Source: a plasmid
DNA length: 50,633 bases
Strand: one strand, 5' to 3'
Sequence record: NZ_CP025194.1
Position numbers and translations under genes: made by a program
Part shown: piece by piece, positions 1 to 50,633 of the stretch
How positions within the stretch are numbered: position 1 is the stretch's first letter
How the letters are laid out: each line of letters opens with the position of its first letter
The notes under the pieces: generated by a model
Told to the model about the DNA's origin: nothing
Databases searched by the model: none
The model's input: only the letters and a program-made list of their open reading frames with translations

Positions 1-21
1 AAGCTTGAGTAACCCATCAGG

Positions 22-279
22 ATGGGTTATGCCGTACTCATGGTGACTGTGCTACGTATCCACGGCCTGCGCGTGGTCATCTATGCCAACGATCACGATC
101 CTGCTCATGTCCATGTCTTCAGGGACGGTGAGGCCAAGATCAACCTGATCGGCAGGGGTGGTCTTCCGGAGCTGGTCTGGGCTGAGGGCATGAGCCGCGG
201 CGAAGTTCGCCGCACCATGCAGGCCATTACCGGGCAACAGGCCGTCCTGCTGGCGCGCTGGAGGGAAATCCATGGCTGA
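22..279 (+). CDS. DUF4160-family small protein (copy 1)
   Basis: 85-aa ORF overlapping the downstream DUF2442-like ORF by 8 bp. The pair architecture is typical of DUF4160/DUF2442 gene pairs. Confidence 0.5.
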   Translation: MGYAVLMVTVLRIHGLRVVIYANDHDPAHVHVFRDGEAKINLIGRGGLPELVWAEGMSRGEVRRTMQAITGQQAVLLARWREIHG

Positions 280-673
280 GCTGACCGATACGCAGATCGA
301 CGAGGCGCTGGCCCGGGGTGCGGCCGCGCGCCGGACGGAGCCCAGGGCCACTGCGGCACGCTATGACCGCCGGGCCGGGCGCGTGATCGTGGAACTGAGC
401 AACGGCTGCACCTTTGCCTTCCCGGCACGCCTGGCGCAGGGGCTGGAGAGGGCAACCGACGAGCAGCTGGCCGAGGTCGAGGTGCTGGGAACCGGCACGG
501 GCCTGCACTGGGAGGCGCTCGATGCCGACCTCTCGGTCCCCGGTCTCCTGGCGGGACTGTTCGGCACCAGGGCCTTCATGGCCCGTCAGGCCGGGCGGGC
601 TACGTCGCCCGCGAAAGCAGCGGCGGCACGAGCCAACGGCGCCAGGGGAGGGCGGCCACGGAAGTCCGCATGA
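272..673 (+). CDS. DUF2442-family protein (copy 1)
   Basis: 133-aa ORF translationally coupled to the upstream 85-aa ORF. Ala/Arg-rich C-terminal tail. Confidence 0.45.
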   Translation: MAELTDTQIDEALARGAAARRTEPRATAARYDRRAGRVIVELSNGCTFAFPARLAQGLERATDEQLAEVEVLGTGTGLHWEALDADLSVPGLLAGLFGTRAFMARQAGRATSPAKAAAARANGARGGRPRKSA

Positions 674-707
674 GGCTCTTCAGACGAGGACCATCGGCTT
701 GATAGCG

Positions 708-727
708 TCAGAAGGCCAAACGGTCGT
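708..727. promoter_or_regulatory. Inverted repeat ggccaaacg-gt-cgtttggcc immediately upstream of the resolvase remnant. Possible res subsite or hairpin.
   Basis: 9-bp arms with a 2-nt spacer, read directly. No T-tract follows. Confidence 0.3.
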
Positions 728-772
728 TTGGCCTCTTGCTACAAAGCTCCGAATGCCCACAAATGAACGGGT

Positions 773-1120
773 ATGCAGCCCGTCGTCGCCTACTATCGCG
801 TGTCCACCGAACGCCAGGGTCGATCCGGGCTAGGACTGAATGCCCAGCGAGAGCGGTGCACAACTTTCGCCGTCCAGAACGGCCTTGAGATCGTCGAGGC
901 GTTCACCGAGGTGGAAACGGGAAAGGGGAGCGACGCGCTTGATCGCCGGCCACAGCTCGTTCTGGCGCTGGCAGCCGCAAAGCGGCAACGCAGCGTTATG
1001 CTGGCTGCCAAGCTCGATCGGCTGTCACGCGACGTTCATTTTATTGCAGGGCTGATGGTGCAGCGGGTACCGTTCCTCGTCGCCGAACTCGGCGCTGACG
1101 TGGACCCATTCATGCTGCAC
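773..1120 (+). pseudogene. Serine recombinase (resolvase) N-terminal catalytic domain, truncated by an IS6-family insertion
   Basis: Has the YYRVSTERQ catalytic serine motif. The ORF runs into the IS6-A terminal repeat at ~1121 and lacks a C-terminal HTH. Confidence 0.7.
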
Positions 1121-1965
1121 GGTATCGTCAAGTTGGCCGGCTGCAAGCTTGCCCGAGCTGCCTACCACCGGTAGTGGGGTAGGATGACCGCCTCCGCCGC
1201 CTGCCCCAGCTTCGTCGGGTATCGCTTTCCGGGCGAGATCATCAGCCAGGCGGTGTGGCTTTACTTCCGCTTCCCACTCAGCTTGCGGATGGTGGAAGAG
1301 ATGCTGGCCTTCCGCGGCATCGTGGTTAGCCACGAAACACTGCGGCAATGGGGCCGCAAGTTCGGTCAGGCTTTCGCCAATCAGATCCGCTGCCGGCTGC
1401 CCCGCACCGGTGACAAGTGGCACCTGGATGAGGTCGTCCTCAAGATCAACGGTGTGACGCACTGGCTCTGGCGCGCCGTCGATCAGGCCGGGATGGTACT
1501 CGACGTGCTGGTGCAGAGCCGACGAGATAAGCAAGCTGCCAAGCGGCTACTCAGGAAGCTGCTGAAGCGGCAGATGCGGCCACCACGGGTCATGATCACC
1601 GACAAGCTGGCAAGCTACGGCGCCGCGAAGAAGGAGGTGATGCCTTCCGTCGAGCACCGCCAGCACAAGGGGCTGAACAACCGTGCTGAGAACTCGCATC
1701 AGCCGACACGACGACGAGAACGAGGGATGAAGCGGTTCAAGTCTGCTGGCCAAGCGCAGCGCTTCCTTTCCGCCCACGACGGGATCAACAACCTCTTTCA
1801 TCTTCGCCGGGACCACGTCACCGCCTGCGACTATCGTGCCGCAAGGGCGCGCGCGTTCGAGGTGTGGTCCGAGGTCAGCGGGGTCGCCGCACGGGCTTGA
1901 TCGCCCTGGAGTCCGTTGTCGATCAATCAGCCTCGTCGCCTCGAGGCCGGCAAGTTGACGGTGCC
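1121..1965 (+). mobile_element. IS6-family insertion sequence, type A (copy 1, ~845 bp)
   Basis: Imperfect terminal inverted repeats GGTATCGTCAAGTTGGCCGGC (1121..) and GGCACCGTCAACTTGCCGGCC (reverse complement, ending 1965) bracket a single transposase gene. Confidence 0.65.
1184..1900 (+). CDS. tnp: IS6-family (IS26-like) DDE transposase
   Basis: 238 aa with the IS6 hallmark motifs YRFP..EII..AVWLY.RF.LS.R.VEE, GDKWHLDEV, WRAVDQ, NNRAENSH, FKS..QAQRFL. Confidence 0.9.
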   Translation: MTASAACPSFVGYRFPGEIISQAVWLYFRFPLSLRMVEEMLAFRGIVVSHETLRQWGRKFGQAFANQIRCRLPRTGDKWHLDEVVLKINGVTHWLWRAVDQAGMVLDVLVQSRRDKQAAKRLLRKLLKRQMRPPRVMITDKLASYGAAKKEVMPSVEHRQHKGLNNRAENSHQPTRRRERGMKRFKSAGQAQRFLSAHDGINNLFHLRRDHVTACDYRAARARAFEVWSEVSGVAARA

Positions 1966-2116
1966 CGCCGGTGCGCTCGTGCCGCCCGGCACCGATCTGG
2001 CCTTCCACGTCGGCCTCCATCAGCATCTGCAGCACCGCCTCCGCGACACTGCGCAGGAAGTTACCATCTCCTGCTTTCGCCAGCAGGTCCGCCAGTGGCA
2101 ATCTCTCCTCGGTCAT
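1966..2116 (-). pseudogene. IS256-family transposase N-terminal 50-aa fragment, cut by IS6-A
   Basis: MTEERLPLADLLAKAGDGNFLRSVAEAVLQMLMEADVEGQIGAGRHERT matches the conserved IS256/mutator N-terminus. Homology stops exactly at the IS6-A end. Confidence 0.6.
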
Positions 2117-2372
2117 CGGGTCCTCGGCCGGTCAGGGGTGGGAGCGTCGCAACTCCACGCTAGCCGCCAGGTCCGATGGCCACCCAAGCCCTACATCCCG
2201 GCCAACGCCGGATTTTCTACCACCTCCGCGGCGTTACCGACGGCAGAGATCACACCATCTCGCGCTACCAAGACCTGCCGCGGCCCGAAAGATGGCAGAA
2301 CTGAGCTCTCCGAGCCCTTCCGCGCACACGTCTCGTAAGCAACAGGATGCGCCCTTGCGGATCAACTTGTAT

Positions 2373-2392
2373 GCACTACAATTATGTAGTGC
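2373..2392. promoter_or_regulatory. Operator-like palindrome gcactaca-atta-tgtagtgc overlapping a putative -10 (tacaat) upstream of the RHH antitoxin
   Basis: 8-bp perfect arms with a 4-bp spacer, 24 bp upstream of the antitoxin start. Candidate -35 ttgcgg at 2355..2360. Confidence 0.4.
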
Positions 2393-2415
2393 GTGAAGAG
2401 CTACGGAGGTTCATC

Positions 2416-2658
2416 ATGGGTGTACCGATCTCCATCCGCCTGGATGACGAGGTGCGGGCCGAGCTGGAGGCCCAGGCCCAATCGCGGGGCATCGGCTTGG
2501 CTACCCTGCTGCGCGATCTCGCGACCGAGGCGGCCCGCGCGACGCGGCGTGCCCGCATCCGGCAGGCCAGCGCGGTGGTCGGCACCCGCGTCGCCGCGTC
2601 CGACGAGGCGCGGGCCTTCTACGAGGACTGGGGCACGCCGCGCGCCGATGCCGGCTGA
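2416..2658 (+). CDS. Ribbon-helix-helix (CopG/PemI-like) antitoxin
   Basis: MGVPISIRLDDEVRAELEAQAQSRGIGLATLLRDLA is RHH-like. RBS ggagg at 2406..2410. Overlaps the downstream toxin start by 11 bp. Confidence 0.6.
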   Translation: MGVPISIRLDDEVRAELEAQAQSRGIGLATLLRDLATEAARATRRARIRQASAVVGTRVAASDEARAFYEDWGTPRADAG

Positions 2659-3022
2659 CCCGCCCCTCGCCCTCAGGGCGGGACAGATCGTGCTGGCTGA
2701 CTGGCGCGGCGACGCCCTGCCCAAGGAGCCGAACAAGCGGCGCCCGGCCGTGGTGGTGGAGGATGACGGCCTGTTCGCACCGTCCTACCCGAACGCCATC
2801 CTGGTGCCGCTGACCGAGGACGACGGGTTGGTCATTCCCGACTTGGCGGTAGCCATCGCGCCGACAGCGGAGAACGGCTGCAGCAAGCCATGCTGGGCGG
2901 TATCGCACCTGGTCGCCACCACCTCCAAGCTGCGACTGAGGGCGACCGCGTCGCACATCACGCCCGAGCAGCTGGCCGCCATCCGCCGGCAGGTCGCGCT
3001 CGCGGTCGGCGTGGAAGGATAG
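2648..3022 (+). CDS. PemK/MazF-family toxin (type II toxin-antitoxin endoribonuclease)
   Basis: GQIVLADW..KRRPAVVV..ILVPLTEDDG..AIAP is the PemK/Kid fold signature. Coupled to the upstream RHH gene. Confidence 0.7.
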   Translation: MPADPPLALRAGQIVLADWRGDALPKEPNKRRPAVVVEDDGLFAPSYPNAILVPLTEDDGLVIPDLAVAIAPTAENGCSKPCWAVSHLVATTSKLRLRATASHITPEQLAAIRRQVALAVGVEG

Positions 3023-3041
3023 CCCGTTCATCCCCTCAGGC

Positions 3042-3871
3042 GGCATTGTCACGTTGGCCAGCTCTGGCTGGAACGAACTCGTCAGGCGAAGCTGGCGGCA
3101 TGCCGTCCGAGCCCACCACCTACCCCGGCTACCGTTTCCCGGCCGAGGTCATCCAGCATGCTGTCTGGCTCTACCACCTGTTCAGCCTGAGCCTACGCGA
3201 CATCGAGCTGATCCTGGCCGAGCGGGGCGTAGTGGTCAGCTACGAGAGTATCCGTCGCTGGTGCCTCCGCTTCGGCACGGAGTTCGCGGCCAAGCTGCGC
3301 AAGCGGCGGCCAAGACCGGGCGACACCTGGCACATGGATGAAGTTTACCTGAAGATCAACGGCGAGCTCTTTTATCTCTGGCGCGCGGTGGATCAGCACG
3401 GAGTCGTGCTCGACATCCTGGTGCAGGAGCGCCGCAATGCCACGGCCGCCAAACGCTTCTTCAAGCGCCTGCTGGTGGGCCTCCAGTATAGACCCCGCAA
3501 GATCGTCACCGATGGGCTCCGCAGCTATGGCGTTGCACAGCGAGAGGTCCTACCCGGTGTGCAGCATCGGACCAGCCGCTACCTGAACAATCGTGCCGAG
3601 AATTCCCATAGGCCGACCCGACGTCGAGAACGCGCGATGCAGCGCTTCAAGTCAGCCGGGCAAGCCCAGCGGTTTTTGTCGGCGCACGCGATGATCTATG
3701 GCCACTTCCGTCCGCGGCGGCACCTGATGGCCGCCGATCAATACCGGCGCGAGCGCTCCAAGGCCTTTCGGATCTGGCGGCAGGAGACGTGTGCCCATAT
3801 GGCGGCGTAAGGTCACGCAAACTCCGCCTCGCGGTCAAACTTGCTCGGTCCCCAAACAACGTGACAATGCC
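3042..3871 (+). mobile_element. IS6-family insertion sequence, type B (copy 1, 830 bp)
   Basis: 14-bp terminal inverted repeats GGCATTGTCACGTT at 3042.. and the reverse complement ending 3871. Same 830-bp element at 10445..11274, 31756..32585 (inverted) and partial at 12726..13238 (inverted). Confidence 0.85.
3100..3810 (+). CDS. tnp: IS6-family transposase (type B)
   Basis: MPSEPTTYPGYRFPAEVIQHAVWLY..GDTWHMDEV..WRAVDQ..NNRAENSH..FKSAGQAQRFL. 236 aa, starting at the ATG at 3100. Confidence 0.9.
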   Translation: MPSEPTTYPGYRFPAEVIQHAVWLYHLFSLSLRDIELILAERGVVVSYESIRRWCLRFGTEFAAKLRKRRPRPGDTWHMDEVYLKINGELFYLWRAVDQHGVVLDILVQERRNATAAKRFFKRLLVGLQYRPRKIVTDGLRSYGVAQREVLPGVQHRTSRYLNNRAENSHRPTRRRERAMQRFKSAGQAQRFLSAHAMIYGHFRPRRHLMAADQYRRERSKAFRIWRQETCAHMAA

Positions 3872-4224
3872 CTCTGACGCAACCGTACAGTCAGAGCGGT
3901 CAGAACATCTGATCGTTCAGACGTATTGCCGTCAGGACGTCTTTTCGTATTGTCGACATGCTGATTTACTGATGGAGCGTCTCGCTTTGGTGCAAGAGTG
4001 CCCGAGATTGACGTGGATGGCTGGACGTCTGATTGACCTATTGTCTGCCCGCCATGTCGATCATACGTATGGCTGAAATGACGTATTGCCGTCTGAGTGT
4101 CGTGCTCTACTTCTACACGCGCTGGAGGAACGCTCGGGTCTTCTGCTCGTACTGCAGCCACTAACTCTGTCGGAGGCATCCTTTGCTCTGCCTCGGGCAG
4201 CTTCTTAAATGTGGGCTTGGCCAT
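3872..4224 (-). pseudogene. ParG-like partition protein, C-terminus removed by IS6-B insertion (intact homolog at 46955..47455)
   Basis: Identical to the N-terminal 117 aa of the 166-aa protein at 46955..47455. The reading frame continues into IS sequence after 3872. Confidence 0.55.
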
Positions 4225-4943
4225 CAGGCGGTCACCCGGACAGCGGGCATGGCATCTTTGGCTCGAAGTTCTGCGATGAGATCCGTGACCTCACGGAAGG
4301 CGGCACCGCTAGTCGGCATTTTCCCCGTGTGGCTTACCGCCTCATAATCTGCTCGGTGGCCAAGGGAAGCACTGAGCCGTTCTAGCCCTGCCTCCTTAAT
4401 CTGTTCAGCGGCATGAGCAGCTACAGCCGTAGTTCGGACGGAATTGAGAATTACCCAAGCCGGGATTGTCCGCCGAGTAGTAACAGAAAGTGACTTGACC
4501 TTTGTGGCAGTGGTCCTGGCTTCGTAGAGGTCTGCTTCCGAAGCCTTGCAGGGGATGAGCACCGCATCAGCCGAGGCAATTGCTACCGACGATCCAAGGT
4601 TCTCAAACCCGGCGGTGTCCACGAGCACTAAATCGTGCTGGTCGCGCAACTCAGCAATTAAGTGTGCCAATCGGTCCTCGTTTGCCTCGGCGCAGTGAGT
4701 AATCTCCGGTCCCTCGTAAATGGCAGTCAGCCATCGAGAAAGCGCCTTGTTGGGGTCCGCATCCACCACCGCGAAAGATGCTCCTTCACGCGCTAGGAGA
4801 GCAGACATAGCCCGACCCAATGTGCTCTTGCCGCAGCCTCCTTTTGACCCAGCCAATGTTAAGACCGTCATTCGCATACGTCTCCGTGTCCGAGCGATCA
4901 TACGTTCGTACATCATGTCTACCATACGCAATGTCGCTCGCAC
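4224..4943 (-). CDS. parA: ParA-family partition ATPase (intact copy)
   Basis: Deviant Walker A GSKGGCGKST. 239 aa. The true start may be an internal Met (MRMTVLTLAGSKGG). Confidence 0.8.
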   Translation of the reverse strand: MRATLRMVDMMYERMIARTRRRMRMTVLTLAGSKGGCGKSTLGRAMSALLAREGASFAVVDADPNKALSRWLTAIYEGPEITHCAEANEDRLAHLIAELRDQHDLVLVDTAGFENLGSSVAIASADAVLIPCKASEADLYEARTTATKVKSLSVTTRRTIPAWVILNSVRTTAVAAHAAEQIKEAGLERLSASLGHRADYEAVSHTGKMPTSGAAFREVTDLIAELRAKDAMPAVRVTA

Positions 4944-5030
4944 AAACGTACTATCCTACAAACGTACGTATTGCCGATCATACGTACGTTTATGCGGTGG
5001 ATGTCTGAATAGGTTCGGCTATCTATGAAG
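4944..5030. promoter_or_regulatory. parA upstream region with ACGTA/CATACG repeats. Candidate promoter or centromere-like site.
   Basis: gatcatacgt occurs twice (4888, 4975), plus aacgtac repeats and acgtattgccg (4966..4976), related to the GACGTATTGCCGTC copies at 3920..3933 and 4081..4094. Confidence 0.3.
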
Positions 5031-5078
5031 CAGCCTCAGAAATTGTGCTGGAGACGCAGAGGCGCTGGCGGATGCCAG

Positions 5079-7346
5079 CTACAGAGCCAGCCACTCCCGA
5101 AGCTTCGACCAGCGCCGACGTGCGCCCTGGTTGCGCACGGCGATCGCCAGGGCCCGGCGCTGCCCGAGCAGCACCACCAGCTTCCGGCCCCGCGTCACGC
5201 CGGTGTAGAGCAGGTTGCGCGCCAGCATGGCGTAGTGCTGCGTGCTGAGCGGGATCACCACCGCCGGGTACTCCGAGCCCTGCGCCTTGTGGATGGTGGT
5301 GGCGTAGGCCAGCACCAGCTCGTCCAGCTCCCCGAAGCCGTAGGCGACCTCCCGCCCGTCGAAGACCACCGTGAGTTCGCCCTCCTCCAGGTCCACCCCC
5401 GTGATCACCCCGAGGTCGCCGTTGAACACCTCCCGGTCGTAGCTGTTGGCCACCTGCATGACCTTGTCGCCGGGTCCGAAGGTCCAGCCGAAGCGCTCGA
5501 CCCGCAACTCGCCCGGTGGGTTCAGCGCCGCCTGCAGCGCGGCGTTCAGCGCCCGGGCCCCCAGCCCGCCCCGGTTCATCGGGCAGAGCACCTGCACGTC
5601 GCGGATCGGATCCAGCCCGAAGCGCGCCGGGATGCGCTCGCCCACCAGGGTGAGCAGCTTGCGCACACCCTCCTCCGGCTCCTCCGCCCCGACGAAGAAG
5701 AAATCGCTGCCCGCCGTCGCCTCGAGCTCCGGCAGCCGACCGCGGTTGATGCGGTGGGCACTGGTCACGATCCGGCTCTCGGCCGCCTGCCGGAACACCT
5801 CGCTCAGCCGCACCACCGGCAGGGCGCCCGAGCCGATGACGTCGGCCAGCACCTGCCCGGGGCCCACCGAGGGGAGCTGGTCCACGTCGCCCACCAGCAG
5901 CAGCGCCGCCTCGTCGGGCAGCGCCCGCAGCAGGGCGCGCATCAGCGGCACGTCCACCATCGAGGTCTCGTCGGCCACCAGCAGCTGGCAGGCCAGCGGG
6001 TTCGTCTCGTCGCGCTTGAACCCACCGGTCTTCGGGTCGCTCTCCAGCAGCCGGTGGATGGTCCGCGCCTCCAGCCCCGTGCTCTCGCTCAGGCGCCTGG
6101 CCGCGCGTCCCGTCGGGGCGCAGAGCGCCACCTCCACCCCCCTGGCCCGGATCACCCGCAGGATGGCGTTCACCAGCGTGGTCTTGCCCACACCCGGGCC
6201 GCCGGTGATCACCAGCACCTTCGACGAGAGCGCCAGCCGCAGCGCCTCGCGCTGGCTCGCCGCAAGCGCCAGGCCGGTGCGCTCCTCCACCCAGGGGATC
6301 GCCCGGTCGGCATCGATGGCGGGCCAGGGCTGCCGCCCCGTGGCCAGCCGCCGCAGCCGCCCGGCGATCGCCTGCTCGGCGCGGTACAGCCCGGCCAGGA
6401 ACACGCAAGGCTCGCCCTCCAGCGTGTCGGCCACCACCTCGCCGGCCTCGAGTTCGAGAGCCAGGGCCGCCTCGATCAGTTCGGCCGGCACTTCCAGCAG
6501 CTTGCCCGCGAGCGCGGTCAGCTCGCCCACCGGCAGGCCGCAGTGCCCCTCACCGGTGGCCTCGGCCAGGGCGAAGGAGATCCCGGCGCGGACCCGGATC
6601 ATCGCCGTGGGCTCGATGCCGAGCCTGCCCGCCACGGTATCGGCGGTGCGGAAGCCGATGCCGCGGATGTCGCGCGCCAGGCGGTAGGGGTTCTCCGTGA
6701 TCACCTCCACGGCCCGCGCCCCGTAGGTCTTGTAGATCCGCACCGCCCGCGAGGTGCCCACCCCGTTGGCATGGAGGAACAGCATGATCTCGCGGATCAC
6801 CTTCTGCCCGGCCCAGCCGGCGACGATGCGCGCCGCCCGCCTGGGGCCGATGCCGGTGACCTCGCGCAGCCGGGCGGGCTCGGCCTCGATCAGCTCGAAC
6901 ACCGCCTCGCCGAAGGCCGCCACCAGCCTGGCCGCGTAGACCGGACCGATGCCGCGGATCATGCCCGAGCCCAGGTACTTCTCGATGCCCTCGCGCGTCG
7001 TGGGCTGGGTGGCCTTGAGGAAGCCCGCCTTGAACTGCAGGCCGTGGGCGCGGTCGTTGACCCAGGCGCCCGACATCTGCACCCACTCGCCGGCCGAGAT
7101 CGAGGCGGCGTGGCCCACCACGGTGACCAGGTCGCGGTGGCCGCGCGCCTTGACCCGCAGCACGCAGAAGCCGTTCTCGGCGCTGTGGTAGGTGACGCGT
7201 TCCACCAGCCCGGCCAGCGCCTCGGTGGGCAGGCCGCGATCCGCCGGGGCAGGGGAGGGGGCCGGGATGCCGGGCATGGCCCTCAGATAGGCGAACGGCA
7301 GCGCGGGCGCATCGGGCTCATGTCTCCACCAGGATTGTCTGATCAC
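5079..7346 (-). CDS. RecD2-like SF1B DNA helicase (N-terminal HhH region plus AAA/UvrD-like core), copy 1
   Basis: Walker A GGPGVGKTT, DEAD-like LLVADETSMVD, and a C-terminal YATTIHKAQGSEYP..LLYTGVTRGRKLVVLLG motif typical of RecD/TraA-like helicases. Confidence 0.85.
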   Translation of the reverse strand: MIRQSWWRHEPDAPALPFAYLRAMPGIPAPSPAPADRGLPTEALAGLVERVTYHSAENGFCVLRVKARGHRDLVTVVGHAASISAGEWVQMSGAWVNDRAHGLQFKAGFLKATQPTTREGIEKYLGSGMIRGIGPVYAARLVAAFGEAVFELIEAEPARLREVTGIGPRRAARIVAGWAGQKVIREIMLFLHANGVGTSRAVRIYKTYGARAVEVITENPYRLARDIRGIGFRTADTVAGRLGIEPTAMIRVRAGISFALAEATGEGHCGLPVGELTALAGKLLEVPAELIEAALALELEAGEVVADTLEGEPCVFLAGLYRAEQAIAGRLRRLATGRQPWPAIDADRAIPWVEERTGLALAASQREALRLALSSKVLVITGGPGVGKTTLVNAILRVIRARGVEVALCAPTGRAARRLSESTGLEARTIHRLLESDPKTGGFKRDETNPLACQLLVADETSMVDVPLMRALLRALPDEAALLLVGDVDQLPSVGPGQVLADVIGSGALPVVRLSEVFRQAAESRIVTSAHRINRGRLPELEATAGSDFFFVGAEEPEEGVRKLLTLVGERIPARFGLDPIRDVQVLCPMNRGGLGARALNAALQAALNPPGELRVERFGWTFGPGDKVMQVANSYDREVFNGDLGVITGVDLEEGELTVVFDGREVAYGFGELDELVLAYATTIHKAQGSEYPAVVIPLSTQHYAMLARNLLYTGVTRGRKLVVLLGQRRALAIAVRNQGARRRWSKLREWLAL

Positions 7347-7424
7347 CGAGGGCGTAAAGGCAGAGGTGCGCCAGACGATCCACGGGCGGTGGACTGGCTC
7401 AACAAGCTTGAGTAACCCATCAGG

Positions 7425-7682
7425 ATGGGTTATGCCGTACTCATGGTGACTGTGCTACGTATCCACGGCCTGCGCGTGGTCATCTATGCCAACGATCACG
7501 ATCCTGCTCATGTCCATGTCTTCAGGGACGGTGAGGCCAAGATCAACCTGATCGGCAGGGGTGGTCTTCCGGAGCTGGTCTGGGCTGAGGGCATGAGCCG
7601 CGGCGAAGTTCGCCGCACCATGCAGGCCATTACCGGGCAACAGGCCGTCCTGCTGGCGCGCTGGAGGGAAATCCATGGCTGA
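7425..7682 (+). CDS. DUF4160-family small protein (copy 2)
   Basis: Identical to 22..279. Confidence 0.5.
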   Translation: MGYAVLMVTVLRIHGLRVVIYANDHDPAHVHVFRDGEAKINLIGRGGLPELVWAEGMSRGEVRRTMQAITGQQAVLLARWREIHG

Positions 7683-8076
7683 GCTGACCGATACGCAGAT
7701 CGACGAGGCGCTGGCCCGGGGTGCGGCCGCGCGCCGGACGGAGCCCAGGGCCACTGCGGCACGCTATGACCGCCGGGCCGGGCGCGTGATCGTGGAACTG
7801 AGCAACGGCTGCACCTTTGCCTTCCCGGCACGCCTGGCGCAGGGGCTGGAGAGGGCAACCGACGAGCAGCTGGCCGAGGTCGAGGTGCTGGGAACCGGCA
7901 CGGGCCTGCACTGGGAGGCGCTCGATGCCGACCTCTCGGTCCCCGGTCTCCTGGCGGGACTGTTCGGCACCAGGGCCTTCATGGCCCGTCAGGCCGGGCG
8001 GGCTACGTCGCCCGCGAAAGCAGCGGCGGCACGAGCCAACGGCGCCAGGGGAGGGCGGCCACGGAAGTCCGCATGA
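7675..8076 (+). CDS. DUF2442-family protein (copy 2)
   Basis: Identical to 272..673. Confidence 0.45.
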   Translation: MAELTDTQIDEALARGAAARRTEPRATAARYDRRAGRVIVELSNGCTFAFPARLAQGLERATDEQLAEVEVLGTGTGLHWEALDADLSVPGLLAGLFGTRAFMARQAGRATSPAKAAAARANGARGGRPRKSA

Positions 8077-8175
8077 GGCTCTTCAGACGAGGACCATCGG
8101 CTTGATAGCGTCAGAAGGCCAAACGGTCGTTTGGCCTCTTGCTACAAAGCTCCGAATGCCCACAAATGAACGGGT

Positions 8176-8523
8176 ATGCAGCCCGTCGTCGCCTACTATC
8201 GCGTGTCCACCGAACGCCAGGGTCGATCCGGGCTAGGACTGAATGCCCAGCGAGAGCGGTGCACAACTTTCGCCGTCCAGAACGGCCTTGAGATCGTCGA
8301 GGCGTTCACCGAGGTGGAAACGGGAAAGGGGAGCGACGCGCTTGATCGCCGGCCACAGCTCGTTCTGGCGCTGGCAGCCGCAAAGCGGCAACGCAGCGTT
8401 ATGCTGGCTGCCAAGCTCGATCGGCTGTCACGCGACGTTCATTTTATTGCAGGGCTGATGGTGCAGCGGGTACCGTTCCTCGTCGCCGAACTCGGCGCTG
8501 ACGTGGACCCATTCATGCTGCAC
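8176..8523 (+). pseudogene. Resolvase N-terminal fragment (copy 2)
   Basis: Identical to 773..1120. Confidence 0.7.
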
Positions 8524-9368
8524 GGTATCGTCAAGTTGGCCGGCTGCAAGCTTGCCCGAGCTGCCTACCACCGGTAGTGGGGTAGGATGACCGCCTCCGC
8601 CGCCTGCCCCAGCTTCGTCGGGTATCGCTTTCCGGGCGAGATCATCAGCCAGGCGGTGTGGCTTTACTTCCGCTTCCCACTCAGCTTGCGGATGGTGGAA
8701 GAGATGCTGGCCTTCCGCGGCATCGTGGTTAGCCACGAAACACTGCGGCAATGGGGCCGCAAGTTCGGTCAGGCTTTCGCCAATCAGATCCGCTGCCGGC
8801 TGCCCCGCACCGGTGACAAGTGGCACCTGGATGAGGTCGTCCTCAAGATCAACGGTGTGACGCACTGGCTCTGGCGCGCCGTCGATCAGGCCGGGATGGT
8901 ACTCGACGTGCTGGTGCAGAGCCGACGAGATAAGCAAGCTGCCAAGCGGCTACTCAGGAAGCTGCTGAAGCGGCAGATGCGGCCACCACGGGTCATGATC
9001 ACCGACAAGCTGGCAAGCTACGGCGCCGCGAAGAAGGAGGTGATGCCTTCCGTCGAGCACCGCCAGCACAAGGGGCTGAACAACCGTGCTGAGAACTCGC
9101 ATCAGCCGACACGACGACGAGAACGAGGGATGAAGCGGTTCAAGTCTGCTGGCCAAGCGCAGCGCTTCCTTTCCGCCCACGACGGGATCAACAACCTCTT
9201 TCATCTTCGCCGGGACCACGTCACCGCCTGCGACTATCGTGCCGCAAGGGCGCGCGCGTTCGAGGTGTGGTCCGAGGTCAGCGGGGTCGCCGCACGGGCT
9301 TGATCGCCCTGGAGTCCGTTGTCGATCAATCAGCCTCGTCGCCTCGAGGCCGGCAAGTTGACGGTGCC
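8524..9368 (+). mobile_element. IS6-family IS type A (copy 2)
   Basis: Identical to 1121..1965. Confidence 0.65.
8587..9303 (+). CDS. tnp: IS6-family transposase (type A, copy 2)
   Basis: Identical to 1184..1900. Confidence 0.9.
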   Translation: MTASAACPSFVGYRFPGEIISQAVWLYFRFPLSLRMVEEMLAFRGIVVSHETLRQWGRKFGQAFANQIRCRLPRTGDKWHLDEVVLKINGVTHWLWRAVDQAGMVLDVLVQSRRDKQAAKRLLRKLLKRQMRPPRVMITDKLASYGAAKKEVMPSVEHRQHKGLNNRAENSHQPTRRRERGMKRFKSAGQAQRFLSAHDGINNLFHLRRDHVTACDYRAARARAFEVWSEVSGVAARA

Positions 9369-9519
9369 CGCCGGTGCGCTCGTGCCGCCCGGCACCGATC
9401 TGGCCTTCCACGTCGGCCTCCATCAGCATCTGCAGCACCGCCTCCGCGACACTGCGCAGGAAGTTACCATCTCCTGCTTTCGCCAGCAGGTCCGCCAGTG
9501 GCAATCTCTCCTCGGTCAT
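9369..9519 (-). pseudogene. IS256-family transposase N-terminal fragment (copy 2)
   Basis: Identical to 1966..2116. Confidence 0.6.
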
Positions 9520-9818
9520 CGGGTCCTCGGCCGGTCAGGGGTGGGAGCGTCGCAACTCCACGCTAGCCGCCAGGTCCGATGGCCACCCAAGCCCTACATC
9601 CCGGCCAACGCCGGATTTTCTACCACCTCCGCGGCGTTACCGACGGCAGAGATCACACCATCTCGCGCTACCAAGACCTGCCGCGGCCCGAAAGATGGCA
9701 GAACTGAGCTCTCCGAGCCCTTCCGCGCACACGTCTCGTAAGCAACAGGATGCGCCCTTGCGGATCAACTTGTATGCACTACAATTATGTAGTGCGTGAA
9801 GAGCTACGGAGGTTCATC

Positions 9819-10061
9819 ATGGGTGTACCGATCTCCATCCGCCTGGATGACGAGGTGCGGGCCGAGCTGGAGGCCCAGGCCCAATCGCGGGGCATCGGCT
9901 TGGCTACCCTGCTGCGCGATCTCGCGACCGAGGCGGCCCGCGCGACGCGGCGTGCCCGCATCCGGCAGGCCAGCGCGGTGGTCGGCACCCGCGTCGCCGC
10001 GTCCGACGAGGCGCGGGCCTTCTACGAGGACTGGGGCACGCCGCGCGCCGATGCCGGCTGA
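9819..10061 (+). CDS. RHH antitoxin (copy 2)
   Basis: Identical to 2416..2658. Confidence 0.6.
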   Translation: MGVPISIRLDDEVRAELEAQAQSRGIGLATLLRDLATEAARATRRARIRQASAVVGTRVAASDEARAFYEDWGTPRADAG

Positions 10062-10425
10062 CCCGCCCCTCGCCCTCAGGGCGGGACAGATCGTGCTGGC
10101 TGACTGGCGCGGCGACGCCCTGCCCAAGGAGCCGAACAAGCGGCGCCCGGCCGTGGTGGTGGAGGATGACGGCCTGTTCGCACCGTCCTACCCGAACGCC
10201 ATCCTGGTGCCGCTGACCGAGGACGACGGGTTGGTCATTCCCGACTTGGCGGTAGCCATCGCGCCGACAGCGGAGAACGGCTGCAGCAAGCCATGCTGGG
10301 CGGTATCGCACCTGGTCGCCACCACCTCCAAGCTGCGACTGAGGGCGACCGCGTCGCACATCACGCCCGAGCAGCTGGCCGCCATCCGCCGGCAGGTCGC
10401 GCTCGCGGTCGGCGTGGAAGGATAG
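10051..10425 (+). CDS. PemK/MazF-family toxin (copy 2)
   Basis: Identical to 2648..3022. Confidence 0.7.
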   Translation: MPADPPLALRAGQIVLADWRGDALPKEPNKRRPAVVVEDDGLFAPSYPNAILVPLTEDDGLVIPDLAVAIAPTAENGCSKPCWAVSHLVATTSKLRLRATASHITPEQLAAIRRQVALAVGVEG

Positions 10426-10444
10426 CCCGTTCATCCCCTCAGGC

Positions 10445-11274
10445 GGCATTGTCACGTTGGCCAGCTCTGGCTGGAACGAACTCGTCAGGCGAAGCTGGCG
10501 GCATGCCGTCCGAGCCCACCACCTACCCCGGCTACCGTTTCCCGGCCGAGGTCATCCAGCATGCTGTCTGGCTCTACCACCTGTTCAGCCTGAGCCTACG
10601 CGACATCGAGCTGATCCTGGCCGAGCGGGGCGTAGTGGTCAGCTACGAGAGTATCCGTCGCTGGTGCCTCCGCTTCGGCACGGAGTTCGCGGCCAAGCTG
10701 CGCAAGCGGCGGCCAAGACCGGGCGACACCTGGCACATGGATGAAGTTTACCTGAAGATCAACGGCGAGCTCTTTTATCTCTGGCGCGCGGTGGATCAGC
10801 ACGGAGTCGTGCTCGACATCCTGGTGCAGGAGCGCCGCAATGCCACGGCCGCCAAACGCTTCTTCAAGCGCCTGCTGGTGGGCCTCCAGTATAGACCCCG
10901 CAAGATCGTCACCGATGGGCTCCGCAGCTATGGCGTTGCACAGCGAGAGGTCCTACCCGGTGTGCAGCATCGGACCAGCCGCTACCTGAACAATCGTGCC
11001 GAGAATTCCCATAGGCCGACCCGACGTCGAGAACGCGCGATGCAGCGCTTCAAGTCAGCCGGGCAAGCCCAGCGGTTTTTGTCGGCGCACGCGATGATCT
11101 ATGGCCACTTCCGTCCGCGGCGGCACCTGATGGCCGCCGATCAATACCGGCGCGAGCGCTCCAAGGCCTTTCGGATCTGGCGGCAGGAGACGTGTGCCCA
11201 TATGGCGGCGTAAGGTCACGCAAACTCCGCCTCGCGGTCAAACTTGCTCGGTCCCCAAACAACGTGACAATGCC
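10445..11274 (+). mobile_element. IS6-family IS type B (copy 2). Left arm of the composite structure around the dehydrogenase gene.
   Basis: Same terminal repeats as copy 1. Its right-hand terminal repeat ends at 11274, after which unique lower-GC sequence begins. Confidence 0.85.
10503..11213 (+). CDS. tnp: IS6-family transposase (type B, copy 2)
   Basis: Identical to 3100..3810. Confidence 0.9.
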   Translation: MPSEPTTYPGYRFPAEVIQHAVWLYHLFSLSLRDIELILAERGVVVSYESIRRWCLRFGTEFAAKLRKRRPRPGDTWHMDEVYLKINGELFYLWRAVDQHGVVLDILVQERRNATAAKRFFKRLLVGLQYRPRKIVTDGLRSYGVAQREVLPGVQHRTSRYLNNRAENSHRPTRRRERAMQRFKSAGQAQRFLSAHAMIYGHFRPRRHLMAADQYRRERSKAFRIWRQETCAHMAA

Positions 11275-11402
11275 CCCGCAAGATATCGGCGCCGGAAGGA
11301 TGTCGGCGGGCTAATCGCGTGGTTCCTCGTCGCTTGTTGACTTGTGCGACGTTGACGAGAAGCATAATCGGTTGAGCGCCGCTAAAATTAGGGAGATAGG
11401 TC

Positions 11403-12578
11403 ATGCGCGCACTATGCTGGCACGGTAAGGGTGATATTCGCTGCGACACTGTCGCCGATCCGGAGATCATGCATCCCCGGGATGCCATCATAAAAGTTAC
11501 TGCTTGCGCGATTTGCGGTTCGGATCTCCACCTTTTTGATGGTTACATGCCTACCATGGAGGCCGGCGACATCCTCGGCCACGAGAACATGGGCGAGGTC
11601 GTGGCGCTCGGGTCCGAGGTCACCAACCTCAAGATCGGGGACCGGGTGGTGGTGCCGTTCACGATCAGCTGCGGCGATTGCTGGTTCTGCAAGAAGGGTC
11701 TGTTTGCGGCCTGCGATCGGACCAATCCGAACGCCGAGATGGCCGCCAAGGCGATGGGCCATTCGCCCGCCGGGCTGTTCGGCTTCAGCCACATGCTGGG
11801 CGGCTACTGCGGCGGCCAGGCGGAGTATCTCCGCGTGCCGATGGCGGATGTCGGTCCGATCAAGATTCCCGACAACGTTACCGATGAGCAGGCCCTCTTC
11901 CTATCGGATATCTTCCCGACCGGCTACATGGCCGCCGAGAATGCGCAGATCGAGCATGGCGACACCGTCGCGATCTGGGGCTGCGGTCCGGTCGGCCAGT
12001 TCGCCATCCGCTCCGCGCTGATGATGGGCGCCGGCCGCGTGATCGCGATCGACGAGGTGCCCGAGCGACTCGCCATGGCGGAGGCCGGTGGCGCTGAGAC
12101 GATTAACTTCGCCGAAACCGATGTCTATGACGAGCTGCAGGCGCGAACCAAGGGCCGGGGCCCCGACAGCTGCATCGATGCTGTCGGCTGCGAGGCGGCC
12201 GCGCACGGGGCGGCGGACGCGGTCATGGACAAGGTGAAGGCAAGCATGATGCTCGCCACTGATCGCGTCCACGTCCTGCGGCAGGCGATCATGAGCTGCC
12301 GCAAGGGCGGCACGGTCTCCGTGCCCGGCGTCTACGTCGGGATGGGTGACAAGCTTCCAATCGGTGCAGCGATGAACAAGGGGCTGACGATCAAGCTTGG
12401 GCAGACCCACGTGCAACGTTACACCAAGCCGCTACTGGATAAGATCGTCGCGGGCGAGATCGATCCCAGCTTTGTGATCACGCATCCGGCCAGTCTTGAG
12501 GACGCGCCCGAGATGTACGCCAAGTTCCGTGACAAGCAGGAAGGTGTAATCAAGGTTGTCATGCGGCCGCACGGCTGA
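11403..12578 (+). CDS. Zinc-dependent alcohol dehydrogenase family protein (glutathione-independent formaldehyde dehydrogenase-like)
   Basis: 391 aa. Catalytic Zn ligands (C..H..E), structural-Zn Cys cluster [15 protein letters not shown], Rossmann motif GCGPVGQ. RBS agggaga upstream. Region GC is visibly lower than the flanks. Confidence 0.85.
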
Positions 12579-12618
12579 TTAGCGGAACAACCGGGAACAG
12601 GACGCTTATCGATGCCGA

Positions 12619-12659
12619 TCGACACCGCCGCTGTGGAGCACGTGTAGCGGCGGTGTCGA
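12619..12659 (+). terminator. Strong hairpin downstream of the dehydrogenase gene (14-bp perfect stem tcgacaccgccgct / agcggcggtgtcga, 13-nt loop)
   Basis: Read directly. No U-tract follows, so intrinsic-terminator function is uncertain. Confidence 0.4.
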
Positions 12660-12725
12660 TCAGCTTGCGACCAAGTATGTCGGCAGACCTAGGCAGCTGC
12701 CTTTAGCCGAGCGTGCCGCCTGGTC

Positions 12726-13238
12726 GGCATTGTCACGTTGTTTGGGGACCGAGCAAGTTTGACCGCGAGGCGGAGTTTGCGTGACCTTACGCCGCCATAT
12801 GGGCACACGTCTCCTGCCGCCAGATCCGAAAGGCCTTGGAGCGCTCGCGCCGGTATTGATCGGCGGCCATCAGGTGCCGCCGCGGACGGAAGTGGCCATA
12901 GATCATCGCGTGCGCCGACAAAAACCGCTGGGCTTGCCCGGCTGACTTGAAGCGCTGCATCGCGCGTTCTCGACGTCGGGTCGGCCTATGGGAATTCTCG
13001 GCACGATTGTTCAGGTAGCGGCTGGTCCGATGCTGCACACCGGGTAGGACCTCTCGCTGTGCAACGCCATAGCTGCGGAGCCCATCGGTGACGATCTTGC
13101 GGGGTCTATACTGGAGGCCCACCAGCAGGCGCTTGAAGAAGCGTTTGGCGGCCGTGGCATTGCGGCGCTCCTGCACCAGGATGTCGAGCACGAATCCGTG
13201 CTGATCCACCGCGCGCCAGAGATAAAAGGTATCCATCC
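12726..13238 (-). mobile_element. IS6-family IS type B, truncated copy 3 (513 bp, inverted relative to copy 2)
   Basis: The GGCATTGTCACGTTGTTTGGGG terminus at 12726 faces the dehydrogenase gene. Homology to full copies ends at 13238 (gataaaag|). Confidence 0.8.
12787..13238 (-). pseudogene. IS6-B transposase lacking ~85 N-terminal residues
   Basis: The ORF 12787..13284 matches the transposase from FYLWRAVDQHG onward. Its upstream 19 aa are non-IS sequence. Confidence 0.8.
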
Positions 13239-13305
13239 GGCCAAGGCCGCGGGGTACCCATCCGGCCGAGGACGCGGTTGCCAAGGGCTGTAATGCTGGC
13301 CCCGT

Positions 13306-13512
13306 TCAGCGCTTCTGGTCGAGGCTGAGCTCCTTGAGGCTTTCGATGCCACGTTCGGTGAACCCGAGCGTGGCGCGGTCATCGGTGTCGTAGATCCAGA
13401 GGCGGCCGTCCTCGGGTTCGAGCTGGTCGGCGAGTTCCTCCAGCCATTCCTCGGTCTCGCCGAGCATCTCGGCGGCGCGGGTGATGGTGAACACGCAGCT
13501 CGGGGCGGCCAT
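13306..13512 (-). CDS. 68-aa hypothetical protein in the passenger position directly after the IS66 tnpC remnant
   Basis: The ATG lies 3 bp after the tnpC stop (tga cca atg). Acidic; no recognisable family. Confidence 0.3.
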   Translation of the reverse strand: MAAPSCVFTITRAAEMLGETEEWLEELADQLEPEDGRLWIYDTDDRATLGFTERGIESLKELSLDQKR

Positions 13513-13515
13513 TGG

Positions 13516-13963
13516 TCAGGCGGCCTGGGCAACTGCGGTGGCCTCACGGGCCGCGCGCCAGTTCCAGGGCAGCAACTCGTGCAGGCGGGAGGCGGGATGG
13601 CCGGCGATGCGGGCGAGGACGTCTGCCAGCCAGGCACGCGGATCGACGTCGTTCAGCTTGGCGGTGTAGATCAGCGAGACCATGGCCGCGGCTCGGTCGC
13701 CCCCGCGATCGCTGCCGGCGAACAACCACGCCTTTCTGCCGAGAGCTATACCTCTCAGCGCGCGTTCGGCAGCATTGTTCGTCAGGCAGATCCGGCCGTC
13801 GCTGAGGAACCGGGCGAAGGTCTCCCAGCGGGTCAGCATGTAGTCCATGGCCTTGGCGACCGGGTTGTGGCGGGACAGCTTGCCGCGGCTTTCGCGCATC
13901 CAGGTTTCGAGCCCGGCGACGAGCGGCGCGATGTGCTGCTGGCGGACGGCCAGCCGCGCCGCG
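13516..13963 (-). pseudogene. IS66-family TnpC transposase C-terminal ~150 aa, N-terminus removed by IS21 insertion
   Basis: ICLTNNAAERALRGIALGRKAWLFAGSDRGGDRAAAM..KLNDVDPRAWLADVLARIAGHP..LLPWNW is ~85% identical to the complete TnpC at 42610..44202. Homology starts at the IS21 terminus at 13964. Confidence 0.8.
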
Positions 13964-14037
13964 GCAGGCAGCCTGTCAATCGGCATTGAATGGGGACCCC
14001 AGATCGGCGCGCAAAAGGGACCCCTCTTGTAAGGCGT

Positions 14038-14765
14038 TCAGGCGCGGTTCTTGAATCGCCAACTGTCGTTGCCGGTCTCGACGATGTCGCAGTGGTGAGT
14101 GAGGCGGTCGAGCAAGGCGGTGGTCATCTTGGCGTCCCCAAAGACGCTGGGCCATTCACCAAAGGCGAGGTTGGTGGTGACGATGACCGAGGTCTGCTCG
14201 TAGAGGCGGCTGACCAGGTGGAACAGCAACTGGCCGCCGGACTGGGCGAACGGCAGGTAGCCAAGCTCGTCGAGGACAACGAAATCCAGGCGGCAGAGAT
14301 GATCGGCGATGCGCCCTTGTCGTCCGGCCCGGGTCTCGGCCTCGAGGCGGTTCACCAGGTCAACCACGTTGTAGAACCGTCCGCGCGCTCCATCGCGGAT
14401 GCAGGCCCGGGCAATGGCGATAGCCAAATGGGTTTTGCCCGTGCCGGTGCCACCGACGAGCACCACGTTGCGCTGCTGGGCCAGGAACCCGCCCCCGCGA
14501 GATCACGGACCAGAGCCTCGTTGACCGGGGTACCGTCGAACCCGAACTCGTCCACGTCCTTGGCCAGCGGCAGCTTGGCGGTGGTGATCTGGTACTTGAT
14601 CGAGCGCGCCTGCTTCTCGGCGATCTCGGCCGAGACAAAGTCGCCGATGACCTGCTGTGGCTCATGTTGGCGTTTGACGGCGGCCGTGATGATGGCGTCA
14701 AACGCCGCGCGCATGCCGTAGAGCTTGAGCTCGCCCATGGTGGCGAGGATAGCGGTGCGTTCCAT
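14038..14765 (-). pseudogene. istB: IS21 helper ATPase IstB with a 1-bp deletion frameshift (~14486)
   Basis: N-terminus MERTAILATMGELKLYGMRAAFD and Walker [14 protein letters not shown] lie in different frames. ccaggaacccgcccccgcgag here versus ccaggaacccgccacccgcgag in copy II. Confidence 0.75.
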
Positions 14766-16264
14766 CAGGGTCCTCTCCTCAGGCTGTCGTAGCGGGTGCA
14801 GTCGGCCAGCGGCGCATGCCGCAGCCGGAGCGCCTCCGGGGTCAGGATGGTCACCGGCGGCGGTGGCTCGCGCTGGCGGGCGAGGATGTTGAGGATGACG
14901 TCGGCCGAGTGGACGCCCTCGCGCAGCGCCTCGCTGCAAGCGGCCTCGACCGCAGCCAGACCGTCGTCCAACACCCTGGTCAGGATCTCCACCATCTGCC
15001 GGTCGCCATCGGCGGCCGCGGCCAGCTTGCGGCGGACCCGTTCCAGTGCACCGGGCAGCAGCCAGTCCTTGAACGGTGCCCCGTTGCGCAGCGCTCCAGG
15101 TTTGCGCGCCAGCACGGGCACGTAGTGCCAGGGGTCGAACACCGTCTGGTCCCGGCCGAACACGCGCCGGTGCTCGCCCACCACCCGGCCGTCCTGGCGC
15201 AGCTCGATCCGCTCGGCATAGGCCCGGATCTCGACCGGCCGCCCCACCGCGCTCGCCATCACCGAGTACTTGTTGTTGTCGAACCGCACCAGGCAGGTCT
15301 TGGACACCGCGGCAGGCACGGCATGGAACCCGTCGAACCGTCCGGCATAGGGCACCAGGCTTGGCCGCTCCGCCTCGAACGCCTCCCAGACTGTCCGCTC
15401 CCTCTGCTCCGGATGCCGATTGGCCCGGGCATGGGACACGCACCGGTCCAGCAGAAGGGCGTTCAGCTCCTCGTAGCTCCTCACCCGCAGTCGCGGCGTA
15501 AAGAACCGCTCCCGCACCAGCCCGACCTGGTTCTCGACCTGACCTTTCTCCCAGCCTGAGGCCGGAGTGCAGGCCACCGGCTCGACCAGGTAGTGGCTGC
15601 ACATGCGCAGGAAACGCCGGTTGTAGGCACGATCCCGTCCCACCAGGATCGCGTCCACCGCCGTGCGCATGTTGTCGTAGATGCCCCGCGTGCAGGTGCC
15701 GCGAAAGAAGGCGAACGCCCGGTCATGGGCGTCGAACACCATCTCCTGCGTCTCGCGCGGATAAGCGCGAACGAACAGCATCCGGCTGTAGCATAGCCTC
15801 ACATGCGCGACCTTGACGGTTACCGTCGTGCCGCCGATCAGCACGACCTCGTGGCTCCAGTCGAACTGGTACGCCTCGCCCGGCGCGAAGCTCAGCGGCA
15901 CGAAGGCTGCTGCCACCGCCGTCGCCCGTGACGCCTGCCACCCCCGCGCATGGCGCCGGACCGCGTCGTAGCCGCCCTCATATCCCAGCCCACGCAGCGC
16001 CTCGTAGACCCGCACCAGCGTCAGCCGCTCGCGCCGCGGCCGCGCCTCGTTCGCCTCCAGCAGGCGCTCCAGATCGGCCTGCCAAGGTCCCAGCTTGGGC
16101 TGCGGCTGCCGCGCCCGGCTGTAGCGGAATTCCGTCTCCCCGGACCGCAGAACCTTCCGGACCACCTTTCGCGAAATCCCGAGCTCGCGACAGATCGCCT
16201 TGATCGACTTGCCCTGCACCCAGTGCAGGCGCCGGATCTTTGCCACCGTCTCCACGACCAGCAT
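14765..16264 (-). CDS. istA: IS21-family transposase IstA (copy I, intact, 499 aa)
   Basis: N-terminal HTH, DDE core (AYQFDWSH..) and C-terminal domain. Stop overlaps the istB start (ATGA). Confidence 0.9.
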   Translation of the reverse strand: MLVVETVAKIRRLHWVQGKSIKAICRELGISRKVVRKVLRSGETEFRYSRARQPQPKLGPWQADLERLLEANEARPRRERLTLVRVYEALRGLGYEGGYDAVRRHARGWQASRATAVAAAFVPLSFAPGEAYQFDWSHEVVLIGGTTVTVKVAHVRLCYSRMLFVRAYPRETQEMVFDAHDRAFAFFRGTCTRGIYDNMRTAVDAILVGRDRAYNRRFLRMCSHYLVEPVACTPASGWEKGQVENQVGLVRERFFTPRLRVRSYEELNALLLDRCVSHARANRHPEQRERTVWEAFEAERPSLVPYAGRFDGFHAVPAAVSKTCLVRFDNNKYSVMASAVGRPVEIRAYAERIELRQDGRVVGEHRRVFGRDQTVFDPWHYVPVLARKPGALRNGAPFKDWLLPGALERVRRKLAAAADGDRQMVEILTRVLDDGLAAVEAACSEALREGVHSADVILNILARQREPPPPVTILTPEALRLRHAPLADCTRYDSLRRGP

Positions 16265-16378
16265 CCCAGCCCTGGCTCCCGATCATCCCGGGAACCACTG
16301 TGAACCCCGCCGTCAGTGGGGTCCCGTTTGGACGCCGATCACCCCTCCAACAGGGTTCCTATTCCATGCCGTTCCACA

Positions 16379-16615
16379 GTCGTGCGGTGTGCGGGCGAGA
16401 GCACCTGCCTGCGTCGGTCCTTTCGAGAAGCCCAGCACGACTACCTCAGCGTTCGGATTCCCCCACGCGCAGGGATTGGCGGTGATGCGCCAGTTCGTGC
16501 TGCCGGTCCGGCTCGCGTCGAACACCACCGCCTCGCCACCGAAGCAGGCGGTGCAGGCGACGCGGCCGTGGTCGGGAAGACGCCCCTCACCCGATGGCTG
16601 CATGTCCATCAGCAT
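16379..16615 (-). pseudogene. Putative zinc-ribbon (MqsA/YgiT-like) antitoxin candidate, C-terminus removed by IS21 copy I
   Basis: The ORF 16313..16687 starts overlapping the DUF4258 gene (Met candidates at 16615/16609/16603), contains a CTAC cysteine pair, and reads into the IS21 terminus. Confidence 0.3.
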
Positions 16616-16634
16616 GTCCTGATCTCCTGTCGGC

Positions 16635-16943
16635 TCAACGATGCCACCTGCGGCAGCGTGGCGCCACGGTGCGAATTGTGCCGTCATCGTCTATGATCAC
16701 GTAGGCATCGAGTTGCGGACCGAGTACGTTCAGGGCACGAGGGCCGCCGAGATGCCGCTCGATGCGACGGCGGGCCGCCTTGTTCGCGAAATGGGTCCAG
16801 CCGTCCCGGGTGCGCTCGCACTGCCCGAAGCGCAACAGGAGGTCGATGGCGAAGGGGCCGATACTGCGCTGCTGTGAGCGCTTGCGGGCGTGCCTGCTGA
16901 GCGGCAGGTCCATGGCCTCGCTCTCCCACACGGTGGCGCTCAT
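16635..16943 (-). CDS. DUF4258-domain protein (putative toxin-like)
   Basis: N-terminal LSRHARKRSQQRSI motif characteristic of DUF4258. 102 aa. Confidence 0.5.
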   Translation of the reverse strand: MSATVWESEAMDLPLSRHARKRSQQRSIGPFAIDLLLRFGQCERTRDGWTHFANKAARRRIERHLGGPRALNVLGPQLDAYVIIDDDGTIRTVAPRCRRWHR

Positions 16944-17989
16944 CGCACCACCTCCACCAGCCGATGCTCGATCTCAGCGCGAGGATATGCTTTCCACTGT
17001 GGCTCACCGCGCACGATGCCCCAGTTTCCGGCTTGGTTGGGACGGCGCCAGCGCGGCGGATGCATCTCCTTGAGTGCATCCAGTGCCTCGAAGAAGTCGT
17101 GCTTCACGACTTCCCTGCCCTTCTCGCCGATACGCCAGCCGATGATGCCGTTGCGGGTCCTGCGCCCGTACTCCGGCTTGAAGGGCTCGCCATCGGCGTC
17201 CACGGGCAGGTACACCGTCGTTTCGCCAACGGGGGTATCTCCCGCCTCCCAGGTCAGCATATCGTCGTTCGGATCCAGCCACCGCGAGCGCCGGAACTTC
17301 CGGGGGCGCGCAGCCAGCAGCCACCGGTGAACGTCGGAAGCTGCGCACATCCCACCCTCCTGTCTCGGCAAGCTCCCGGTGCTCATGGCGTTCAGCACGC
17401 TGCGCTCGTCCACGCGGCCCAGTAACGCGATCTCACTACTACTGAGAGGCTCCTCGTTGTCGAGTTTCCAGCGTGCGAGAGCGGAGGCGTGCAGACGGGC
17501 CAGTGGCCAAGTCTCACCGTGGCGCGACGGATGCCAGTCGGAAGGAAGCCTCTTCAGCAGGCGGCTGGTGCGTTCGATTAGCGCCGCAATGTGTGTGTGA
17601 CGCTGCTCGATGCTGTCCACCATATCGCGCGGGAGAAGGACGACGCCGTCGATGACGTAGGCGTAGAGGTCGTTGAAATCGTTGTAGGACGGAAGGTAGT
17701 CTTCCCGCAGCGTGGACTCATAGAACTCCGGGAAGCTCACGACACTGCGCCAGTCTCCCGCTTCGAGAGCGCGTGTTTCCTCGCCGAACCGCGTCCCGAT
17801 GGCACCTTGTGTGCCCGCCCATACCTGATGCACGAGCGCCTGCATCGCTTTCGCGGCAGGCTTCGTGCCTGCGACAGCCTCCAATGTCTCGCCGAGCCAG
17901 AGGAACAGCTCGCAGAATTGGGCGTTGTTGGTGACTTCCGTGTTGAAGCGGTCTGGCCAAGGCATGCTCTCGATATTGTCCACAGGCAC
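16940..17989 (-). CDS. Hypothetical protein (349 aa), no recognisable domain
   Basis: Long ORF with a 4-bp overlap to the downstream DUF4258 gene. The upstream intergenic region (17990..18132) is AT-rich with TGATCA repeats. Confidence 0.4.
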   Translation of the reverse strand: MPVDNIESMPWPDRFNTEVTNNAQFCELFLWLGETLEAVAGTKPAAKAMQALVHQVWAGTQGAIGTRFGEETRALEAGDWRSVVSFPEFYESTLREDYLPSYNDFNDLYAYVIDGVVLLPRDMVDSIEQRHTHIAALIERTSRLLKRLPSDWHPSRHGETWPLARLHASALARWKLDNEEPLSSSEIALLGRVDERSVLNAMSTGSLPRQEGGMCAASDVHRWLLAARPRKFRRSRWLDPNDDMLTWEAGDTPVGETTVYLPVDADGEPFKPEYGRRTRNGIIGWRIGEKGREVVKHDFFEALDALKEMHPPRWRRPNQAGNWGIVRGEPQWKAYPRAEIEHRLVEVVR

Positions 17990-18009
17990 TTTGCTGCTCC
18001 GATCAGCAG

Positions 18010-18132
18010 GGGCTTACGATGATTGTTTTGATCATAGGAAGATCATCTAAGATTCCAGGCGAGTGCGCAAGGGCTAAAGATGATCATTGAGATCATCGAT
18101 GGCCCTATTTCCTGTGAGCGTCGATTGGACGA
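18010..18132. promoter_or_regulatory. AT-rich intergenic region with four GATCAT/TGATCA palindromic motifs. Candidate promoter or operator for 16940..17989.
   Basis: ttttgatcatagg, aagatcatcta, agatgatcattgagatcatcgatgg, read directly. Confidence 0.3.
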
Positions 18133-19263
18133 TCAAGAAGGGGGATAGATCCCGTACGCCCTGAAGCTCCCCCTGCCCGTCACCTCCTGGAGGATGCGGG
18201 CCTCCCGCAGCCTGGCCAGGATCAGTAGCGCGCCTTGGTGGGTCAGGCCGAGGTCCTTCGCCAGTTGCGGTGCGGTGACGATCGGCCGGCGCAGCACCAG
18301 TTCTGCGGCTGCCGGCAGCGAGGAGGAGCGCCGGCTGCCCTCGGTCAGGGCTGCGAGCTTTGCCTGCGCCGCCTCCAGCCGGTCAAGCACTTCCAGCCCG
18401 CGCCGGGCGGCGGCGGCCACGCGGGCGAGGAACAGTCCCGGCCAAGCGGCCGGATCCCCGGTGGGTCGCGGCAGCCGCTCCCCCGGCCTCGCCCCGCTCC
18501 AGAAGACCAGCGGCACCTGCGCCAGCCGCCGCCGGCGCTTCAGCAGCACGGTGGCCAGGAAGATCGCCTGCTGCGGCTCCGGCCGGGCGAGGTCGCCTTC
18601 CCCGGCCTCGCGCATCCAGCGGGCCGCGGCCCCTGCCGCGGCGAGCAGGGCCGGCACGCCCTCCCCCGTGCGCAGCCAGCCTCGCCGCCAGGCCGCGACG
18701 TCCGGGATCGCGGCGCCGGGCGATGCGGCGGCCGCCGGCCAGGCGCTGTCACCCAAGCTGCGCAGCGCTGCGGCAAGGCGATCGGCGTCATCGAGCGGAT
18801 CGCCGCGAAAGACCGGCAGCCGCGTCAGCAGGCGGGCCAGGGCGAGCGCCTGCTCCACCGGGTGCTCGGCCGCGACCGTGCCCACCTCGCCGTCGCGGCC
18901 ACCCCAGGTGGCGGGCATGGCGCGCTCCAGGCGGTGGAGGTCGGAAGCCGCGCTCCAGGAGCCGGTGAGGCCGGCGGCACGCAGGCCAAGGTCGTGCGGA
19001 TGGGTGGGCAGCCCCGCCTGGGTGAGCCAGGAGCTTGCCTCGGCGAGCGCCAGGCGGGCGACCAGGCCCTCGCGCAACGCCCCGGAAGCGGCCCCGGCGC
19101 GGGCGTCGAGGCGCGAGAGCAGGTCCTCGGCCTGGCTCAGCGGCAGCAGCAGCCGGGCGGGATCGGGGGCGGCTGCCGGCGGGGGCTGACCGGACCGGCG
19201 CGTGGCCCAGGGCGGCGTGCTACCGTCGTCGGGATCGCCTTCGTCCTCATCCCAGATTGCCAT
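18133..19263 (-). CDS. Hypothetical protein with C-terminal HTH (RHE_PE00001/DUF1612-like, as seen on rhizobial plasmids)
   Basis: 376 aa, Ala/Leu-rich. C-terminal LVLRRPIVTAPQLAKDLGLTHQGALLILARLREARIL is a winged-helix/HTH-like segment. Confidence 0.4.
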   Translation of the reverse strand: MAIWDEDEGDPDDGSTPPWATRRSGQPPPAAAPDPARLLLPLSQAEDLLSRLDARAGAASGALREGLVARLALAEASSWLTQAGLPTHPHDLGLRAAGLTGSWSAASDLHRLERAMPATWGGRDGEVGTVAAEHPVEQALALARLLTRLPVFRGDPLDDADRLAAALRSLGDSAWPAAAASPGAAIPDVAAWRRGWLRTGEGVPALLAAAGAAARWMREAGEGDLARPEPQQAIFLATVLLKRRRRLAQVPLVFWSGARPGERLPRPTGDPAAWPGLFLARVAAAARRGLEVLDRLEAAQAKLAALTEGSRRSSSLPAAAELVLRRPIVTAPQLAKDLGLTHQGALLILARLREARILQEVTGRGSFRAYGIYPPS

Positions 19264-19504
19264 GTCGCCAACCTCTGTCCGGAGCTGTTGAAGGGGCTTC
19301 GAGGCTCCTGGACTTCGTACTCAGGATAGGGGAAAAACAGTGGTTTGGAAATCGTTCTGAAATCCAAGACCGGGTATCGCTTGTGCTACTCCGAGGCCCC
19401 GCGGAACGCCCCCGGCGACCCCTTCCCGCCCCCGGAACCAGCGCCCTGCATTCCGTCCGCTAACCGTATTTTGCGGACGGAACAGCTTGCTCGCGCCGCA
19501 CGGA

Positions 19505-19530
19505 GGATATACCATTCACAAAGTATATCC
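19505..19530. promoter_or_regulatory. Inverted repeat ggatatac-N10-gtatatcc just upstream of the vapB RBS (putative VapB operator). Second IR tccgtccgc-N12-gcggacgga at 19447..19476.
   Basis: Read directly. Confidence 0.35.
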
Positions 19531-19543
19531 TTAGGAGATCGCC

Positions 19544-19780
19544 ATGCAGGTCAGCCGCTGGGGCAACAGCCTCGCCGTTCGCCTCCCCGCCGCCGTGGTC
19601 GAGGCTTTGGGCCTGCGCGAGGGCGACGAGGTCGCCATCGAGGTGGCCGACTCCCACACCTTCCGCGTGGCCCGCGACCGCCGCCGCGACGAGGCGATCG
19701 AGGCGCTGCGCGGTCTCGGCTGGCACCTGCCCGACGGCTTCCGTTTCTCGCGCGACGAAGCCAACGAGCGTGGCGGATGA
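19544..19780 (+). CDS. vapB: AbrB/MazE/SpoVT-type antitoxin VapB
   Basis: MQVSRWGNSLAVRLPAAVVEALGLREGDEV is a swapped-hairpin AbrB fold signature. Its stop overlaps the vapC start (ATGA). Confidence 0.7.
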   Translation: MQVSRWGNSLAVRLPAAVVEALGLREGDEVAIEVADSHTFRVARDRRRDEAIEALRGLGWHLPDGFRFSRDEANERGG

Positions 19781-20184
19781 ACCGGCCCTTCCTCGATACC
19801 AACATCCTGCTCTACGCTGCCCTGCAGCCGGATCCGCGTTCCGAGACGGCGCGCGGCCTCCTGGCCCGGGGCGGCCTGGTCAGCGTCCAGGTGCTCAACG
19901 AGTTCACCGCCGTCGCCCGCCGCAAGCTACGCCGGCCCTGGCCCGAGGTCATGCAGGCGCTGGCCGCCATCCGGACTCTCTGTCCGGCGCCCCGGCCGCT
20001 CACCGTCGCGACGCACGAGGCGGCCGTTGGGCTGGCGGAGAGGCTGGGCTACACGATCTACGATGCCTTGATCCTGGCCTCGGCCCTGGAGGCCGGCTGC
20101 GACACGCTCTTCTCCGAGGATCTGCAGGACGGGCAGGTGGTCGAAGGGCAACTGACCATCCGCAACCCCTTCGCCGCGCCATGA
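19777..20184 (+). CDS. vapC: PIN-domain toxin VapC
   Basis: FLDTNILLYA (first acidic residue) and the later TIYDALILASALEAGCDTLFSED motif. Confidence 0.75.
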   Translation: MNRPFLDTNILLYAALQPDPRSETARGLLARGGLVSVQVLNEFTAVARRKLRRPWPEVMQALAAIRTLCPAPRPLTVATHEAAVGLAERLGYTIYDALILASALEAGCDTLFSEDLQDGQVVEGQLTIRNPFAAP

Positions 20185-21305
20185 CCGGCGCCGGCTCCCC
20201 TGCCCCGCCCGCCTCCCCGGCGACGCCGGCCGCGGACGGCAGCCTGATCCTGCACACCACGCTGCTGGGCGACCTGGTGGTGCCGGGTGGCGCCGCCCGC
20301 GCCGCCGAACTCCGCGAACTCGCCGCCCAGGCCGCGGTCTATGCCACCCGCGCCCGCGGCCCCGGCACCCGGCGCGCCTACCGCTCCGCCTGGAGCGGCT
20401 ACGAGCGCTGGTGCCGCTCGCTCGGCCGCGAGCCGCTTTCGGGCGATGCCGGCACGCTGGCCCTCTATGCCACCGCCTGCGCCGGCCGGGGCCTCAGCCC
20501 CGCCAGCCTGCGCGTCCACCTCGCCGCCATCCAGGCCGCCCACCGCCTGGCCGGGGTGGCGCTGGATCCGCGCGAGCCGCGGCTGGCCATGGTGCTCGAG
20601 GGCATCGCCCGCAGCCACGGCACCCGCCCCCGCAGGCGCGCCGCCGCGGCCGGCCCGGACGCCCTGCGGCTGATGCTGGCCGCCCGTCCGCCCGCCACCA
20701 CCCCGCTCGGCGCCCGCGACCGGGCGCTGCTGCTGGTGGGCTTCGGGGCGGCGCTGCGGCGCAGCGAGCTGGTGGGTCTGGCACTGGGGGATGTGGAGGT
20801 CGTCCCGGGCCGGGGCCTGCGCGTGCTGATCCGCCGCTCCAAGACCGACCAGCGCGGCGCCGGCCAGGAGGTCGCCGTCTGGGCCAACCCGGCCGAGCCG
20901 GGCTGCTGTCCGCTGGCGGCGCTGGAGGCCTGGCTGGGTTTCCGGAAGGGGGCTTCCGACATCACCGGCGGGGGCTCCGATCGGGAGCGGCCGCTCTTTG
21001 TGGGCATGAGCAAGGCGGGGAAGCTCTCCACCGCCGCGCTGTCGGACAAGGCGGTGTGGCGGCTGGTGAAGGGGGCAGCCGAGGCGGCCGGGCTGGAGGG
21101 GTGGGAGCGCTTCTCGGGGCACTCGCTGCGGGCGGGGCTCGCCACCGCCGCCGGCGAGCAGGGCGCCGACCTCGCCCAGGTCATGCGACAGACCCGCCAC
21201 CGCTCCGCCGAGGTCGCTCTCGGCTATCTGCGACCGGCCGACCTGTGGCGCAACAACCCCACGCGCGGGATCTGGAAGGCCAGCACAGATAACCAAGAAG
21301 GCTGA
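20181..21305 (+). CDS. Tyrosine recombinase / phage-integrase family protein
   Basis: N-terminal SAM-like domain, then RRSELVGL..RRSKTDQ..HSLRAGLAT..RQTRHRS..LGYL (R..HxxR..Y catalytic set). Start ATG overlaps the vapC stop. Confidence 0.8.
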   Translation: MTGAGSPAPPASPATPAADGSLILHTTLLGDLVVPGGAARAAELRELAAQAAVYATRARGPGTRRAYRSAWSGYERWCRSLGREPLSGDAGTLALYATACAGRGLSPASLRVHLAAIQAAHRLAGVALDPREPRLAMVLEGIARSHGTRPRRRAAAAGPDALRLMLAARPPATTPLGARDRALLLVGFGAALRRSELVGLALGDVEVVPGRGLRVLIRRSKTDQRGAGQEVAVWANPAEPGCCPLAALEAWLGFRKGASDITGGGSDRERPLFVGMSKAGKLSTAALSDKAVWRLVKGAAEAAGLEGWERFSGHSLRAGLATAAGEQGADLAQVMRQTRHRSAEVALGYLRPADLWRNNPTRGIWKASTDNQEG

Positions 21306-21417
21306 CCAGTGGAGCTGGGCGACGGAGCCTCGGGACAGGTAGGGGGTGCGCCCCAGGCGAAGCTTGCTCCCGGCGATCCGGAAAAGATATACTGCCGGGA
21401 TATACACGGAGGAGAGC

Positions 21418-21642
21418 ATGCCCGCCCGCACGACCCTGTTCCTGTCCAACCGCTCCCAGGCCGTGCGCCTGCCCAAGGGCGTGGCCTTCGGCGAGGGCGT
21501 GCGCGAGGTGGTGATCCTGCGCGACGGTCCCCGCCGCGTCATCGCCCCGGCCGATGCGCTGTGGGACGACTTCTTCGCAGGGCCCGGTGTAGACCTGGAT
21601 GATCGCCAGCAGCCGGCGATGCGGGAACGCGAGGCGCTGTGA
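21418..21642 (+). CDS. vapB: VapB-type antitoxin (second module)
   Basis: MPARTTLFLSNRSQAVRLPKGVAF. RBS ggagga at 21408. Confidence 0.7.
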   Translation: MPARTTLFLSNRSQAVRLPKGVAFGEGVREVVILRDGPRRVIAPADALWDDFFAGPGVDLDDRQQPAMREREAL

Positions 21643-22049
21643 CGCTGCGCTACCTGCTCGACACCAACCTGTGCATCCGGGTGCTGCGCGATCGCCCGGC
21701 CGGCCTGCGGGGGCGTTTCAACGCGGAGGCCGCGGCGCTCTGCACCTCGGACGTGGTGCTCTACGAGCTGCTCTACGGGGCGGAGCGCTCAGCCCGGCCC
21801 GCCGAGACGCGGCGCGAGGTGGAGCGCTTCGTGGCCAGGCTGAGCGTGCTGCCCTTCGACGGTGACGCGGCGGCGCACACGGCCGAGATCCGGGCGAGCC
21901 TGGAGCGGCGTGGCGGGGTGATCGGTCCCTACGACCTGATGATCGTGGGCCAGGCGCGCAGCCGCGGGCTGGTGGTGGTGACCGGCAACCTGAGCGAGTT
22001 CGGCCGGGTGGAGGGTCTGCGCTGCGAGGATTGGCTGGCCGGGGCCTGA
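21639..22049 (+). CDS. vapC: PIN-domain toxin VapC (second module)
   Basis: YLLDTNLCI..DVVLYELLYGAERS..GPYDLMIVGQARSRGLVVVTGN. GTG start overlapping the vapB stop. Confidence 0.75.
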   Translation: MTLRYLLDTNLCIRVLRDRPAGLRGRFNAEAAALCTSDVVLYELLYGAERSARPAETRREVERFVARLSVLPFDGDAAAHTAEIRASLERRGGVIGPYDLMIVGQARSRGLVVVTGNLSEFGRVEGLRCEDWLAGA

Positions 22050-22079
22050 AGGCCTCCTCGCAGGGCAGCGAGTCCAGAT

Positions 22080-22115
22080 CTCACAATCTGAAACGACCGT
22101 TTGAAGGATTGTGAG
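22080..22115. terminator. Hairpin (ctcacaatc / gattgtgag, 9-bp arms) between the convergent vapC and helicase genes
   Basis: Read directly. Possible bidirectional terminator. Confidence 0.35.
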
Positions 22116-22117
22116 AG

Positions 22118-25100
22118 CTAACCCTGATCTGCCCACCGCGGGTCGGCTAGCGCAGCATCCAACTCTCGGCCAGTCAGCCGAGATTTGACTTGGCTTGGTC
22201 CGAGGTTTTCTCGGAATTCCCGAAGGTCCGCAATGTGATGGCCCTCCCAATCCGGATAACCTCCAAGTCGCTCAAATACATTCTGAAGGCGATGGGCAGT
22301 CGGAGTCTGTTCGCTCGCTAAGCGGTAAAACTTTCCGTTTAGGTCGTCAGTATCTGGCTCAAAACAAATTAAAAGCCGGCCAAGCTCGTCAATCAATCGG
22401 AGGCGTACAGCTTCATTCTGGGCCACAGCTTTTGTTCTGTCGCCAGCTTCAAATTGCTGTACCATCTTCGCAACCTTACTCTGTGCAGCTATGCGCAGCT
22501 TCGCGCACGCGGTCTGCCAAGCTCCTGTCGGGACATTTTGCCCATCCCAAGACGTAACTAGAACCTTTAGGTCGGAGAACGAGCTGACCTCCTGTATGCT
22601 CGCACCTTCCAACCAAGCGCAGAGAGTAACCCGGAATGCGCCTGCCTCAGCCGAAACAAGCAGAAGCGGTAGCCGCTCACCAGGTTGCTGAAGCAGTCGG
22701 TGCATCGTGTGCTGGCGCTGATCGAGACCATCCACGCAAGCGGCTTCTGCGCTGGTTGTTATCGCAGATGGGTGGGTTACTAAGCAGAGTGGACCGTCGC
22801 CAATTCGATGCAGGGCATTGCTCTCGGACGTCACTCGCACACCCGTCCCGTCCAGAGCTGCGAGAAGCGCCTCGGTATCGCTCGCCAAGACTAGGCCTGC
22901 CTCGACGGCCATCGGTACAGGTTCGTCCTCGGGGAATGCCTGCATCAAGGTTGGATTGGCGCGGATCTCGTCTGCGGCTCGGCCCAGGGCTTCTTCGTCA
23001 ACTTCCTCGCGGCCGATCAGCATGCGCAATGCCTGCGACAGCACGGGCTGCATCGGTCCCACGAAGGTTTCGAAAAGCCCGCAGCGCGACGCAAGTGCCT
23101 TGTACACCCTCTCATCGATGCTGTGCTTGAGGTAGAGGTTGACCACGGGTAGAATAGGCAGCTCCTGCCCGATGCGGTCGATACGCCCAATCCGCTGCTC
23201 GACCTTCGACGGGTTCCAAGGCAGGTCAAAGTTGACCAAGGCGCCGGCGGCCTGAAGGTTGAGCCCCTCGCTTGCGGCATCCGTGCAGACAAGAACCTTG
23301 ATGGTGCCGTCACGGAGCGCCTTGGTGACCACTTCCTTCGAGGCGGGAACCCAACCGTTCCCTGACCGTAGCGCCCCGCCTTCACCGGAATAGGACGCCA
23401 CTGACGCGCCGAAGGCACCGACGAGGGCATCGCGCAGATACACCATCGTGTCGGAGTAGCCGGTGAAGATCAGAACAGCTCTGCCGTCGCCGGTAAGCTG
23501 TTTGGTTCGTGCCACGAGCCGGTCACGCTTCGTATCTAGCGCGCCAAGCGCGGCGATGCGTTCCAGAAGCTCTTCGACCTCGACGAGCTCTGCGCGTGCT
23601 TCCTTGGGCGTCTCGGGTAGCGCCGACGTTAACTTCACATTCAGCAAGTCCTCCAGCTCCTGGGCGTCCTCGATGTCGAGAACACTTGGATCCGGAGCAT
23701 GCTGGGCGATCACGGCCTTTAGACCAGTCGCGCGACGCTCCAGGCTCTTGCGCAGCGCCACCGGCGAGCTTGCCGCGCGCCGGCGGTAGATCGTCATTAC
23801 AAAGCCCTTGCCGGGCTTCTGGTTCTCCAGTTCGTTGAAGCGGCGGTCGATATAGCTCGTGACCGCCTCATAGACTTCGCGCTCCTCCGCAGTTTCGAAG
23901 CCAAACGGATCGTCCTTCACATCCCTTGTTGGCGGCGGGCGATCGAGCAGGCCCATCTCGAAGTACTTGCGCAGAGTGCGCCTCGTGTTGCGGTGCATCC
24001 GCCTGACCAAAGGCGAGCAGACGCGCATCCATCGCACCGCATCCTGCCTTGATGCCGCGGGCAGGAAACGGAGCGCCTTCGCGAAGGCATCGGCATCATC
24101 TATGGGGGGCAAGCCCAGGCTGGCGGGCGCAGGTGGACAATGTGGCGTTGCGGCCAGGGTGCGCGCCAAGGCCATGCCTTCGCTGCGCGGCAGAGTGCCG
24201 CGGTCCAGGCTTGCCAGCGCCTCATGGAAGCGGCGGACGATGTGGAAGCCGGAAAGCCACAGGCCACCCTCACCGAGCACCTGCAGAAGATCCCACGGCT
24301 CCCATGGATGCGTCTGCATCGGCGTGGCCGACAGGATCATAAAACTGCGCGCCTGACCCTTCATCTGCATGTGACGCAGCAGGCCGAGCAGCAAGGTCGG
24401 CGCGTTGAACTCGCCCTCGATCTGGCTGGCGCGTCGAGCGGCATGACCCTCGTCCAGCAGCACGAGGTCCCAGGGTGTAGCGGCCATTAAGGTCGGAAGA
24501 TTGCCCTCCGAGCGCGCGGTCTCGCGACTCAGCAGCAGCAGGGGCTCCTCCAGGGCCTCGGCCAGACTAGAGACCGCCTGCTTCGTGCCATCTGGCCAAA
24601 CGAGCGTCTTCGGCCCCTCCATCCGCGGCACGCGCAGGCCGCCCTTCTCACGGAGTTCTCCCTGCCACTGCGGTAGCAGGTTCGCGGGGGGCAAGATCAG
24701 CGCGCGCTTCACCCCGCGGCCTGCGAGCAGCCGTCGTAGCGTAAGGATCGCCTCGACCGTCTTGCCCATGCCTACCTCGTCACAGAGCAGGCGTCCCTCG
24801 GGCCAAGCCGCGGCGGTCTCTGCCACCACATGCCGCTGGTGCGGCCAAAGCGTGACGGGGGCCATCGCATCGCAGGTCGCCGCTCCGCCGTCTGGCATGT
24901 ACGGCGCTTCGAGGGCGTAGCCCCAGAGCATCGCAGCTCGCTGGCGGCGTCGGTTATCTTCGGGCTCCGATACCGGCGGCGCTTCCGGCGCTAGCTTGAT
25001 CAGCTCGTCTCGCACCGCGTCGGGCAGCGATACGGTCACGACGGCAGGGTCGTCGCCCGACCACAACAGCTCGAACTCATCGCGGAAGTGAGCATGACGC

Positions 25101-25678
25101 TCGGGATCATCCCAGCTTCGACTGATCTCCAGCTTCTCGTAATTGCCGCGAATGCCCTTAGCACTTTCGTTGCCACTTCCGGCGAAGATCACCGCGTCTT
25201 CAGCCGCGTCGACAAACAGCCCAAACTTGGCGTGCAGGATGCCATCGCCCTGCCGCATGACGCCTACCTTCATCTCCAGCCAGCCTTCGCGTGCCAACCA
25301 AGCCAGCATCTCGAGCCGGCCCTTCTGCAAAGCGGTCTCCGGCGTGCCAAGACGCGCGAGAAGAGCATCGATCAGAGGTGTGTCATCGCCGGCATCTAGC
25401 AGCGCCCGAACGTCGAGCTCGGCCAGTTCCTCATTTACCAGAAGACGTAGCGCTGGCTTCTTGGTGATGGCGCCATCCACGATCCGCTGGATGAACGCGC
25501 CGAAGCCGGAAGCTGCGGCCGCGAGTACAGAAGATGAGAAATAGGCGCAGCAGCGGTCGTAGCGTACCGCACAGCGCAATCCGGGCTCGTAGAGTCGGGC
25601 GACCAACTGGCCATCTGGCGCACGCAAGAAGCGAGGCCAGGCAAACTCCCTGAGGGACGAAGGTGCGGTGGAGCTCAA
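22118..25678 (-). CDS. PLD-family (single HKD) nuclease domain fused to an SNF2-family helicase (1186 aa). Putative defence effector.
   Basis: HKD motif LHAKFGLFVD..GSGNESAKG. SNF2 motif I LLCDEVGMGKTVEAI, motif II VLLDEGHAARR, motif VI QRIGRIDRIGQ. Last gene of the minus-strand operon. Confidence 0.8.
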   Translation of the reverse strand: MSSTAPSSLREFAWPRFLRAPDGQLVARLYEPGLRCAVRYDRCCAYFSSSVLAAAASGFGAFIQRIVDGAITKKPALRLLVNEELAELDVRALLDAGDDTPLIDALLARLGTPETALQKGRLEMLAWLAREGWLEMKVGVMRQGDGILHAKFGLFVDAAEDAVIFAGSGNESAKGIRGNYEKLEISRSWDDPERHAHFRDEFELLWSGDDPAVVTVSLPDAVRDELIKLAPEAPPVSEPEDNRRRQRAAMLWGYALEAPYMPDGGAATCDAMAPVTLWPHQRHVVAETAAAWPEGRLLCDEVGMGKTVEAILTLRRLLAGRGVKRALILPPANLLPQWQGELREKGGLRVPRMEGPKTLVWPDGTKQAVSSLAEALEEPLLLLSRETARSEGNLPTLMAATPWDLVLLDEGHAARRASQIEGEFNAPTLLLGLLRHMQMKGQARSFMILSATPMQTHPWEPWDLLQVLGEGGLWLSGFHIVRRFHEALASLDRGTLPRSEGMALARTLAATPHCPPAPASLGLPPIDDADAFAKALRFLPAASRQDAVRWMRVCSPLVRRMHRNTRRTLRKYFEMGLLDRPPPTRDVKDDPFGFETAEEREVYEAVTSYIDRRFNELENQKPGKGFVMTIYRRRAASSPVALRKSLERRATGLKAVIAQHAPDPSVLDIEDAQELEDLLNVKLTSALPETPKEARAELVEVEELLERIAALGALDTKRDRLVARTKQLTGDGRAVLIFTGYSDTMVYLRDALVGAFGASVASYSGEGGALRSGNGWVPASKEVVTKALRDGTIKVLVCTDAASEGLNLQAAGALVNFDLPWNPSKVEQRIGRIDRIGQELPILPVVNLYLKHSIDERVYKALASRCGLFETFVGPMQPVLSQALRMLIGREEVDEEALGRAADEIRANPTLMQAFPEDEPVPMAVEAGLVLASDTEALLAALDGTGVRVTSESNALHRIGDGPLCLVTHPSAITTSAEAACVDGLDQRQHTMHRLLQQPGERLPLLLVSAEAGAFRVTLCAWLEGASIQEVSSFSDLKVLVTSWDGQNVPTGAWQTACAKLRIAAQSKVAKMVQQFEAGDRTKAVAQNEAVRLRLIDELGRLLICFEPDTDDLNGKFYRLASEQTPTAHRLQNVFERLGGYPDWEGHHIADLREFRENLGPSQVKSRLTGRELDAALADPRWADQG

Positions 25679-25729
25679 GGGTAAGCACCCTCTCCGAAGT
25701 ACGGTCCGGGTAGCGGCAAGGGCGCGAAG

Positions 25730-27055
25730 CTAGGCGCAGCCACAGGGCATCCCCACGATGGCTAAGGGGAACCAGGGATGACGTCCCGGACTAGCGACGC
25801 CGGCAACGTGCGCCGGGCGTCCGCTCCCCGGGCAAGCCGCGCATACCTTCAACGGCCAATCGAGTGCCTTGAACGTAGGTCCCGGCTGATCGCGATCGCC
25901 ACCTGCTCGCAGCAGCACCAGCACGTCTGCCCAGTGCCGCATGTGATCGTAGGCAGCGCGATTCGTCTCTGCACCGTGGTGCGGGGCTGTCGCCACGATA
26001 GGAAGGTCCGGTGGCCTGCTGTGCCTTAGGAAGGATTGGGCGAACCGCCGGCCATCCCCGAGGGGCGAATCGCCGCAGAAGAGAACGCCCAGACGAGACA
26101 ATTTGGGTGGCGCAAGAAATACTAGGCTTTGTCGGTTGATGACCGTCAACCTCATGAGGAAGCTCAGCTTGAACGGCGCTGGTGCCTGCTCCCTCGCATT
26201 GATCGGCTCAAGAAAGCCGCACACGCCGCCGGAGGGGCGTCTCATGCTGGCAAAGGCATGATAGTCAAACCATCGGATCCGGAGCCGTCGTGCGATCGCC
26301 GCGGCAGCGATCCGACGTATCGCCTCCACGGTGTCAACCATTCCAAGCCACGCTGTTGCCGCTGCCGTACTCAGGCGGCGCTTCCTCTTCCGATATAGGA
26401 TGCGCGACCTTGCCGACTGGAATGCAGCATCCGCGACCTTCTCGATGGGCAAGTTCTTGGCCCCACGGAGCTCGGCGAACCACGGAGGGTCGTCCGTCGG
26501 CTCTGTCGTGCCGAGATCGATCTCGGGATCATCCCAATCCTCTCCGCCTGCAGGCACCTCATCGGAAGCATCTGCGCGATCAGCATCGCGAACGGGCGGC
26601 GCCTCCTGTCCTAGTCCGGAGATATCGGCAGGGACTGGGTCGGTAGATTCTTCGAAACGAGTGAAGGGTGCCTCAACGAGTGGGTCTGGCGCGTTCTCGC
26701 GGATGAGGGTGTCCAGCTCCCTGATCAATTGATCCACGAAGCCCTTCGGGTTCTTCATGAGTTCCGGTACGACGCCGACCCATCGCCCCGGCAACCACAC
26801 CTGCCCTATCCCGCCGGGCCAATGTCTGAGCACATCCGGCAGGCCGCCCGCGTGATCGCCATCGCCATGGGTACAGACCACAATGTCCAGCGGCTTGATC
26901 GCTGGAAGATGCGTGGCAAGGACGCGGGTGACATTGTCCTTCTTCCAACCGCCGTCGACCAGGACAGCATGGCCACGCCGACGCAACAGGAAGGCCTCAC
27001 CGCTGATCGGGAGTGCGAGCACCTGGTCGCACATGGCGGCGGGCACGGCGCTCAT
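25730..27055 (-). CDS. Metallo-beta-lactamase-fold protein (441 aa)
   Basis: VVCTHGDGDHAGG (HxHxDH-like metal-binding motif) near the N-terminus. Its stop overlaps the upstream methyltransferase gene by 4 bp. Confidence 0.6.
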   Translation of the reverse strand: MSAVPAAMCDQVLALPISGEAFLLRRRGHAVLVDGGWKKDNVTRVLATHLPAIKPLDIVVCTHGDGDHAGGLPDVLRHWPGGIGQVWLPGRWVGVVPELMKNPKGFVDQLIRELDTLIRENAPDPLVEAPFTRFEESTDPVPADISGLGQEAPPVRDADRADASDEVPAGGEDWDDPEIDLGTTEPTDDPPWFAELRGAKNLPIEKVADAAFQSARSRILYRKRKRRLSTAAATAWLGMVDTVEAIRRIAAAAIARRLRIRWFDYHAFASMRRPSGGVCGFLEPINAREQAPAPFKLSFLMRLTVINRQSLVFLAPPKLSRLGVLFCGDSPLGDGRRFAQSFLRHSRPPDLPIVATAPHHGAETNRAAYDHMRHWADVLVLLRAGGDRDQPGPTFKALDWPLKVCAACPGSGRPAHVAGVASPGRHPWFPLAIVGMPCGCA

Positions 27056-30000
27056 TCCTCCTCGTCCTCCTCTCCCTCATCGTCATCCTCATCTTCGATC
27101 TCCACCTCCTCGGCATCCTCCGCGCTGGGCATGGCCGATTTGGGGAGCAGGTCGAGCACCGCCTGGTCAGGCTTCTTCTCCGTCCAGTCAGGCGGGGTCA
27201 GGCCGAAGACGGGTTGCAGCATGGCGTGCCAAGCGCGGAACTCGGCGAACTTCTGTGCCACCGCGTTCTTCTCGCGGCGCAAGGCAGGTGGAGCGGCGCG
27301 CAGCAGTGCTTCGATCAGCCGGACAATCGGGTCGCCGAGCTTGATTCCGTGCCGGGTGGTGAAGGAGCGTGCGGCGCCGATGCCTGCTGCACCGCCGCCA
27401 GCATCAACATAGGTGAGGGCGAGGGCCTGCGCCTTGTCGAGATGCGTGCGGAAGACCGTGTCACGTGGATGGATCTTCAGCGCTTCGGTCTTCTTGATCC
27501 GCTTGCCCTTGCCGGGCTCCCAGCCGAACAGCAGTTGCTGGGCCTCGGCTTCGGTGAGCGGCTCGGCGCGCCTTCGGTTGGCAGCGGAGAGGATGTTCAC
27601 TTTGTCCGCCTTCACGGCGATCAGGCCCGCCTGTTCAAGGCTGGAGACGTCCATGCCGACCGCGTGGCCGAGCAGCTTCGCTTCGTTGAAGCGGAACTCG
27701 GCAGCGCTTAGTGTTGCCCAGCAGAGCAAGGCGAACTGCGCCTCGGCCTCGACGCCCTGCAGACCGGCCTGTGCCAGTTGGCGGATGCGCCAGCCGGCGA
27801 CCGCATCGGCCGCGATATCGATGGCTGCGCCAACGTTGACAGGCTCGCCGGTGTCCGTGCGGACTTGGTCGTAGGCCGAGAAGACCTCCATTGCCGGACC
27901 GAAGCTGCCAACGAGCTGGTCCACCGGGTTCAGGCCCTCTGCCGAGAGCCGCTCGGCGGCTGCCTCGGCGGCGGTGCGGATGCGGGCCTGCATCGCCGTA
28001 TCGAAGTAGCCGGTACCGGCGTGATCGGGGCGGACCCGAGCGACGAGGATGACGGTGGACTGGGCCGCGTTCTTCTTCGCTTGGTGGAGGCTGTGCTCGC
28101 TCTCGGTCTTGACCGGCCAGGTCGCAGTGATGGTGAAGCCTGCCTCGATGAGAGACGCAAACAGCGCCTCCCAGGCTTCCTGCTTCTTGTGCGTGAACAT
28201 CACGGTTAGCACGCCATCTTGCCGCAGCACGCGATGCGCTTCGGCGAAAACCTTTGTCATGAGCGACTGGTAGTGCGCCTGCGCGGCGGCCGCGGCCTCC
28301 TTTGCCGTCTTGAAGCTCGAGCGGAAACGCGCGTCGTTCTTCACCGCTTCATCAGCGTTCTCGCACAGCAAGGAAGAGAACCATTCGGGGCGGCGGCTGC
28401 CTTGACTACGCTTCAGCCAAACGTAGAAGAAGTCGGCCAACTCGCTGTACTGGACATTATCAGAGTACGGCGGGTCAACAACGACAGCGTCCAAGGATTT
28501 GTCGTCGAGATGAATTAGGGACGTCGCTGAGCCCTGCGAGCAGACAATCTCGGAGCGCGCAGTTGCCATCGGCAACTTTGCCACGCCTCCATACGCTTCA
28601 ATGACGCTGTCGATTGCCCACGCCAAACCACCGGTTCCCTGTACCGGCATCATCTCTGTAAAGGTGAGCTTGAAAGAGAAATCGTGGCGATCGAAGACAC
28701 CCCGGATAACCTGATGCGACGTATGCCACGAGGCCATCATGCAATTGTAGTTCGTGAGCTTGTCGATCACGAAGGCCAGCAGATGGACTATCGCTTCCCC
28801 AGCGTCCTCGCCTTCGTCAGCAAGGATTGCGGGACGGAGCGCCTGCAGTTCCTCCATCAGCACGCCGAAACCGAGTAGCTGCCGGGGGCTAAACATGTCC
28901 GCCCAGCGGGGCATTCCGTAGGTTCGCGGTCGAGCGTCCGTCGTGGTCAGAGGATATTCCTCGGCCGGAATCAGATTCCGCGTTTCCCAATCACCGCGCC
29001 ACTGCTGCAACTGCGCCTCCGCTGCGTCGAGCGCCTCAAGGTCAGCGTTCTGTGGGGGACGGAACTTCAGACCCTGCGGTGTCTTCAACGCAACCGCATA
29101 GAGGGCGCTGCCCATCCGTCCGGCCTTAGCCTGCGCCTTGATCCAGTCGCCTGGGATGACTTCGCCGGTGAAGAGACTGATGCCCTTCCCCTTGGCGTAG
29201 GTCCGCGCCGGCGGTGTGGCGAGCGCGGCGGGGCCGACACCGATCGGCCTAATTTCCGTCGTCCAGGTGCCGGCTGCCTTGTCCACCACGGGCTTCGCGA
29301 CTACCGGGATGCCGCCCTTAGGCTTCAGCAAATGCCAATCCGGCACAAGCGGCGTCATGTGCCCTGTCGTCGGGCAGGGAATGGTGCGCGCGAAGATGTA
29401 GCAGAGCGGCGGAATGCCACCGAAAGCCGGATCGACAACGGTCGGGAAGAAGCGTTCCATCTTTGCATTGAAGCGCTTCCGCCAGATCGCCCCCCAGTGG
29501 CGAGCACGATCCGCAAGCTTCGGCCCGTAGCGGAACGGGTAGTCGAGCGTCGCTTCCAGGACGCTGCACGCCACAGGATTGTATTCGTTAACAAGGGTTG
29601 GAAAGCCGAGGCGTGCGCTCTCTAATGGGATTGAGCCGCCGCCGGACATTGGGTCCATGACCGTTGGCAGATGGCCCCAGAGGGCCTTCGCTGCTTCGTG
29701 TGCTGCAGCGATGTCCTTGGACTTTAAGGGAGCGCGAAAGGCGCGCGTCCCATGCGGGTTATCGATCTTGGTCCCGCTCGCCCGCGCGGCGGCGAGCATC
29801 TCCTCGCCGGCAATGATGTAGGCGGACGGCCCCCAGAATCCCATCAGCCGCTCGAAGGTATCCTTCGGGAAATCCGCCGGCAGCACGCTCGCCAGGACCG
29901 CGGCGCGGCTGGCAGCCAGCGGTCGACGCGCCCACCAAATGTGAAAGCGCTTGTCGGGTGGCTGCTGGCCAGTGCTCCGCTCACGGATGCATTCAACACC

Positions 30001-30078
30001 GATGGCTGCGGCCGGTAGCCACTCCTCGATCAACAGCCGTGGCCGTTCTGCCTTGTTGCCGTCCGGCATGTCTGACAT
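27052..30078 (-). CDS. DUF1156-type N6-adenine DNA methyltransferase (1008 aa)
   Basis: N-terminal RLLIEEWLP..IGVE..ER motif typical of DUF1156/COG1743 proteins. Catalytic DPPY motif (VVDPPYSDNVQYSELADFFYVWL). Acidic C-terminal tail. Start taken as MSDMPDGNK at 30078. Confidence 0.75.
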   Translation of the reverse strand: MSDMPDGNKAERPRLLIEEWLPAAAIGVECIRERSTGQQPPDKRFHIWWARRPLAASRAAVLASVLPADFPKDTFERLMGFWGPSAYIIAGEEMLAAARASGTKIDNPHGTRAFRAPLKSKDIAAAHEAAKALWGHLPTVMDPMSGGGSIPLESARLGFPTLVNEYNPVACSVLEATLDYPFRYGPKLADRARHWGAIWRKRFNAKMERFFPTVVDPAFGGIPPLCYIFARTIPCPTTGHMTPLVPDWHLLKPKGGIPVVAKPVVDKAAGTWTTEIRPIGVGPAALATPPARTYAKGKGISLFTGEVIPGDWIKAQAKAGRMGSALYAVALKTPQGLKFRPPQNADLEALDAAEAQLQQWRGDWETRNLIPAEEYPLTTTDARPRTYGMPRWADMFSPRQLLGFGVLMEELQALRPAILADEGEDAGEAIVHLLAFVIDKLTNYNCMMASWHTSHQVIRGVFDRHDFSFKLTFTEMMPVQGTGGLAWAIDSVIEAYGGVAKLPMATARSEIVCSQGSATSLIHLDDKSLDAVVVDPPYSDNVQYSELADFFYVWLKRSQGSRRPEWFSSLLCENADEAVKNDARFRSSFKTAKEAAAAAQAHYQSLMTKVFAEAHRVLRQDGVLTVMFTHKKQEAWEALFASLIEAGFTITATWPVKTESEHSLHQAKKNAAQSTVILVARVRPDHAGTGYFDTAMQARIRTAAEAAAERLSAEGLNPVDQLVGSFGPAMEVFSAYDQVRTDTGEPVNVGAAIDIAADAVAGWRIRQLAQAGLQGVEAEAQFALLCWATLSAAEFRFNEAKLLGHAVGMDVSSLEQAGLIAVKADKVNILSAANRRRAEPLTEAEAQQLLFGWEPGKGKRIKKTEALKIHPRDTVFRTHLDKAQALALTYVDAGGGAAGIGAARSFTTRHGIKLGDPIVRLIEALLRAAPPALRREKNAVAQKFAEFRAWHAMLQPVFGLTPPDWTEKKPDQAVLDLLPKSAMPSAEDAEEVEIEDEDDDEGEEDEEE

Positions 30079-30086
30079 CCCCACTC

Positions 30087-30530
30087 CTACTTCACAGCTT
30101 CGGTGATGATGCGCAGCGCCCTCACCCAGCGCAGCCCGCGGCCATCCTGCATACGGCCAAACCAGGAGGCCGCCTCGGTCGCGTCCGCGCTGTGGAAATG
30201 CTCGGCCGACTTCGACAGGCGCCGGGCTTCGCGCAACCCTCTCGCCACGATCGCGAAGCCCGCGACGCGCGCGCCCCAATCCGCATCGAGCGGCTGATAA
30301 GGTCCTGGCTCCAGCTTCGCCTTGCCGCCATTCGCCTTCAGTGCCGAGCGCAGCAGGCCAGATGAGGCGGTCAGCGCCAAAGGCGACAGTGCCGCCACCC
30401 GGTCGAAGCGCTCCTCCATCCGGTCATTCACGCGGCGTCGATAGATGATGGCGGCGAGCCCTTCGCGCCGCTGCACCACGCGCAGGGCAAAAGGTGCTGT
30501 ACGCGTTGCCTGCACCTGAAGTGATGCCAT
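30087..30530 (-). CDS. Hypothetical protein (147 aa) packed between the upstream gene and the methyltransferase
   Basis: The ORF exactly fills the 30079..30534 gap (5-bp and 8-bp spacers), suggesting translational coupling in the operon. Confidence 0.35.
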   Translation of the reverse strand: MASLQVQATRTAPFALRVVQRREGLAAIIYRRRVNDRMEERFDRVAALSPLALTASSGLLRSALKANGGKAKLEPGPYQPLDADWGARVAGFAIVARGLREARRLSKSAEHFHSADATEAASWFGRMQDGRGLRWVRALRIITEAVK

Positions 30531-30534
30531 CGTG

Positions 30535-31734
30535 TCAGGCCGAGAGCGGCGCGAAACGCGCCTCGATGGTGGCCGTGTCTGGCAGCTGCATGAAGAGGCT
30601 CCGCAAGAGGGCGCCCAGGTCAGCCTTGCCGTCCTTGCCGAAGCCTAGCACCACAGTCACGCGGATCGAGCTGCCCGGCGCCAAGGCATTCCCCAGGGTC
30701 TGCGCCATAGTCAGAGGTTTAATGGCCGCAGCAACCTTTGTCTCCGCGACGCTGAAGGCCAGCTTGCCGCCATCCTTCATGTCACCTGTCAGTTCAGCTT
30801 CGACGGTGATGTTCGTGGCACCAAGCGGGCTAGCTGCGCCAAGCGCCTTCTGCGCATCGGCGGCCGTCAGGCAGGTGATGCGGAGCGAGAGCAGATTGCG
30901 CTTATCGGCGTAGCCCGACGCAACTTCAGTGTCCGTAGTCGAGGCCGGCCCAGCTCCCTTGGGCGGCGGTTGGGGGATTGGTAGTCCGCCAGGAGGCGAC
31001 ACAGGTTCGTGGGCGCCAGACTCCTTCAGCCAGCCCTGCGCCGCTGCGCTGCCGGACTCGGCGACACGGATCGCCTCGTCCATCGGAAGCGTGGTCAGCT
31101 TGCGCCCTTCATCGCGCCTGCGATGGCCGTTGGTCGTGTAGACTGCCCCCTTGGCGTCGAAGGCCGTCCCGTCCTCTTGCCTCACCGCCAGCTTGCCGTC
31201 GGCGACAGCACGCAGAATGGAAGCGCGCACGACCGTGGCGTTCGGCACCAGGCGCAGACCCTGCGCCGAGAGGAAGCGCCGGTGCAACGCCGATGCCGAG
31301 CGTGCCTCCGGTTCGTCCGCCAGAGGCACGGCGCCGCCGAACACCAGTTCCAGTAAGCGATCGGGGAAGAGGCTATCCGTGTCGCCGTAGATGAGTTTCC
31401 GGTCCTCGACGAAGGCTTTCACAGCGTCCTGGCCGGAGGGAAGCTGCATTGGCGGTGTGTCAGGGGGCGTGATGAAACGCTCGTCGATCGTGAGGACAGC
31501 ACCATCGGCAAGCAGGAGGCGATTGAAGGCCCGTGCTGCTTCCAGACGCGTCGCCTTCCGCAGTTCCGGGATTTGCTTCTTGAGCTGCTCGCGCGCCAGC
31601 TTACCGCCTTCGCTGTTCGTCTGCTCGCTTTCGATCGCCTCGGCCGCCATTAGGCGCCGAATGCGCTCGATCGCCTTCTCCAGCCCGTTCGTGTCGGGCG
31701 CCACGGCGAGGATGGCGTTGCGGTAGGTGCGCAT
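30535..31734 (-). CDS. Hypothetical protein (400 aa from the Met at 31734). Possibly the C-terminal remnant of a larger gene cut by the IS6-B copy 4 insertion.
   Basis: The reading frame stays open back into the IS terminus at 31756. No nucleotide-binding motifs. Confidence 0.35.
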   Translation of the reverse strand: MRTYRNAILAVAPDTNGLEKAIERIRRLMAAEAIESEQTNSEGGKLAREQLKKQIPELRKATRLEAARAFNRLLLADGAVLTIDERFITPPDTPPMQLPSGQDAVKAFVEDRKLIYGDTDSLFPDRLLELVFGGAVPLADEPEARSASALHRRFLSAQGLRLVPNATVVRASILRAVADGKLAVRQEDGTAFDAKGAVYTTNGHRRRDEGRKLTTLPMDEAIRVAESGSAAAQGWLKESGAHEPVSPPGGLPIPQPPPKGAGPASTTDTEVASGYADKRNLLSLRITCLTAADAQKALGAASPLGATNITVEAELTGDMKDGGKLAFSVAETKVAAAIKPLTMAQTLGNALAPGSSIRVTVVLGFGKDGKADLGALLRSLFMQLPDTATIEARFAPLSA

Positions 31735-31755
31735 CGTCTCCGCACCTGGCGTGTC

Positions 31756-32585
31756 GGCATTGTCACGTTGTTTGGGGACCGAGCAAGTTTGACCGCGAGG
31801 CGGAGTTTGCGTGACCTTACGCCGCCATATGGGCACACGTCTCCTGCCGCCAGATCCGAAAGGCCTTGGAGCGCTCGCGCCGGTATTGATCGGCGGCCAT
31901 CAGGTGCCGCCGCGGACGGAAGTGGCCATAGATCATCGCGTGCGCCGACAAAAACCGCTGGGCTTGCCCGGCTGACTTGAAGCGCTGCATCGCGCGTTCT
32001 CGACGTCGGGTCGGCCTATGGGAATTCTCGGCACGATTGTTCAGGTAGCGGCTGGTCCGATGCTGCACACCGGGTAGGACCTCTCGCTGTGCAACGCCAT
32101 AGCTGCGGAGCCCATCGGTGACGATCTTGCGGGGTCTATACTGGAGGCCCACCAGCAGGCGCTTGAAGAAGCGTTTGGCGGCCGTGGCATTGCGGCGCTC
32201 CTGCACCAGGATGTCGAGCACGACTCCGTGCTGATCCACCGCGCGCCAGAGATAAAAGAGCTCGCCGTTGATCTTCAGGTAAACTTCATCCATGTGCCAG
32301 GTGTCGCCCGGTCTTGGCCGCCGCTTGCGCAGCTTGGCCGCGAACTCCGTGCCGAAGCGGAGGCACCAGCGACGGATACTCTCGTAGCTGACCACTACGC
32401 CCCGCTCGGCCAGGATCAGCTCGATGTCGCGTAGGCTCAGGCTGAACAGGTGGTAGAGCCAGACAGCATGCTGGATGACCTCGGCCGGGAAACGGTAGCC
32501 GGGGTAGGTGGTGGGCTCGGACGGCATGCCGCCAGCTTCGCCTGACGAGTTCGTTCCAGCCAGAGCTGGCCAACGTGACAATGCC
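31756..32585 (-). mobile_element. IS6-family IS type B, copy 4 (inverted)
   Basis: 830 bp with terminal repeats GGCATTGTCACGTT at both ends. Transposase identical to the other copies. Confidence 0.85.
31817..32527 (-). CDS. tnp: IS6-family transposase (type B, copy 4)
   Basis: Identical 236-aa product. Confidence 0.9.
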   Translation of the reverse strand: MPSEPTTYPGYRFPAEVIQHAVWLYHLFSLSLRDIELILAERGVVVSYESIRRWCLRFGTEFAAKLRKRRPRPGDTWHMDEVYLKINGELFYLWRAVDQHGVVLDILVQERRNATAAKRFFKRLLVGLQYRPRKIVTDGLRSYGVAQREVLPGVQHRTSRYLNNRAENSHRPTRRRERAMQRFKSAGQAQRFLSAHAMIYGHFRPRRHLMAADQYRRERSKAFRIWRQETCAHMAA

Positions 32586-32855
32586 CGCGCGGCATCTCCT
32601 TCCTGTTCAGCCGCGAGCGCCTGAACGTCGCCGTCTCCCGGGCGCATTGCCTGGCCGTGGTGCTGGCCAGCCCCAGGCTGCTGGAAGTGCCCTGTGCCAC
32701 CGTGGAAGACCTCAGGCTGGTGAACACCCTCTGCCACGTTCACGCGGCAGGACAATAAGCATGATCTTGCGTTTTCTGAATGCACGCTGGAGGAAAAGTC
32801 CACCAGCAATTGGCCACCAGCGTCTGGTTACTGCATAGGTCAGGAGGATTGGAGC

Positions 32856-33527
32856 ATGCTTTGCGTCATTCAGTGTGCCGGATCCAAGCAGGCAAATGCA
32901 GCCACCCTCCCTACAATGAGCGGTCGTCGGGTGATGTTCGTAGCTCGTCCGGATGCAGCACCTCCAGAGAAAGGCGTCCTGTACGTTCATCCGGACAACA
33001 TATCGGACCTCACGGGCATCACATGGCGTCAGCGTGTCATGGCAGTGAATACCGGCCGCGAACCCGATCCAGGCCTCTGGATTGCTGGGAAGCTCTATCG
33101 TCCGAAAGCCTATGCACTCCTACTGGAAAAGCTGGGAATCGAAAGACTTTTCATCCTGTCTGCCGGCTGGGGACTCGTGCGTGCCGACTTTCTGCTTCCG
33201 GACTACGATATCACCTTCAGCACCTCGGCCGAACCCTGGAAGCGTCGGCGCGCCAGCGACAAGTTCTCGGACTTCAATGCCCTGGAGAGGACGCAGGAAG
33301 ATATCGTCTTCCTGGGCGGCAAGGACTACCTGCCCCTGTTCCTGCGCCTGACCAGGAGTGCTGCGGGACGGCGCCTCGTAGTGTACAACTCGGCTAATCC
33401 CCCAGTTGCATGTGGTTGTGCTCTGACCCGCTACCCGACAACCCGCCGGACCAACTGGCACTATGACTGCGCCGAGGCTCTCGCGGCAGGGACCTGGCAT
33501 CCTGATTTCGAGGCCGTCCCTTCCTGA
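32856..33527 (+). CDS. Hypothetical protein (223 aa) in a lower-GC islet
   Basis: ORF only, with codon usage unlike the flanks. No recognised motif. Confidence 0.3.
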   Translation: MLCVIQCAGSKQANAATLPTMSGRRVMFVARPDAAPPEKGVLYVHPDNISDLTGITWRQRVMAVNTGREPDPGLWIAGKLYRPKAYALLLEKLGIERLFILSAGWGLVRADFLLPDYDITFSTSAEPWKRRRASDKFSDFNALERTQEDIVFLGGKDYLPLFLRLTRSAAGRRLVVYNSANPPVACGCALTRYPTTRRTNWHYDCAEALAAGTWHPDFEAVPS

Positions 33528-33535
33528 AACGTCAT

Positions 33536-34294
33536 TCAGACCCTGCTGCCTGCCCGATGCCGCCGTAGCGCGACCCGGCTTGGAGCCAAGCGAGCATCGG
33601 AAACCTCCCTCAGCTTGCGACCATGCATCTCGCGATAGGTCGGTTCCATGATGGAGGCAGAAACCAGCACCTGCAGGGTATCCGGGTCAATCGCGAGAAG
33701 GCCGCAATCGAACAAGGTATGGAGGTCCGCACGAAGCAGCAGTCCGTTGGTAGGATGGTTGGTGGCCTCGCCCCGGTAAGGCAGGATGTGAGCCGCTTCC
33801 AACACGTCCAGTGTGCTGCACCCACTGATCGAACAGCGCGCGCCATACGCCTCGAGCAGATGATCGCGAAAGGCCTTCTGGCCTCGCCGAGCCCTGATCT
33901 CGCGCAGGATCTTCTCGCGGGCATCCACCGTCCCTTCGGGGTCGAAGGCAGTCGTATCGGCGTCGCCGGAGGCCAGCACCGGGAGAACGGCAGCAACTGC
34001 CGCGTTGTCATCGACCTCGACCGTGAAACCCAGACGGGTCAGGGCCCGGCGCACCGTACTCTCGCCGCCGGCGAACTCCGACGCCTTGAGCGGACGTGCG
34101 CCTGGAGAGCGGTAGCCGAACGCCACGCCCAGGATCGCCTTGGAAGCGTAGCGCCGACCATCGTGCAACAACCAATAGGATCGTGCCGGCCCGTAGCCGT
34201 ATTTCGCGAGAAACGCTTCTTCACCAAGACGATCATGTTCCTCGATCGCCCGTAGCACCGGTAGCGGATCGTTCAGCTCGCTGAGAGCGGCCAC
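33536..34294 (-). CDS. HNH endonuclease family protein (HNH_2-like C-terminal domain)
   Basis: C-terminal CSISGCSTLDVLEAAHILPY..NGLLLRADLHTLFDCGLLAI matches the HNH_2 signature seen in McrA-like/type IV restriction-like nucleases. Confidence 0.6.
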   Translation of the reverse strand: MAALSELNDPLPVLRAIEEHDRLGEEAFLAKYGYGPARSYWLLHDGRRYASKAILGVAFGYRSPGARPLKASEFAGGESTVRRALTRLGFTVEVDDNAAVAAVLPVLASGDADTTAFDPEGTVDAREKILREIRARRGQKAFRDHLLEAYGARCSISGCSTLDVLEAAHILPYRGEATNHPTNGLLLRADLHTLFDCGLLAIDPDTLQVLVSASIMEPTYREMHGRKLREVSDARLAPSRVALRRHRAGSRV

Positions 34295-34309
34295 TAGAGC
34301 GGTTTTCGA

Positions 34310-34954
34310 TCAGGCTGCATCGTATCCTGCGGCGGCGAAGTAGTTGGTGCATTCAGTGGGCGTGAAGGTGTCGATGATCCGGCCGATGGTGCTCCAGAGG
34401 CCTTCGACGCTGCGCTCGGCGGCCTTGCGGAGGCTGGCCTTCAGCTTGGCGAAGGCGTTCTCAATGGGGTTGAACTCGGGGCTGTAGGGCGGAAGGTAGA
34501 GCAAGCCTGCCCCGGCGGCTTCGATTGCAGCCCTGACGCCCGCGCCCTTGTGGCTGCCCAGGTTGTCCATGATAACGATGTCACCGGGCGCCAGTTCGGG
34601 TACCAGCACCTGGTCAACGTAGGCTTGGAAGGCGGCGCCGTTGATCGGCCCGTCGAGCACCATTGGCGCGACCATGCCGCTGTTGCGCAACCCGGCGATG
34701 AAGGTCGTGGTCTTCCAGTGGCCGTGCGGGATTGCGGCCCGCAGCCGTTGGCCACGACGTGCTCGACCATGGGTGCGCGCCATCTTCGTCGACGCCCAGG
34801 TTTCATCGATGAACACCAAGCGGTCCGGTTCGAGATCGGGCTGGCTCTCGAACCAGTCCCAGCGCTGTTTCAGGATGTCCGGCCGATCCTGCTCCGCGGC
34901 GTGCGCGGTCTTTTTTTGCGCGTGATCTGGTGTCGGCGAAAGAACCGCCAGATC
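34310..34954 (-). pseudogene. IS630/Tc1-family DDE transposase C-terminal fragment, N-terminus removed by IS21 copy II
   Basis: LVFIDETW..IVIMDNLGSHK..LPPYSPEFNPIENAF (DDE triad context). The ORF begins at the IS21 terminus at 34955. Confidence 0.7.
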
Positions 34955-35030
34955 TGTCAATCGGCACTGAATTGGGACCCCAGATCGGCACGCAAAAGGG
35001 ACCCTCTTGTGAGGTGTGTTGAGGGGGCGT

Positions 35031-35759
35031 TCAGGCGCGGTTCTTGAATCGCCAACTATCGTTGCCGGTCTCGACGATGTCGCAGTGGTGAGTGAGGCGG
35101 TCGAGTAAGGCAGTGGTCATCTTGGCGTCCCCAAAGACGCTGGGCCATTCACCAAAAGCGAGGTTGGTGGTGACGATGACCGAGGTCTGCTCGTAGAGAC
35201 GGCTGACAAGGTGGAACAGCAACTGGCCGCCGGACTGGGCGAATGGCAGATAGCCGAGCTCGTCGAGGACAACGAAATCCAGGCGGCAGAGATGATCGGC
35301 GATGCGCCCTTGTCGTCCGGCCCGGGTCTCGGCCTCGAGGCGGTTCACCAGGTCAACCACGTTGTAGAACCGTCCGCGCGCTCCATCGCGGATGCAGGCC
35401 CGGGCAATGGCGATAGCCAAATGAGTTTTGCCCGTGCCGGTGCCACCGACGAGCACCACGTTGCGCTGCTGGGCCAGGAACCCGCCACCCGCGAGATCAC
35501 GGACCAGAGCCTCGTTAACCGGGGTACCGTCGAACCCGAACTCGTCCACGTCCTTGGCCAGCGGCAGCTTGGCGGTGGCGATCTGATACTTGATCGAGCG
35601 CGCCTACTTCTCGGCGATCTCGGCCGAGACAAAGTCGCCGATAACCTGCTGTGGCTCATGCTGGCGTTTGACGGCGGTCGTGATGATGGCGTCAAACGCC
35701 GCGCGCATGCCGTAGAGCTTCAGCTCGCCCATGGTGGCGAGGATAGCGGTGCGTTCCAT
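35031..35759 (-). pseudogene. istB: IstB with premature stop (CAG->TAG at ~35597)
   Basis: gcctacttctc here versus gcctgcttctc in copy I, giving EK* in place of EKQ. The Walker A-containing downstream part is intact. Confidence 0.75.
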
Positions 35760-37258
35760 CAGGGTCCTCTCCTCAGGCTGTCGTAGCGGGTGCAGTCGGC
35801 CAGCGGCGCATGCCGCAGCCGGAGCGCCTCCGGGGTCAGGATGGTCACCGGCGGCGGTGGCTCGCGCTGGCGGGCGAGGATGTTGAGGATGACATCGGCC
35901 GAGTGGACGCCCTCACGCAGCGCCTCGCTGCAAGCGGCCTCAACCGCAGCCAGACCGTCGTCCAACACCCTGGTCAGGATCTCCACCATCTGCCGGTCGC
36001 CATCGGTGGCTGTGGCCAGCTTGCGGCGGACCCGTTCCAGTGCACTGGGGAGCAGCCAGTCCTTGAACGGTGCCCCGTTGCGCAGCGCTCCAGGTTTGCG
36101 CGCCAGCACGGGCACGTAGTGCCAGGGGTCGAACACCGTCTGGTCCCGGCCGAACACGCGCCGGTGCTCGCCCACCACCCGGCCGTCCTGGCGCAACTCG
36201 ATCCGCTCGGCATAGGCCCGGATCTCGACCGGCCGCCCCACCGCGCTCGCCATCACCGAGTACTTGTTGTTGTCGAACCGCACCAGGCAGGTCTTGGATA
36301 CCGCGGCAGGCACGGCATGGAACCCGTCGAACCGTCCGGCATAGGGCACCAGGCTTGGCCGCTCCGCCTCGAACGCCTCCCAGACGGTCCGCTCCCTCTG
36401 CTCCGGATGCCGATTGGCCCGGGCATGGGACACGCACCGGTCCAGCAGAAGGGCGTTCAGCTCCTCGTAGCTCCTCACCCGCAGTCGCGGCGTAAAGAAC
36501 CGCTCCCGCACCAGCCCGACCTGGTTCTCGACCTGACCTTTCTCCCAGCCTGAGGCCGGAGTGCAGGCCACCGGCTCGACCAGGTAGTGGCTGCACATGC
36601 GCAGGAAACGCCGGTTGTAGGCACGATCCCGTCCCACCAGGATCGCGTCCACCGCCGTGCGCATGTTGTCGTAGATGCCCCGCGTGCAGGTGCCGCGAAA
36701 GAAGGCGAACGCCCGGTCATGGGCGTCGAACACCATCTCCTGCGTCTCGCGCGGATAAGCGCGAACGAACAGCATCCGGCTGTAGCATAGCCTCACATGC
36801 GCGACCTTGACGGTTACCGTCGTGCCGCCGATCAGCACGACCTCGTGGCTCCAATCGAACTGGTATGCCTCGCCCGGCGCGAAGCTCAGCGGCACGAAGG
36901 CTGCTGCCACCGCCGTCGCCCGTGACGCCTGCCACCCCCGCGCATGTCGCCGGACCGCGTCGTAGCCGCCCTCGTACCCCAGCTCACGCAGCGTCTCGTA
37001 GACCCGCACCAGCGTCAGCCGCTCGCGCCGCGGCCGCGCCTCGTTCGCCTCCAGCAGGCGCTCCAGCTCGGCCTGCCACGGCCCCAGCTTGGGCTGCGGC
37101 TGCCGCGCCCGGCTGTAGCGGAATTCCGTCTCCCCGGACCGCAGAACCTTCCGGACCACCTTTCGCGAAATCCCGAGCTCACGACAGATCGCCTTGATCG
37201 ACTTGCCCTGCACCCGGTGCAGGCGCCGGATCTTTGCCACTGTCTCCACGACCAGCAT
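35759..37258 (-). CDS. istA: IS21-family transposase IstA (copy II, intact, 499 aa)
   Basis: Same length as copy I with a few substitutions. Confidence 0.9.
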   Translation of the reverse strand: MLVVETVAKIRRLHRVQGKSIKAICRELGISRKVVRKVLRSGETEFRYSRARQPQPKLGPWQAELERLLEANEARPRRERLTLVRVYETLRELGYEGGYDAVRRHARGWQASRATAVAAAFVPLSFAPGEAYQFDWSHEVVLIGGTTVTVKVAHVRLCYSRMLFVRAYPRETQEMVFDAHDRAFAFFRGTCTRGIYDNMRTAVDAILVGRDRAYNRRFLRMCSHYLVEPVACTPASGWEKGQVENQVGLVRERFFTPRLRVRSYEELNALLLDRCVSHARANRHPEQRERTVWEAFEAERPSLVPYAGRFDGFHAVPAAVSKTCLVRFDNNKYSVMASAVGRPVEIRAYAERIELRQDGRVVGEHRRVFGRDQTVFDPWHYVPVLARKPGALRNGAPFKDWLLPSALERVRRKLATATDGDRQMVEILTRVLDDGLAAVEAACSEALREGVHSADVILNILARQREPPPPVTILTPEALRLRHAPLADCTRYDSLRRGP

Positions 37259-37372
37259 CCCAGCACTGGCTCCCGATCATCCCGGAAACCACTGTGAACC
37301 CCGCCGTCAGTGGGGTCCCGTTTGGACGCCGATCACCCCTCCAACAGGGTTCCTATTCCATGCCGATCCACA

Positions 37373-37461
37373 TTCGTGCCGCTCTGGAAGCGGCAGGAGT
37401 GGAATTCATCCCGGAGAACGGAGGAGGCGCCGGGGTGCGCCTGCGGAAGCAATCCTCGTGA
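37373..37461 (+). pseudogene. C-terminal fragment of an HTH-type regulator (…ALEAAGVEFIPENGGGAGVRLRK) abutting IS21 copy II
   Basis: Conserved C-terminal tail seen in XRE-like regulators. Only ~29 residues remain outside the IS. Confidence 0.3.
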
Positions 37462-37668
37462 AGGCCTGGATCGTTGCCTTCAGCCTGCTCCTGACCCAGG
37501 CGGGCACTGCCATGGCGCAGACCATCGCCGTCCCATCCGATCCCCGGGCTCACTACGAACTGGTCGGCAAGGTCAGGCGCGACGATGGCCTGGTCGAGAT
37601 CACCACGCGCCGCCAGGGCCCCTCCGGTACGTCCTTCGCCCGGCGTGAGGTCGATTGCCGCCGGCGTA
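37458..37668 (+). pseudogene. N-terminal fragment of a putative secreted protein (signal-peptide-like WIVAFSLLLTQAGTAMAQT), cut by the second IS21-family element
   Basis: GTG/Met-proximal hydrophobic stretch followed by an AXA-like site. The ORF continues into the IS terminal repeats at 37669. Confidence 0.25.
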
Positions 37669-37787
37669 TGGCGCGACAATCTGGATGCGAGCAGCGCGAC
37701 AATCAGGATGAGAGTCTGTGGTCGCGGCGGCTGGATGATTGCCGCGGAGCGACACGGGCGCAAGAGATTTCCGGGACGGCGCGACAA

Positions 37788-40228
<2,441 letters not shown>

Positions 40229-40422
40229 CTACGGGACCACGGCGGCGATTCTCATCCTGATCGCCGGGCCGTTCTCATCCTGATTGCCGCGCAGCACCGG
40301 CGGTTGTTCCGCTACCTCGGCGAGGGCGACACGCTGGAAGAGGCCAGGCGCCCGGCCCCCAATCCCGGCAGGATGTCTCCCCTCGTCGACGGTTCCATCT
40401 CCGACCGTATCGTGCGCTTCGC

Positions 40423-40779
40423 ATGCCGGTAGCCGGTGAAGCGGCCGTCCCGGCCGGCGACGTCTACGACGGCGATGGCAGGCTGGTCCCGGGCAGCGGT
40501 CCCACCTTCTCGCTCGGCCTGGTCACGGACTGCGCCTTCCAGGCGGTGCTGCACAACCTGGATGAACCAGGAAACACGATCGAGCCGGGGGACCGCCTCT
40601 GGCTCCTGCCCGAAGGCCTGGTCCCGGGCGCTGCCCTTCCAGAGCACGTCCTGGCCAGCCTCGCCGCGGTCGTGCGGGCCGGCCGCAAGGTCGTCGTGAT
40701 GGCGGATAGTGCCGAGGCCGGCAACCGGGCCTGCGAGGCCATCGGGCAGGCCCTCGATGCGAGGCAGGGCAGCGCCTGA
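40423..40779 (+). CDS. Hypothetical protein, possibly a gene fragment
   Basis: ORF only. Confidence 0.2.
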   Translation: MPVAGEAAVPAGDVYDGDGRLVPGSGPTFSLGLVTDCAFQAVLHNLDEPGNTIEPGDRLWLLPEGLVPGAALPEHVLASLAAVVRAGRKVVVMADSAEAGNRACEAIGQALDARQGSA

Positions 40780-40842
40780 GCGCGTCACACACCGTTCTGT
40801 CCGGATGGCCAGATCACACCGTCCGGCCGACCCTCCCCGGCA

Positions 40843-41235
40843 TCAGCCGCGCCGGCTGGCCCGTAGCCACGCCGCGAAGGCCGCTTCGTCCAGCCCGCCT
40901 TCGACCAGCCGCAGCATCCGCTCCACGGCCCGTGGCGCGGCGACGTCGATCTCGACACCGTTGGCCTTGAGGAAGAGCACGCAACAGCCCCAGGCGGTCC
41001 GCTTGTTGCCATCGTTGAAAGGATGGTTGGCCGCGAGACCGTAAGCATAAGCCGCGGCCAGATCGAACAGGTCAGGGACGCCGGCATCGGCATAGGCGAG
41101 CTTGTTGCCGGGACGGCCCAGCGCGCTGTGCAGCATGCCCTCGTCCTTGACGCCCTGGACCCCGCCATACTCCCGCAAGGCCTGGTCGTGCAGGAACAGC
41201 ACGACATCGGCCTCCAGGAACTCCGGGCCGCTCAA
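40843..41235 (-). CDS. doc: Doc (death-on-curing)/Fic-family toxin
   Basis: HPFNDGNKRTA Fic/Doc motif. Putative TTG start overlapping the antitoxin stop (TTGA). Confidence 0.75.
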   Translation of the reverse strand: MSGPEFLEADVVLFLHDQALREYGGVQGVKDEGMLHSALGRPGNKLAYADAGVPDLFDLAAAYAYGLAANHPFNDGNKRTAWGCCVLFLKANGVEIDVAAPRAVERMLRLVEGGLDEAAFAAWLRASRRG

Positions 41236-41459
41236 CGCCTGGCGAGTTCCTGCAGCGCGTCGGCCTGCTCGCGCAGGACCTCGCGGGCCAGCTGCATCTG
41301 CCGCTCGAGCTTCAGGTTGCGCTTCACCAGCTTCACCCCGTCGGCCAGTTCCACCAGGGTCAGGTCCTGGCCGACCTCCAGCCCCATGCGGATCCTCGTC
41401 TCGGCCGGGAACGTCACCCCGACCGAGTTGCCCTGCCGGCGTAGTGTCACCGTGGTCAT
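41232..41459 (-). CDS. AbrB/MazE-fold antitoxin (Phd-like partner of Doc)
   Basis: MTTVTLRRQGNSVGVTFPAE, a swapped-hairpin antitoxin signature. 75 aa. Confidence 0.7.
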   Translation of the reverse strand: MTTVTLRRQGNSVGVTFPAETRIRMGLEVGQDLTLVELADGVKLVKRNLKLERQMQLAREVLREQADALQELARR

Positions 41460-41585
41460 GATGCGCCTCCGTCTTACGTTCAGTAAGACTAGGGCTTGTA
41501 CCCCGCCCCCTCAAGGGTCATCGACGCCTGCGGATCGCGCGGGCCGCCATCATGGCCCTGCCCGGGGCGCCCGATGTCCACGCCT

Positions 41586-41966
41586 TCACCCCTCGCGTTC
41601 CGCCGCGAGCGGGCAGCAGGCCTCGGCGGTGACATGGGCCAGCCGGCTCAGCCGCAGCGCCGTGACGCTGCTGCCCGGCACGGCTGCGGCGATGTGCTGC
41701 AGCACCGGGATCCGGCCCAGCACCTGCTCGCTCACCGCCTGCGCCACCAGGTCGGCCCCGGATACGCCGGCCGCCGTCCACACCGCCCGGCGCAGCAGCG
41801 CCACCGTCACCGCCAGGTTCGGCCGCAGCCCGTGGATCTGCGCCACCTGCCGCACCAGCGACAGCCCGCGCAGTCCCGCCAGCACCCCGTCCAGCGCCGC
41901 CCGCTGGCCCGCCACCCGCGAGGCCTGCCGCAGCGGCTCGCTCACCTCTCGCGTCATCACTAACAT
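41586..41966 (-). CDS. Hypothetical protein (126 aa)
   Basis: ORF only. Lies between the Doc module and the IS66 passenger gene and could be inside the IS66 element. Confidence 0.25.
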   Translation of the reverse strand: MLVMTREVSEPLRQASRVAGQRAALDGVLAGLRGLSLVRQVAQIHGLRPNLAVTVALLRRAVWTAAGVSGADLVAQAVSEQVLGRIPVLQHIAAAVPGSSVTALRLSRLAHVTAEACCPLAAEREG

Positions 41967-42013
41967 CGACCATAATGTTGGCTCGAAGGTATCCAGCCGG
42001 TCAGGGCCGTAGG

Positions 42014-42613
42014 TCAGATTGCCGGTTTACGCTTGACGGCTGGTTTGCGTGACCATGCCTTGGCGAGGTCCGCGACGGCCTTCGCATGCTCGTCGATGTC
42101 GATCTTGGCTGGGTCGAATGGCTCGCCGGCCCACTCGCTCATCTCGGCATGGTTCTCGTGCTTTGGATCGGCGATGGCCTGGAGGAATTCGGCGTAGCCC
42201 CAGGGGCCGCCAACGTCCTCGGGCGGGCAGCGTCCGGTCGCGTCGATCAGGAGCGGGTATGTGAGGCCGGGCACGGCCTCTGTGATGCGCTCGATCTTGA
42301 CCGTGTGCTCCCAGCCATCACCGAAGTCGTAGAGGTACTTCAGCGTCTTCGCACCGGTGTCCTCGACGACGTCGACGAGGCGTGCCTTGCGCGCATCGAG
42401 AGGGCCTCCGCCCCAGTCCGGGTCGGGCATGCCCCAGCCCACATCGCGGGCCCGGATTTCGTAGAGATGGCTGTTGGTCCAGCCCATGGCGGCCTGGAGG
42501 ACGAGGTGCAGGCGATCGAGACGGATCGTCAGCGGCACCTCGACCCGGCGCAGGACCACAGGCTTGACCTCATCGAGGGTGATCTTGAGACGGGCAATGC
42601 TGTTGCTGGTCAT
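42014..42613 (-). CDS. pRiA4b ORF-3-like protein (IS-element passenger family)
   Basis: YLYDFGDGWEH motif. Start codon overlaps the tnpC stop by 4 bp. Confidence 0.7.
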   Translation of the reverse strand: MTSNSIARLKITLDEVKPVVLRRVEVPLTIRLDRLHLVLQAAMGWTNSHLYEIRARDVGWGMPDPDWGGGPLDARKARLVDVVEDTGAKTLKYLYDFGDGWEHTVKIERITEAVPGLTYPLLIDATGRCPPEDVGGPWGYAEFLQAIADPKHENHAEMSEWAGEPFDPAKIDIDEHAKAVADLAKAWSRKPAVKRKPAI

Positions 42614-44202
42614 GCCGCCACCTTCCGTCGCTGCATCTCCCGCGCCCAGTTCCAGGGCATCAGCTCATCCAGTTTCGAGAGGGGATGGTCGGCGATCCTG
42701 GCCAGCACATCGGCAAGCCAGGCACGCGGGTCGACGTCGTTCAGCTTGGCCGTGGTGACGAGGGAGTACATGGCGGCAGCCCGCTCGCCACCGCGGTCAC
42801 TTCCCGCAAAAAGCCATGCCTTTCGGCCCAGAGCCACACCGCGCAGCTCGCGTTCGGCTGCATTATTCGTCAAGCAGATCCGGCCATCGGTCAGGAACCG
42901 GGTGAACGCGTCCCAGCGCTTGAGCATGTAATCCATGGCCTTGGCGAGGTCGGCATGCCGCGACAGCTTGCCGCGTTGCTCACGCATCCAGACCTCGAGC
43001 TCGGCCGCCAGAGGCGCGATGTGCTCGCGACGCACGGCAAGGCGCTGTTCGGCCGGCAGCCCGTTGATGGCGCGCTCGGCATCAAAGATCGCGTCGATCC
43101 GCCGCACCGCCTCGGCCGCGAGTGGTGCGCGAGCGACCTCGGCGAGCTTGAACAGTTTGCGCCGGCCATGGGCCCAGCACGCTGCCTCGGTGATCGGGCC
43201 GGGCTTGCGTCCTGCTTCGTAGAGATTGTTGAACCCGGCATAAGCGTCCGCCTGCAGGATCCCCGTGTATCCGGCCAGGTGCCGGTTCGAGTGCTCGGCT
43301 GTGCGGTCCCGCGAATACCGGAACATCGCCGCCGGTGGTGCCGGCCCGGCAAAGGGCCGGTCGTCGCGCACATAGGTCCAGAGGCGGGCCGTGACGGTCT
43401 TGCCGCGGGCCATGAGTGGGACGGTGGTGTCGTCGCCATGCAGGCGTTCCGCCGCCAGGACATGGGCATCGATCCGCGCCACCAGAGGCGCCAGCGTGGC
43501 CGTGCAGGTGCCGACCCAGTCGGCCACGGTGGAGACGCTCAGTTCAACCCCTTCGCGGGCAAAGGTCTCGCTCTGGCGGTTCAGCGGCAGGTGTTGGCCG
43601 AACTTGGCCTCCAGGATCATCGCCAGCAGGTTCGGCCCGGCCCGCCCGCGGGCGATGGGGTGGAATGGTGCCGGTGGCTGTGTGATGGTCTCGCAGGCGC
43701 GGCAACTGAGCCGCTCCCGCACGGTCTGGATCACCTTCCAGCTCCGGGGCACCACCTCGAGCGTCTCCGTGACATCCTCACCCAGCTTGGACAGCTTGCC
43801 GCAGCAGCAGGGGCAGGCCGTAGGTGACGGGAGCACCACCCGCTCGCGCGGCAGGTGGGCAGGCAGGGGCGCGCGAACGGGCTGGCGGCGCGGCGGGAGG
43901 CCGGCGCGATCGCCGCTCCCCTGCTTGCCGGTCTCGTTCCCGGCCTTGGCCGCGTCCTCGCTGGCGGCCGTGACCAGCTCGTCGAGCTCGAGTTCCAGCT
44001 GGTCGAGCAGCTTGCGGCCGCGCTCGGAGGAGGCGCCGAACCGGTCATGCTTGAGCTTGGCGATCAGCAGCTTGAGATGCGCCACCATCGCCTCGGCGCC
44101 CGAGACACGCGCCTCGGCCTCGCGGCGCGCCAGTTGTTCGGCCGCAAGGGCGGCGCGCAGGGCGGCGACATCATCGGGCAAGGCGTCCGGCGTGGGTGTC
44201 AC
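42610..44202 (-). CDS. tnpC: IS66-family transposase TnpC (530 aa, intact)
   Basis: Leucine-zipper N-terminus, CPCCCGKL zinc finger, DDE region and the C-terminal ICLTNNAAERELRG..PWNW motif. Confidence 0.9.
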   Translation of the reverse strand: MTPTPDALPDDVAALRAALAAEQLARREAEARVSGAEAMVAHLKLLIAKLKHDRFGASSERGRKLLDQLELELDELVTAASEDAAKAGNETGKQGSGDRAGLPPRRQPVRAPLPAHLPRERVVLPSPTACPCCCGKLSKLGEDVTETLEVVPRSWKVIQTVRERLSCRACETITQPPAPFHPIARGRAGPNLLAMILEAKFGQHLPLNRQSETFAREGVELSVSTVADWVGTCTATLAPLVARIDAHVLAAERLHGDDTTVPLMARGKTVTARLWTYVRDDRPFAGPAPPAAMFRYSRDRTAEHSNRHLAGYTGILQADAYAGFNNLYEAGRKPGPITEAACWAHGRRKLFKLAEVARAPLAAEAVRRIDAIFDAERAINGLPAEQRLAVRREHIAPLAAELEVWMREQRGKLSRHADLAKAMDYMLKRWDAFTRFLTDGRICLTNNAAERELRGVALGRKAWLFAGSDRGGERAAAMYSLVTTAKLNDVDPRAWLADVLARIADHPLSKLDELMPWNWAREMQRRKVAA

Positions 44203-44262
44203 GCCGTGGATGGAATCACAGATCCGCGCCTGGCTGGTAGTCGAAATGCGTGCCGATCTGCC

Positions 44263-44610
44263 TTATCCCGCGACCTCCGGGCGCCATGTCCGTTGTGGGT
44301 TCCGCCAGTCGATCCCGTCGAGCATGTAGGCCAGCTGCGCACCCGAGATCGCCACCGCGCCATCCGCGGGCGAGGGCCAGATGAATCGGCCTCGTTCCAG
44401 TCGCTTGGCGTAGAGCGACATGCCGAGCCCATCATGCCAGACGATTTTAACCAGGTCGCCGCGACGGCCCCGAAAAACGTAGAGATCACCGGCATGCGGA
44501 TCGCGCCCGAGCGCCTGCTGTGCCTGCAGCGCCAGGCCATTCATGCCGCGCCGCATGTCGGTATGGCCCACCGCCAGCCAGACCCGGACACCGGAGGGAA
44601 CCGGGATCAT
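44263..44610 (-). CDS. tnpB: IS66 Orf2 (TnpB)
   Basis: MIPVPSGVRVWLAVGHTDMRRGMNGLA..LYVFRGRRGDLVKIVWHDG. Confidence 0.85.
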   Translation of the reverse strand: MIPVPSGVRVWLAVGHTDMRRGMNGLALQAQQALGRDPHAGDLYVFRGRRGDLVKIVWHDGLGMSLYAKRLERGRFIWPSPADGAVAISGAQLAYMLDGIDWRNPQRTWRPEVAG

Positions 44611-45002
44611 CCGCGCAGCGCCGCCATGATACGCCGCAACGCGGCGGTGCTGATCGCCTCGTCGACGCGGATCACCGTGCCGTCCGGCAAGGCTACCTCG
44701 ATCCGGGGCGAGGCCGCCGGCGCAGCCTCGGCCCGGGACGTGGGTGTCGGCAGATCTGTCGCCACCTGCAGCGGCATGAACATCGGCGCAGGCTCGGCCA
44801 CCAGCACGCCTTGCCGTGCCTGCTTGCGCCAAGCCCATAGTACGCTCCGGCTCACCTCATGCCGGCGGGCTACCTCGACGAAACACGCGCCAGGACGCTC
44901 AGCCTCCGCCACGATCCGCAACTTGTCCGCCGCTCGCCATTGCCGCCGGCGCTCAACGCCGCTGATGATCTCCATGTCCCAAGCCGCCCCCGTCCTTAAC
45001 AA
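44607..45002 (-). CDS. tnpA: IS66 Orf1 (TnpA, HTH)
   Basis: MEIISGVERRRQWRAADKLRIVAEAERPGA..VARRHEVSRSVLWAWRK. Confidence 0.8.
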   Translation of the reverse strand: MLRTGAAWDMEIISGVERRRQWRAADKLRIVAEAERPGACFVEVARRHEVSRSVLWAWRKQARQGVLVAEPAPMFMPLQVATDLPTPTSRAEAAPAASPRIEVALPDGTVIRVDEAISTAALRRIMAALRG

Positions 45003-45156
45003 CGCTCCTACGAGCGTCGATAAGATCAGAAGACAGGTTCAACCCCAGGCCGGAAGGCGGCCCTCAGCGGAGGGGTACGCTCGAAGCTCCCCGTCCGACG
45101 GCAAGGCGGCACGACATCGGTATGCCTGGGAAGAAGAGCTCTCAGACAGCGCTTAC

Positions 45157-45548
45157 CATCAGCCTGCGCAGCGCGGCGAAGCTGCAGAATCAGGGAGAAC
45201 CGCTGACCGAGGCGGATCTGTACGACGAGGACGGCCTGCCCGTGTGATTGCCGTGGACAGCTCGGTGCTGATCGCCATCCTGCGGCGGGAACCGGAGGCG
45301 CGGATGCCTTCCTGCACATCATCGCCGGGGCCGGCATGCATGTGGTGGCACAGGACCGGGAGCAGGCGGAGACAGCCCGGGAAGCGTTCCGGCGTATGGC
45401 AAGGGGCGTCACCCGGCCGCGCTCAACCTTGGCGACTGCGCTTCCTATGCCCTGGCCAAGTGCTGGAACCTGCCCCTGCTCTTCGAGGGCAATGACTTCC
45501 CGAGGACCGATATCGTCCCGGCCATTCCGGCGCGAGCAATGGGTTAGA
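45157..45548 (+). pseudogene. Decayed vapBC module: C-terminal 27 codons of a VapB/FitA-like antitoxin (45157..45240) followed by a VapC PIN gene with an internal deletion and a frameshift
   Basis: ...LTEADLYDEDGLPV* then [19 protein letters not shown], with ..[45 protein letters not shown] recoverable only by switching frames. The antitoxin N-terminus is replaced by the IS66 terminus. Confidence 0.6.
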
Positions 45549-45695
45549 CTGGATGTCTATCTAAGGTGGTACATCCCACCTCAGACAGACGAATGTTTCA
45601 TAATAGCAACAAATATCGCTCATACCAATTGACGAGGCCCAGCAGCCTCACTTGCCTCTCTGGCCGTTCAAGTGCTTTTGAATGGGTTGTACCGG

Positions 45696-46616
45696 TTACG
45701 CTTTAATCAGACGAGGCATGACCGGTGATTTCGACGGTTTCAGTGTCAATCCGCGTTCATCCACTTCTAATTCTGCCCTTGGATAGACTGCACATGCAAG
45801 ACCAAGGTTTTCTAGAAACCGCGGCTTGAAGTGGTGGAGACCTTTATAACCAACTCCAAACTGTCCTTGTAGCGCTTTCCAGGAAATCGGCTTTGGACTC
45901 TGCAGGACATGTAGGCGGTAAGTTAGCCAGCAGTAGATATCCAATGCCATGCTATTGTTGGAGAGAGCCTTGATTGCTGCTTCCTCGATCGGAACAGGAT
46001 GCTTCTGGAGTTGCTCAAAAAAGCTCTCTGAGAGGCGAACGGTATCGGTGAAAAGTGATCCCTGAGACGTGTCGTCGCTTCCAACGAACATCGCTGTATC
46101 CACGATGTTTTGGTTGACCAAACCAGCCCGACCAGCGGTCCGAATGTGGAACGTTAGTCTGCAGCGTGAGATCCGTTCCGCCTGTTCCCGAACGTCCTTA
46201 AAAGACTTACCACCGATTGGAATGCCGAGACGCGATAACCACGCGCGGAGGCTGCGTCCAAGCTCGATTTCCCGCCCTCCAGTCCGAAGTGCTTCGGATT
46301 GAAGAAAGAGTAAAATTAGACGGGCGCGACTCCCGTAAGGCACCCCTACCCACTCTGCTTCCTCGCAAGAGTCCACAGTTCGCCGACCTGGTTCGACCAG
46401 AAGGGTTACGTGCTCGGAACTGATCTTCCAAATGGCATCGTCGGGGAGACGTTTGTGCGGGAGCGCTGCTTGGGTCCAGCCAGAGTAGATGAAGCCAACG
46501 TTGGAATCCTCGTCGGCCATGTATGACGAAGCGGCTTCCACAACGCGCCGGTCGATGTCGGTTGCCAGGGCTGCCATCTTGCCCTGGGTCTCGATCAGAC
46601 GATGCACCGTCCCCAC
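45696..46616 (-). CDS. repA: Plasmid replication initiator RepA (RPA family)
   Basis: 306 aa. The DIYCWLTYRL motif is characteristic of RPA-type initiators. Iteron array immediately upstream. Confidence 0.75.
   Translation of the reverse strand: MGTVHRLIETQGKMAALATDIDRRVVEAASSYMADEDSNVGFIYSGWTQAALPHKRLPDDAIWKISSEHVTLLVEPGRRTVDSCEEAEWVGVPYGSRARLILLFLQSEALRTGGREIELGRSLRAWLSRLGIPIGGKSFKDVREQAERISRCRLTFHIRTAGRAGLVNQNIVDTAMFVGSDDTSQGSLFTDTVRLSESFFEQLQKHPVPIEEAAIKALSNNSMALDIYCWLTYRLHVLQSPKPISWKALQGQFGVGYKGLHHFKPRFLENLGLACAVYPRAELEVDERGLTLKPSKSPVMPRLIKA
46363..46378. repeat. Solitary iteron copy (TCGCAAGAGTCCACAG) inside the repA coding sequence
   Basis: Exact 16-bp match to the upstream iterons, ~240 bp into repA. 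Confidence 0.6.
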
Positions 46617-46689
46617 CGGCTATCTCCCCAGACTTCAGCCCCTTATGCCACGGCAACTGGATCTGTCGCCTGTGGACTCCTGCGAGCGA

Positions 46690-46937
46690 AGCTATTTGAG
46701 GTTATTAGAGATTCTAACTATTAGCTTGTTCGCAAGAGTCCACGGGATAACCGGCAGAAGTCATTGATTCAACGTTTAGGCGTATCGCAAGAGTCCACAG
46801 ACCACTCGCAAGAGTCCTCGGCTGCCTTGTGAGCTGAAGGACGGCTGGCAATGTTTCCACTTCAGCCAGACGAGCCCGATTCGGTTACTCTTTTGCTCGC
46901 AAGAGTCCACAGTGGACATTGCTCGCAAGAGTCCACA
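46690..46937. repeat. oriV: Origin-like region: AT-rich tract (46690..46729) followed by five iterons TCGCAAGAGTCC(A/T)C(A/G) at 46730, 46785, 46806, 46897 and 46923
   Basis: Direct repeats read in the sequence. Spacing of 55, 21, 91 and 26 bp. Confidence 0.75.
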
Positions 46938-46954
46938 CCCATGTGTCATGCTGG

Positions 46955-47455
46955 TCACCCGCCACGAACCTTACGTCGGGGGGTTCGATCTTCGAGATCG
47001 GCTGCGGCCACCTTTATCCCGGCATCCCGCAAGGCGTGTGTCAGAACCTGCTTGAGCGTAACTCCCCGTTTTTCGGAGGATGCCAGCACTGCATCGAGAG
47101 TACTCTGACGCAACCGTACAGTCAGAGCGGTCAGAACATCTGATCGTTCAGACGTATTGCCGTCAGGACGTCTTTTCGTATTGTCGACATGCTGATTTAC
47201 TGATGGAGCGTCTCGCTTTGGTGCAAGAGTGCCCGAGATTGACGTGGATGGCTGGACGTCTGATTGACCTATTGTCTGCCCGCCATGTCGATCATACGTA
47301 TGGCTGAAATGACGTATTGCCGTCTGAGTGTCGTGCTCTACTTCTACACGCGCTGGAGGAACGCTCGGGTCTTCTGCTCGTACTGCAGCCACTAACTCTG
47401 TCGGAGGCATCCTTTGCTCTGCCTCGGGCAGCTTCTTAAATGTGGGCTTGGCCAT
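46955..47455 (-). CDS. ParG-like partition/DNA-binding protein with C-terminal RHH-like domain (intact copy, 166 aa)
   Basis: Directly downstream of parA. C-terminus SSEKRGVTLKQVLTHALRDAGIKVAA is RHH-like. Contains two exact GACGTATTGCCGTC copies within the coding region (47151..47164, 47312..47325). Confidence 0.5.
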   Translation of the reverse strand: MAKPTFKKLPEAEQRMPPTELVAAVRAEDPSVPPARVEVEHDTQTAIRHFSHTYDRHGGQTIGQSDVQPSTSISGTLAPKRDAPSVNQHVDNTKRRPDGNTSERSDVLTALTVRLRQSTLDAVLASSEKRGVTLKQVLTHALRDAGIKVAAADLEDRTPRRKVRGG

Positions 47456-48173
47456 CAGGCGGTCACCCGGACAGCGGGCATGGCATCTTTGGCTCGAAGT
47501 TCTGCGATGAGATCCGTGACCTCACGGAAGGCGGCACCGCTAGTCGGCATTTTCCCCGTGTGGCTTACCGCCTCATAATCTGCTCGGTGGCCAAGGGAAG
47601 CACTGAGCCGTTCTAGCCCTGCCTCCTTAATCTGTTCAGCGGCATGAGCAGCTACAGCCGTAGTTCGGACGGAATTGAGAATTACCCAAGCCGGATTGTC
47701 CGCCGAGTAGTAACAGAAAGTGACTTGACCTTTGTGGCAGTGGTCCTGGCTTCGTAGAGGTCTGCTTCCGAAGCCTTGCAGGGGATGAGCACCGCATCAG
47801 CCGAGGCAATTGCTACCGACGATCCAAGGTTCTCAAACCCGGCGGTGTCCACGAGCACTAAATCGTGCTGGTCGCGCAACTCAGCAATTAAGTGTGCCAA
47901 TCGGTCCTCGTTTGCCTCGGCGCAGTGAGTAATCTCCGGTCCCTCGTAAATGGCAGTCAGCCATCGAGAAAGCGCCTTGTTGGGGTCCGCATCCACCACC
48001 GCGAAAGATGCTCCTTCACGCGCTAGGAGAGCAGACATAGCCCGACCCAATGTGCTCTTGCCGCAGCCTCCTTTTGACCCAGCCAATGTTAAGACCGTCA
48101 TTCGCATACGTCTCCGTGTCCGAGCGATCATACGTTCGTACATCATGTCTACCATACGCAATGTCGCTCGCAC
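47455..48173 (-). pseudogene. parA: parA with a 1-bp deletion (ccgg versus ccggg at ~47692) relative to the copy at 4224..4943
   Basis: ORF truncated to 163 aa (…TTRRTIRLG), with the remaining C-terminal coding sequence out of frame. Confidence 0.6.
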
Positions 48174-48308
48174 AAACGTACTATCCTACAAACGTACGTA
48201 TTGCCGATCATACGTACGTTTATGCGGTGGATGTCTGAATAGGTTCGGCTATCTATGAAGCAGCCTCAGAAATTGTGCTGGAGACGCAGAGGCGCTGGCG
48301 GATGCCAG

Positions 48309-50576
48309 CTACAGAGCCAGCCACTCCCGAAGCTTCGACCAGCGCCGACGTGCGCCCTGGTTGCGCACGGCGATCGCCAGGGCCCGGCGCTGCCCGAGCA
48401 GCACCACCAGCTTCCGGCCCCGCGTCACGCCGGTGTAGAGCAGGTTGCGCGCCAGCATGGCGTAGTGCTGCGTGCTGAGCGGGATCACCACCGCCGGGTA
48501 CTCCGAGCCCTGCGCCTTGTGGATGGTGGTGGCGTAGGCCAGCACCAGCTCGTCCAGCTCCCCGAAGCCGTAGGCGACCTCCCGCCCGTCGAAGACCACC
48601 GTGAGTTCGCCCTCCTCCAGGTCCACCCCCGTGATCACCCCGAGGTCGCCGTTGAACACCTCCCGGTCGTAGCTGTTGGCCACCTGCATGACCTTGTCGC
48701 CGGGTCCGAAGGTCCAGCCGAAGCGCTCGACCCGCAACTCGCCCGGTGGGTTCAGCGCCGCCTGCAGCGCGGCGTTCAGCGCCCGGGCCCCCAGCCCGCC
48801 CCGGTTCATCGGGCAGAGCACCTGCACGTCGCGGATCGGATCCAGCCCGAAGCGCGCCGGGATGCGCTCGCCCACCAGGGTGAGCAGCTTGCGCACACCC
48901 TCCTCCGGCTCCTCCGCCCCGACGAAGAAGAAATCGCTGCCCGCCGTCGCCTCGAGCTCCGGCAGCCGACCGCGGTTGATGCGGTGGGCACTGGTCACGA
49001 TCCGGCTCTCGGCCGCCTGCCGGAACACCTCGCTCAGCCGCACCACCGGCAGGGCGCCCGAGCCGATGACGTCGGCCAGCACCTGCCCGGGGCCCACCGA
49101 GGGGAGCTGGTCCACGTCGCCCACCAGCAGCAGCGCCGCCTCGTCGGGCAGCGCCCGCAGCAGGGCGCGCATCAGCGGCACGTCCACCATCGAGGTCTCG
49201 TCGGCCACCAGCAGCTGGCAGGCCAGCGGGTTCGTCTCGTCGCGCTTGAACCCACCGGTCTTCGGGTCGCTCTCCAGCAGCCGGTGGATGGTCCGCGCCT
49301 CCAGCCCCGTGCTCTCGCTCAGGCGCCTGGCCGCGCGTCCCGTCGGGGCGCAGAGCGCCACCTCCACCCCCCTGGCCCGGATCACCCGCAGGATGGCGTT
49401 CACCAGCGTGGTCTTGCCCACACCCGGGCCGCCGGTGATCACCAGCACCTTCGACGAGAGCGCCAGCCGCAGCGCCTCGCGCTGGCTCGCCGCAAGCGCC
49501 AGGCCGGTGCGCTCCTCCACCCAGGGGATCGCCCGGTCGGCATCGATGGCGGGCCAGGGCTGCCGCCCCGTGGCCAGCCGCCGCAGCCGCCCGGCGATCG
49601 CCTGCTCGGCGCGGTACAGCCCGGCCAGGAACACGCAAGGCTCGCCCTCCAGCGTGTCGGCCACCACCTCGCCGGCCTCGAGTTCGAGAGCCAGGGCCGC
49701 CTCGATCAGTTCGGCCGGCACTTCCAGCAGCTTGCCCGCGAGCGCGGTCAGCTCGCCCACCGGCAGGCCGCAGTGCCCCTCACCGGTGGCCTCGGCCAGG
49801 GCGAAGGAGATCCCGGCGCGGACCCGGATCATCGCCGTGGGCTCGATGCCGAGCCTGCCCGCCACGGTATCGGCGGTGCGGAAGCCGATGCCGCGGATGT
49901 CGCGCGCCAGGCGGTAGGGGTTCTCCGTGATCACCTCCACGGCCCGCGCCCCGTAGGTCTTGTAGATCCGCACCGCCCGCGAGGTGCCCACCCCGTTGGC
50001 ATGGAGGAACAGCATGATCTCGCGGATCACCTTCTGCCCGGCCCAGCCGGCGACGATGCGCGCCGCCCGCCTGGGGCCGATGCCGGTGACCTCGCGCAGC
50101 CGGGCGGGCTCGGCCTCGATCAGCTCGAACACCGCCTCGCCGAAGGCCGCCACCAGCCTGGCCGCGTAGACCGGACCGATGCCGCGGATCATGCCCGAGC
50201 CCAGGTACTTCTCGATGCCCTCGCGCGTCGTGGGCTGGGTGGCCTTGAGGAAGCCCGCCTTGAACTGCAGGCCGTGGGCGCGGTCGTTGACCCAGGCGCC
50301 CGACATCTGCACCCACTCGCCGGCCGAGATCGAGGCGGCGTGGCCCACCACGGTGACCAGGTCGCGGTGGCCGCGCGCCTTGACCCGCAGCACGCAGAAG
50401 CCGTTCTCGGCGCTGTGGTAGGTGACGCGTTCCACCAGCCCGGCCAGCGCCTCGGTGGGCAGGCCGCGATCCGCCGGGGCAGGGGAGGGGGCCGGGATGC
50501 CGGGCATGGCCCTCAGATAGGCGAACGGCAGCGCGGGCGCATCGGGCTCATGTCTCCACCAGGATTGTCTGATCAC
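48309..50576 (-). CDS. RecD2-like SF1B DNA helicase (copy 2)
   Basis: Identical to 5079..7346. Confidence 0.85.
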   Translation of the reverse strand: MIRQSWWRHEPDAPALPFAYLRAMPGIPAPSPAPADRGLPTEALAGLVERVTYHSAENGFCVLRVKARGHRDLVTVVGHAASISAGEWVQMSGAWVNDRAHGLQFKAGFLKATQPTTREGIEKYLGSGMIRGIGPVYAARLVAAFGEAVFELIEAEPARLREVTGIGPRRAARIVAGWAGQKVIREIMLFLHANGVGTSRAVRIYKTYGARAVEVITENPYRLARDIRGIGFRTADTVAGRLGIEPTAMIRVRAGISFALAEATGEGHCGLPVGELTALAGKLLEVPAELIEAALALELEAGEVVADTLEGEPCVFLAGLYRAEQAIAGRLRRLATGRQPWPAIDADRAIPWVEERTGLALAASQREALRLALSSKVLVITGGPGVGKTTLVNAILRVIRARGVEVALCAPTGRAARRLSESTGLEARTIHRLLESDPKTGGFKRDETNPLACQLLVADETSMVDVPLMRALLRALPDEAALLLVGDVDQLPSVGPGQVLADVIGSGALPVVRLSEVFRQAAESRIVTSAHRINRGRLPELEATAGSDFFFVGAEEPEEGVRKLLTLVGERIPARFGLDPIRDVQVLCPMNRGGLGARALNAALQAALNPPGELRVERFGWTFGPGDKVMQVANSYDREVFNGDLGVITGVDLEEGELTVVFDGREVAYGFGELDELVLAYATTIHKAQGSEYPAVVIPLSTQHYAMLARNLLYTGVTRGRKLVVLLGQRRALAIAVRNQGARRRWSKLREWLAL

Positions 50577-50633
50577 CGAGGGCGTAAAGGCAGAGGTGCG
50601 CCAGACGATCCACGGGCGGTGGACTGGCTCAAC

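Follow-up and report, generated by a model that had tools for sequence, protein, structure and literature searches.

A probable IS-driven tandem duplication of backbone genes in a RepA/iteron plasmid of Roseomonas mucosa

IS26-type rearrangements and the 830-bp element

For IS26, a series of events has been described in which an adjacent deletion produces a translocatable unit (TU), whose reincorporation results in tandem copies (Harmer et al., 2022, PMC9602291), and conservative targeting of a resident IS has also been described (Harmer, Moran & Hall, 2014, PMC4196232). Members of the IS6 family are about 700-890 bp in length, most of it taken up by the one ORF, of about 213-254 aa, for an IS6/IS240-type DDE transposase, and are bounded by short near-perfect terminal inverted repeats (IRs; about 14 bp). 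They produce 8-bp direct target repeats on simple insertion and move only by cointegrate formation (copy-in, or conservative targeting of another copy); replicative events within a molecule, or events that form a cointegrate, are expected to leave no such repeats (Varani et al., 2021, PMC7986276). The arrangement described here, in a plasmid of Roseomonas mucosa (NZ_CP025194.1; the window is the whole stretch of 50,633 nucleotides), resembles the IS26 TU tandem copies in that the repeated unit consists of one IS plus contiguous DNA, with the IS copies in direct orientation (+), in that the joint falls exactly at an IS tip, without target-site duplication, and in that one-ended deletions by the same IS are found in sister plasmids. 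It differs in comprising two copies only, without a resistance gene or evident selection, and in its cargo, which includes parA, the 5' part of a ParG-like gene, a RecD2 helicase and toxin-antitoxin-type gene pairs. The mechanism is already known, an ordinary footprint of IS26-type elements, and only this instance is new. We estimate at about 0.7 the probability that the head-to-tail duplication is real, recent and IS-driven, in a RepA/iteron plasmid of ~43 kb.

The element involved is not IS26 itself but an uncharacterized element of Acetobacteraceae, 830 bp long, with a single transposase gene (3100-3810 in the first copy) encoding a protein of 236 aa that matches the Pfam model DDE_Tnp_IS240 (PF13610; E = 9.5e-39, 133 bits, cut-off 27). 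In each of the three full copies, the two terminal IRs, GGCATTGTCACGTTG, match perfectly (15/15 bp). The length, the single DDE_Tnp_IS240 transposase and the short, GG-initiated IRs identify it as a member of the IS6 family, which it also resembles in its multiple direct copies in the plasmid and in the footprints of rearrangement by replicative transposition (PMC7986276). Particular to this element are the sequence of its IR and the lack of an 8-bp target repeat at any of the 13 IS copies examined (in the window and in nine related loci), as expected after replicative intramolecular events (PMC7986276), which therefore speaks neither for nor against its membership of the family. Copy 1 (3042-3871) and copy 2 (10445-11274) are both on the + strand, and copy 3 (31756-32585, - strand) is inverted. 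The left (IRL) flanks of the element are common to several plasmids, and the right (IRR) flanks vary. Two sister plasmids, FDAARGOS_658 and p4-AD3, lack 2.5 and 9.5 kb, respectively, through nested deletions that start from the right tip of copy 3, and the smaller deletion truncates a DUF1156 gene at its 5' end. Such nested, one-ended deletions at the same IS show that it is active in this lineage, and they represent the same one-ended reaction that the duplication requires. Together with the flank pattern, these deletions between near-identical plasmids are indirect evidence of movement by cointegrate formation. By extrapolation from its family membership, the 830-bp element would be expected to behave like IS26.

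The repeated unit, its joints and its relatives

If the record is circular, the plasmid carries a unit of 7,403 bp twice, head to tail. Unit copy 1 spans the ends of the record (47103-50633 plus 1-3871), with a left part, B' (47103-50633), that runs on leftwards into unique sequence (U), and a right part, A (1-3871), which ends with the IS6-family element. Unit copy 2 (3872-11274, 7,403 bp), which also ends with the IS, consists of B (3872-7403) and A' (7404-11274), and the remainder of the plasmid is C (11275-47102). In the self-BLAST of the whole record, positions 1-3872 are 100% identical, without gaps, to 7404-11275, there being no difference between A and A', and positions 3872-7403 are 99.97% identical to 47103-50633, with a sole gap of 1 bp. 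This gap, the only difference between the unit copies, is one G, CCGGG at 4460-4464 (GGG at 4462-4464) versus CCGG at 47691-47694 (GG at 47693-47694). The order B'-A-B-A'-C, with the end of the record joining its start by the same sequence as the internal junction at 7403/7404, had been proposed in a preliminary description of this DNA, and it is borne out to the base.

The two borders of the array are of different kinds. At the novel joint, IS|B (3864-3879), the right tip of IS copy 1, ending in acaatgcc, is followed directly by ctctgacg; position 3871 is the last base of the right IR, and B opens at 3872, with one base (c) ambiguous, since position 11275 is a c as well. The joint falls within the small ParG-like gene downstream of parA. 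We estimate a probability of roughly 1e-4 that a random breakpoint in a ~43-kb plasmid would coincide exactly with any of its six full IS tips. At the ancestral joint, U|B' (47095-47110, that is 47102|47103), the sequence is undisrupted, with B' continuing into the 3' end of a 166-aa ORF (46955-47102) and then into the iterons, as had been anticipated along with the opening of B precisely at the outer end of the IS; repA lies beyond this ORF as well. Across 47102/47103, B' is collinear with its relatives; the U|B joint occurs once per locus in 15 of 15 related loci, and neither here nor in any of these is an IS present at this border.

These borders bear upon the usual picture of amplification by direct IS copies and tandem units (PMC7986276), in which RecA-dependent unequal crossing-over between direct IS copies flanking a unit amplifies a pseudo-compound transposon. 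Such a process presupposes that the ancestral unit was flanked by an IS at either end, and n units are then accompanied by n+1 IS copies (IS-unit-IS-unit-IS), as in classical IS26 arrays, while the array described here has n IS copies for n units. No sister plasmid possesses an IS at the U|B site, and the IS-free left border is identical to the undisrupted joint of the 15 relatives. As the array is not bounded by an IS on its left, the sequence contradicts this origin, which we consider the least credible of those weighed here. The IS-free border suggests instead that a circle entered an intact plasmid or that a deletion took place within a dimer.

Relatives with a single unit are well represented. 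Four sister plasmids of Roseomonas mucosa span the whole unit, with one copy each, an intact parA and an undisrupted U|B joint. The undisrupted joint and the intact arrangement parA (215/239 aa)-166 aa-repA are also seen in ten contigs assembled from metagenomes or reads. The single copy in HV3 (L002, 6001-13403) is 100% identical to unit copy 2. The p4-AD3 plasmid has the layout U-B-X-IS-C, with the same U|B and IS|C joints, and the flanks of its IS, CCTCAGGC|IS|CCCGCAAG, are identical to those of IS copy 2, which occupies the ancestral position, X|C. A progenitor with one unit and identical outer flanks therefore exists. Over 13.3 kb of p4-AD3 and 9.5 kb of HV3, the sole difference from the window is the 1-bp deletion in the G run of parA, where 15 of 15 other loci have GGG, and over ~36 kb of FDAARGOS_658 there are two substitutions and no other indel. 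Both the FDAARGOS_658 and the p4-AD3 records are linear, incomplete contigs with ends near these IS copies. The source fields of related records describe Roseomonas mucosa from human skin and as a clinical isolate.

The duplicated structure itself rests on one assembly: the novel IS|B joint was not found in PLSDB, GTDB representative genomes, JGI metagenomes or the 15 related loci, and neither the chimeric ORF at this joint nor the frameshifted ParA is on record among 153 billion gene positions. This raises the possibility, unlikely in our view but deserving of serious weight, that the dominant plasmid has a single unit, that the IS|B joint was threaded into the consensus from a minority species (either the 7.4-kb circle in free form or an infrequent duplicated molecule), and that the parA indel arose as a consensus error, the repeat being one that reads could not phase. 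The uniformity of the 15 other loci (all GGG, with one U|B joint each) would fit such an artefact, as would the start of the record within the repeat, the breaks in the sister contigs near the IS copies, and the single change from p4-AD3 and HV3 being of a type, 1 bp in a G run, typical of long-read consensus errors. However, the joint is internal and exactly at the IS tip, so it must occur in the reads even then, and, as the record has no terminal overlap, the structure was not produced by a circularization error of the untrimmed-overlap kind. The ~36 kb matching FDAARGOS_658 are clean, so that a random homopolymer error is not especially likely, and multi-mapping reads, when used for polishing, would be expected to equalize the two copies.

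The partition genes of the two copies

Partition loci of type Ib combine a small Walker-type ParA with a small centromere-binding protein of ribbon-helix-helix (RHH) type, of which ParG of TP228 is an example. The locus in the window is similar in possessing a gene for a 215-aa ParA, followed by a small gene that overlaps it by ATGA and whose product has an RHH-modeled C-terminus, near repA and the iterons. The ParA product is a small deviant-Walker ATPase, matching the Pfam models VirC1, AAA_31, MipZ and CbiA above their respective cut-offs, and matching NCBIfam ParA_partition at 4.6e-31, which is below the equivalog cut-off of that model. Judged from sequence, the partner differs from the described ones, as it is predicted to be 166 aa long, with a long, unconserved N-terminal part of low GC, and it has no match in Pfam or NCBIfam, including the ParG family. 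Members of its family produce weak RHH matches, and a sequence search of the PDB with the protein itself returned only spurious matches to repeat proteins. Its C-terminus, at about residues 108-145, models as RHH: in the AlphaFold model, built from a 73-sequence alignment, pLDDT is 95-97 over residues 111-150, and the top Foldseek matches are all RHH proteins (Arc, TM 0.89, rmsd 0.8 A; CopG, TM 0.74-0.82), with poor E-values, since the domain is only about 40 residues long. We thus predict a small, dimeric RHH DNA-binding partner encoded downstream of parA. The repeats GACGTATTGCCGTC are candidate binding sites only.

In unit copy 2, parA (4224-4943, - strand; the starts annotated by RefSeq in relatives fall at 4871 or 4925) is intact, and the ParG-like gene (3835-4224, - strand) is truncated, encoding residues 1-117 followed by 12 codons derived from the IS. 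In unit copy 1, the ParG-like gene (46955-47455, - strand) is intact, its start overlapping the stop of parA', and parA' (47455-48173, - strand) has the 1-bp deletion, at 47692-47694, with the reading frame ending at 47682 and a C-terminal loss of about 79 residues. The frameshift in B' (ccgg versus ccggg) and the loss of the RHH C-terminus to the IS in B had both been pointed out from the letters alone; the former holds in the record sequence, and for the latter the structural model agrees, both helices being removed. The wider proposal, of reciprocal decay in the two copies, stands in so far as each copy retains a different intact gene, but it is overstated, as the truncation of the ParG-like gene is the duplication breakpoint itself and the sole later change is of 1 bp, which, given its location in parA, would have hit the complementary copy with a probability of 50%.

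That partition may proceed by trans-complementation between the copies is nevertheless a reasonable reading of the sequence, and one that fails if the parA indel is a consensus error. A more elaborate scenario would be selected subfunctionalization, in which the dosage of par was doubled, selection favored losing one of the two parA genes, and the duplication is now retained by the complementary defects. Each par function is indeed intact in one copy only, Pfam scans of the remaining plasmid revealed no second par system, and only 590 bp (8%) separate the indel from the unit's left end, so that most recombinational collapses would fix the dead parA. Yet a single mutation cannot demonstrate selection, its falling in this copy was an even chance, the truncation of the ParG-like gene required no later event, and the indel is possibly an error; we regard selection as very unlikely. 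A proposal somewhat less improbable, but still doubtful, is that the frameshift is real and locks the duplication: about 92% of the collapses to one copy by homologous recombination would leave an intact ParG-like gene with a dead parA, the plasmid would be lost, and several toxin-antitoxin modules would punish the loss, amounting to duplication-degeneration-complementation within a very short evolutionary time. That model of duplicated genes, reportedly proposed by Force et al., resembles the present case in that, of the two genes that make up the system, each copy keeps a different one intact, and differs from it in that one "degeneration" here is a breakpoint and the other a single 1-bp indel in one record.

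Possible routes and the wider gene content

Returning to a real, IS-driven duplication, we suggest that the ancestor had the layout U-B-X-IS-C, like p4-AD3, and that the transposase of the 830-bp IS carried out a replicative (copy-in) attack, in which the right end of the IS would have attacked the 8-bp target ctctgacg within the ParG-like gene, an attack on a new target inside this gene being required by the left border without an IS. If the attack was on the same molecule, it would have excised a 7.4-kb circle (B-X-IS, a translocatable unit) that then entered an intact sister plasmid, by way of either the resident IS or homologous recombination. If the plasmid was a dimer and the attack fell on its second monomer, C+U would have been deleted in one step. 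Either route would result in U-B-X-IS|B-X-IS-C, with the second copy of the ParG-like gene cut after residue 117; one G would later have been lost from parA of copy 1, leaving the present state, with parA intact only in copy 2 and the ParG-like gene only in copy 1. The sequences themselves show the repeat structure, the tip-exact joint, the single-copy relatives, the one-ended activity of the IS and the states of the genes; by which route and in what order the events took place, and whether partition depends on both halves, are our inferences. The preliminary attribution of the layout to insertion of an IS26-type TU next to a resident IS is supported by the tip-exact joint and the single-copy ancestors, but only as one among several equivalent IS-driven routes, as an adjacent deletion in a dimer or RecA-dependent re-entry of the circle would give the same product. 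The reciprocal product, U-t8|IS, was searched for and not found.

If real, the duplication presents a clean natural example, outside the setting of antibiotic resistance, in which an IS6/IS26-family element has duplicated genes of a plasmid backbone, namely those for partition, a helicase and toxin-antitoxin-type modules. It would also document that the small plasmids of Roseomonas mucosa are being actively remodeled by this IS, as seen from the variable right flanks and from nested deletions, which include the loss of a methylase/helicase defense-like island, and would offer a simple test bed for whether a tandem duplication can be stabilized by complementary defects. No new mechanism or kind of system is revealed, and the practical value is mostly that of a flag on annotation and assembly quality in this plasmid family.

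As to the other genes, the RecD2-type helicase is encoded at 5079-7346 (- strand; domains AAA_19, AAA_30, HHH_RecD2, OB_YrrC, SH3_13 and UvrD_C_2) and again at 48309-50576 (- strand), by identical 755-aa ORFs, in agreement with the earlier reading of an intact duplication. Outside the unit and present once are repA (45696-46616, - strand; RepA_C, and so named by RefSeq in relatives) and a single set of seven iterons, CTCGCAAGAGTCCACA (46362-46937), a number of matches attained in 0/100 shuffles. A putative PemK/MazF-family toxin gene (2648-3022, + strand, duplicated at 10051-10425) has no NCBIfam match and owes its name to RefSeq annotation of identical relatives. Also duplicated are a DUF4160/DUF2442 gene pair (22-673, + strand, and 7425-8076) and a second, different IS6-family element (1121-1965, + strand, transposase gene 1184-1900, and 8524-9368), which sits inside a resolvase gene fragment (773-1174).

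The duplicated unit and its inner joint

Read as a circle, the window contains a unit of 7,403 bp in two copies, arranged head to tail. In a comparison of the window with itself, 1-3872 matches 7404-11275 at 100% identity with no gaps, and 3872-7403 matches 47103-50633 free of substitutions, with a single gap of 1 bp. The circular order is B' (47103-50633), A (1-3871), B (3872-7403), A' (7404-11274) and C (11275-47102), B' and A being copy 1 of the unit and B and A' copy 2, and the end of the record joins its start exactly as 7403 joins 7404 inside it. The copies differ at one place alone, CCGGG (4460-4464) versus CCGG (47691-47694). The inter-unit joint, which is the novel one, consists of the last base (3871) of an 830-bp insertion sequence (the IS), which forms the right end of the unit, followed by ctctgacg from 3872 onward. 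In the other copy the bases before ctctgacg are unique, ...gcatcgagagta (47091-47102), and leftward from B' this sequence (U) takes in the 3' end of a 166-aa ORF together with seven iterons CTCGCAAGAGTCCACA (46362-46937; seven matches were reached in none of 100 shuffles) and repA (45696-46616). A preliminary description from the sequence alone had given the same order and closing joint, with B beginning at the outer end of the IS and B' extending into unique sequence, and the self-comparison agrees on each point: the duplication is confirmed as an observation, and the interpretation then attached to it is partly supported. By our estimate, a random breakpoint in a ~43-kb plasmid with six IS tips would fall on one of them in about 1 in 10^4 trials, and the position of the joint exactly at a tip is therefore a signature of transposase chemistry.

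The minus-strand genes of the unit are those of a RecD2-type helicase (5079-7346; HHH_RecD2, OB_YrrC, SH3_13, AAA_19/30 and UvrD_C_2 domains), which is identical and intact in both copies, as had been described, parA (4224-4871/4943), which copy 2 has intact, and the 166-aa ORF, of which the unit includes the first 353 nt at the 5' end. Its plus strand carries a DUF4160/DUF2442 pair, two small genes, one of them named PemK/MazF by RefSeq, and an N-terminal resolvase fragment (773-1174) broken by another IS6-family element, 845 bp long and different from the first (1121-1965 and again 8524-9368; tnp at 1184-1900). This second element, with inverted repeats GGTATCGTCAAGTTG / GGCACCGTCAACTTG, sits in a serine-recombinase gene of which the N-terminal catalytic domain is all that is left.

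Related plasmids and the reality of the duplication

The window is a member of a Roseomonas mucosa (Acetobacteraceae) family of small plasmids. Four close relatives, p4-AD3 (NZ_CP034906.1), HV3 unnamed2 (NZ_CP025059.1), FDAARGOS_658 unnamed1 (NZ_CP044118.1) and pSKB0092-4 (AP031466.1), carry the unit once, all with the U|B joint intact. In p4-AD3 the right flank is also that of the window, the IS being followed by a zinc alcohol dehydrogenase gene, and this plasmid therefore has the structure to be expected of the progenitor, U-B-X-IS-C, where X is the unit DNA between B and the terminal IS. The undisrupted order of parA (215 or 239 aa), 166-aa ORF and repA recurs in ten more contigs, which come from metagenomes and from assemblies of read sets. 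The U|B joint and the GGG allele of parA are found in 15 of 15 related loci, and the IS|B joint in none of them; the missing G in the parA of copy 1 (parA') is the only difference of the window from p4-AD3 (13.3 kb) and HV3 (9.5 kb). The records of FDAARGOS_658 and p4-AD3 were both deposited as linear. In the window the ends of the latter meet at 20692/20693, which makes it a circular plasmid whose record was left unclosed; the former stops 67 bp short of the IS and lacks 2976-21483, and is thus uninformative on duplication in that strain. A literature search of R. mucosa plasmid descriptions returned nothing relevant.

The structure might alternatively be an artefact or a minority form, a rare duplication or a free circle having been threaded in by the assembler, and the IS|B joint and both altered proteins are indeed absent from all other collections searched. 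As a 300-bp query the joint has no counterpart in PLSDB, which does not hold the record of the window itself, and as an exact 36-mer it has none in the GTDB representative genomes or the JGI metagenome contigs. Exact-protein look-ups of the chimeric 129-aa ORF of copy 2 and of the frameshifted ParA, taken from each of two possible starts, found none in a collection evidently lacking the assembly of the window, so this last negative is weak. An error of circularisation from an untrimmed overlap is ruled out, as it would place the false joint at the ends of the record; the novel joint is internal, and self-comparison detects no terminal overlap. Its internal position and its placement on the exact IS tip argue for a joint that exists in the DNA, as does an otherwise clean assembly, which over ~36 kb differs from FDAARGOS_658 by two substitutions and no other indel. 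We put the probability of a real duplication at about 0.7 and regard the artefact or minority form as unlikely. Given a real duplication, the odds that the parA' indel is real rather than a consensus error are not much above even.

The insertion sequence and possible routes to the duplication

The IS is present in three full copies of 830 bp (3042-3871 and 10445-11274, plus strand; 31756-32585, minus strand) and as a 503-bp remnant of its right part (12726-13228, minus strand), with the right tip at 12726. The remnant lies inverted 1.45 kb from copy 2 of the IS, and it has three extra flanking bases in common with copy 3 (12723-13228 = 31753-32258). The terminal inverted repeats are perfect over 15 bp (GGCATTGTCACGTTG), and the single transposase (236 aa, 3100-3810) carries the IS6-type DDE domain PF13610 (E = 9.5e-39); by the criteria of the family review (PMC7986276) the element is a member of the IS6/IS26 family. 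An 8-bp target-site duplication flanks none of the 13 IS copies from the window and related loci L001-L004 and L016-L021, and such lack of target duplication is the footprint of replicative intramolecular events and of cointegrate resolution (PMC7986276). Between near-identical plasmids the flank of the left inverted repeat (IRL) of a given IS copy is kept and the flank of the right one (IRR) varies; the same holds for copies in different plasmids, for example GGCGCAGCAC|IS, common to p2-AD3 and pSKB0092-3. In window coordinates, FDAARGOS_658 lacks 29277-31755, which cuts off the 5' end of a DUF1156 methylase gene, and p4-AD3 lacks 22268-31755, an entire defence-like island; the two deletions are nested, and both start from the right tip of IS copy 3. 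On this comparative evidence the IS is active in this plasmid lineage of R. mucosa, and nested one-ended deletions represent the same reaction that would free a B-X-IS circle or delete C and U from a dimer.

In the mechanism that we propose, the right end of the IS would attack the target ctctgacg, and copy-in would yield U-B-X-IS|B-X-IS-C. This could come about by three routes. In the first, intramolecular attack in the deletion orientation would release a 7.4-kb circle with IRR|ctctgacg-B-X, a translocatable unit, which would then join an intact sister plasmid by the conservative IS-targeted reaction (PMC4196232) or, alternatively, enter by homologous recombination anywhere across the 7.4 kb of identity. 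In the second, attack on the second monomer of a head-to-tail dimer would remove C and U and leave the 50,633-bp molecule in a single step, the excised circle, C-U-ctctgacg-IS, carrying repA and so being able to replicate. In the third, an intermolecular cointegrate of two plasmid copies would be followed by recombination in C-U. The three routes share one transposase step, and the product cannot tell them apart; thus, of the earlier proposal of a translocatable unit inserted beside an existing IS, the IS6-type joint at the tip stands, and the insertion itself becomes one of three indistinguishable routes. In PLSDB, a synthetic query for the reciprocal product, U-ctctgacg|IRL, found nothing beyond half-matches.

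Among published cases, IS26 in Acinetobacter baumannii comes closest: there, an adjacent deletion generated a translocatable unit that was reincorporated and amplified (PMC9602291). Unlike the classical IS26 arrays, the array of the window has no IS at its left border, which rules out two origins, a simple unequal crossing-over of IS copies on either side of the unit and the return of the circle to the product of the deletion. Tandem duplication mediated by IS6/IS26-family elements is already well known as a type of event, and only the instance is new; its setting is unusual, involving plasmid-maintenance genes, no resistance gene, and a member of the Acetobacteraceae.

Partition genes and other features of the plasmid

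The 166-aa ORF lies downstream of parA, its start codon overlapping the parA stop (ATGA), and had been described as ParG-like with a ribbon-helix-helix (RHH) C-terminus. The protein has no match in Pfam or NCBIfam, and a profile search recovered 149 cluster representatives, most of them 65-130 aa long, which have the C-terminal ~58 residues in common with it. An AlphaFold model based on 73 of these sequences, superseding a 3-sequence model of too low confidence (pLDDT 43), reaches pLDDT 95-97 over residues 111-150. The top structural matches in the PDB are all RHH proteins, including the Arc repressor (target-normalised TM 0.89, rmsd 0.8 A over 40 residues), CopG (TM 0.74-0.82), TacA1, VapB, AmrZ and MatP, with E-values that are weak because the domain is tiny. 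A dozen or more members of the family show weak Pfam RHH matches, and PDB sequence searches with two profiles gave nothing but spurious matches to TAL-effector and ankyrin repeats, with MazE7 and CopG below threshold. The exclusively RHH structural matches, the model confidence and the weak Pfam matches together support the predicted RHH C-terminus; membership in the ParG family by sequence is not supported. A shorter gene from an internal start, homologues being of 92-95 aa, is ruled out, as ATG, GTG and TTG are all absent between codons 22 and 115.

Residue 117 of this ORF is the last before the IS joint, which falls where helix 1 begins; copy 2 is left with a chimeric ORF of residues 1-117 plus 12 IS-derived residues, with both helices gone. 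Loss of the G throws parA' of copy 1 out of frame some 160 residues into the 239-aa ORF, with a stop at 47682 and a loss of ~79 C-terminal residues. Copy 2 thus has the one intact parA and copy 1 the one intact ParG-like gene, as the preliminary description had it, and no other partition genes occur among the scanned ORFs of the rest of the plasmid. For reciprocal decay as an evolutionary process, and for a partition function that may now depend on trans-complementation between the copies, both of which had also been proposed, the evidence is thin, because the truncation of the ParG-like gene is the duplication breakpoint itself and no later loss, and because exactly one change has occurred since the duplication. 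The distance from the unit's left end to the frameshift is 590 bp (8%), so that most recombinational collapses would fix the dead parA; that the duplication is in this way "locked" is a suggestion in which we place low confidence.

The 14-mer GACGTATTGCCGTC occurs twice per unit (3920-3933, 4080-4093, 47151-47164 and 47311-47324; 4 matches versus 0.31 expected), within the 5' part of the ParG-like ORF, which is low in GC and not conserved, and these repeats are possible candidates for operator or centromere-type sites. The region of repA, the iterons, the ParG-like gene and parA (3872-5000 and 45001-48000) has a GC content of ~56% versus 66% for the plasmid, and GC3 of the ParG-like ORF is 0.3-0.5 versus ~0.8 elsewhere, suggesting that the replication/partition module is of other origin than the rest of the plasmid.

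Adjoining the right tip of IS copy 3 is a three-gene cluster on the minus strand (22118-30279), encoding a DUF1156 adenine methylase (27052-30279; PADLOC HmaB, 2e-83), an MBL-fold protein (25730-27055) and a 1186-aa PLD+SNF2 helicase (22118-25678; PADLOC PLD_Helicase, 9e-62, and HmaA, 5e-47); it looks like a candidate anti-phage island of the Hma type. Further repeats in the window are a 2.4-kb IS21-type segment (istA/istB) in two direct copies of 97.4% identity (13973-16385 and 34954-37379) and an IS66-related stretch at 13551-13973 and 42640-43061 (77.8% identity).

Follow-up and report, generated by a model that had tools for sequence, protein, structure and literature searches.

The stretch of DNA that we analysed (the window) spans 50,633 nucleotides of a Roseomonas mucosa plasmid (NZ_CP025194.1). 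Reading of its ORFs and their translations confirms five genes, g1 to g5, on the minus strand at positions 22118-31756, where the original prediction had located them. The spacing is 4 nt between g1 and g2, 8 nt between g2 and g3, and 51 nt between g4 and g5, and g3 and g4 share a 4-bp ATGA overlap; the claim of co-directional ORFs with near-zero spacing thus stands. The gene set is kept together as a unit in other genomes, and the five-ORF arrangement is therefore far beyond chance. The setting is also as first described, a plasmid with toxin-antitoxin modules and insertion sequences: the window contains RepA_C (45696-46616), VapBC (21346-22049) and several IS copies.

Two of the ORFs had been called unknown, and both can now be assigned, g1 to a DUF499 (MtsA/HmaC-like) AAA+ ATPase and g2 to a DUF7680 small subunit. 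What is left of g1 (30535..31755, minus strand) is the C-terminal 406 codons, corresponding to residues 564-969 of intact homologues of ~970 aa. The mechanically called ORF covers 30535-31836; its homologous part stops at 31755, and the extension to a GTG at 31836, within an IS6-family element, adds 27 IS-derived residues. The remnant matches Pfam DUF499 weakly and only over profile positions 517-576 of 1024. Full-length homologues (969-972 aa) score 64-65 bits against DUF499 and 198-202 bits against the PADLOC HmaC profile, with both matches covering their N-terminal ~620 residues. When the full-length ATPase of a Falsiroseomonas cassette (L009, 969 aa) was used as a tblastn query, residues 564-969 matched window positions 31755..30538 at 94% identity, and the N-terminal (AAA+) half was not found anywhere in the window. 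The IS6-family element (830 bp, 31756..32585, minus strand; NCBIfam transpos_IS6, 224.9 bits) adjoins the cut gene exactly at 31756, where its terminal repeat ends ...CAACGTGACAATGCC; two more copies, at 3042-3871 and 10445-11274, are 100% identical to it, and a partial one occupies 12723-13228. The suspicion that g1 is the C-terminal part of a DUF499 ATPase, left behind when IS6 cut the gene, is therefore borne out: the element removed the N-terminal ~563 residues, including the AAA+ module. On a sister plasmid (NZ_CP044118.1), in which g4 and g5 are 100% identical to those of the window, g1 and g2 are gone, along with the initial ~269 codons of g3, and the same IS6 end adjoins the methyltransferase gene, a deeper deletion than that in the window copy.

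The small gene g2 (30087..30530, minus strand; 147 aa) occupies the slot held by MtsB (DUF3780) in MANTIS operons. In homologous cassettes the DUF7680 gene always lies between the DUF499 and DUF1156 genes, and a profile-profile comparison of DUF7680 with DUF3780 by hhalign gave nothing significant (probability 0.9-2%, E 0.02-0.06). Next to it, g3 (27052..30078, minus strand) encodes a 1008-aa DUF1156 N6-adenine DNA methyltransferase of the MtsC/HmaB-like kind; its mechanical ORF reaches 30279, and homologues begin at the ATG at 30078. Both features on which the methyltransferase was first recognized hold up, with the N-terminal domain matching Pfam DUF1156 at 59.3 bits (UPF0020 and N6_N4_Mtase match more weakly) and the DPPY motif reading in translation as aa 535-538 (positions 28465-28476). 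PADLOC profiles give 278.8 bits for HmaB and 128.8 bits for DUF1156_MTase, and the NCBIfam DUF1156_antiphage score of 181 bits is far under the equivalog cut-off of 1000. The protein is 36.5% identical to the Skermanella MtsC-type protein over 895 aa and 25% identical to its Lichenicola counterpart over 640 aa. A sliding-window comparison reveals dips in identity at ~28480-28930 and ~29380-29810; these variable segments are probably the target-recognition regions.

The effector gene g5 (22118..25678, minus strand) encodes a 1186-aa PLD(HKD)-Swi2/Snf2 helicase-nuclease resembling MtsD. Its motifs agree with the predicted fusion of a single-HKD PLD domain to a complete SNF2 motor: the one HKD signature (HAKFGLFVD...GSGNES) spans aa 149-172 (positions 25163-25234), and SNF2 motifs I (DEVGMGKT), II (DEGH) and VI (QRIGRIDRIGQ) lie at 24758-24781, 24443-24457 and 23165-23197, respectively, all on the minus strand. 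Pfam scores are 41.9 bits for SNF2-rel_dom, 58.6 bits for Helicase_C and 25.1 bits for PLDc_2, the last slightly under its cut-off of 27; PADLOC PLD_Helicase scores 207 bits and NCBIfam phospholipD_antiphage 303.5 bits, under a cut-off of 1100. Residues 5-892 align collinearly with residues 6-873 of a Lichenicola MtsD-type protein at 28% identity.

Between methyltransferase and effector, as originally predicted, is an MBL-fold gene, g4 (25730..27055, minus strand), whose 441-aa metallo-hydrolase product matches Pfam Lactamase_B at 40.7 bits. Its metal-ligand motifs are conserved: the HxDxDH motif THGDGDH (aa 62-68, positions 26852-26872) is accompanied by a conserved HH pair (aa 359-360), and the protein has an acidic disordered insert (aa 132-175) and, at its C-terminus, a CxxC...CxC motif. 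In fold it resembles ComEC and Pce, and profile matches to Avs1a, ComEC_Rec2 and PDC-M48B are weak and far under family cut-offs. Unlike the beta-lactamase-like nuclease domain of ComEC, g4 is a free-standing 441-aa protein lacking a membrane domain, and it differs from ComEC and from MBL defence accessories (Avs1a, PADLOC PDC-M48B) in its large helical/acidic insert and C-terminal Cys4 motif. The gene overlaps the stop codon of the methyltransferase gene by 4 bp, and every intact MBL cassette has it in the same slot with the same overlap; it thus appears to have been inserted between methyltransferase and effector and translationally coupled to the former.

Homologous five-gene cassettes are found intact in other genomes. 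Those with a 969-972-aa DUF499 gene include Humitalea (L004), Falsiroseomonas (L009), the R. mucosa chromosome CP025061.1 (L077) and cassettes on metagenomic contigs, and their proteins are 83-94% identical to those of the window. A four-gene form without the MBL gene is common in the same DUF7680 clade. We also compared the locus with a canonical MANTIS operon from Lichenicola (L075; order DUF499-DUF3780-DUF1156-PLD), with which the large proteins are collinear: the ATPase at 24% identity over 634 aa, the methyltransferase at 25% over 640 aa, and the effector, including its PLD domain, at 28% over 955 aa.

These comparisons bear on what kind of system this is. Domain matches and homologous cassettes bear out the call of a modification-based defence cassette built on a DUF1156/DUF499 module. 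The original prediction went further, proposing an architecture distinct from BREX and a new PLD-SNF2 fusion, and on both points it fails: genes in the order ATPase, small gene, DUF1156 methyltransferase, PLD-Snf2 fusion make up the architecture published for type-2 BREX-related (BR) systems, known too as Gao_RL or MANTIS (PMC12839542; bioRxiv 10.64898/2026.09.23.753747), and the fusion is the defining effector of the MANTIS/Gao_RL family. MANTIS/Gao_RL consists of MtsA (DUF499 AAA+ ATPase), MtsB (DUF3780), MtsC (DUF1156 N6-methyltransferase) and MtsD (PLD-SF2 helicase-nuclease). The clade of the window shares its gene order and orientation, has collinear homologues of the ATPase, the methyltransferase (DUF1156 N-terminus, DPPY) and the effector (N-terminal single HKD plus Snf2 motor), has a protein of ~150-200 aa between ATPase and methyltransferase, and is likewise hosted by mobile islands and plasmids. 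However, identity is only 24-28%, DUF7680 serves as the small subunit, the C-terminal end of the effector extends ~265 aa further, an MBL gene is added, and in the window the ATPase is cut by IS6. Because its scores are far under the NCBIfam Gao_RL-type equivalog cut-offs (181 vs 1000, 303 vs 1100), the clade is judged to lie outside MANTIS in the strict sense.

Other known systems fit less closely. For both ATPase and methyltransferase, PADLOC Hma (type-1 BR) profiles score above the DUF499 and DUF1156_MTase profiles and are the best PADLOC matches (HmaC, 198-202 bits; HmaB, 279 bits), and Hma operons also tolerate inserted defence genes. Hma, however, comprises an Snf2 helicase with a C-terminal PD-(D/E)XK/NOV_C nuclease (HmaA), a DUF1156 methyltransferase (HmaB) and a DUF499 ATPase (HmaC); here the helicase has an N-terminal PLD domain and no NOV_C/PD-(D/E)XK match, and there is a dedicated small subunit, which type 1 lacks. 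In class 1 DISARM (DrmA, DrmB/DUF1998, DrmC PLD, DrmD Snf2, DrmMI methyltransferase), an Snf2 helicase likewise occurs together with PLD nuclease chemistry and an adenine methyltransferase, and the helicase of the window gives secondary DrmD matches; yet PLD and helicase are fused here, the partners are DUF499 and DUF1156 proteins, and the operon contains no DrmA or DrmB/DUF1998, so the exclusion of DISARM holds. That the locus is instead a categorically distinct system, unrelated to BREX or DISARM and with the MBL protein and a new PLD-SNF2 fusion as its hallmarks, is highly improbable. In its favour, the best profile matches score under the equivalog cut-offs of the named families, and we found no mention of DUF7680 or the MBL partner in the literature searched; but the core of DUF499, small protein, DUF1156, and N-terminal HKD plus Snf2 is that of published type-2 BR, and the collinearity of the three large proteins with the canonical homologues of L075, together with the four-gene relatives lacking the MBL gene, largely refutes it. 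We therefore favour, with a probability of about 0.8, a decayed, restriction-modification-like anti-phage system, a type-2 DUF499-centred BR system of the Gao_RL/MANTIS kind, belonging to a divergent subclade with DUF7680 and a coupled ComEC-like MBL gene, of which this copy is predicted to be inactive. DUF7680 in place of DUF3780 is an undescribed feature of the lineage, and the ComEC-like MBL gene is an undescribed extra feature of an Acetobacteraceae-centred subclade.

Whether the MBL gene belongs to the system can be argued both ways. Other clade members carry NYN, Schlafen/AlbA_2 or SIR2 genes in a neighbouring slot, which fits the auxiliary or backup effector pattern described for BR systems. 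It is possible, if doubtful, that the MBL gene is instead an independent defence or selfish gene that entered the operon at an insertion hotspot, for which hmaABC operons with internally inserted defence genes are a documented precedent (PMC11232893, section 18). Most family members (~430 aa; Pseudomonas, Burkholderiales, Ruegeria and others) lie away from any BR genes; these standalone homologues, found in unrelated defence islands, adjoin integrases, a Gabija-like OLD+UvrD pair, HerA, KAP NTPases with SIR2, or deaminases, and lack a conserved partner. The gene is also absent from closely related DUF7680-type cassettes (R. alkaliterrae L079, and L080 and L073). Moreover, MBL alleles share only ~48-71% identity where the rest of the cassette shares ~85-95%, and those only ~48% identical have sharp boundaries within ~90% identical cassettes, indicating cassette-like exchange. 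Against independence, the gene is co-directional in every MBL-bearing cassette, in the same slot and with the same stop-codon overlap, and no promoter or terminator was found between it and its neighbours, although this is weak evidence. The BR-embedded MBL proteins also form virtually one clade, with one standalone sequence nested within it, which suggests a single capture followed by long retention.

For intact relatives, homology to MANTIS (24-28% identity) points to a mechanism in which the AAA+ ATPase and small subunit would load and activate the DUF1156 methyltransferase, which would place m6A on short asymmetric host sites. Unmodified sites on incoming DNA, recognized via the same methyltransferase, would then license cutting by the PLD-Snf2 motor-nuclease. 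For the MBL enzyme, the most plausible role is that of an accessory metal-dependent nuclease or phosphodiesterase, which may act on invading DNA or back up the PLD effector.

The state of the window copy follows from the same analogy. In MANTIS, methylation is lost, with no toxicity, when mtsA is knocked out or its Walker A/B motifs are mutated, and deletion of MtsA, MtsB or MtsC each abolishes restriction. A still-functional cassette, in which the methyltransferase, MBL protein and PLD-helicase, with the ATPase fragment and DUF7680 or without them, act as a pared-down R-M-like system or are complemented in trans by a copy on the chromosome, is quite unlikely, even though g2-g5 have full-length reading frames and catalytic motifs, the ORF whose GTG start lies inside IS6 could express the ATPase fragment, some R. 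mucosa chromosomes have an intact paralogous cassette, and HmaA alone is reported to protect E. coli against T4. MANTIS methylation and restriction require ATP binding and hydrolysis by MtsA, whose AAA+ module is absent here, and the further erosion of the sister plasmid into the methyltransferase gene argues against selection for upkeep of the system. Because the ATPase half on which both activities depend is missing, the window copy is predicted to neither methylate nor restrict; it is most likely an inactive, harmless relic, predicted to be undergoing stepwise IS6-mediated deletion.

The operon occupies the minus strand of the plasmid and runs in the order DUF499 ATPase remnant (g1, open reading frame 30535-31836, homologous portion to 31755), DUF7680 small protein (g2, 30087-30530), DUF1156 methyltransferase (g3, 27052-30078; the mechanical reading frame extends to 30279, and homologues place the start at the ATG at 30078), ComEC-like metallo-beta-lactamase-fold (MBL) protein (g4, 25730-27055) and PLD-Snf2 effector (g5, 22118-25678). 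From g1 to g5 the genes are spaced by gaps of 4 nt and 8 nt, an overlap of 4 bp and a gap of 51 nt, and their translations contain the DPPY, THGDGDH, single HKD and Snf2 I, II and VI motifs, all as the original prediction had read them. A scan for promoters and terminators was uninformative in this high-GC DNA, scoring at or below shuffle expectation. The predicted domain make-up also held up: Pfam profiles supported DUF1156, Lactamase_B and SNF2-rel_dom/Helicase_C, with PLDc_2 slightly under threshold. Scanning 185,579 species genomes with an alignment of the MBL protein retrieved intact five-gene cassettes from Humitalea rosea (L004 3626-14935, NZ_QKYU01000020.1) and Falsiroseomonas (L009); an R. 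mucosa chromosome (CP025061.1) also carries one, at about 1,098,170-1,109,490 (L077 3606-14923). In L004 and L009 the order is DUF499 (972 and 969 aa), DUF7680, DUF1156 methyltransferase, MBL and PLD-Snf2, and the proteins are 83-94% identical to those of the window.

[quoted passage not shown] Type-2 BR was found as Gao_RL and has now been characterised as MANTIS, with subunits MtsA to MtsD (bioRxiv 10.64898/2026.09.23.753747); Hma is the type-1 form. A canonical MANTIS-type operon from Lichenicola (L075), annotated as DUF499 / DUF3780 / anti-phage DUF1156 / PLD anti-phage, is collinear with the window operon, and the three large proteins share 24-28% identity, the N-terminal PLD included. 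The window locus shares the architecture and, we infer, the working of MANTIS, but it differs in two respects: its small subunit is not DUF3780 and its similarity does not reach equivalog level. This collinearity, together with the DUF7680 small protein, places the cassettes in a clade that is sister to MANTIS and has another small subunit.

As in MtsC, the methyltransferase has a DUF1156 domain (59.3 bits, Pfam) and a DPPY motif (residues 535-538). Over an alignment of 640 aa it shares 25% identity with a protein that PGAP names 'anti-phage-associated DUF1156', and PADLOC and NCBIfam profiles assign it to the 'DUF1156 antiphage'/HmaB methyltransferases. The effector, like MtsD, combines an HKD motif (residues 149-172) with SNF2-rel_dom and Helicase_C matches; PADLOC PLD_Helicase scores 207 bits, PADLOC and NCBIfam profiles assign it to the 'PLD-helicase antiphage' proteins, and its residues 5 to 892 align collinearly with the PLD anti-phage protein of Lichenicola. 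Neither protein reaches the equivalog-level Gao_RL profiles of NCBIfam (NF042963, NF042964), g3 scoring 181 bits against a cut-off of 1000 and g5 303.5 bits against 1100. Searches of PDB sequences returned nothing for g3 and generic Snf2/RapA matches only for g5, and the PDB copy searched contains no MANTIS structure. Two segments of g3 (window ~28480-28930 and 29380-29810) diverge far more than the remainder of the gene, with identity of 0.60-0.75 to L009 in one and 0.58-0.66 to L004 in the other; they probably hold target-recognition determinants that differ among cassettes. In L009 a sixth co-directional reading frame of 473 aa (14887-16308) overlaps the PLD-helicase stop by 4 bp. Neither Pfam nor PADLOC profiles match it, and the window lacks a counterpart.

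The small subunit sets the clade apart. g2 belongs to DUF7680 (27.5 bits against a cut-off of 24, Pfam), and a profile search found no DUF3780, the family of MtsB, in it even at E<=10. Comparison of the two families with hhalign, in two runs of which the second used a more diverse alignment drawn from a search of 1.84 billion representatives, gave a non-significant probability of 0.9-2% (E 0.02-0.06) over 33-84 columns in the C-terminal helices, around the motifs EAAWW..M and R.LRIL. An AF2 model of g2 (pLDDT 88) shows a four-stranded sheet and five or six helices; it has no fold match in the PDB, where the sequence likewise gives chance matches only (E 0.45-1.5). In position, size class and modelled alpha+beta make-up g2 resembles the published description of MtsB, and it is possible that DUF7680 is a remote homologue of DUF3780. 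The g2 family yielded 374 matches at 58-95% identity, but just 101 clusters among the 1.84 billion representatives, and in every context examined its gene lies directly after DUF499 and before DUF1156. One example is a Skermanella plasmid operon of DUF499, a 159-aa protein, DUF1156 and Snf2, in which the 159-aa protein matches DUF7680 at 150.7 bits and the large proteins are 27-37% identical to those of the window. The literature searched contains no mention of 'DUF7680'.

Hma, BREX and DISARM were each ruled out by the genes that define them. Hma, the type-1 BR form, lacks a small subunit, and its Snf2 helicase carries a TUDOR domain at the N-terminus and an active PD-(D/E)XK (NOV_C) nuclease at the C-terminus; in contrast, the window helicase begins with a PLD domain, gives no Pfam match to NOV_C or PD-(D/E)XK and is accompanied by a DUF7680 gene. 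Type-3 BR/BREX is defined by the PglZ phosphatase (plus iSTAND/BrxB and BrxA), and the operon shows no PglZ or Brx matches beyond generic helicase and methyltransferase similarity, its five reading frames being otherwise assigned. For DISARM class 1 the original prediction had already argued against membership, rightly: neither the operon nor its intact relatives contain DrmA or DrmB (DUF1998), and the DrmD/DrmA matches of g5 are secondary and confined to the Snf2 core. The locus is best described as a BR system of DUF7680 type in which the MBL gene is an optional accessory, here a truncated relic.

That the window copy is truncated is clear from its first gene. MANTIS opens with MtsA, a DUF499 ATPase of the ORC/Cdc6-type AAA+ kind, and so do the intact relatives, whose ATPases of 969-972 aa match DUF499 at 64-65 bits (Pfam) and HmaC at ~200 bits (PADLOC) over their first ~620 residues. 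g1, in contrast, matches DUF499 weakly and only in the middle of the profile. A tblastn search of the window with the 969-aa L009 ATPase showed that g1 retains only residues 564-969 (31755..30538) and that the missing half is encoded nowhere else in the window. g1 breaks off at one end of an 830-bp IS6 element (31756-32585), and the AAA+ module has been deleted by IS6; the suspicion that g1 is the C-terminal piece of a DUF499 ATPase cut by this element was thus correct. The element has an IS6-family DDE transposase (NF033587, 224.9 bits against a cut-off of 125), the ~0.8-kb length and terminal inverted repeats of its family, and multiple identical copies, three at 100% identity and one partial in the window; its end sequence is the reverse complement GGCATTGTCACGTTG...

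A sister plasmid documents a further step. In NZ_CP044118.1 (R. mucosa FDAARGOS_658) g4 and g5 are 100% identical to the window, and the same IS6 end adjoins methyltransferase codon ~269. Relative to the window, ~29275-31755 has been deleted, and with it what was left of g1, all of g2 and one third of g3 at its 5′ end, while the remainder is 100% identical; the shortened methyltransferase is annotated as a 687-aa DUF1156 protein (locus 5569-8565). This deeper loss shows that erosion of the locus proceeds stepwise from the IS6 side, as typically results from adjacent deletions by IS6/IS26-type elements.

In MANTIS, MtsC hemimethylates asymmetric 6-bp sites, methylation requires MtsB and MtsA with its Walker A and B motifs, restriction requires MtsA to MtsD with targeting from MtsC, and an mtsA knockout is non-toxic (bioRxiv 10.64898/2026.09.23.753747). 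By analogy, the intact cassettes of the clade would follow MANTIS-like logic, with DUF7680 acting as MtsB and the MBL enzyme serving as an extra nuclease or phosphodiesterase. The window copy would be expected neither to methylate nor to restrict, because its AAA+ module is missing. The continued IS6 erosion in the sister plasmid fits an absence of selection.

Other incomplete loci were recovered. Plasmid p1-AD2 of R. mucosa AD2 (NZ_CP025188.1; L002 15062-15561 and L003 1-5036) carries an orphan DUF7680 gene, 94% identical in amino acids to g2 and followed by only the first ~16 codons of the methyltransferase gene; it adjoins a block of small genes, one of them for a Lar restriction-alleviation protein, that resembles the early region of a prophage. 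This locus, too, is a remnant of such a cassette. On two short MAG contigs (L005 1858-3951 and L007 642-3545) g2 and most or all of g3 are absent: the C-terminal part of DUF499 is followed almost directly by the MBL gene in L005, and only the last ~86 methyltransferase codons lie between them in L007. These losses are either real internal deletions or assembly artefacts, and the 'Microbispora' binning of L007 looks doubtful because its proteins are ~88% identical to those of Acetobacteraceae.

The window is a Roseomonas mucosa plasmid, and its only megablast matches are Roseomonas plasmids. It contains a RepA_C gene (45696-46616), several IS copies and a VapBC pair adjoining the operon. Positions 1-3872 repeat 7404-11275 exactly, and 3872-7403 repeat 47103-50633 at 99.97% identity. 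It therefore appears that the contig runs past the closing point of a circle; if the 7.4-kb tandem duplication is not real, the plasmid probably measures ~43.2 kb (7404-50633). A RecD2-like helicase gene (5079-7346) is part of the duplicated end segment, and an IS21-type element, annotated as istA/istB in the sister plasmid, is present in two 97%-identical copies (13973-16385 and 34954-37379). Directly past the IS6 copy, and also in the sister plasmid, are a DUF6884-like gene (32856-33527, plus strand) and an HNH_2 endonuclease gene (33536-34294, minus strand), which may be another small defence-related pair. Elsewhere, a large serine recombinase precedes intact cassettes (L004 1700-3052, L009 1110-2750, L077 1168-3023 and, in R. 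alkaliterrae, L079 3648-5506), as does a DUF2924 gene in L077 and L079; the cassette sits beside obg in R. mucosa and Humitalea, and beside rplU and rpmA as well in L077. The recombinase and this siting suggest that the system moves as part of a small integrative island.

The MBL family (~430-446 aa) has invariant residues H63, D65, D67, H68, H359 and H360 and a C-terminal CxxC...CxC, and is therefore predicted to be a metal-dependent phosphodiesterase, plausibly a nuclease. Its gene occupies the same slot, with a 4-bp overlap with the methyltransferase stop, in L004, L009, L077, L078 and the P0019 contig, and is also found in short MAG contigs (L005-L007); it is absent from the equally close cassettes R. 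alkaliterrae L079, L080, L073 and L081. In more distant DUF7680-type members the space between DUF7680 and the methyltransferase is taken instead by NYN, Schlafen/AlbA_2 or SIR2+Schlafen genes. Over g1, g2, g3 and g5 the nucleotide identity of the window to L009 is ~0.85-0.92 in a sliding window, but over the MBL gene alone it falls, with sharp edges, to 0.44-0.62, and the BR-embedded MBLs form two deep branches within one clade. This divergence indicates that the MBL gene has undergone one of two processes, exchange of alleles or strong diversifying selection. Outside BR cassettes the family is solitary, with neighbours that include integrases, a Gabija-like pair, HerA, KAP NTPases with SIR2, and deaminases, and all-vs-all clustering of these neighbours found no conserved partner. 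A Gabija-like OLD-TOPRIM ATPase and UvrD pair (L022 5891-11182), a SIR2 and KAP-NTPase pair (L008 2904-11317), a HerA ATPase (L029 8198-11137) and a KAP NTPase (L017 9998-13790) adjoin such genes. These neighbours suggest that the MBL protein is a general defence-island resident. Phage-borne homologues, which could point to an anti-defence decoy, were absent for both the MBL protein and DUF7680 among 50,697 phage records.

The main alternative for the MBL gene is that it is an unconnected passenger lodged in a hotspot of the operon; the insertion of defence genes into Hma operons is documented (PMC11232893). On a further reading, in an Acetobacteraceae-centred subclade, the MBL protein could be an obligate fifth subunit, a metal-dependent nuclease coupled translationally and physically to the methyltransferase and supplying a second cleavage chemistry; its divergent, recombining alleles would then record an arms race with phage inhibitors, and DUF7680 would be a structurally independent replacement of MtsB/DUF3780. 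We consider this joint proposal unlikely; if true, ATPase-dependent activation of a methyltransferase would have been solved twice.

The core of the locus will not surprise a specialist. What is useful and, as far as we have checked, undescribed is that the small subunit is an alternative one and that the MBL gene is both hyper-divergent and translationally coupled; neither key BR/MANTIS paper mentions an MBL partner. The mechanism of BR/MANTIS has only just been characterised and its restriction step is yet to be reconstituted in vitro; a sister clade with a non-homologous or extremely diverged small subunit offers a comparative handle on the role of MtsB, and its accessory slot, filled by MBL, NYN, Schlafen or SIR2, offers a way to test whether BREX-related systems have an 'auxiliary/backup effector'. 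There is also an annotation issue, in that these cassettes fall under current equivalog cut-offs; the records examined list the small subunit as 'hypothetical protein' and call the effector 'SNF2-related' or 'helicase-related protein'. The window copy itself is of interest chiefly as a clean case of IS6 eroding a plasmid-borne defence operon step by step, here in a human-skin commensal or opportunist.
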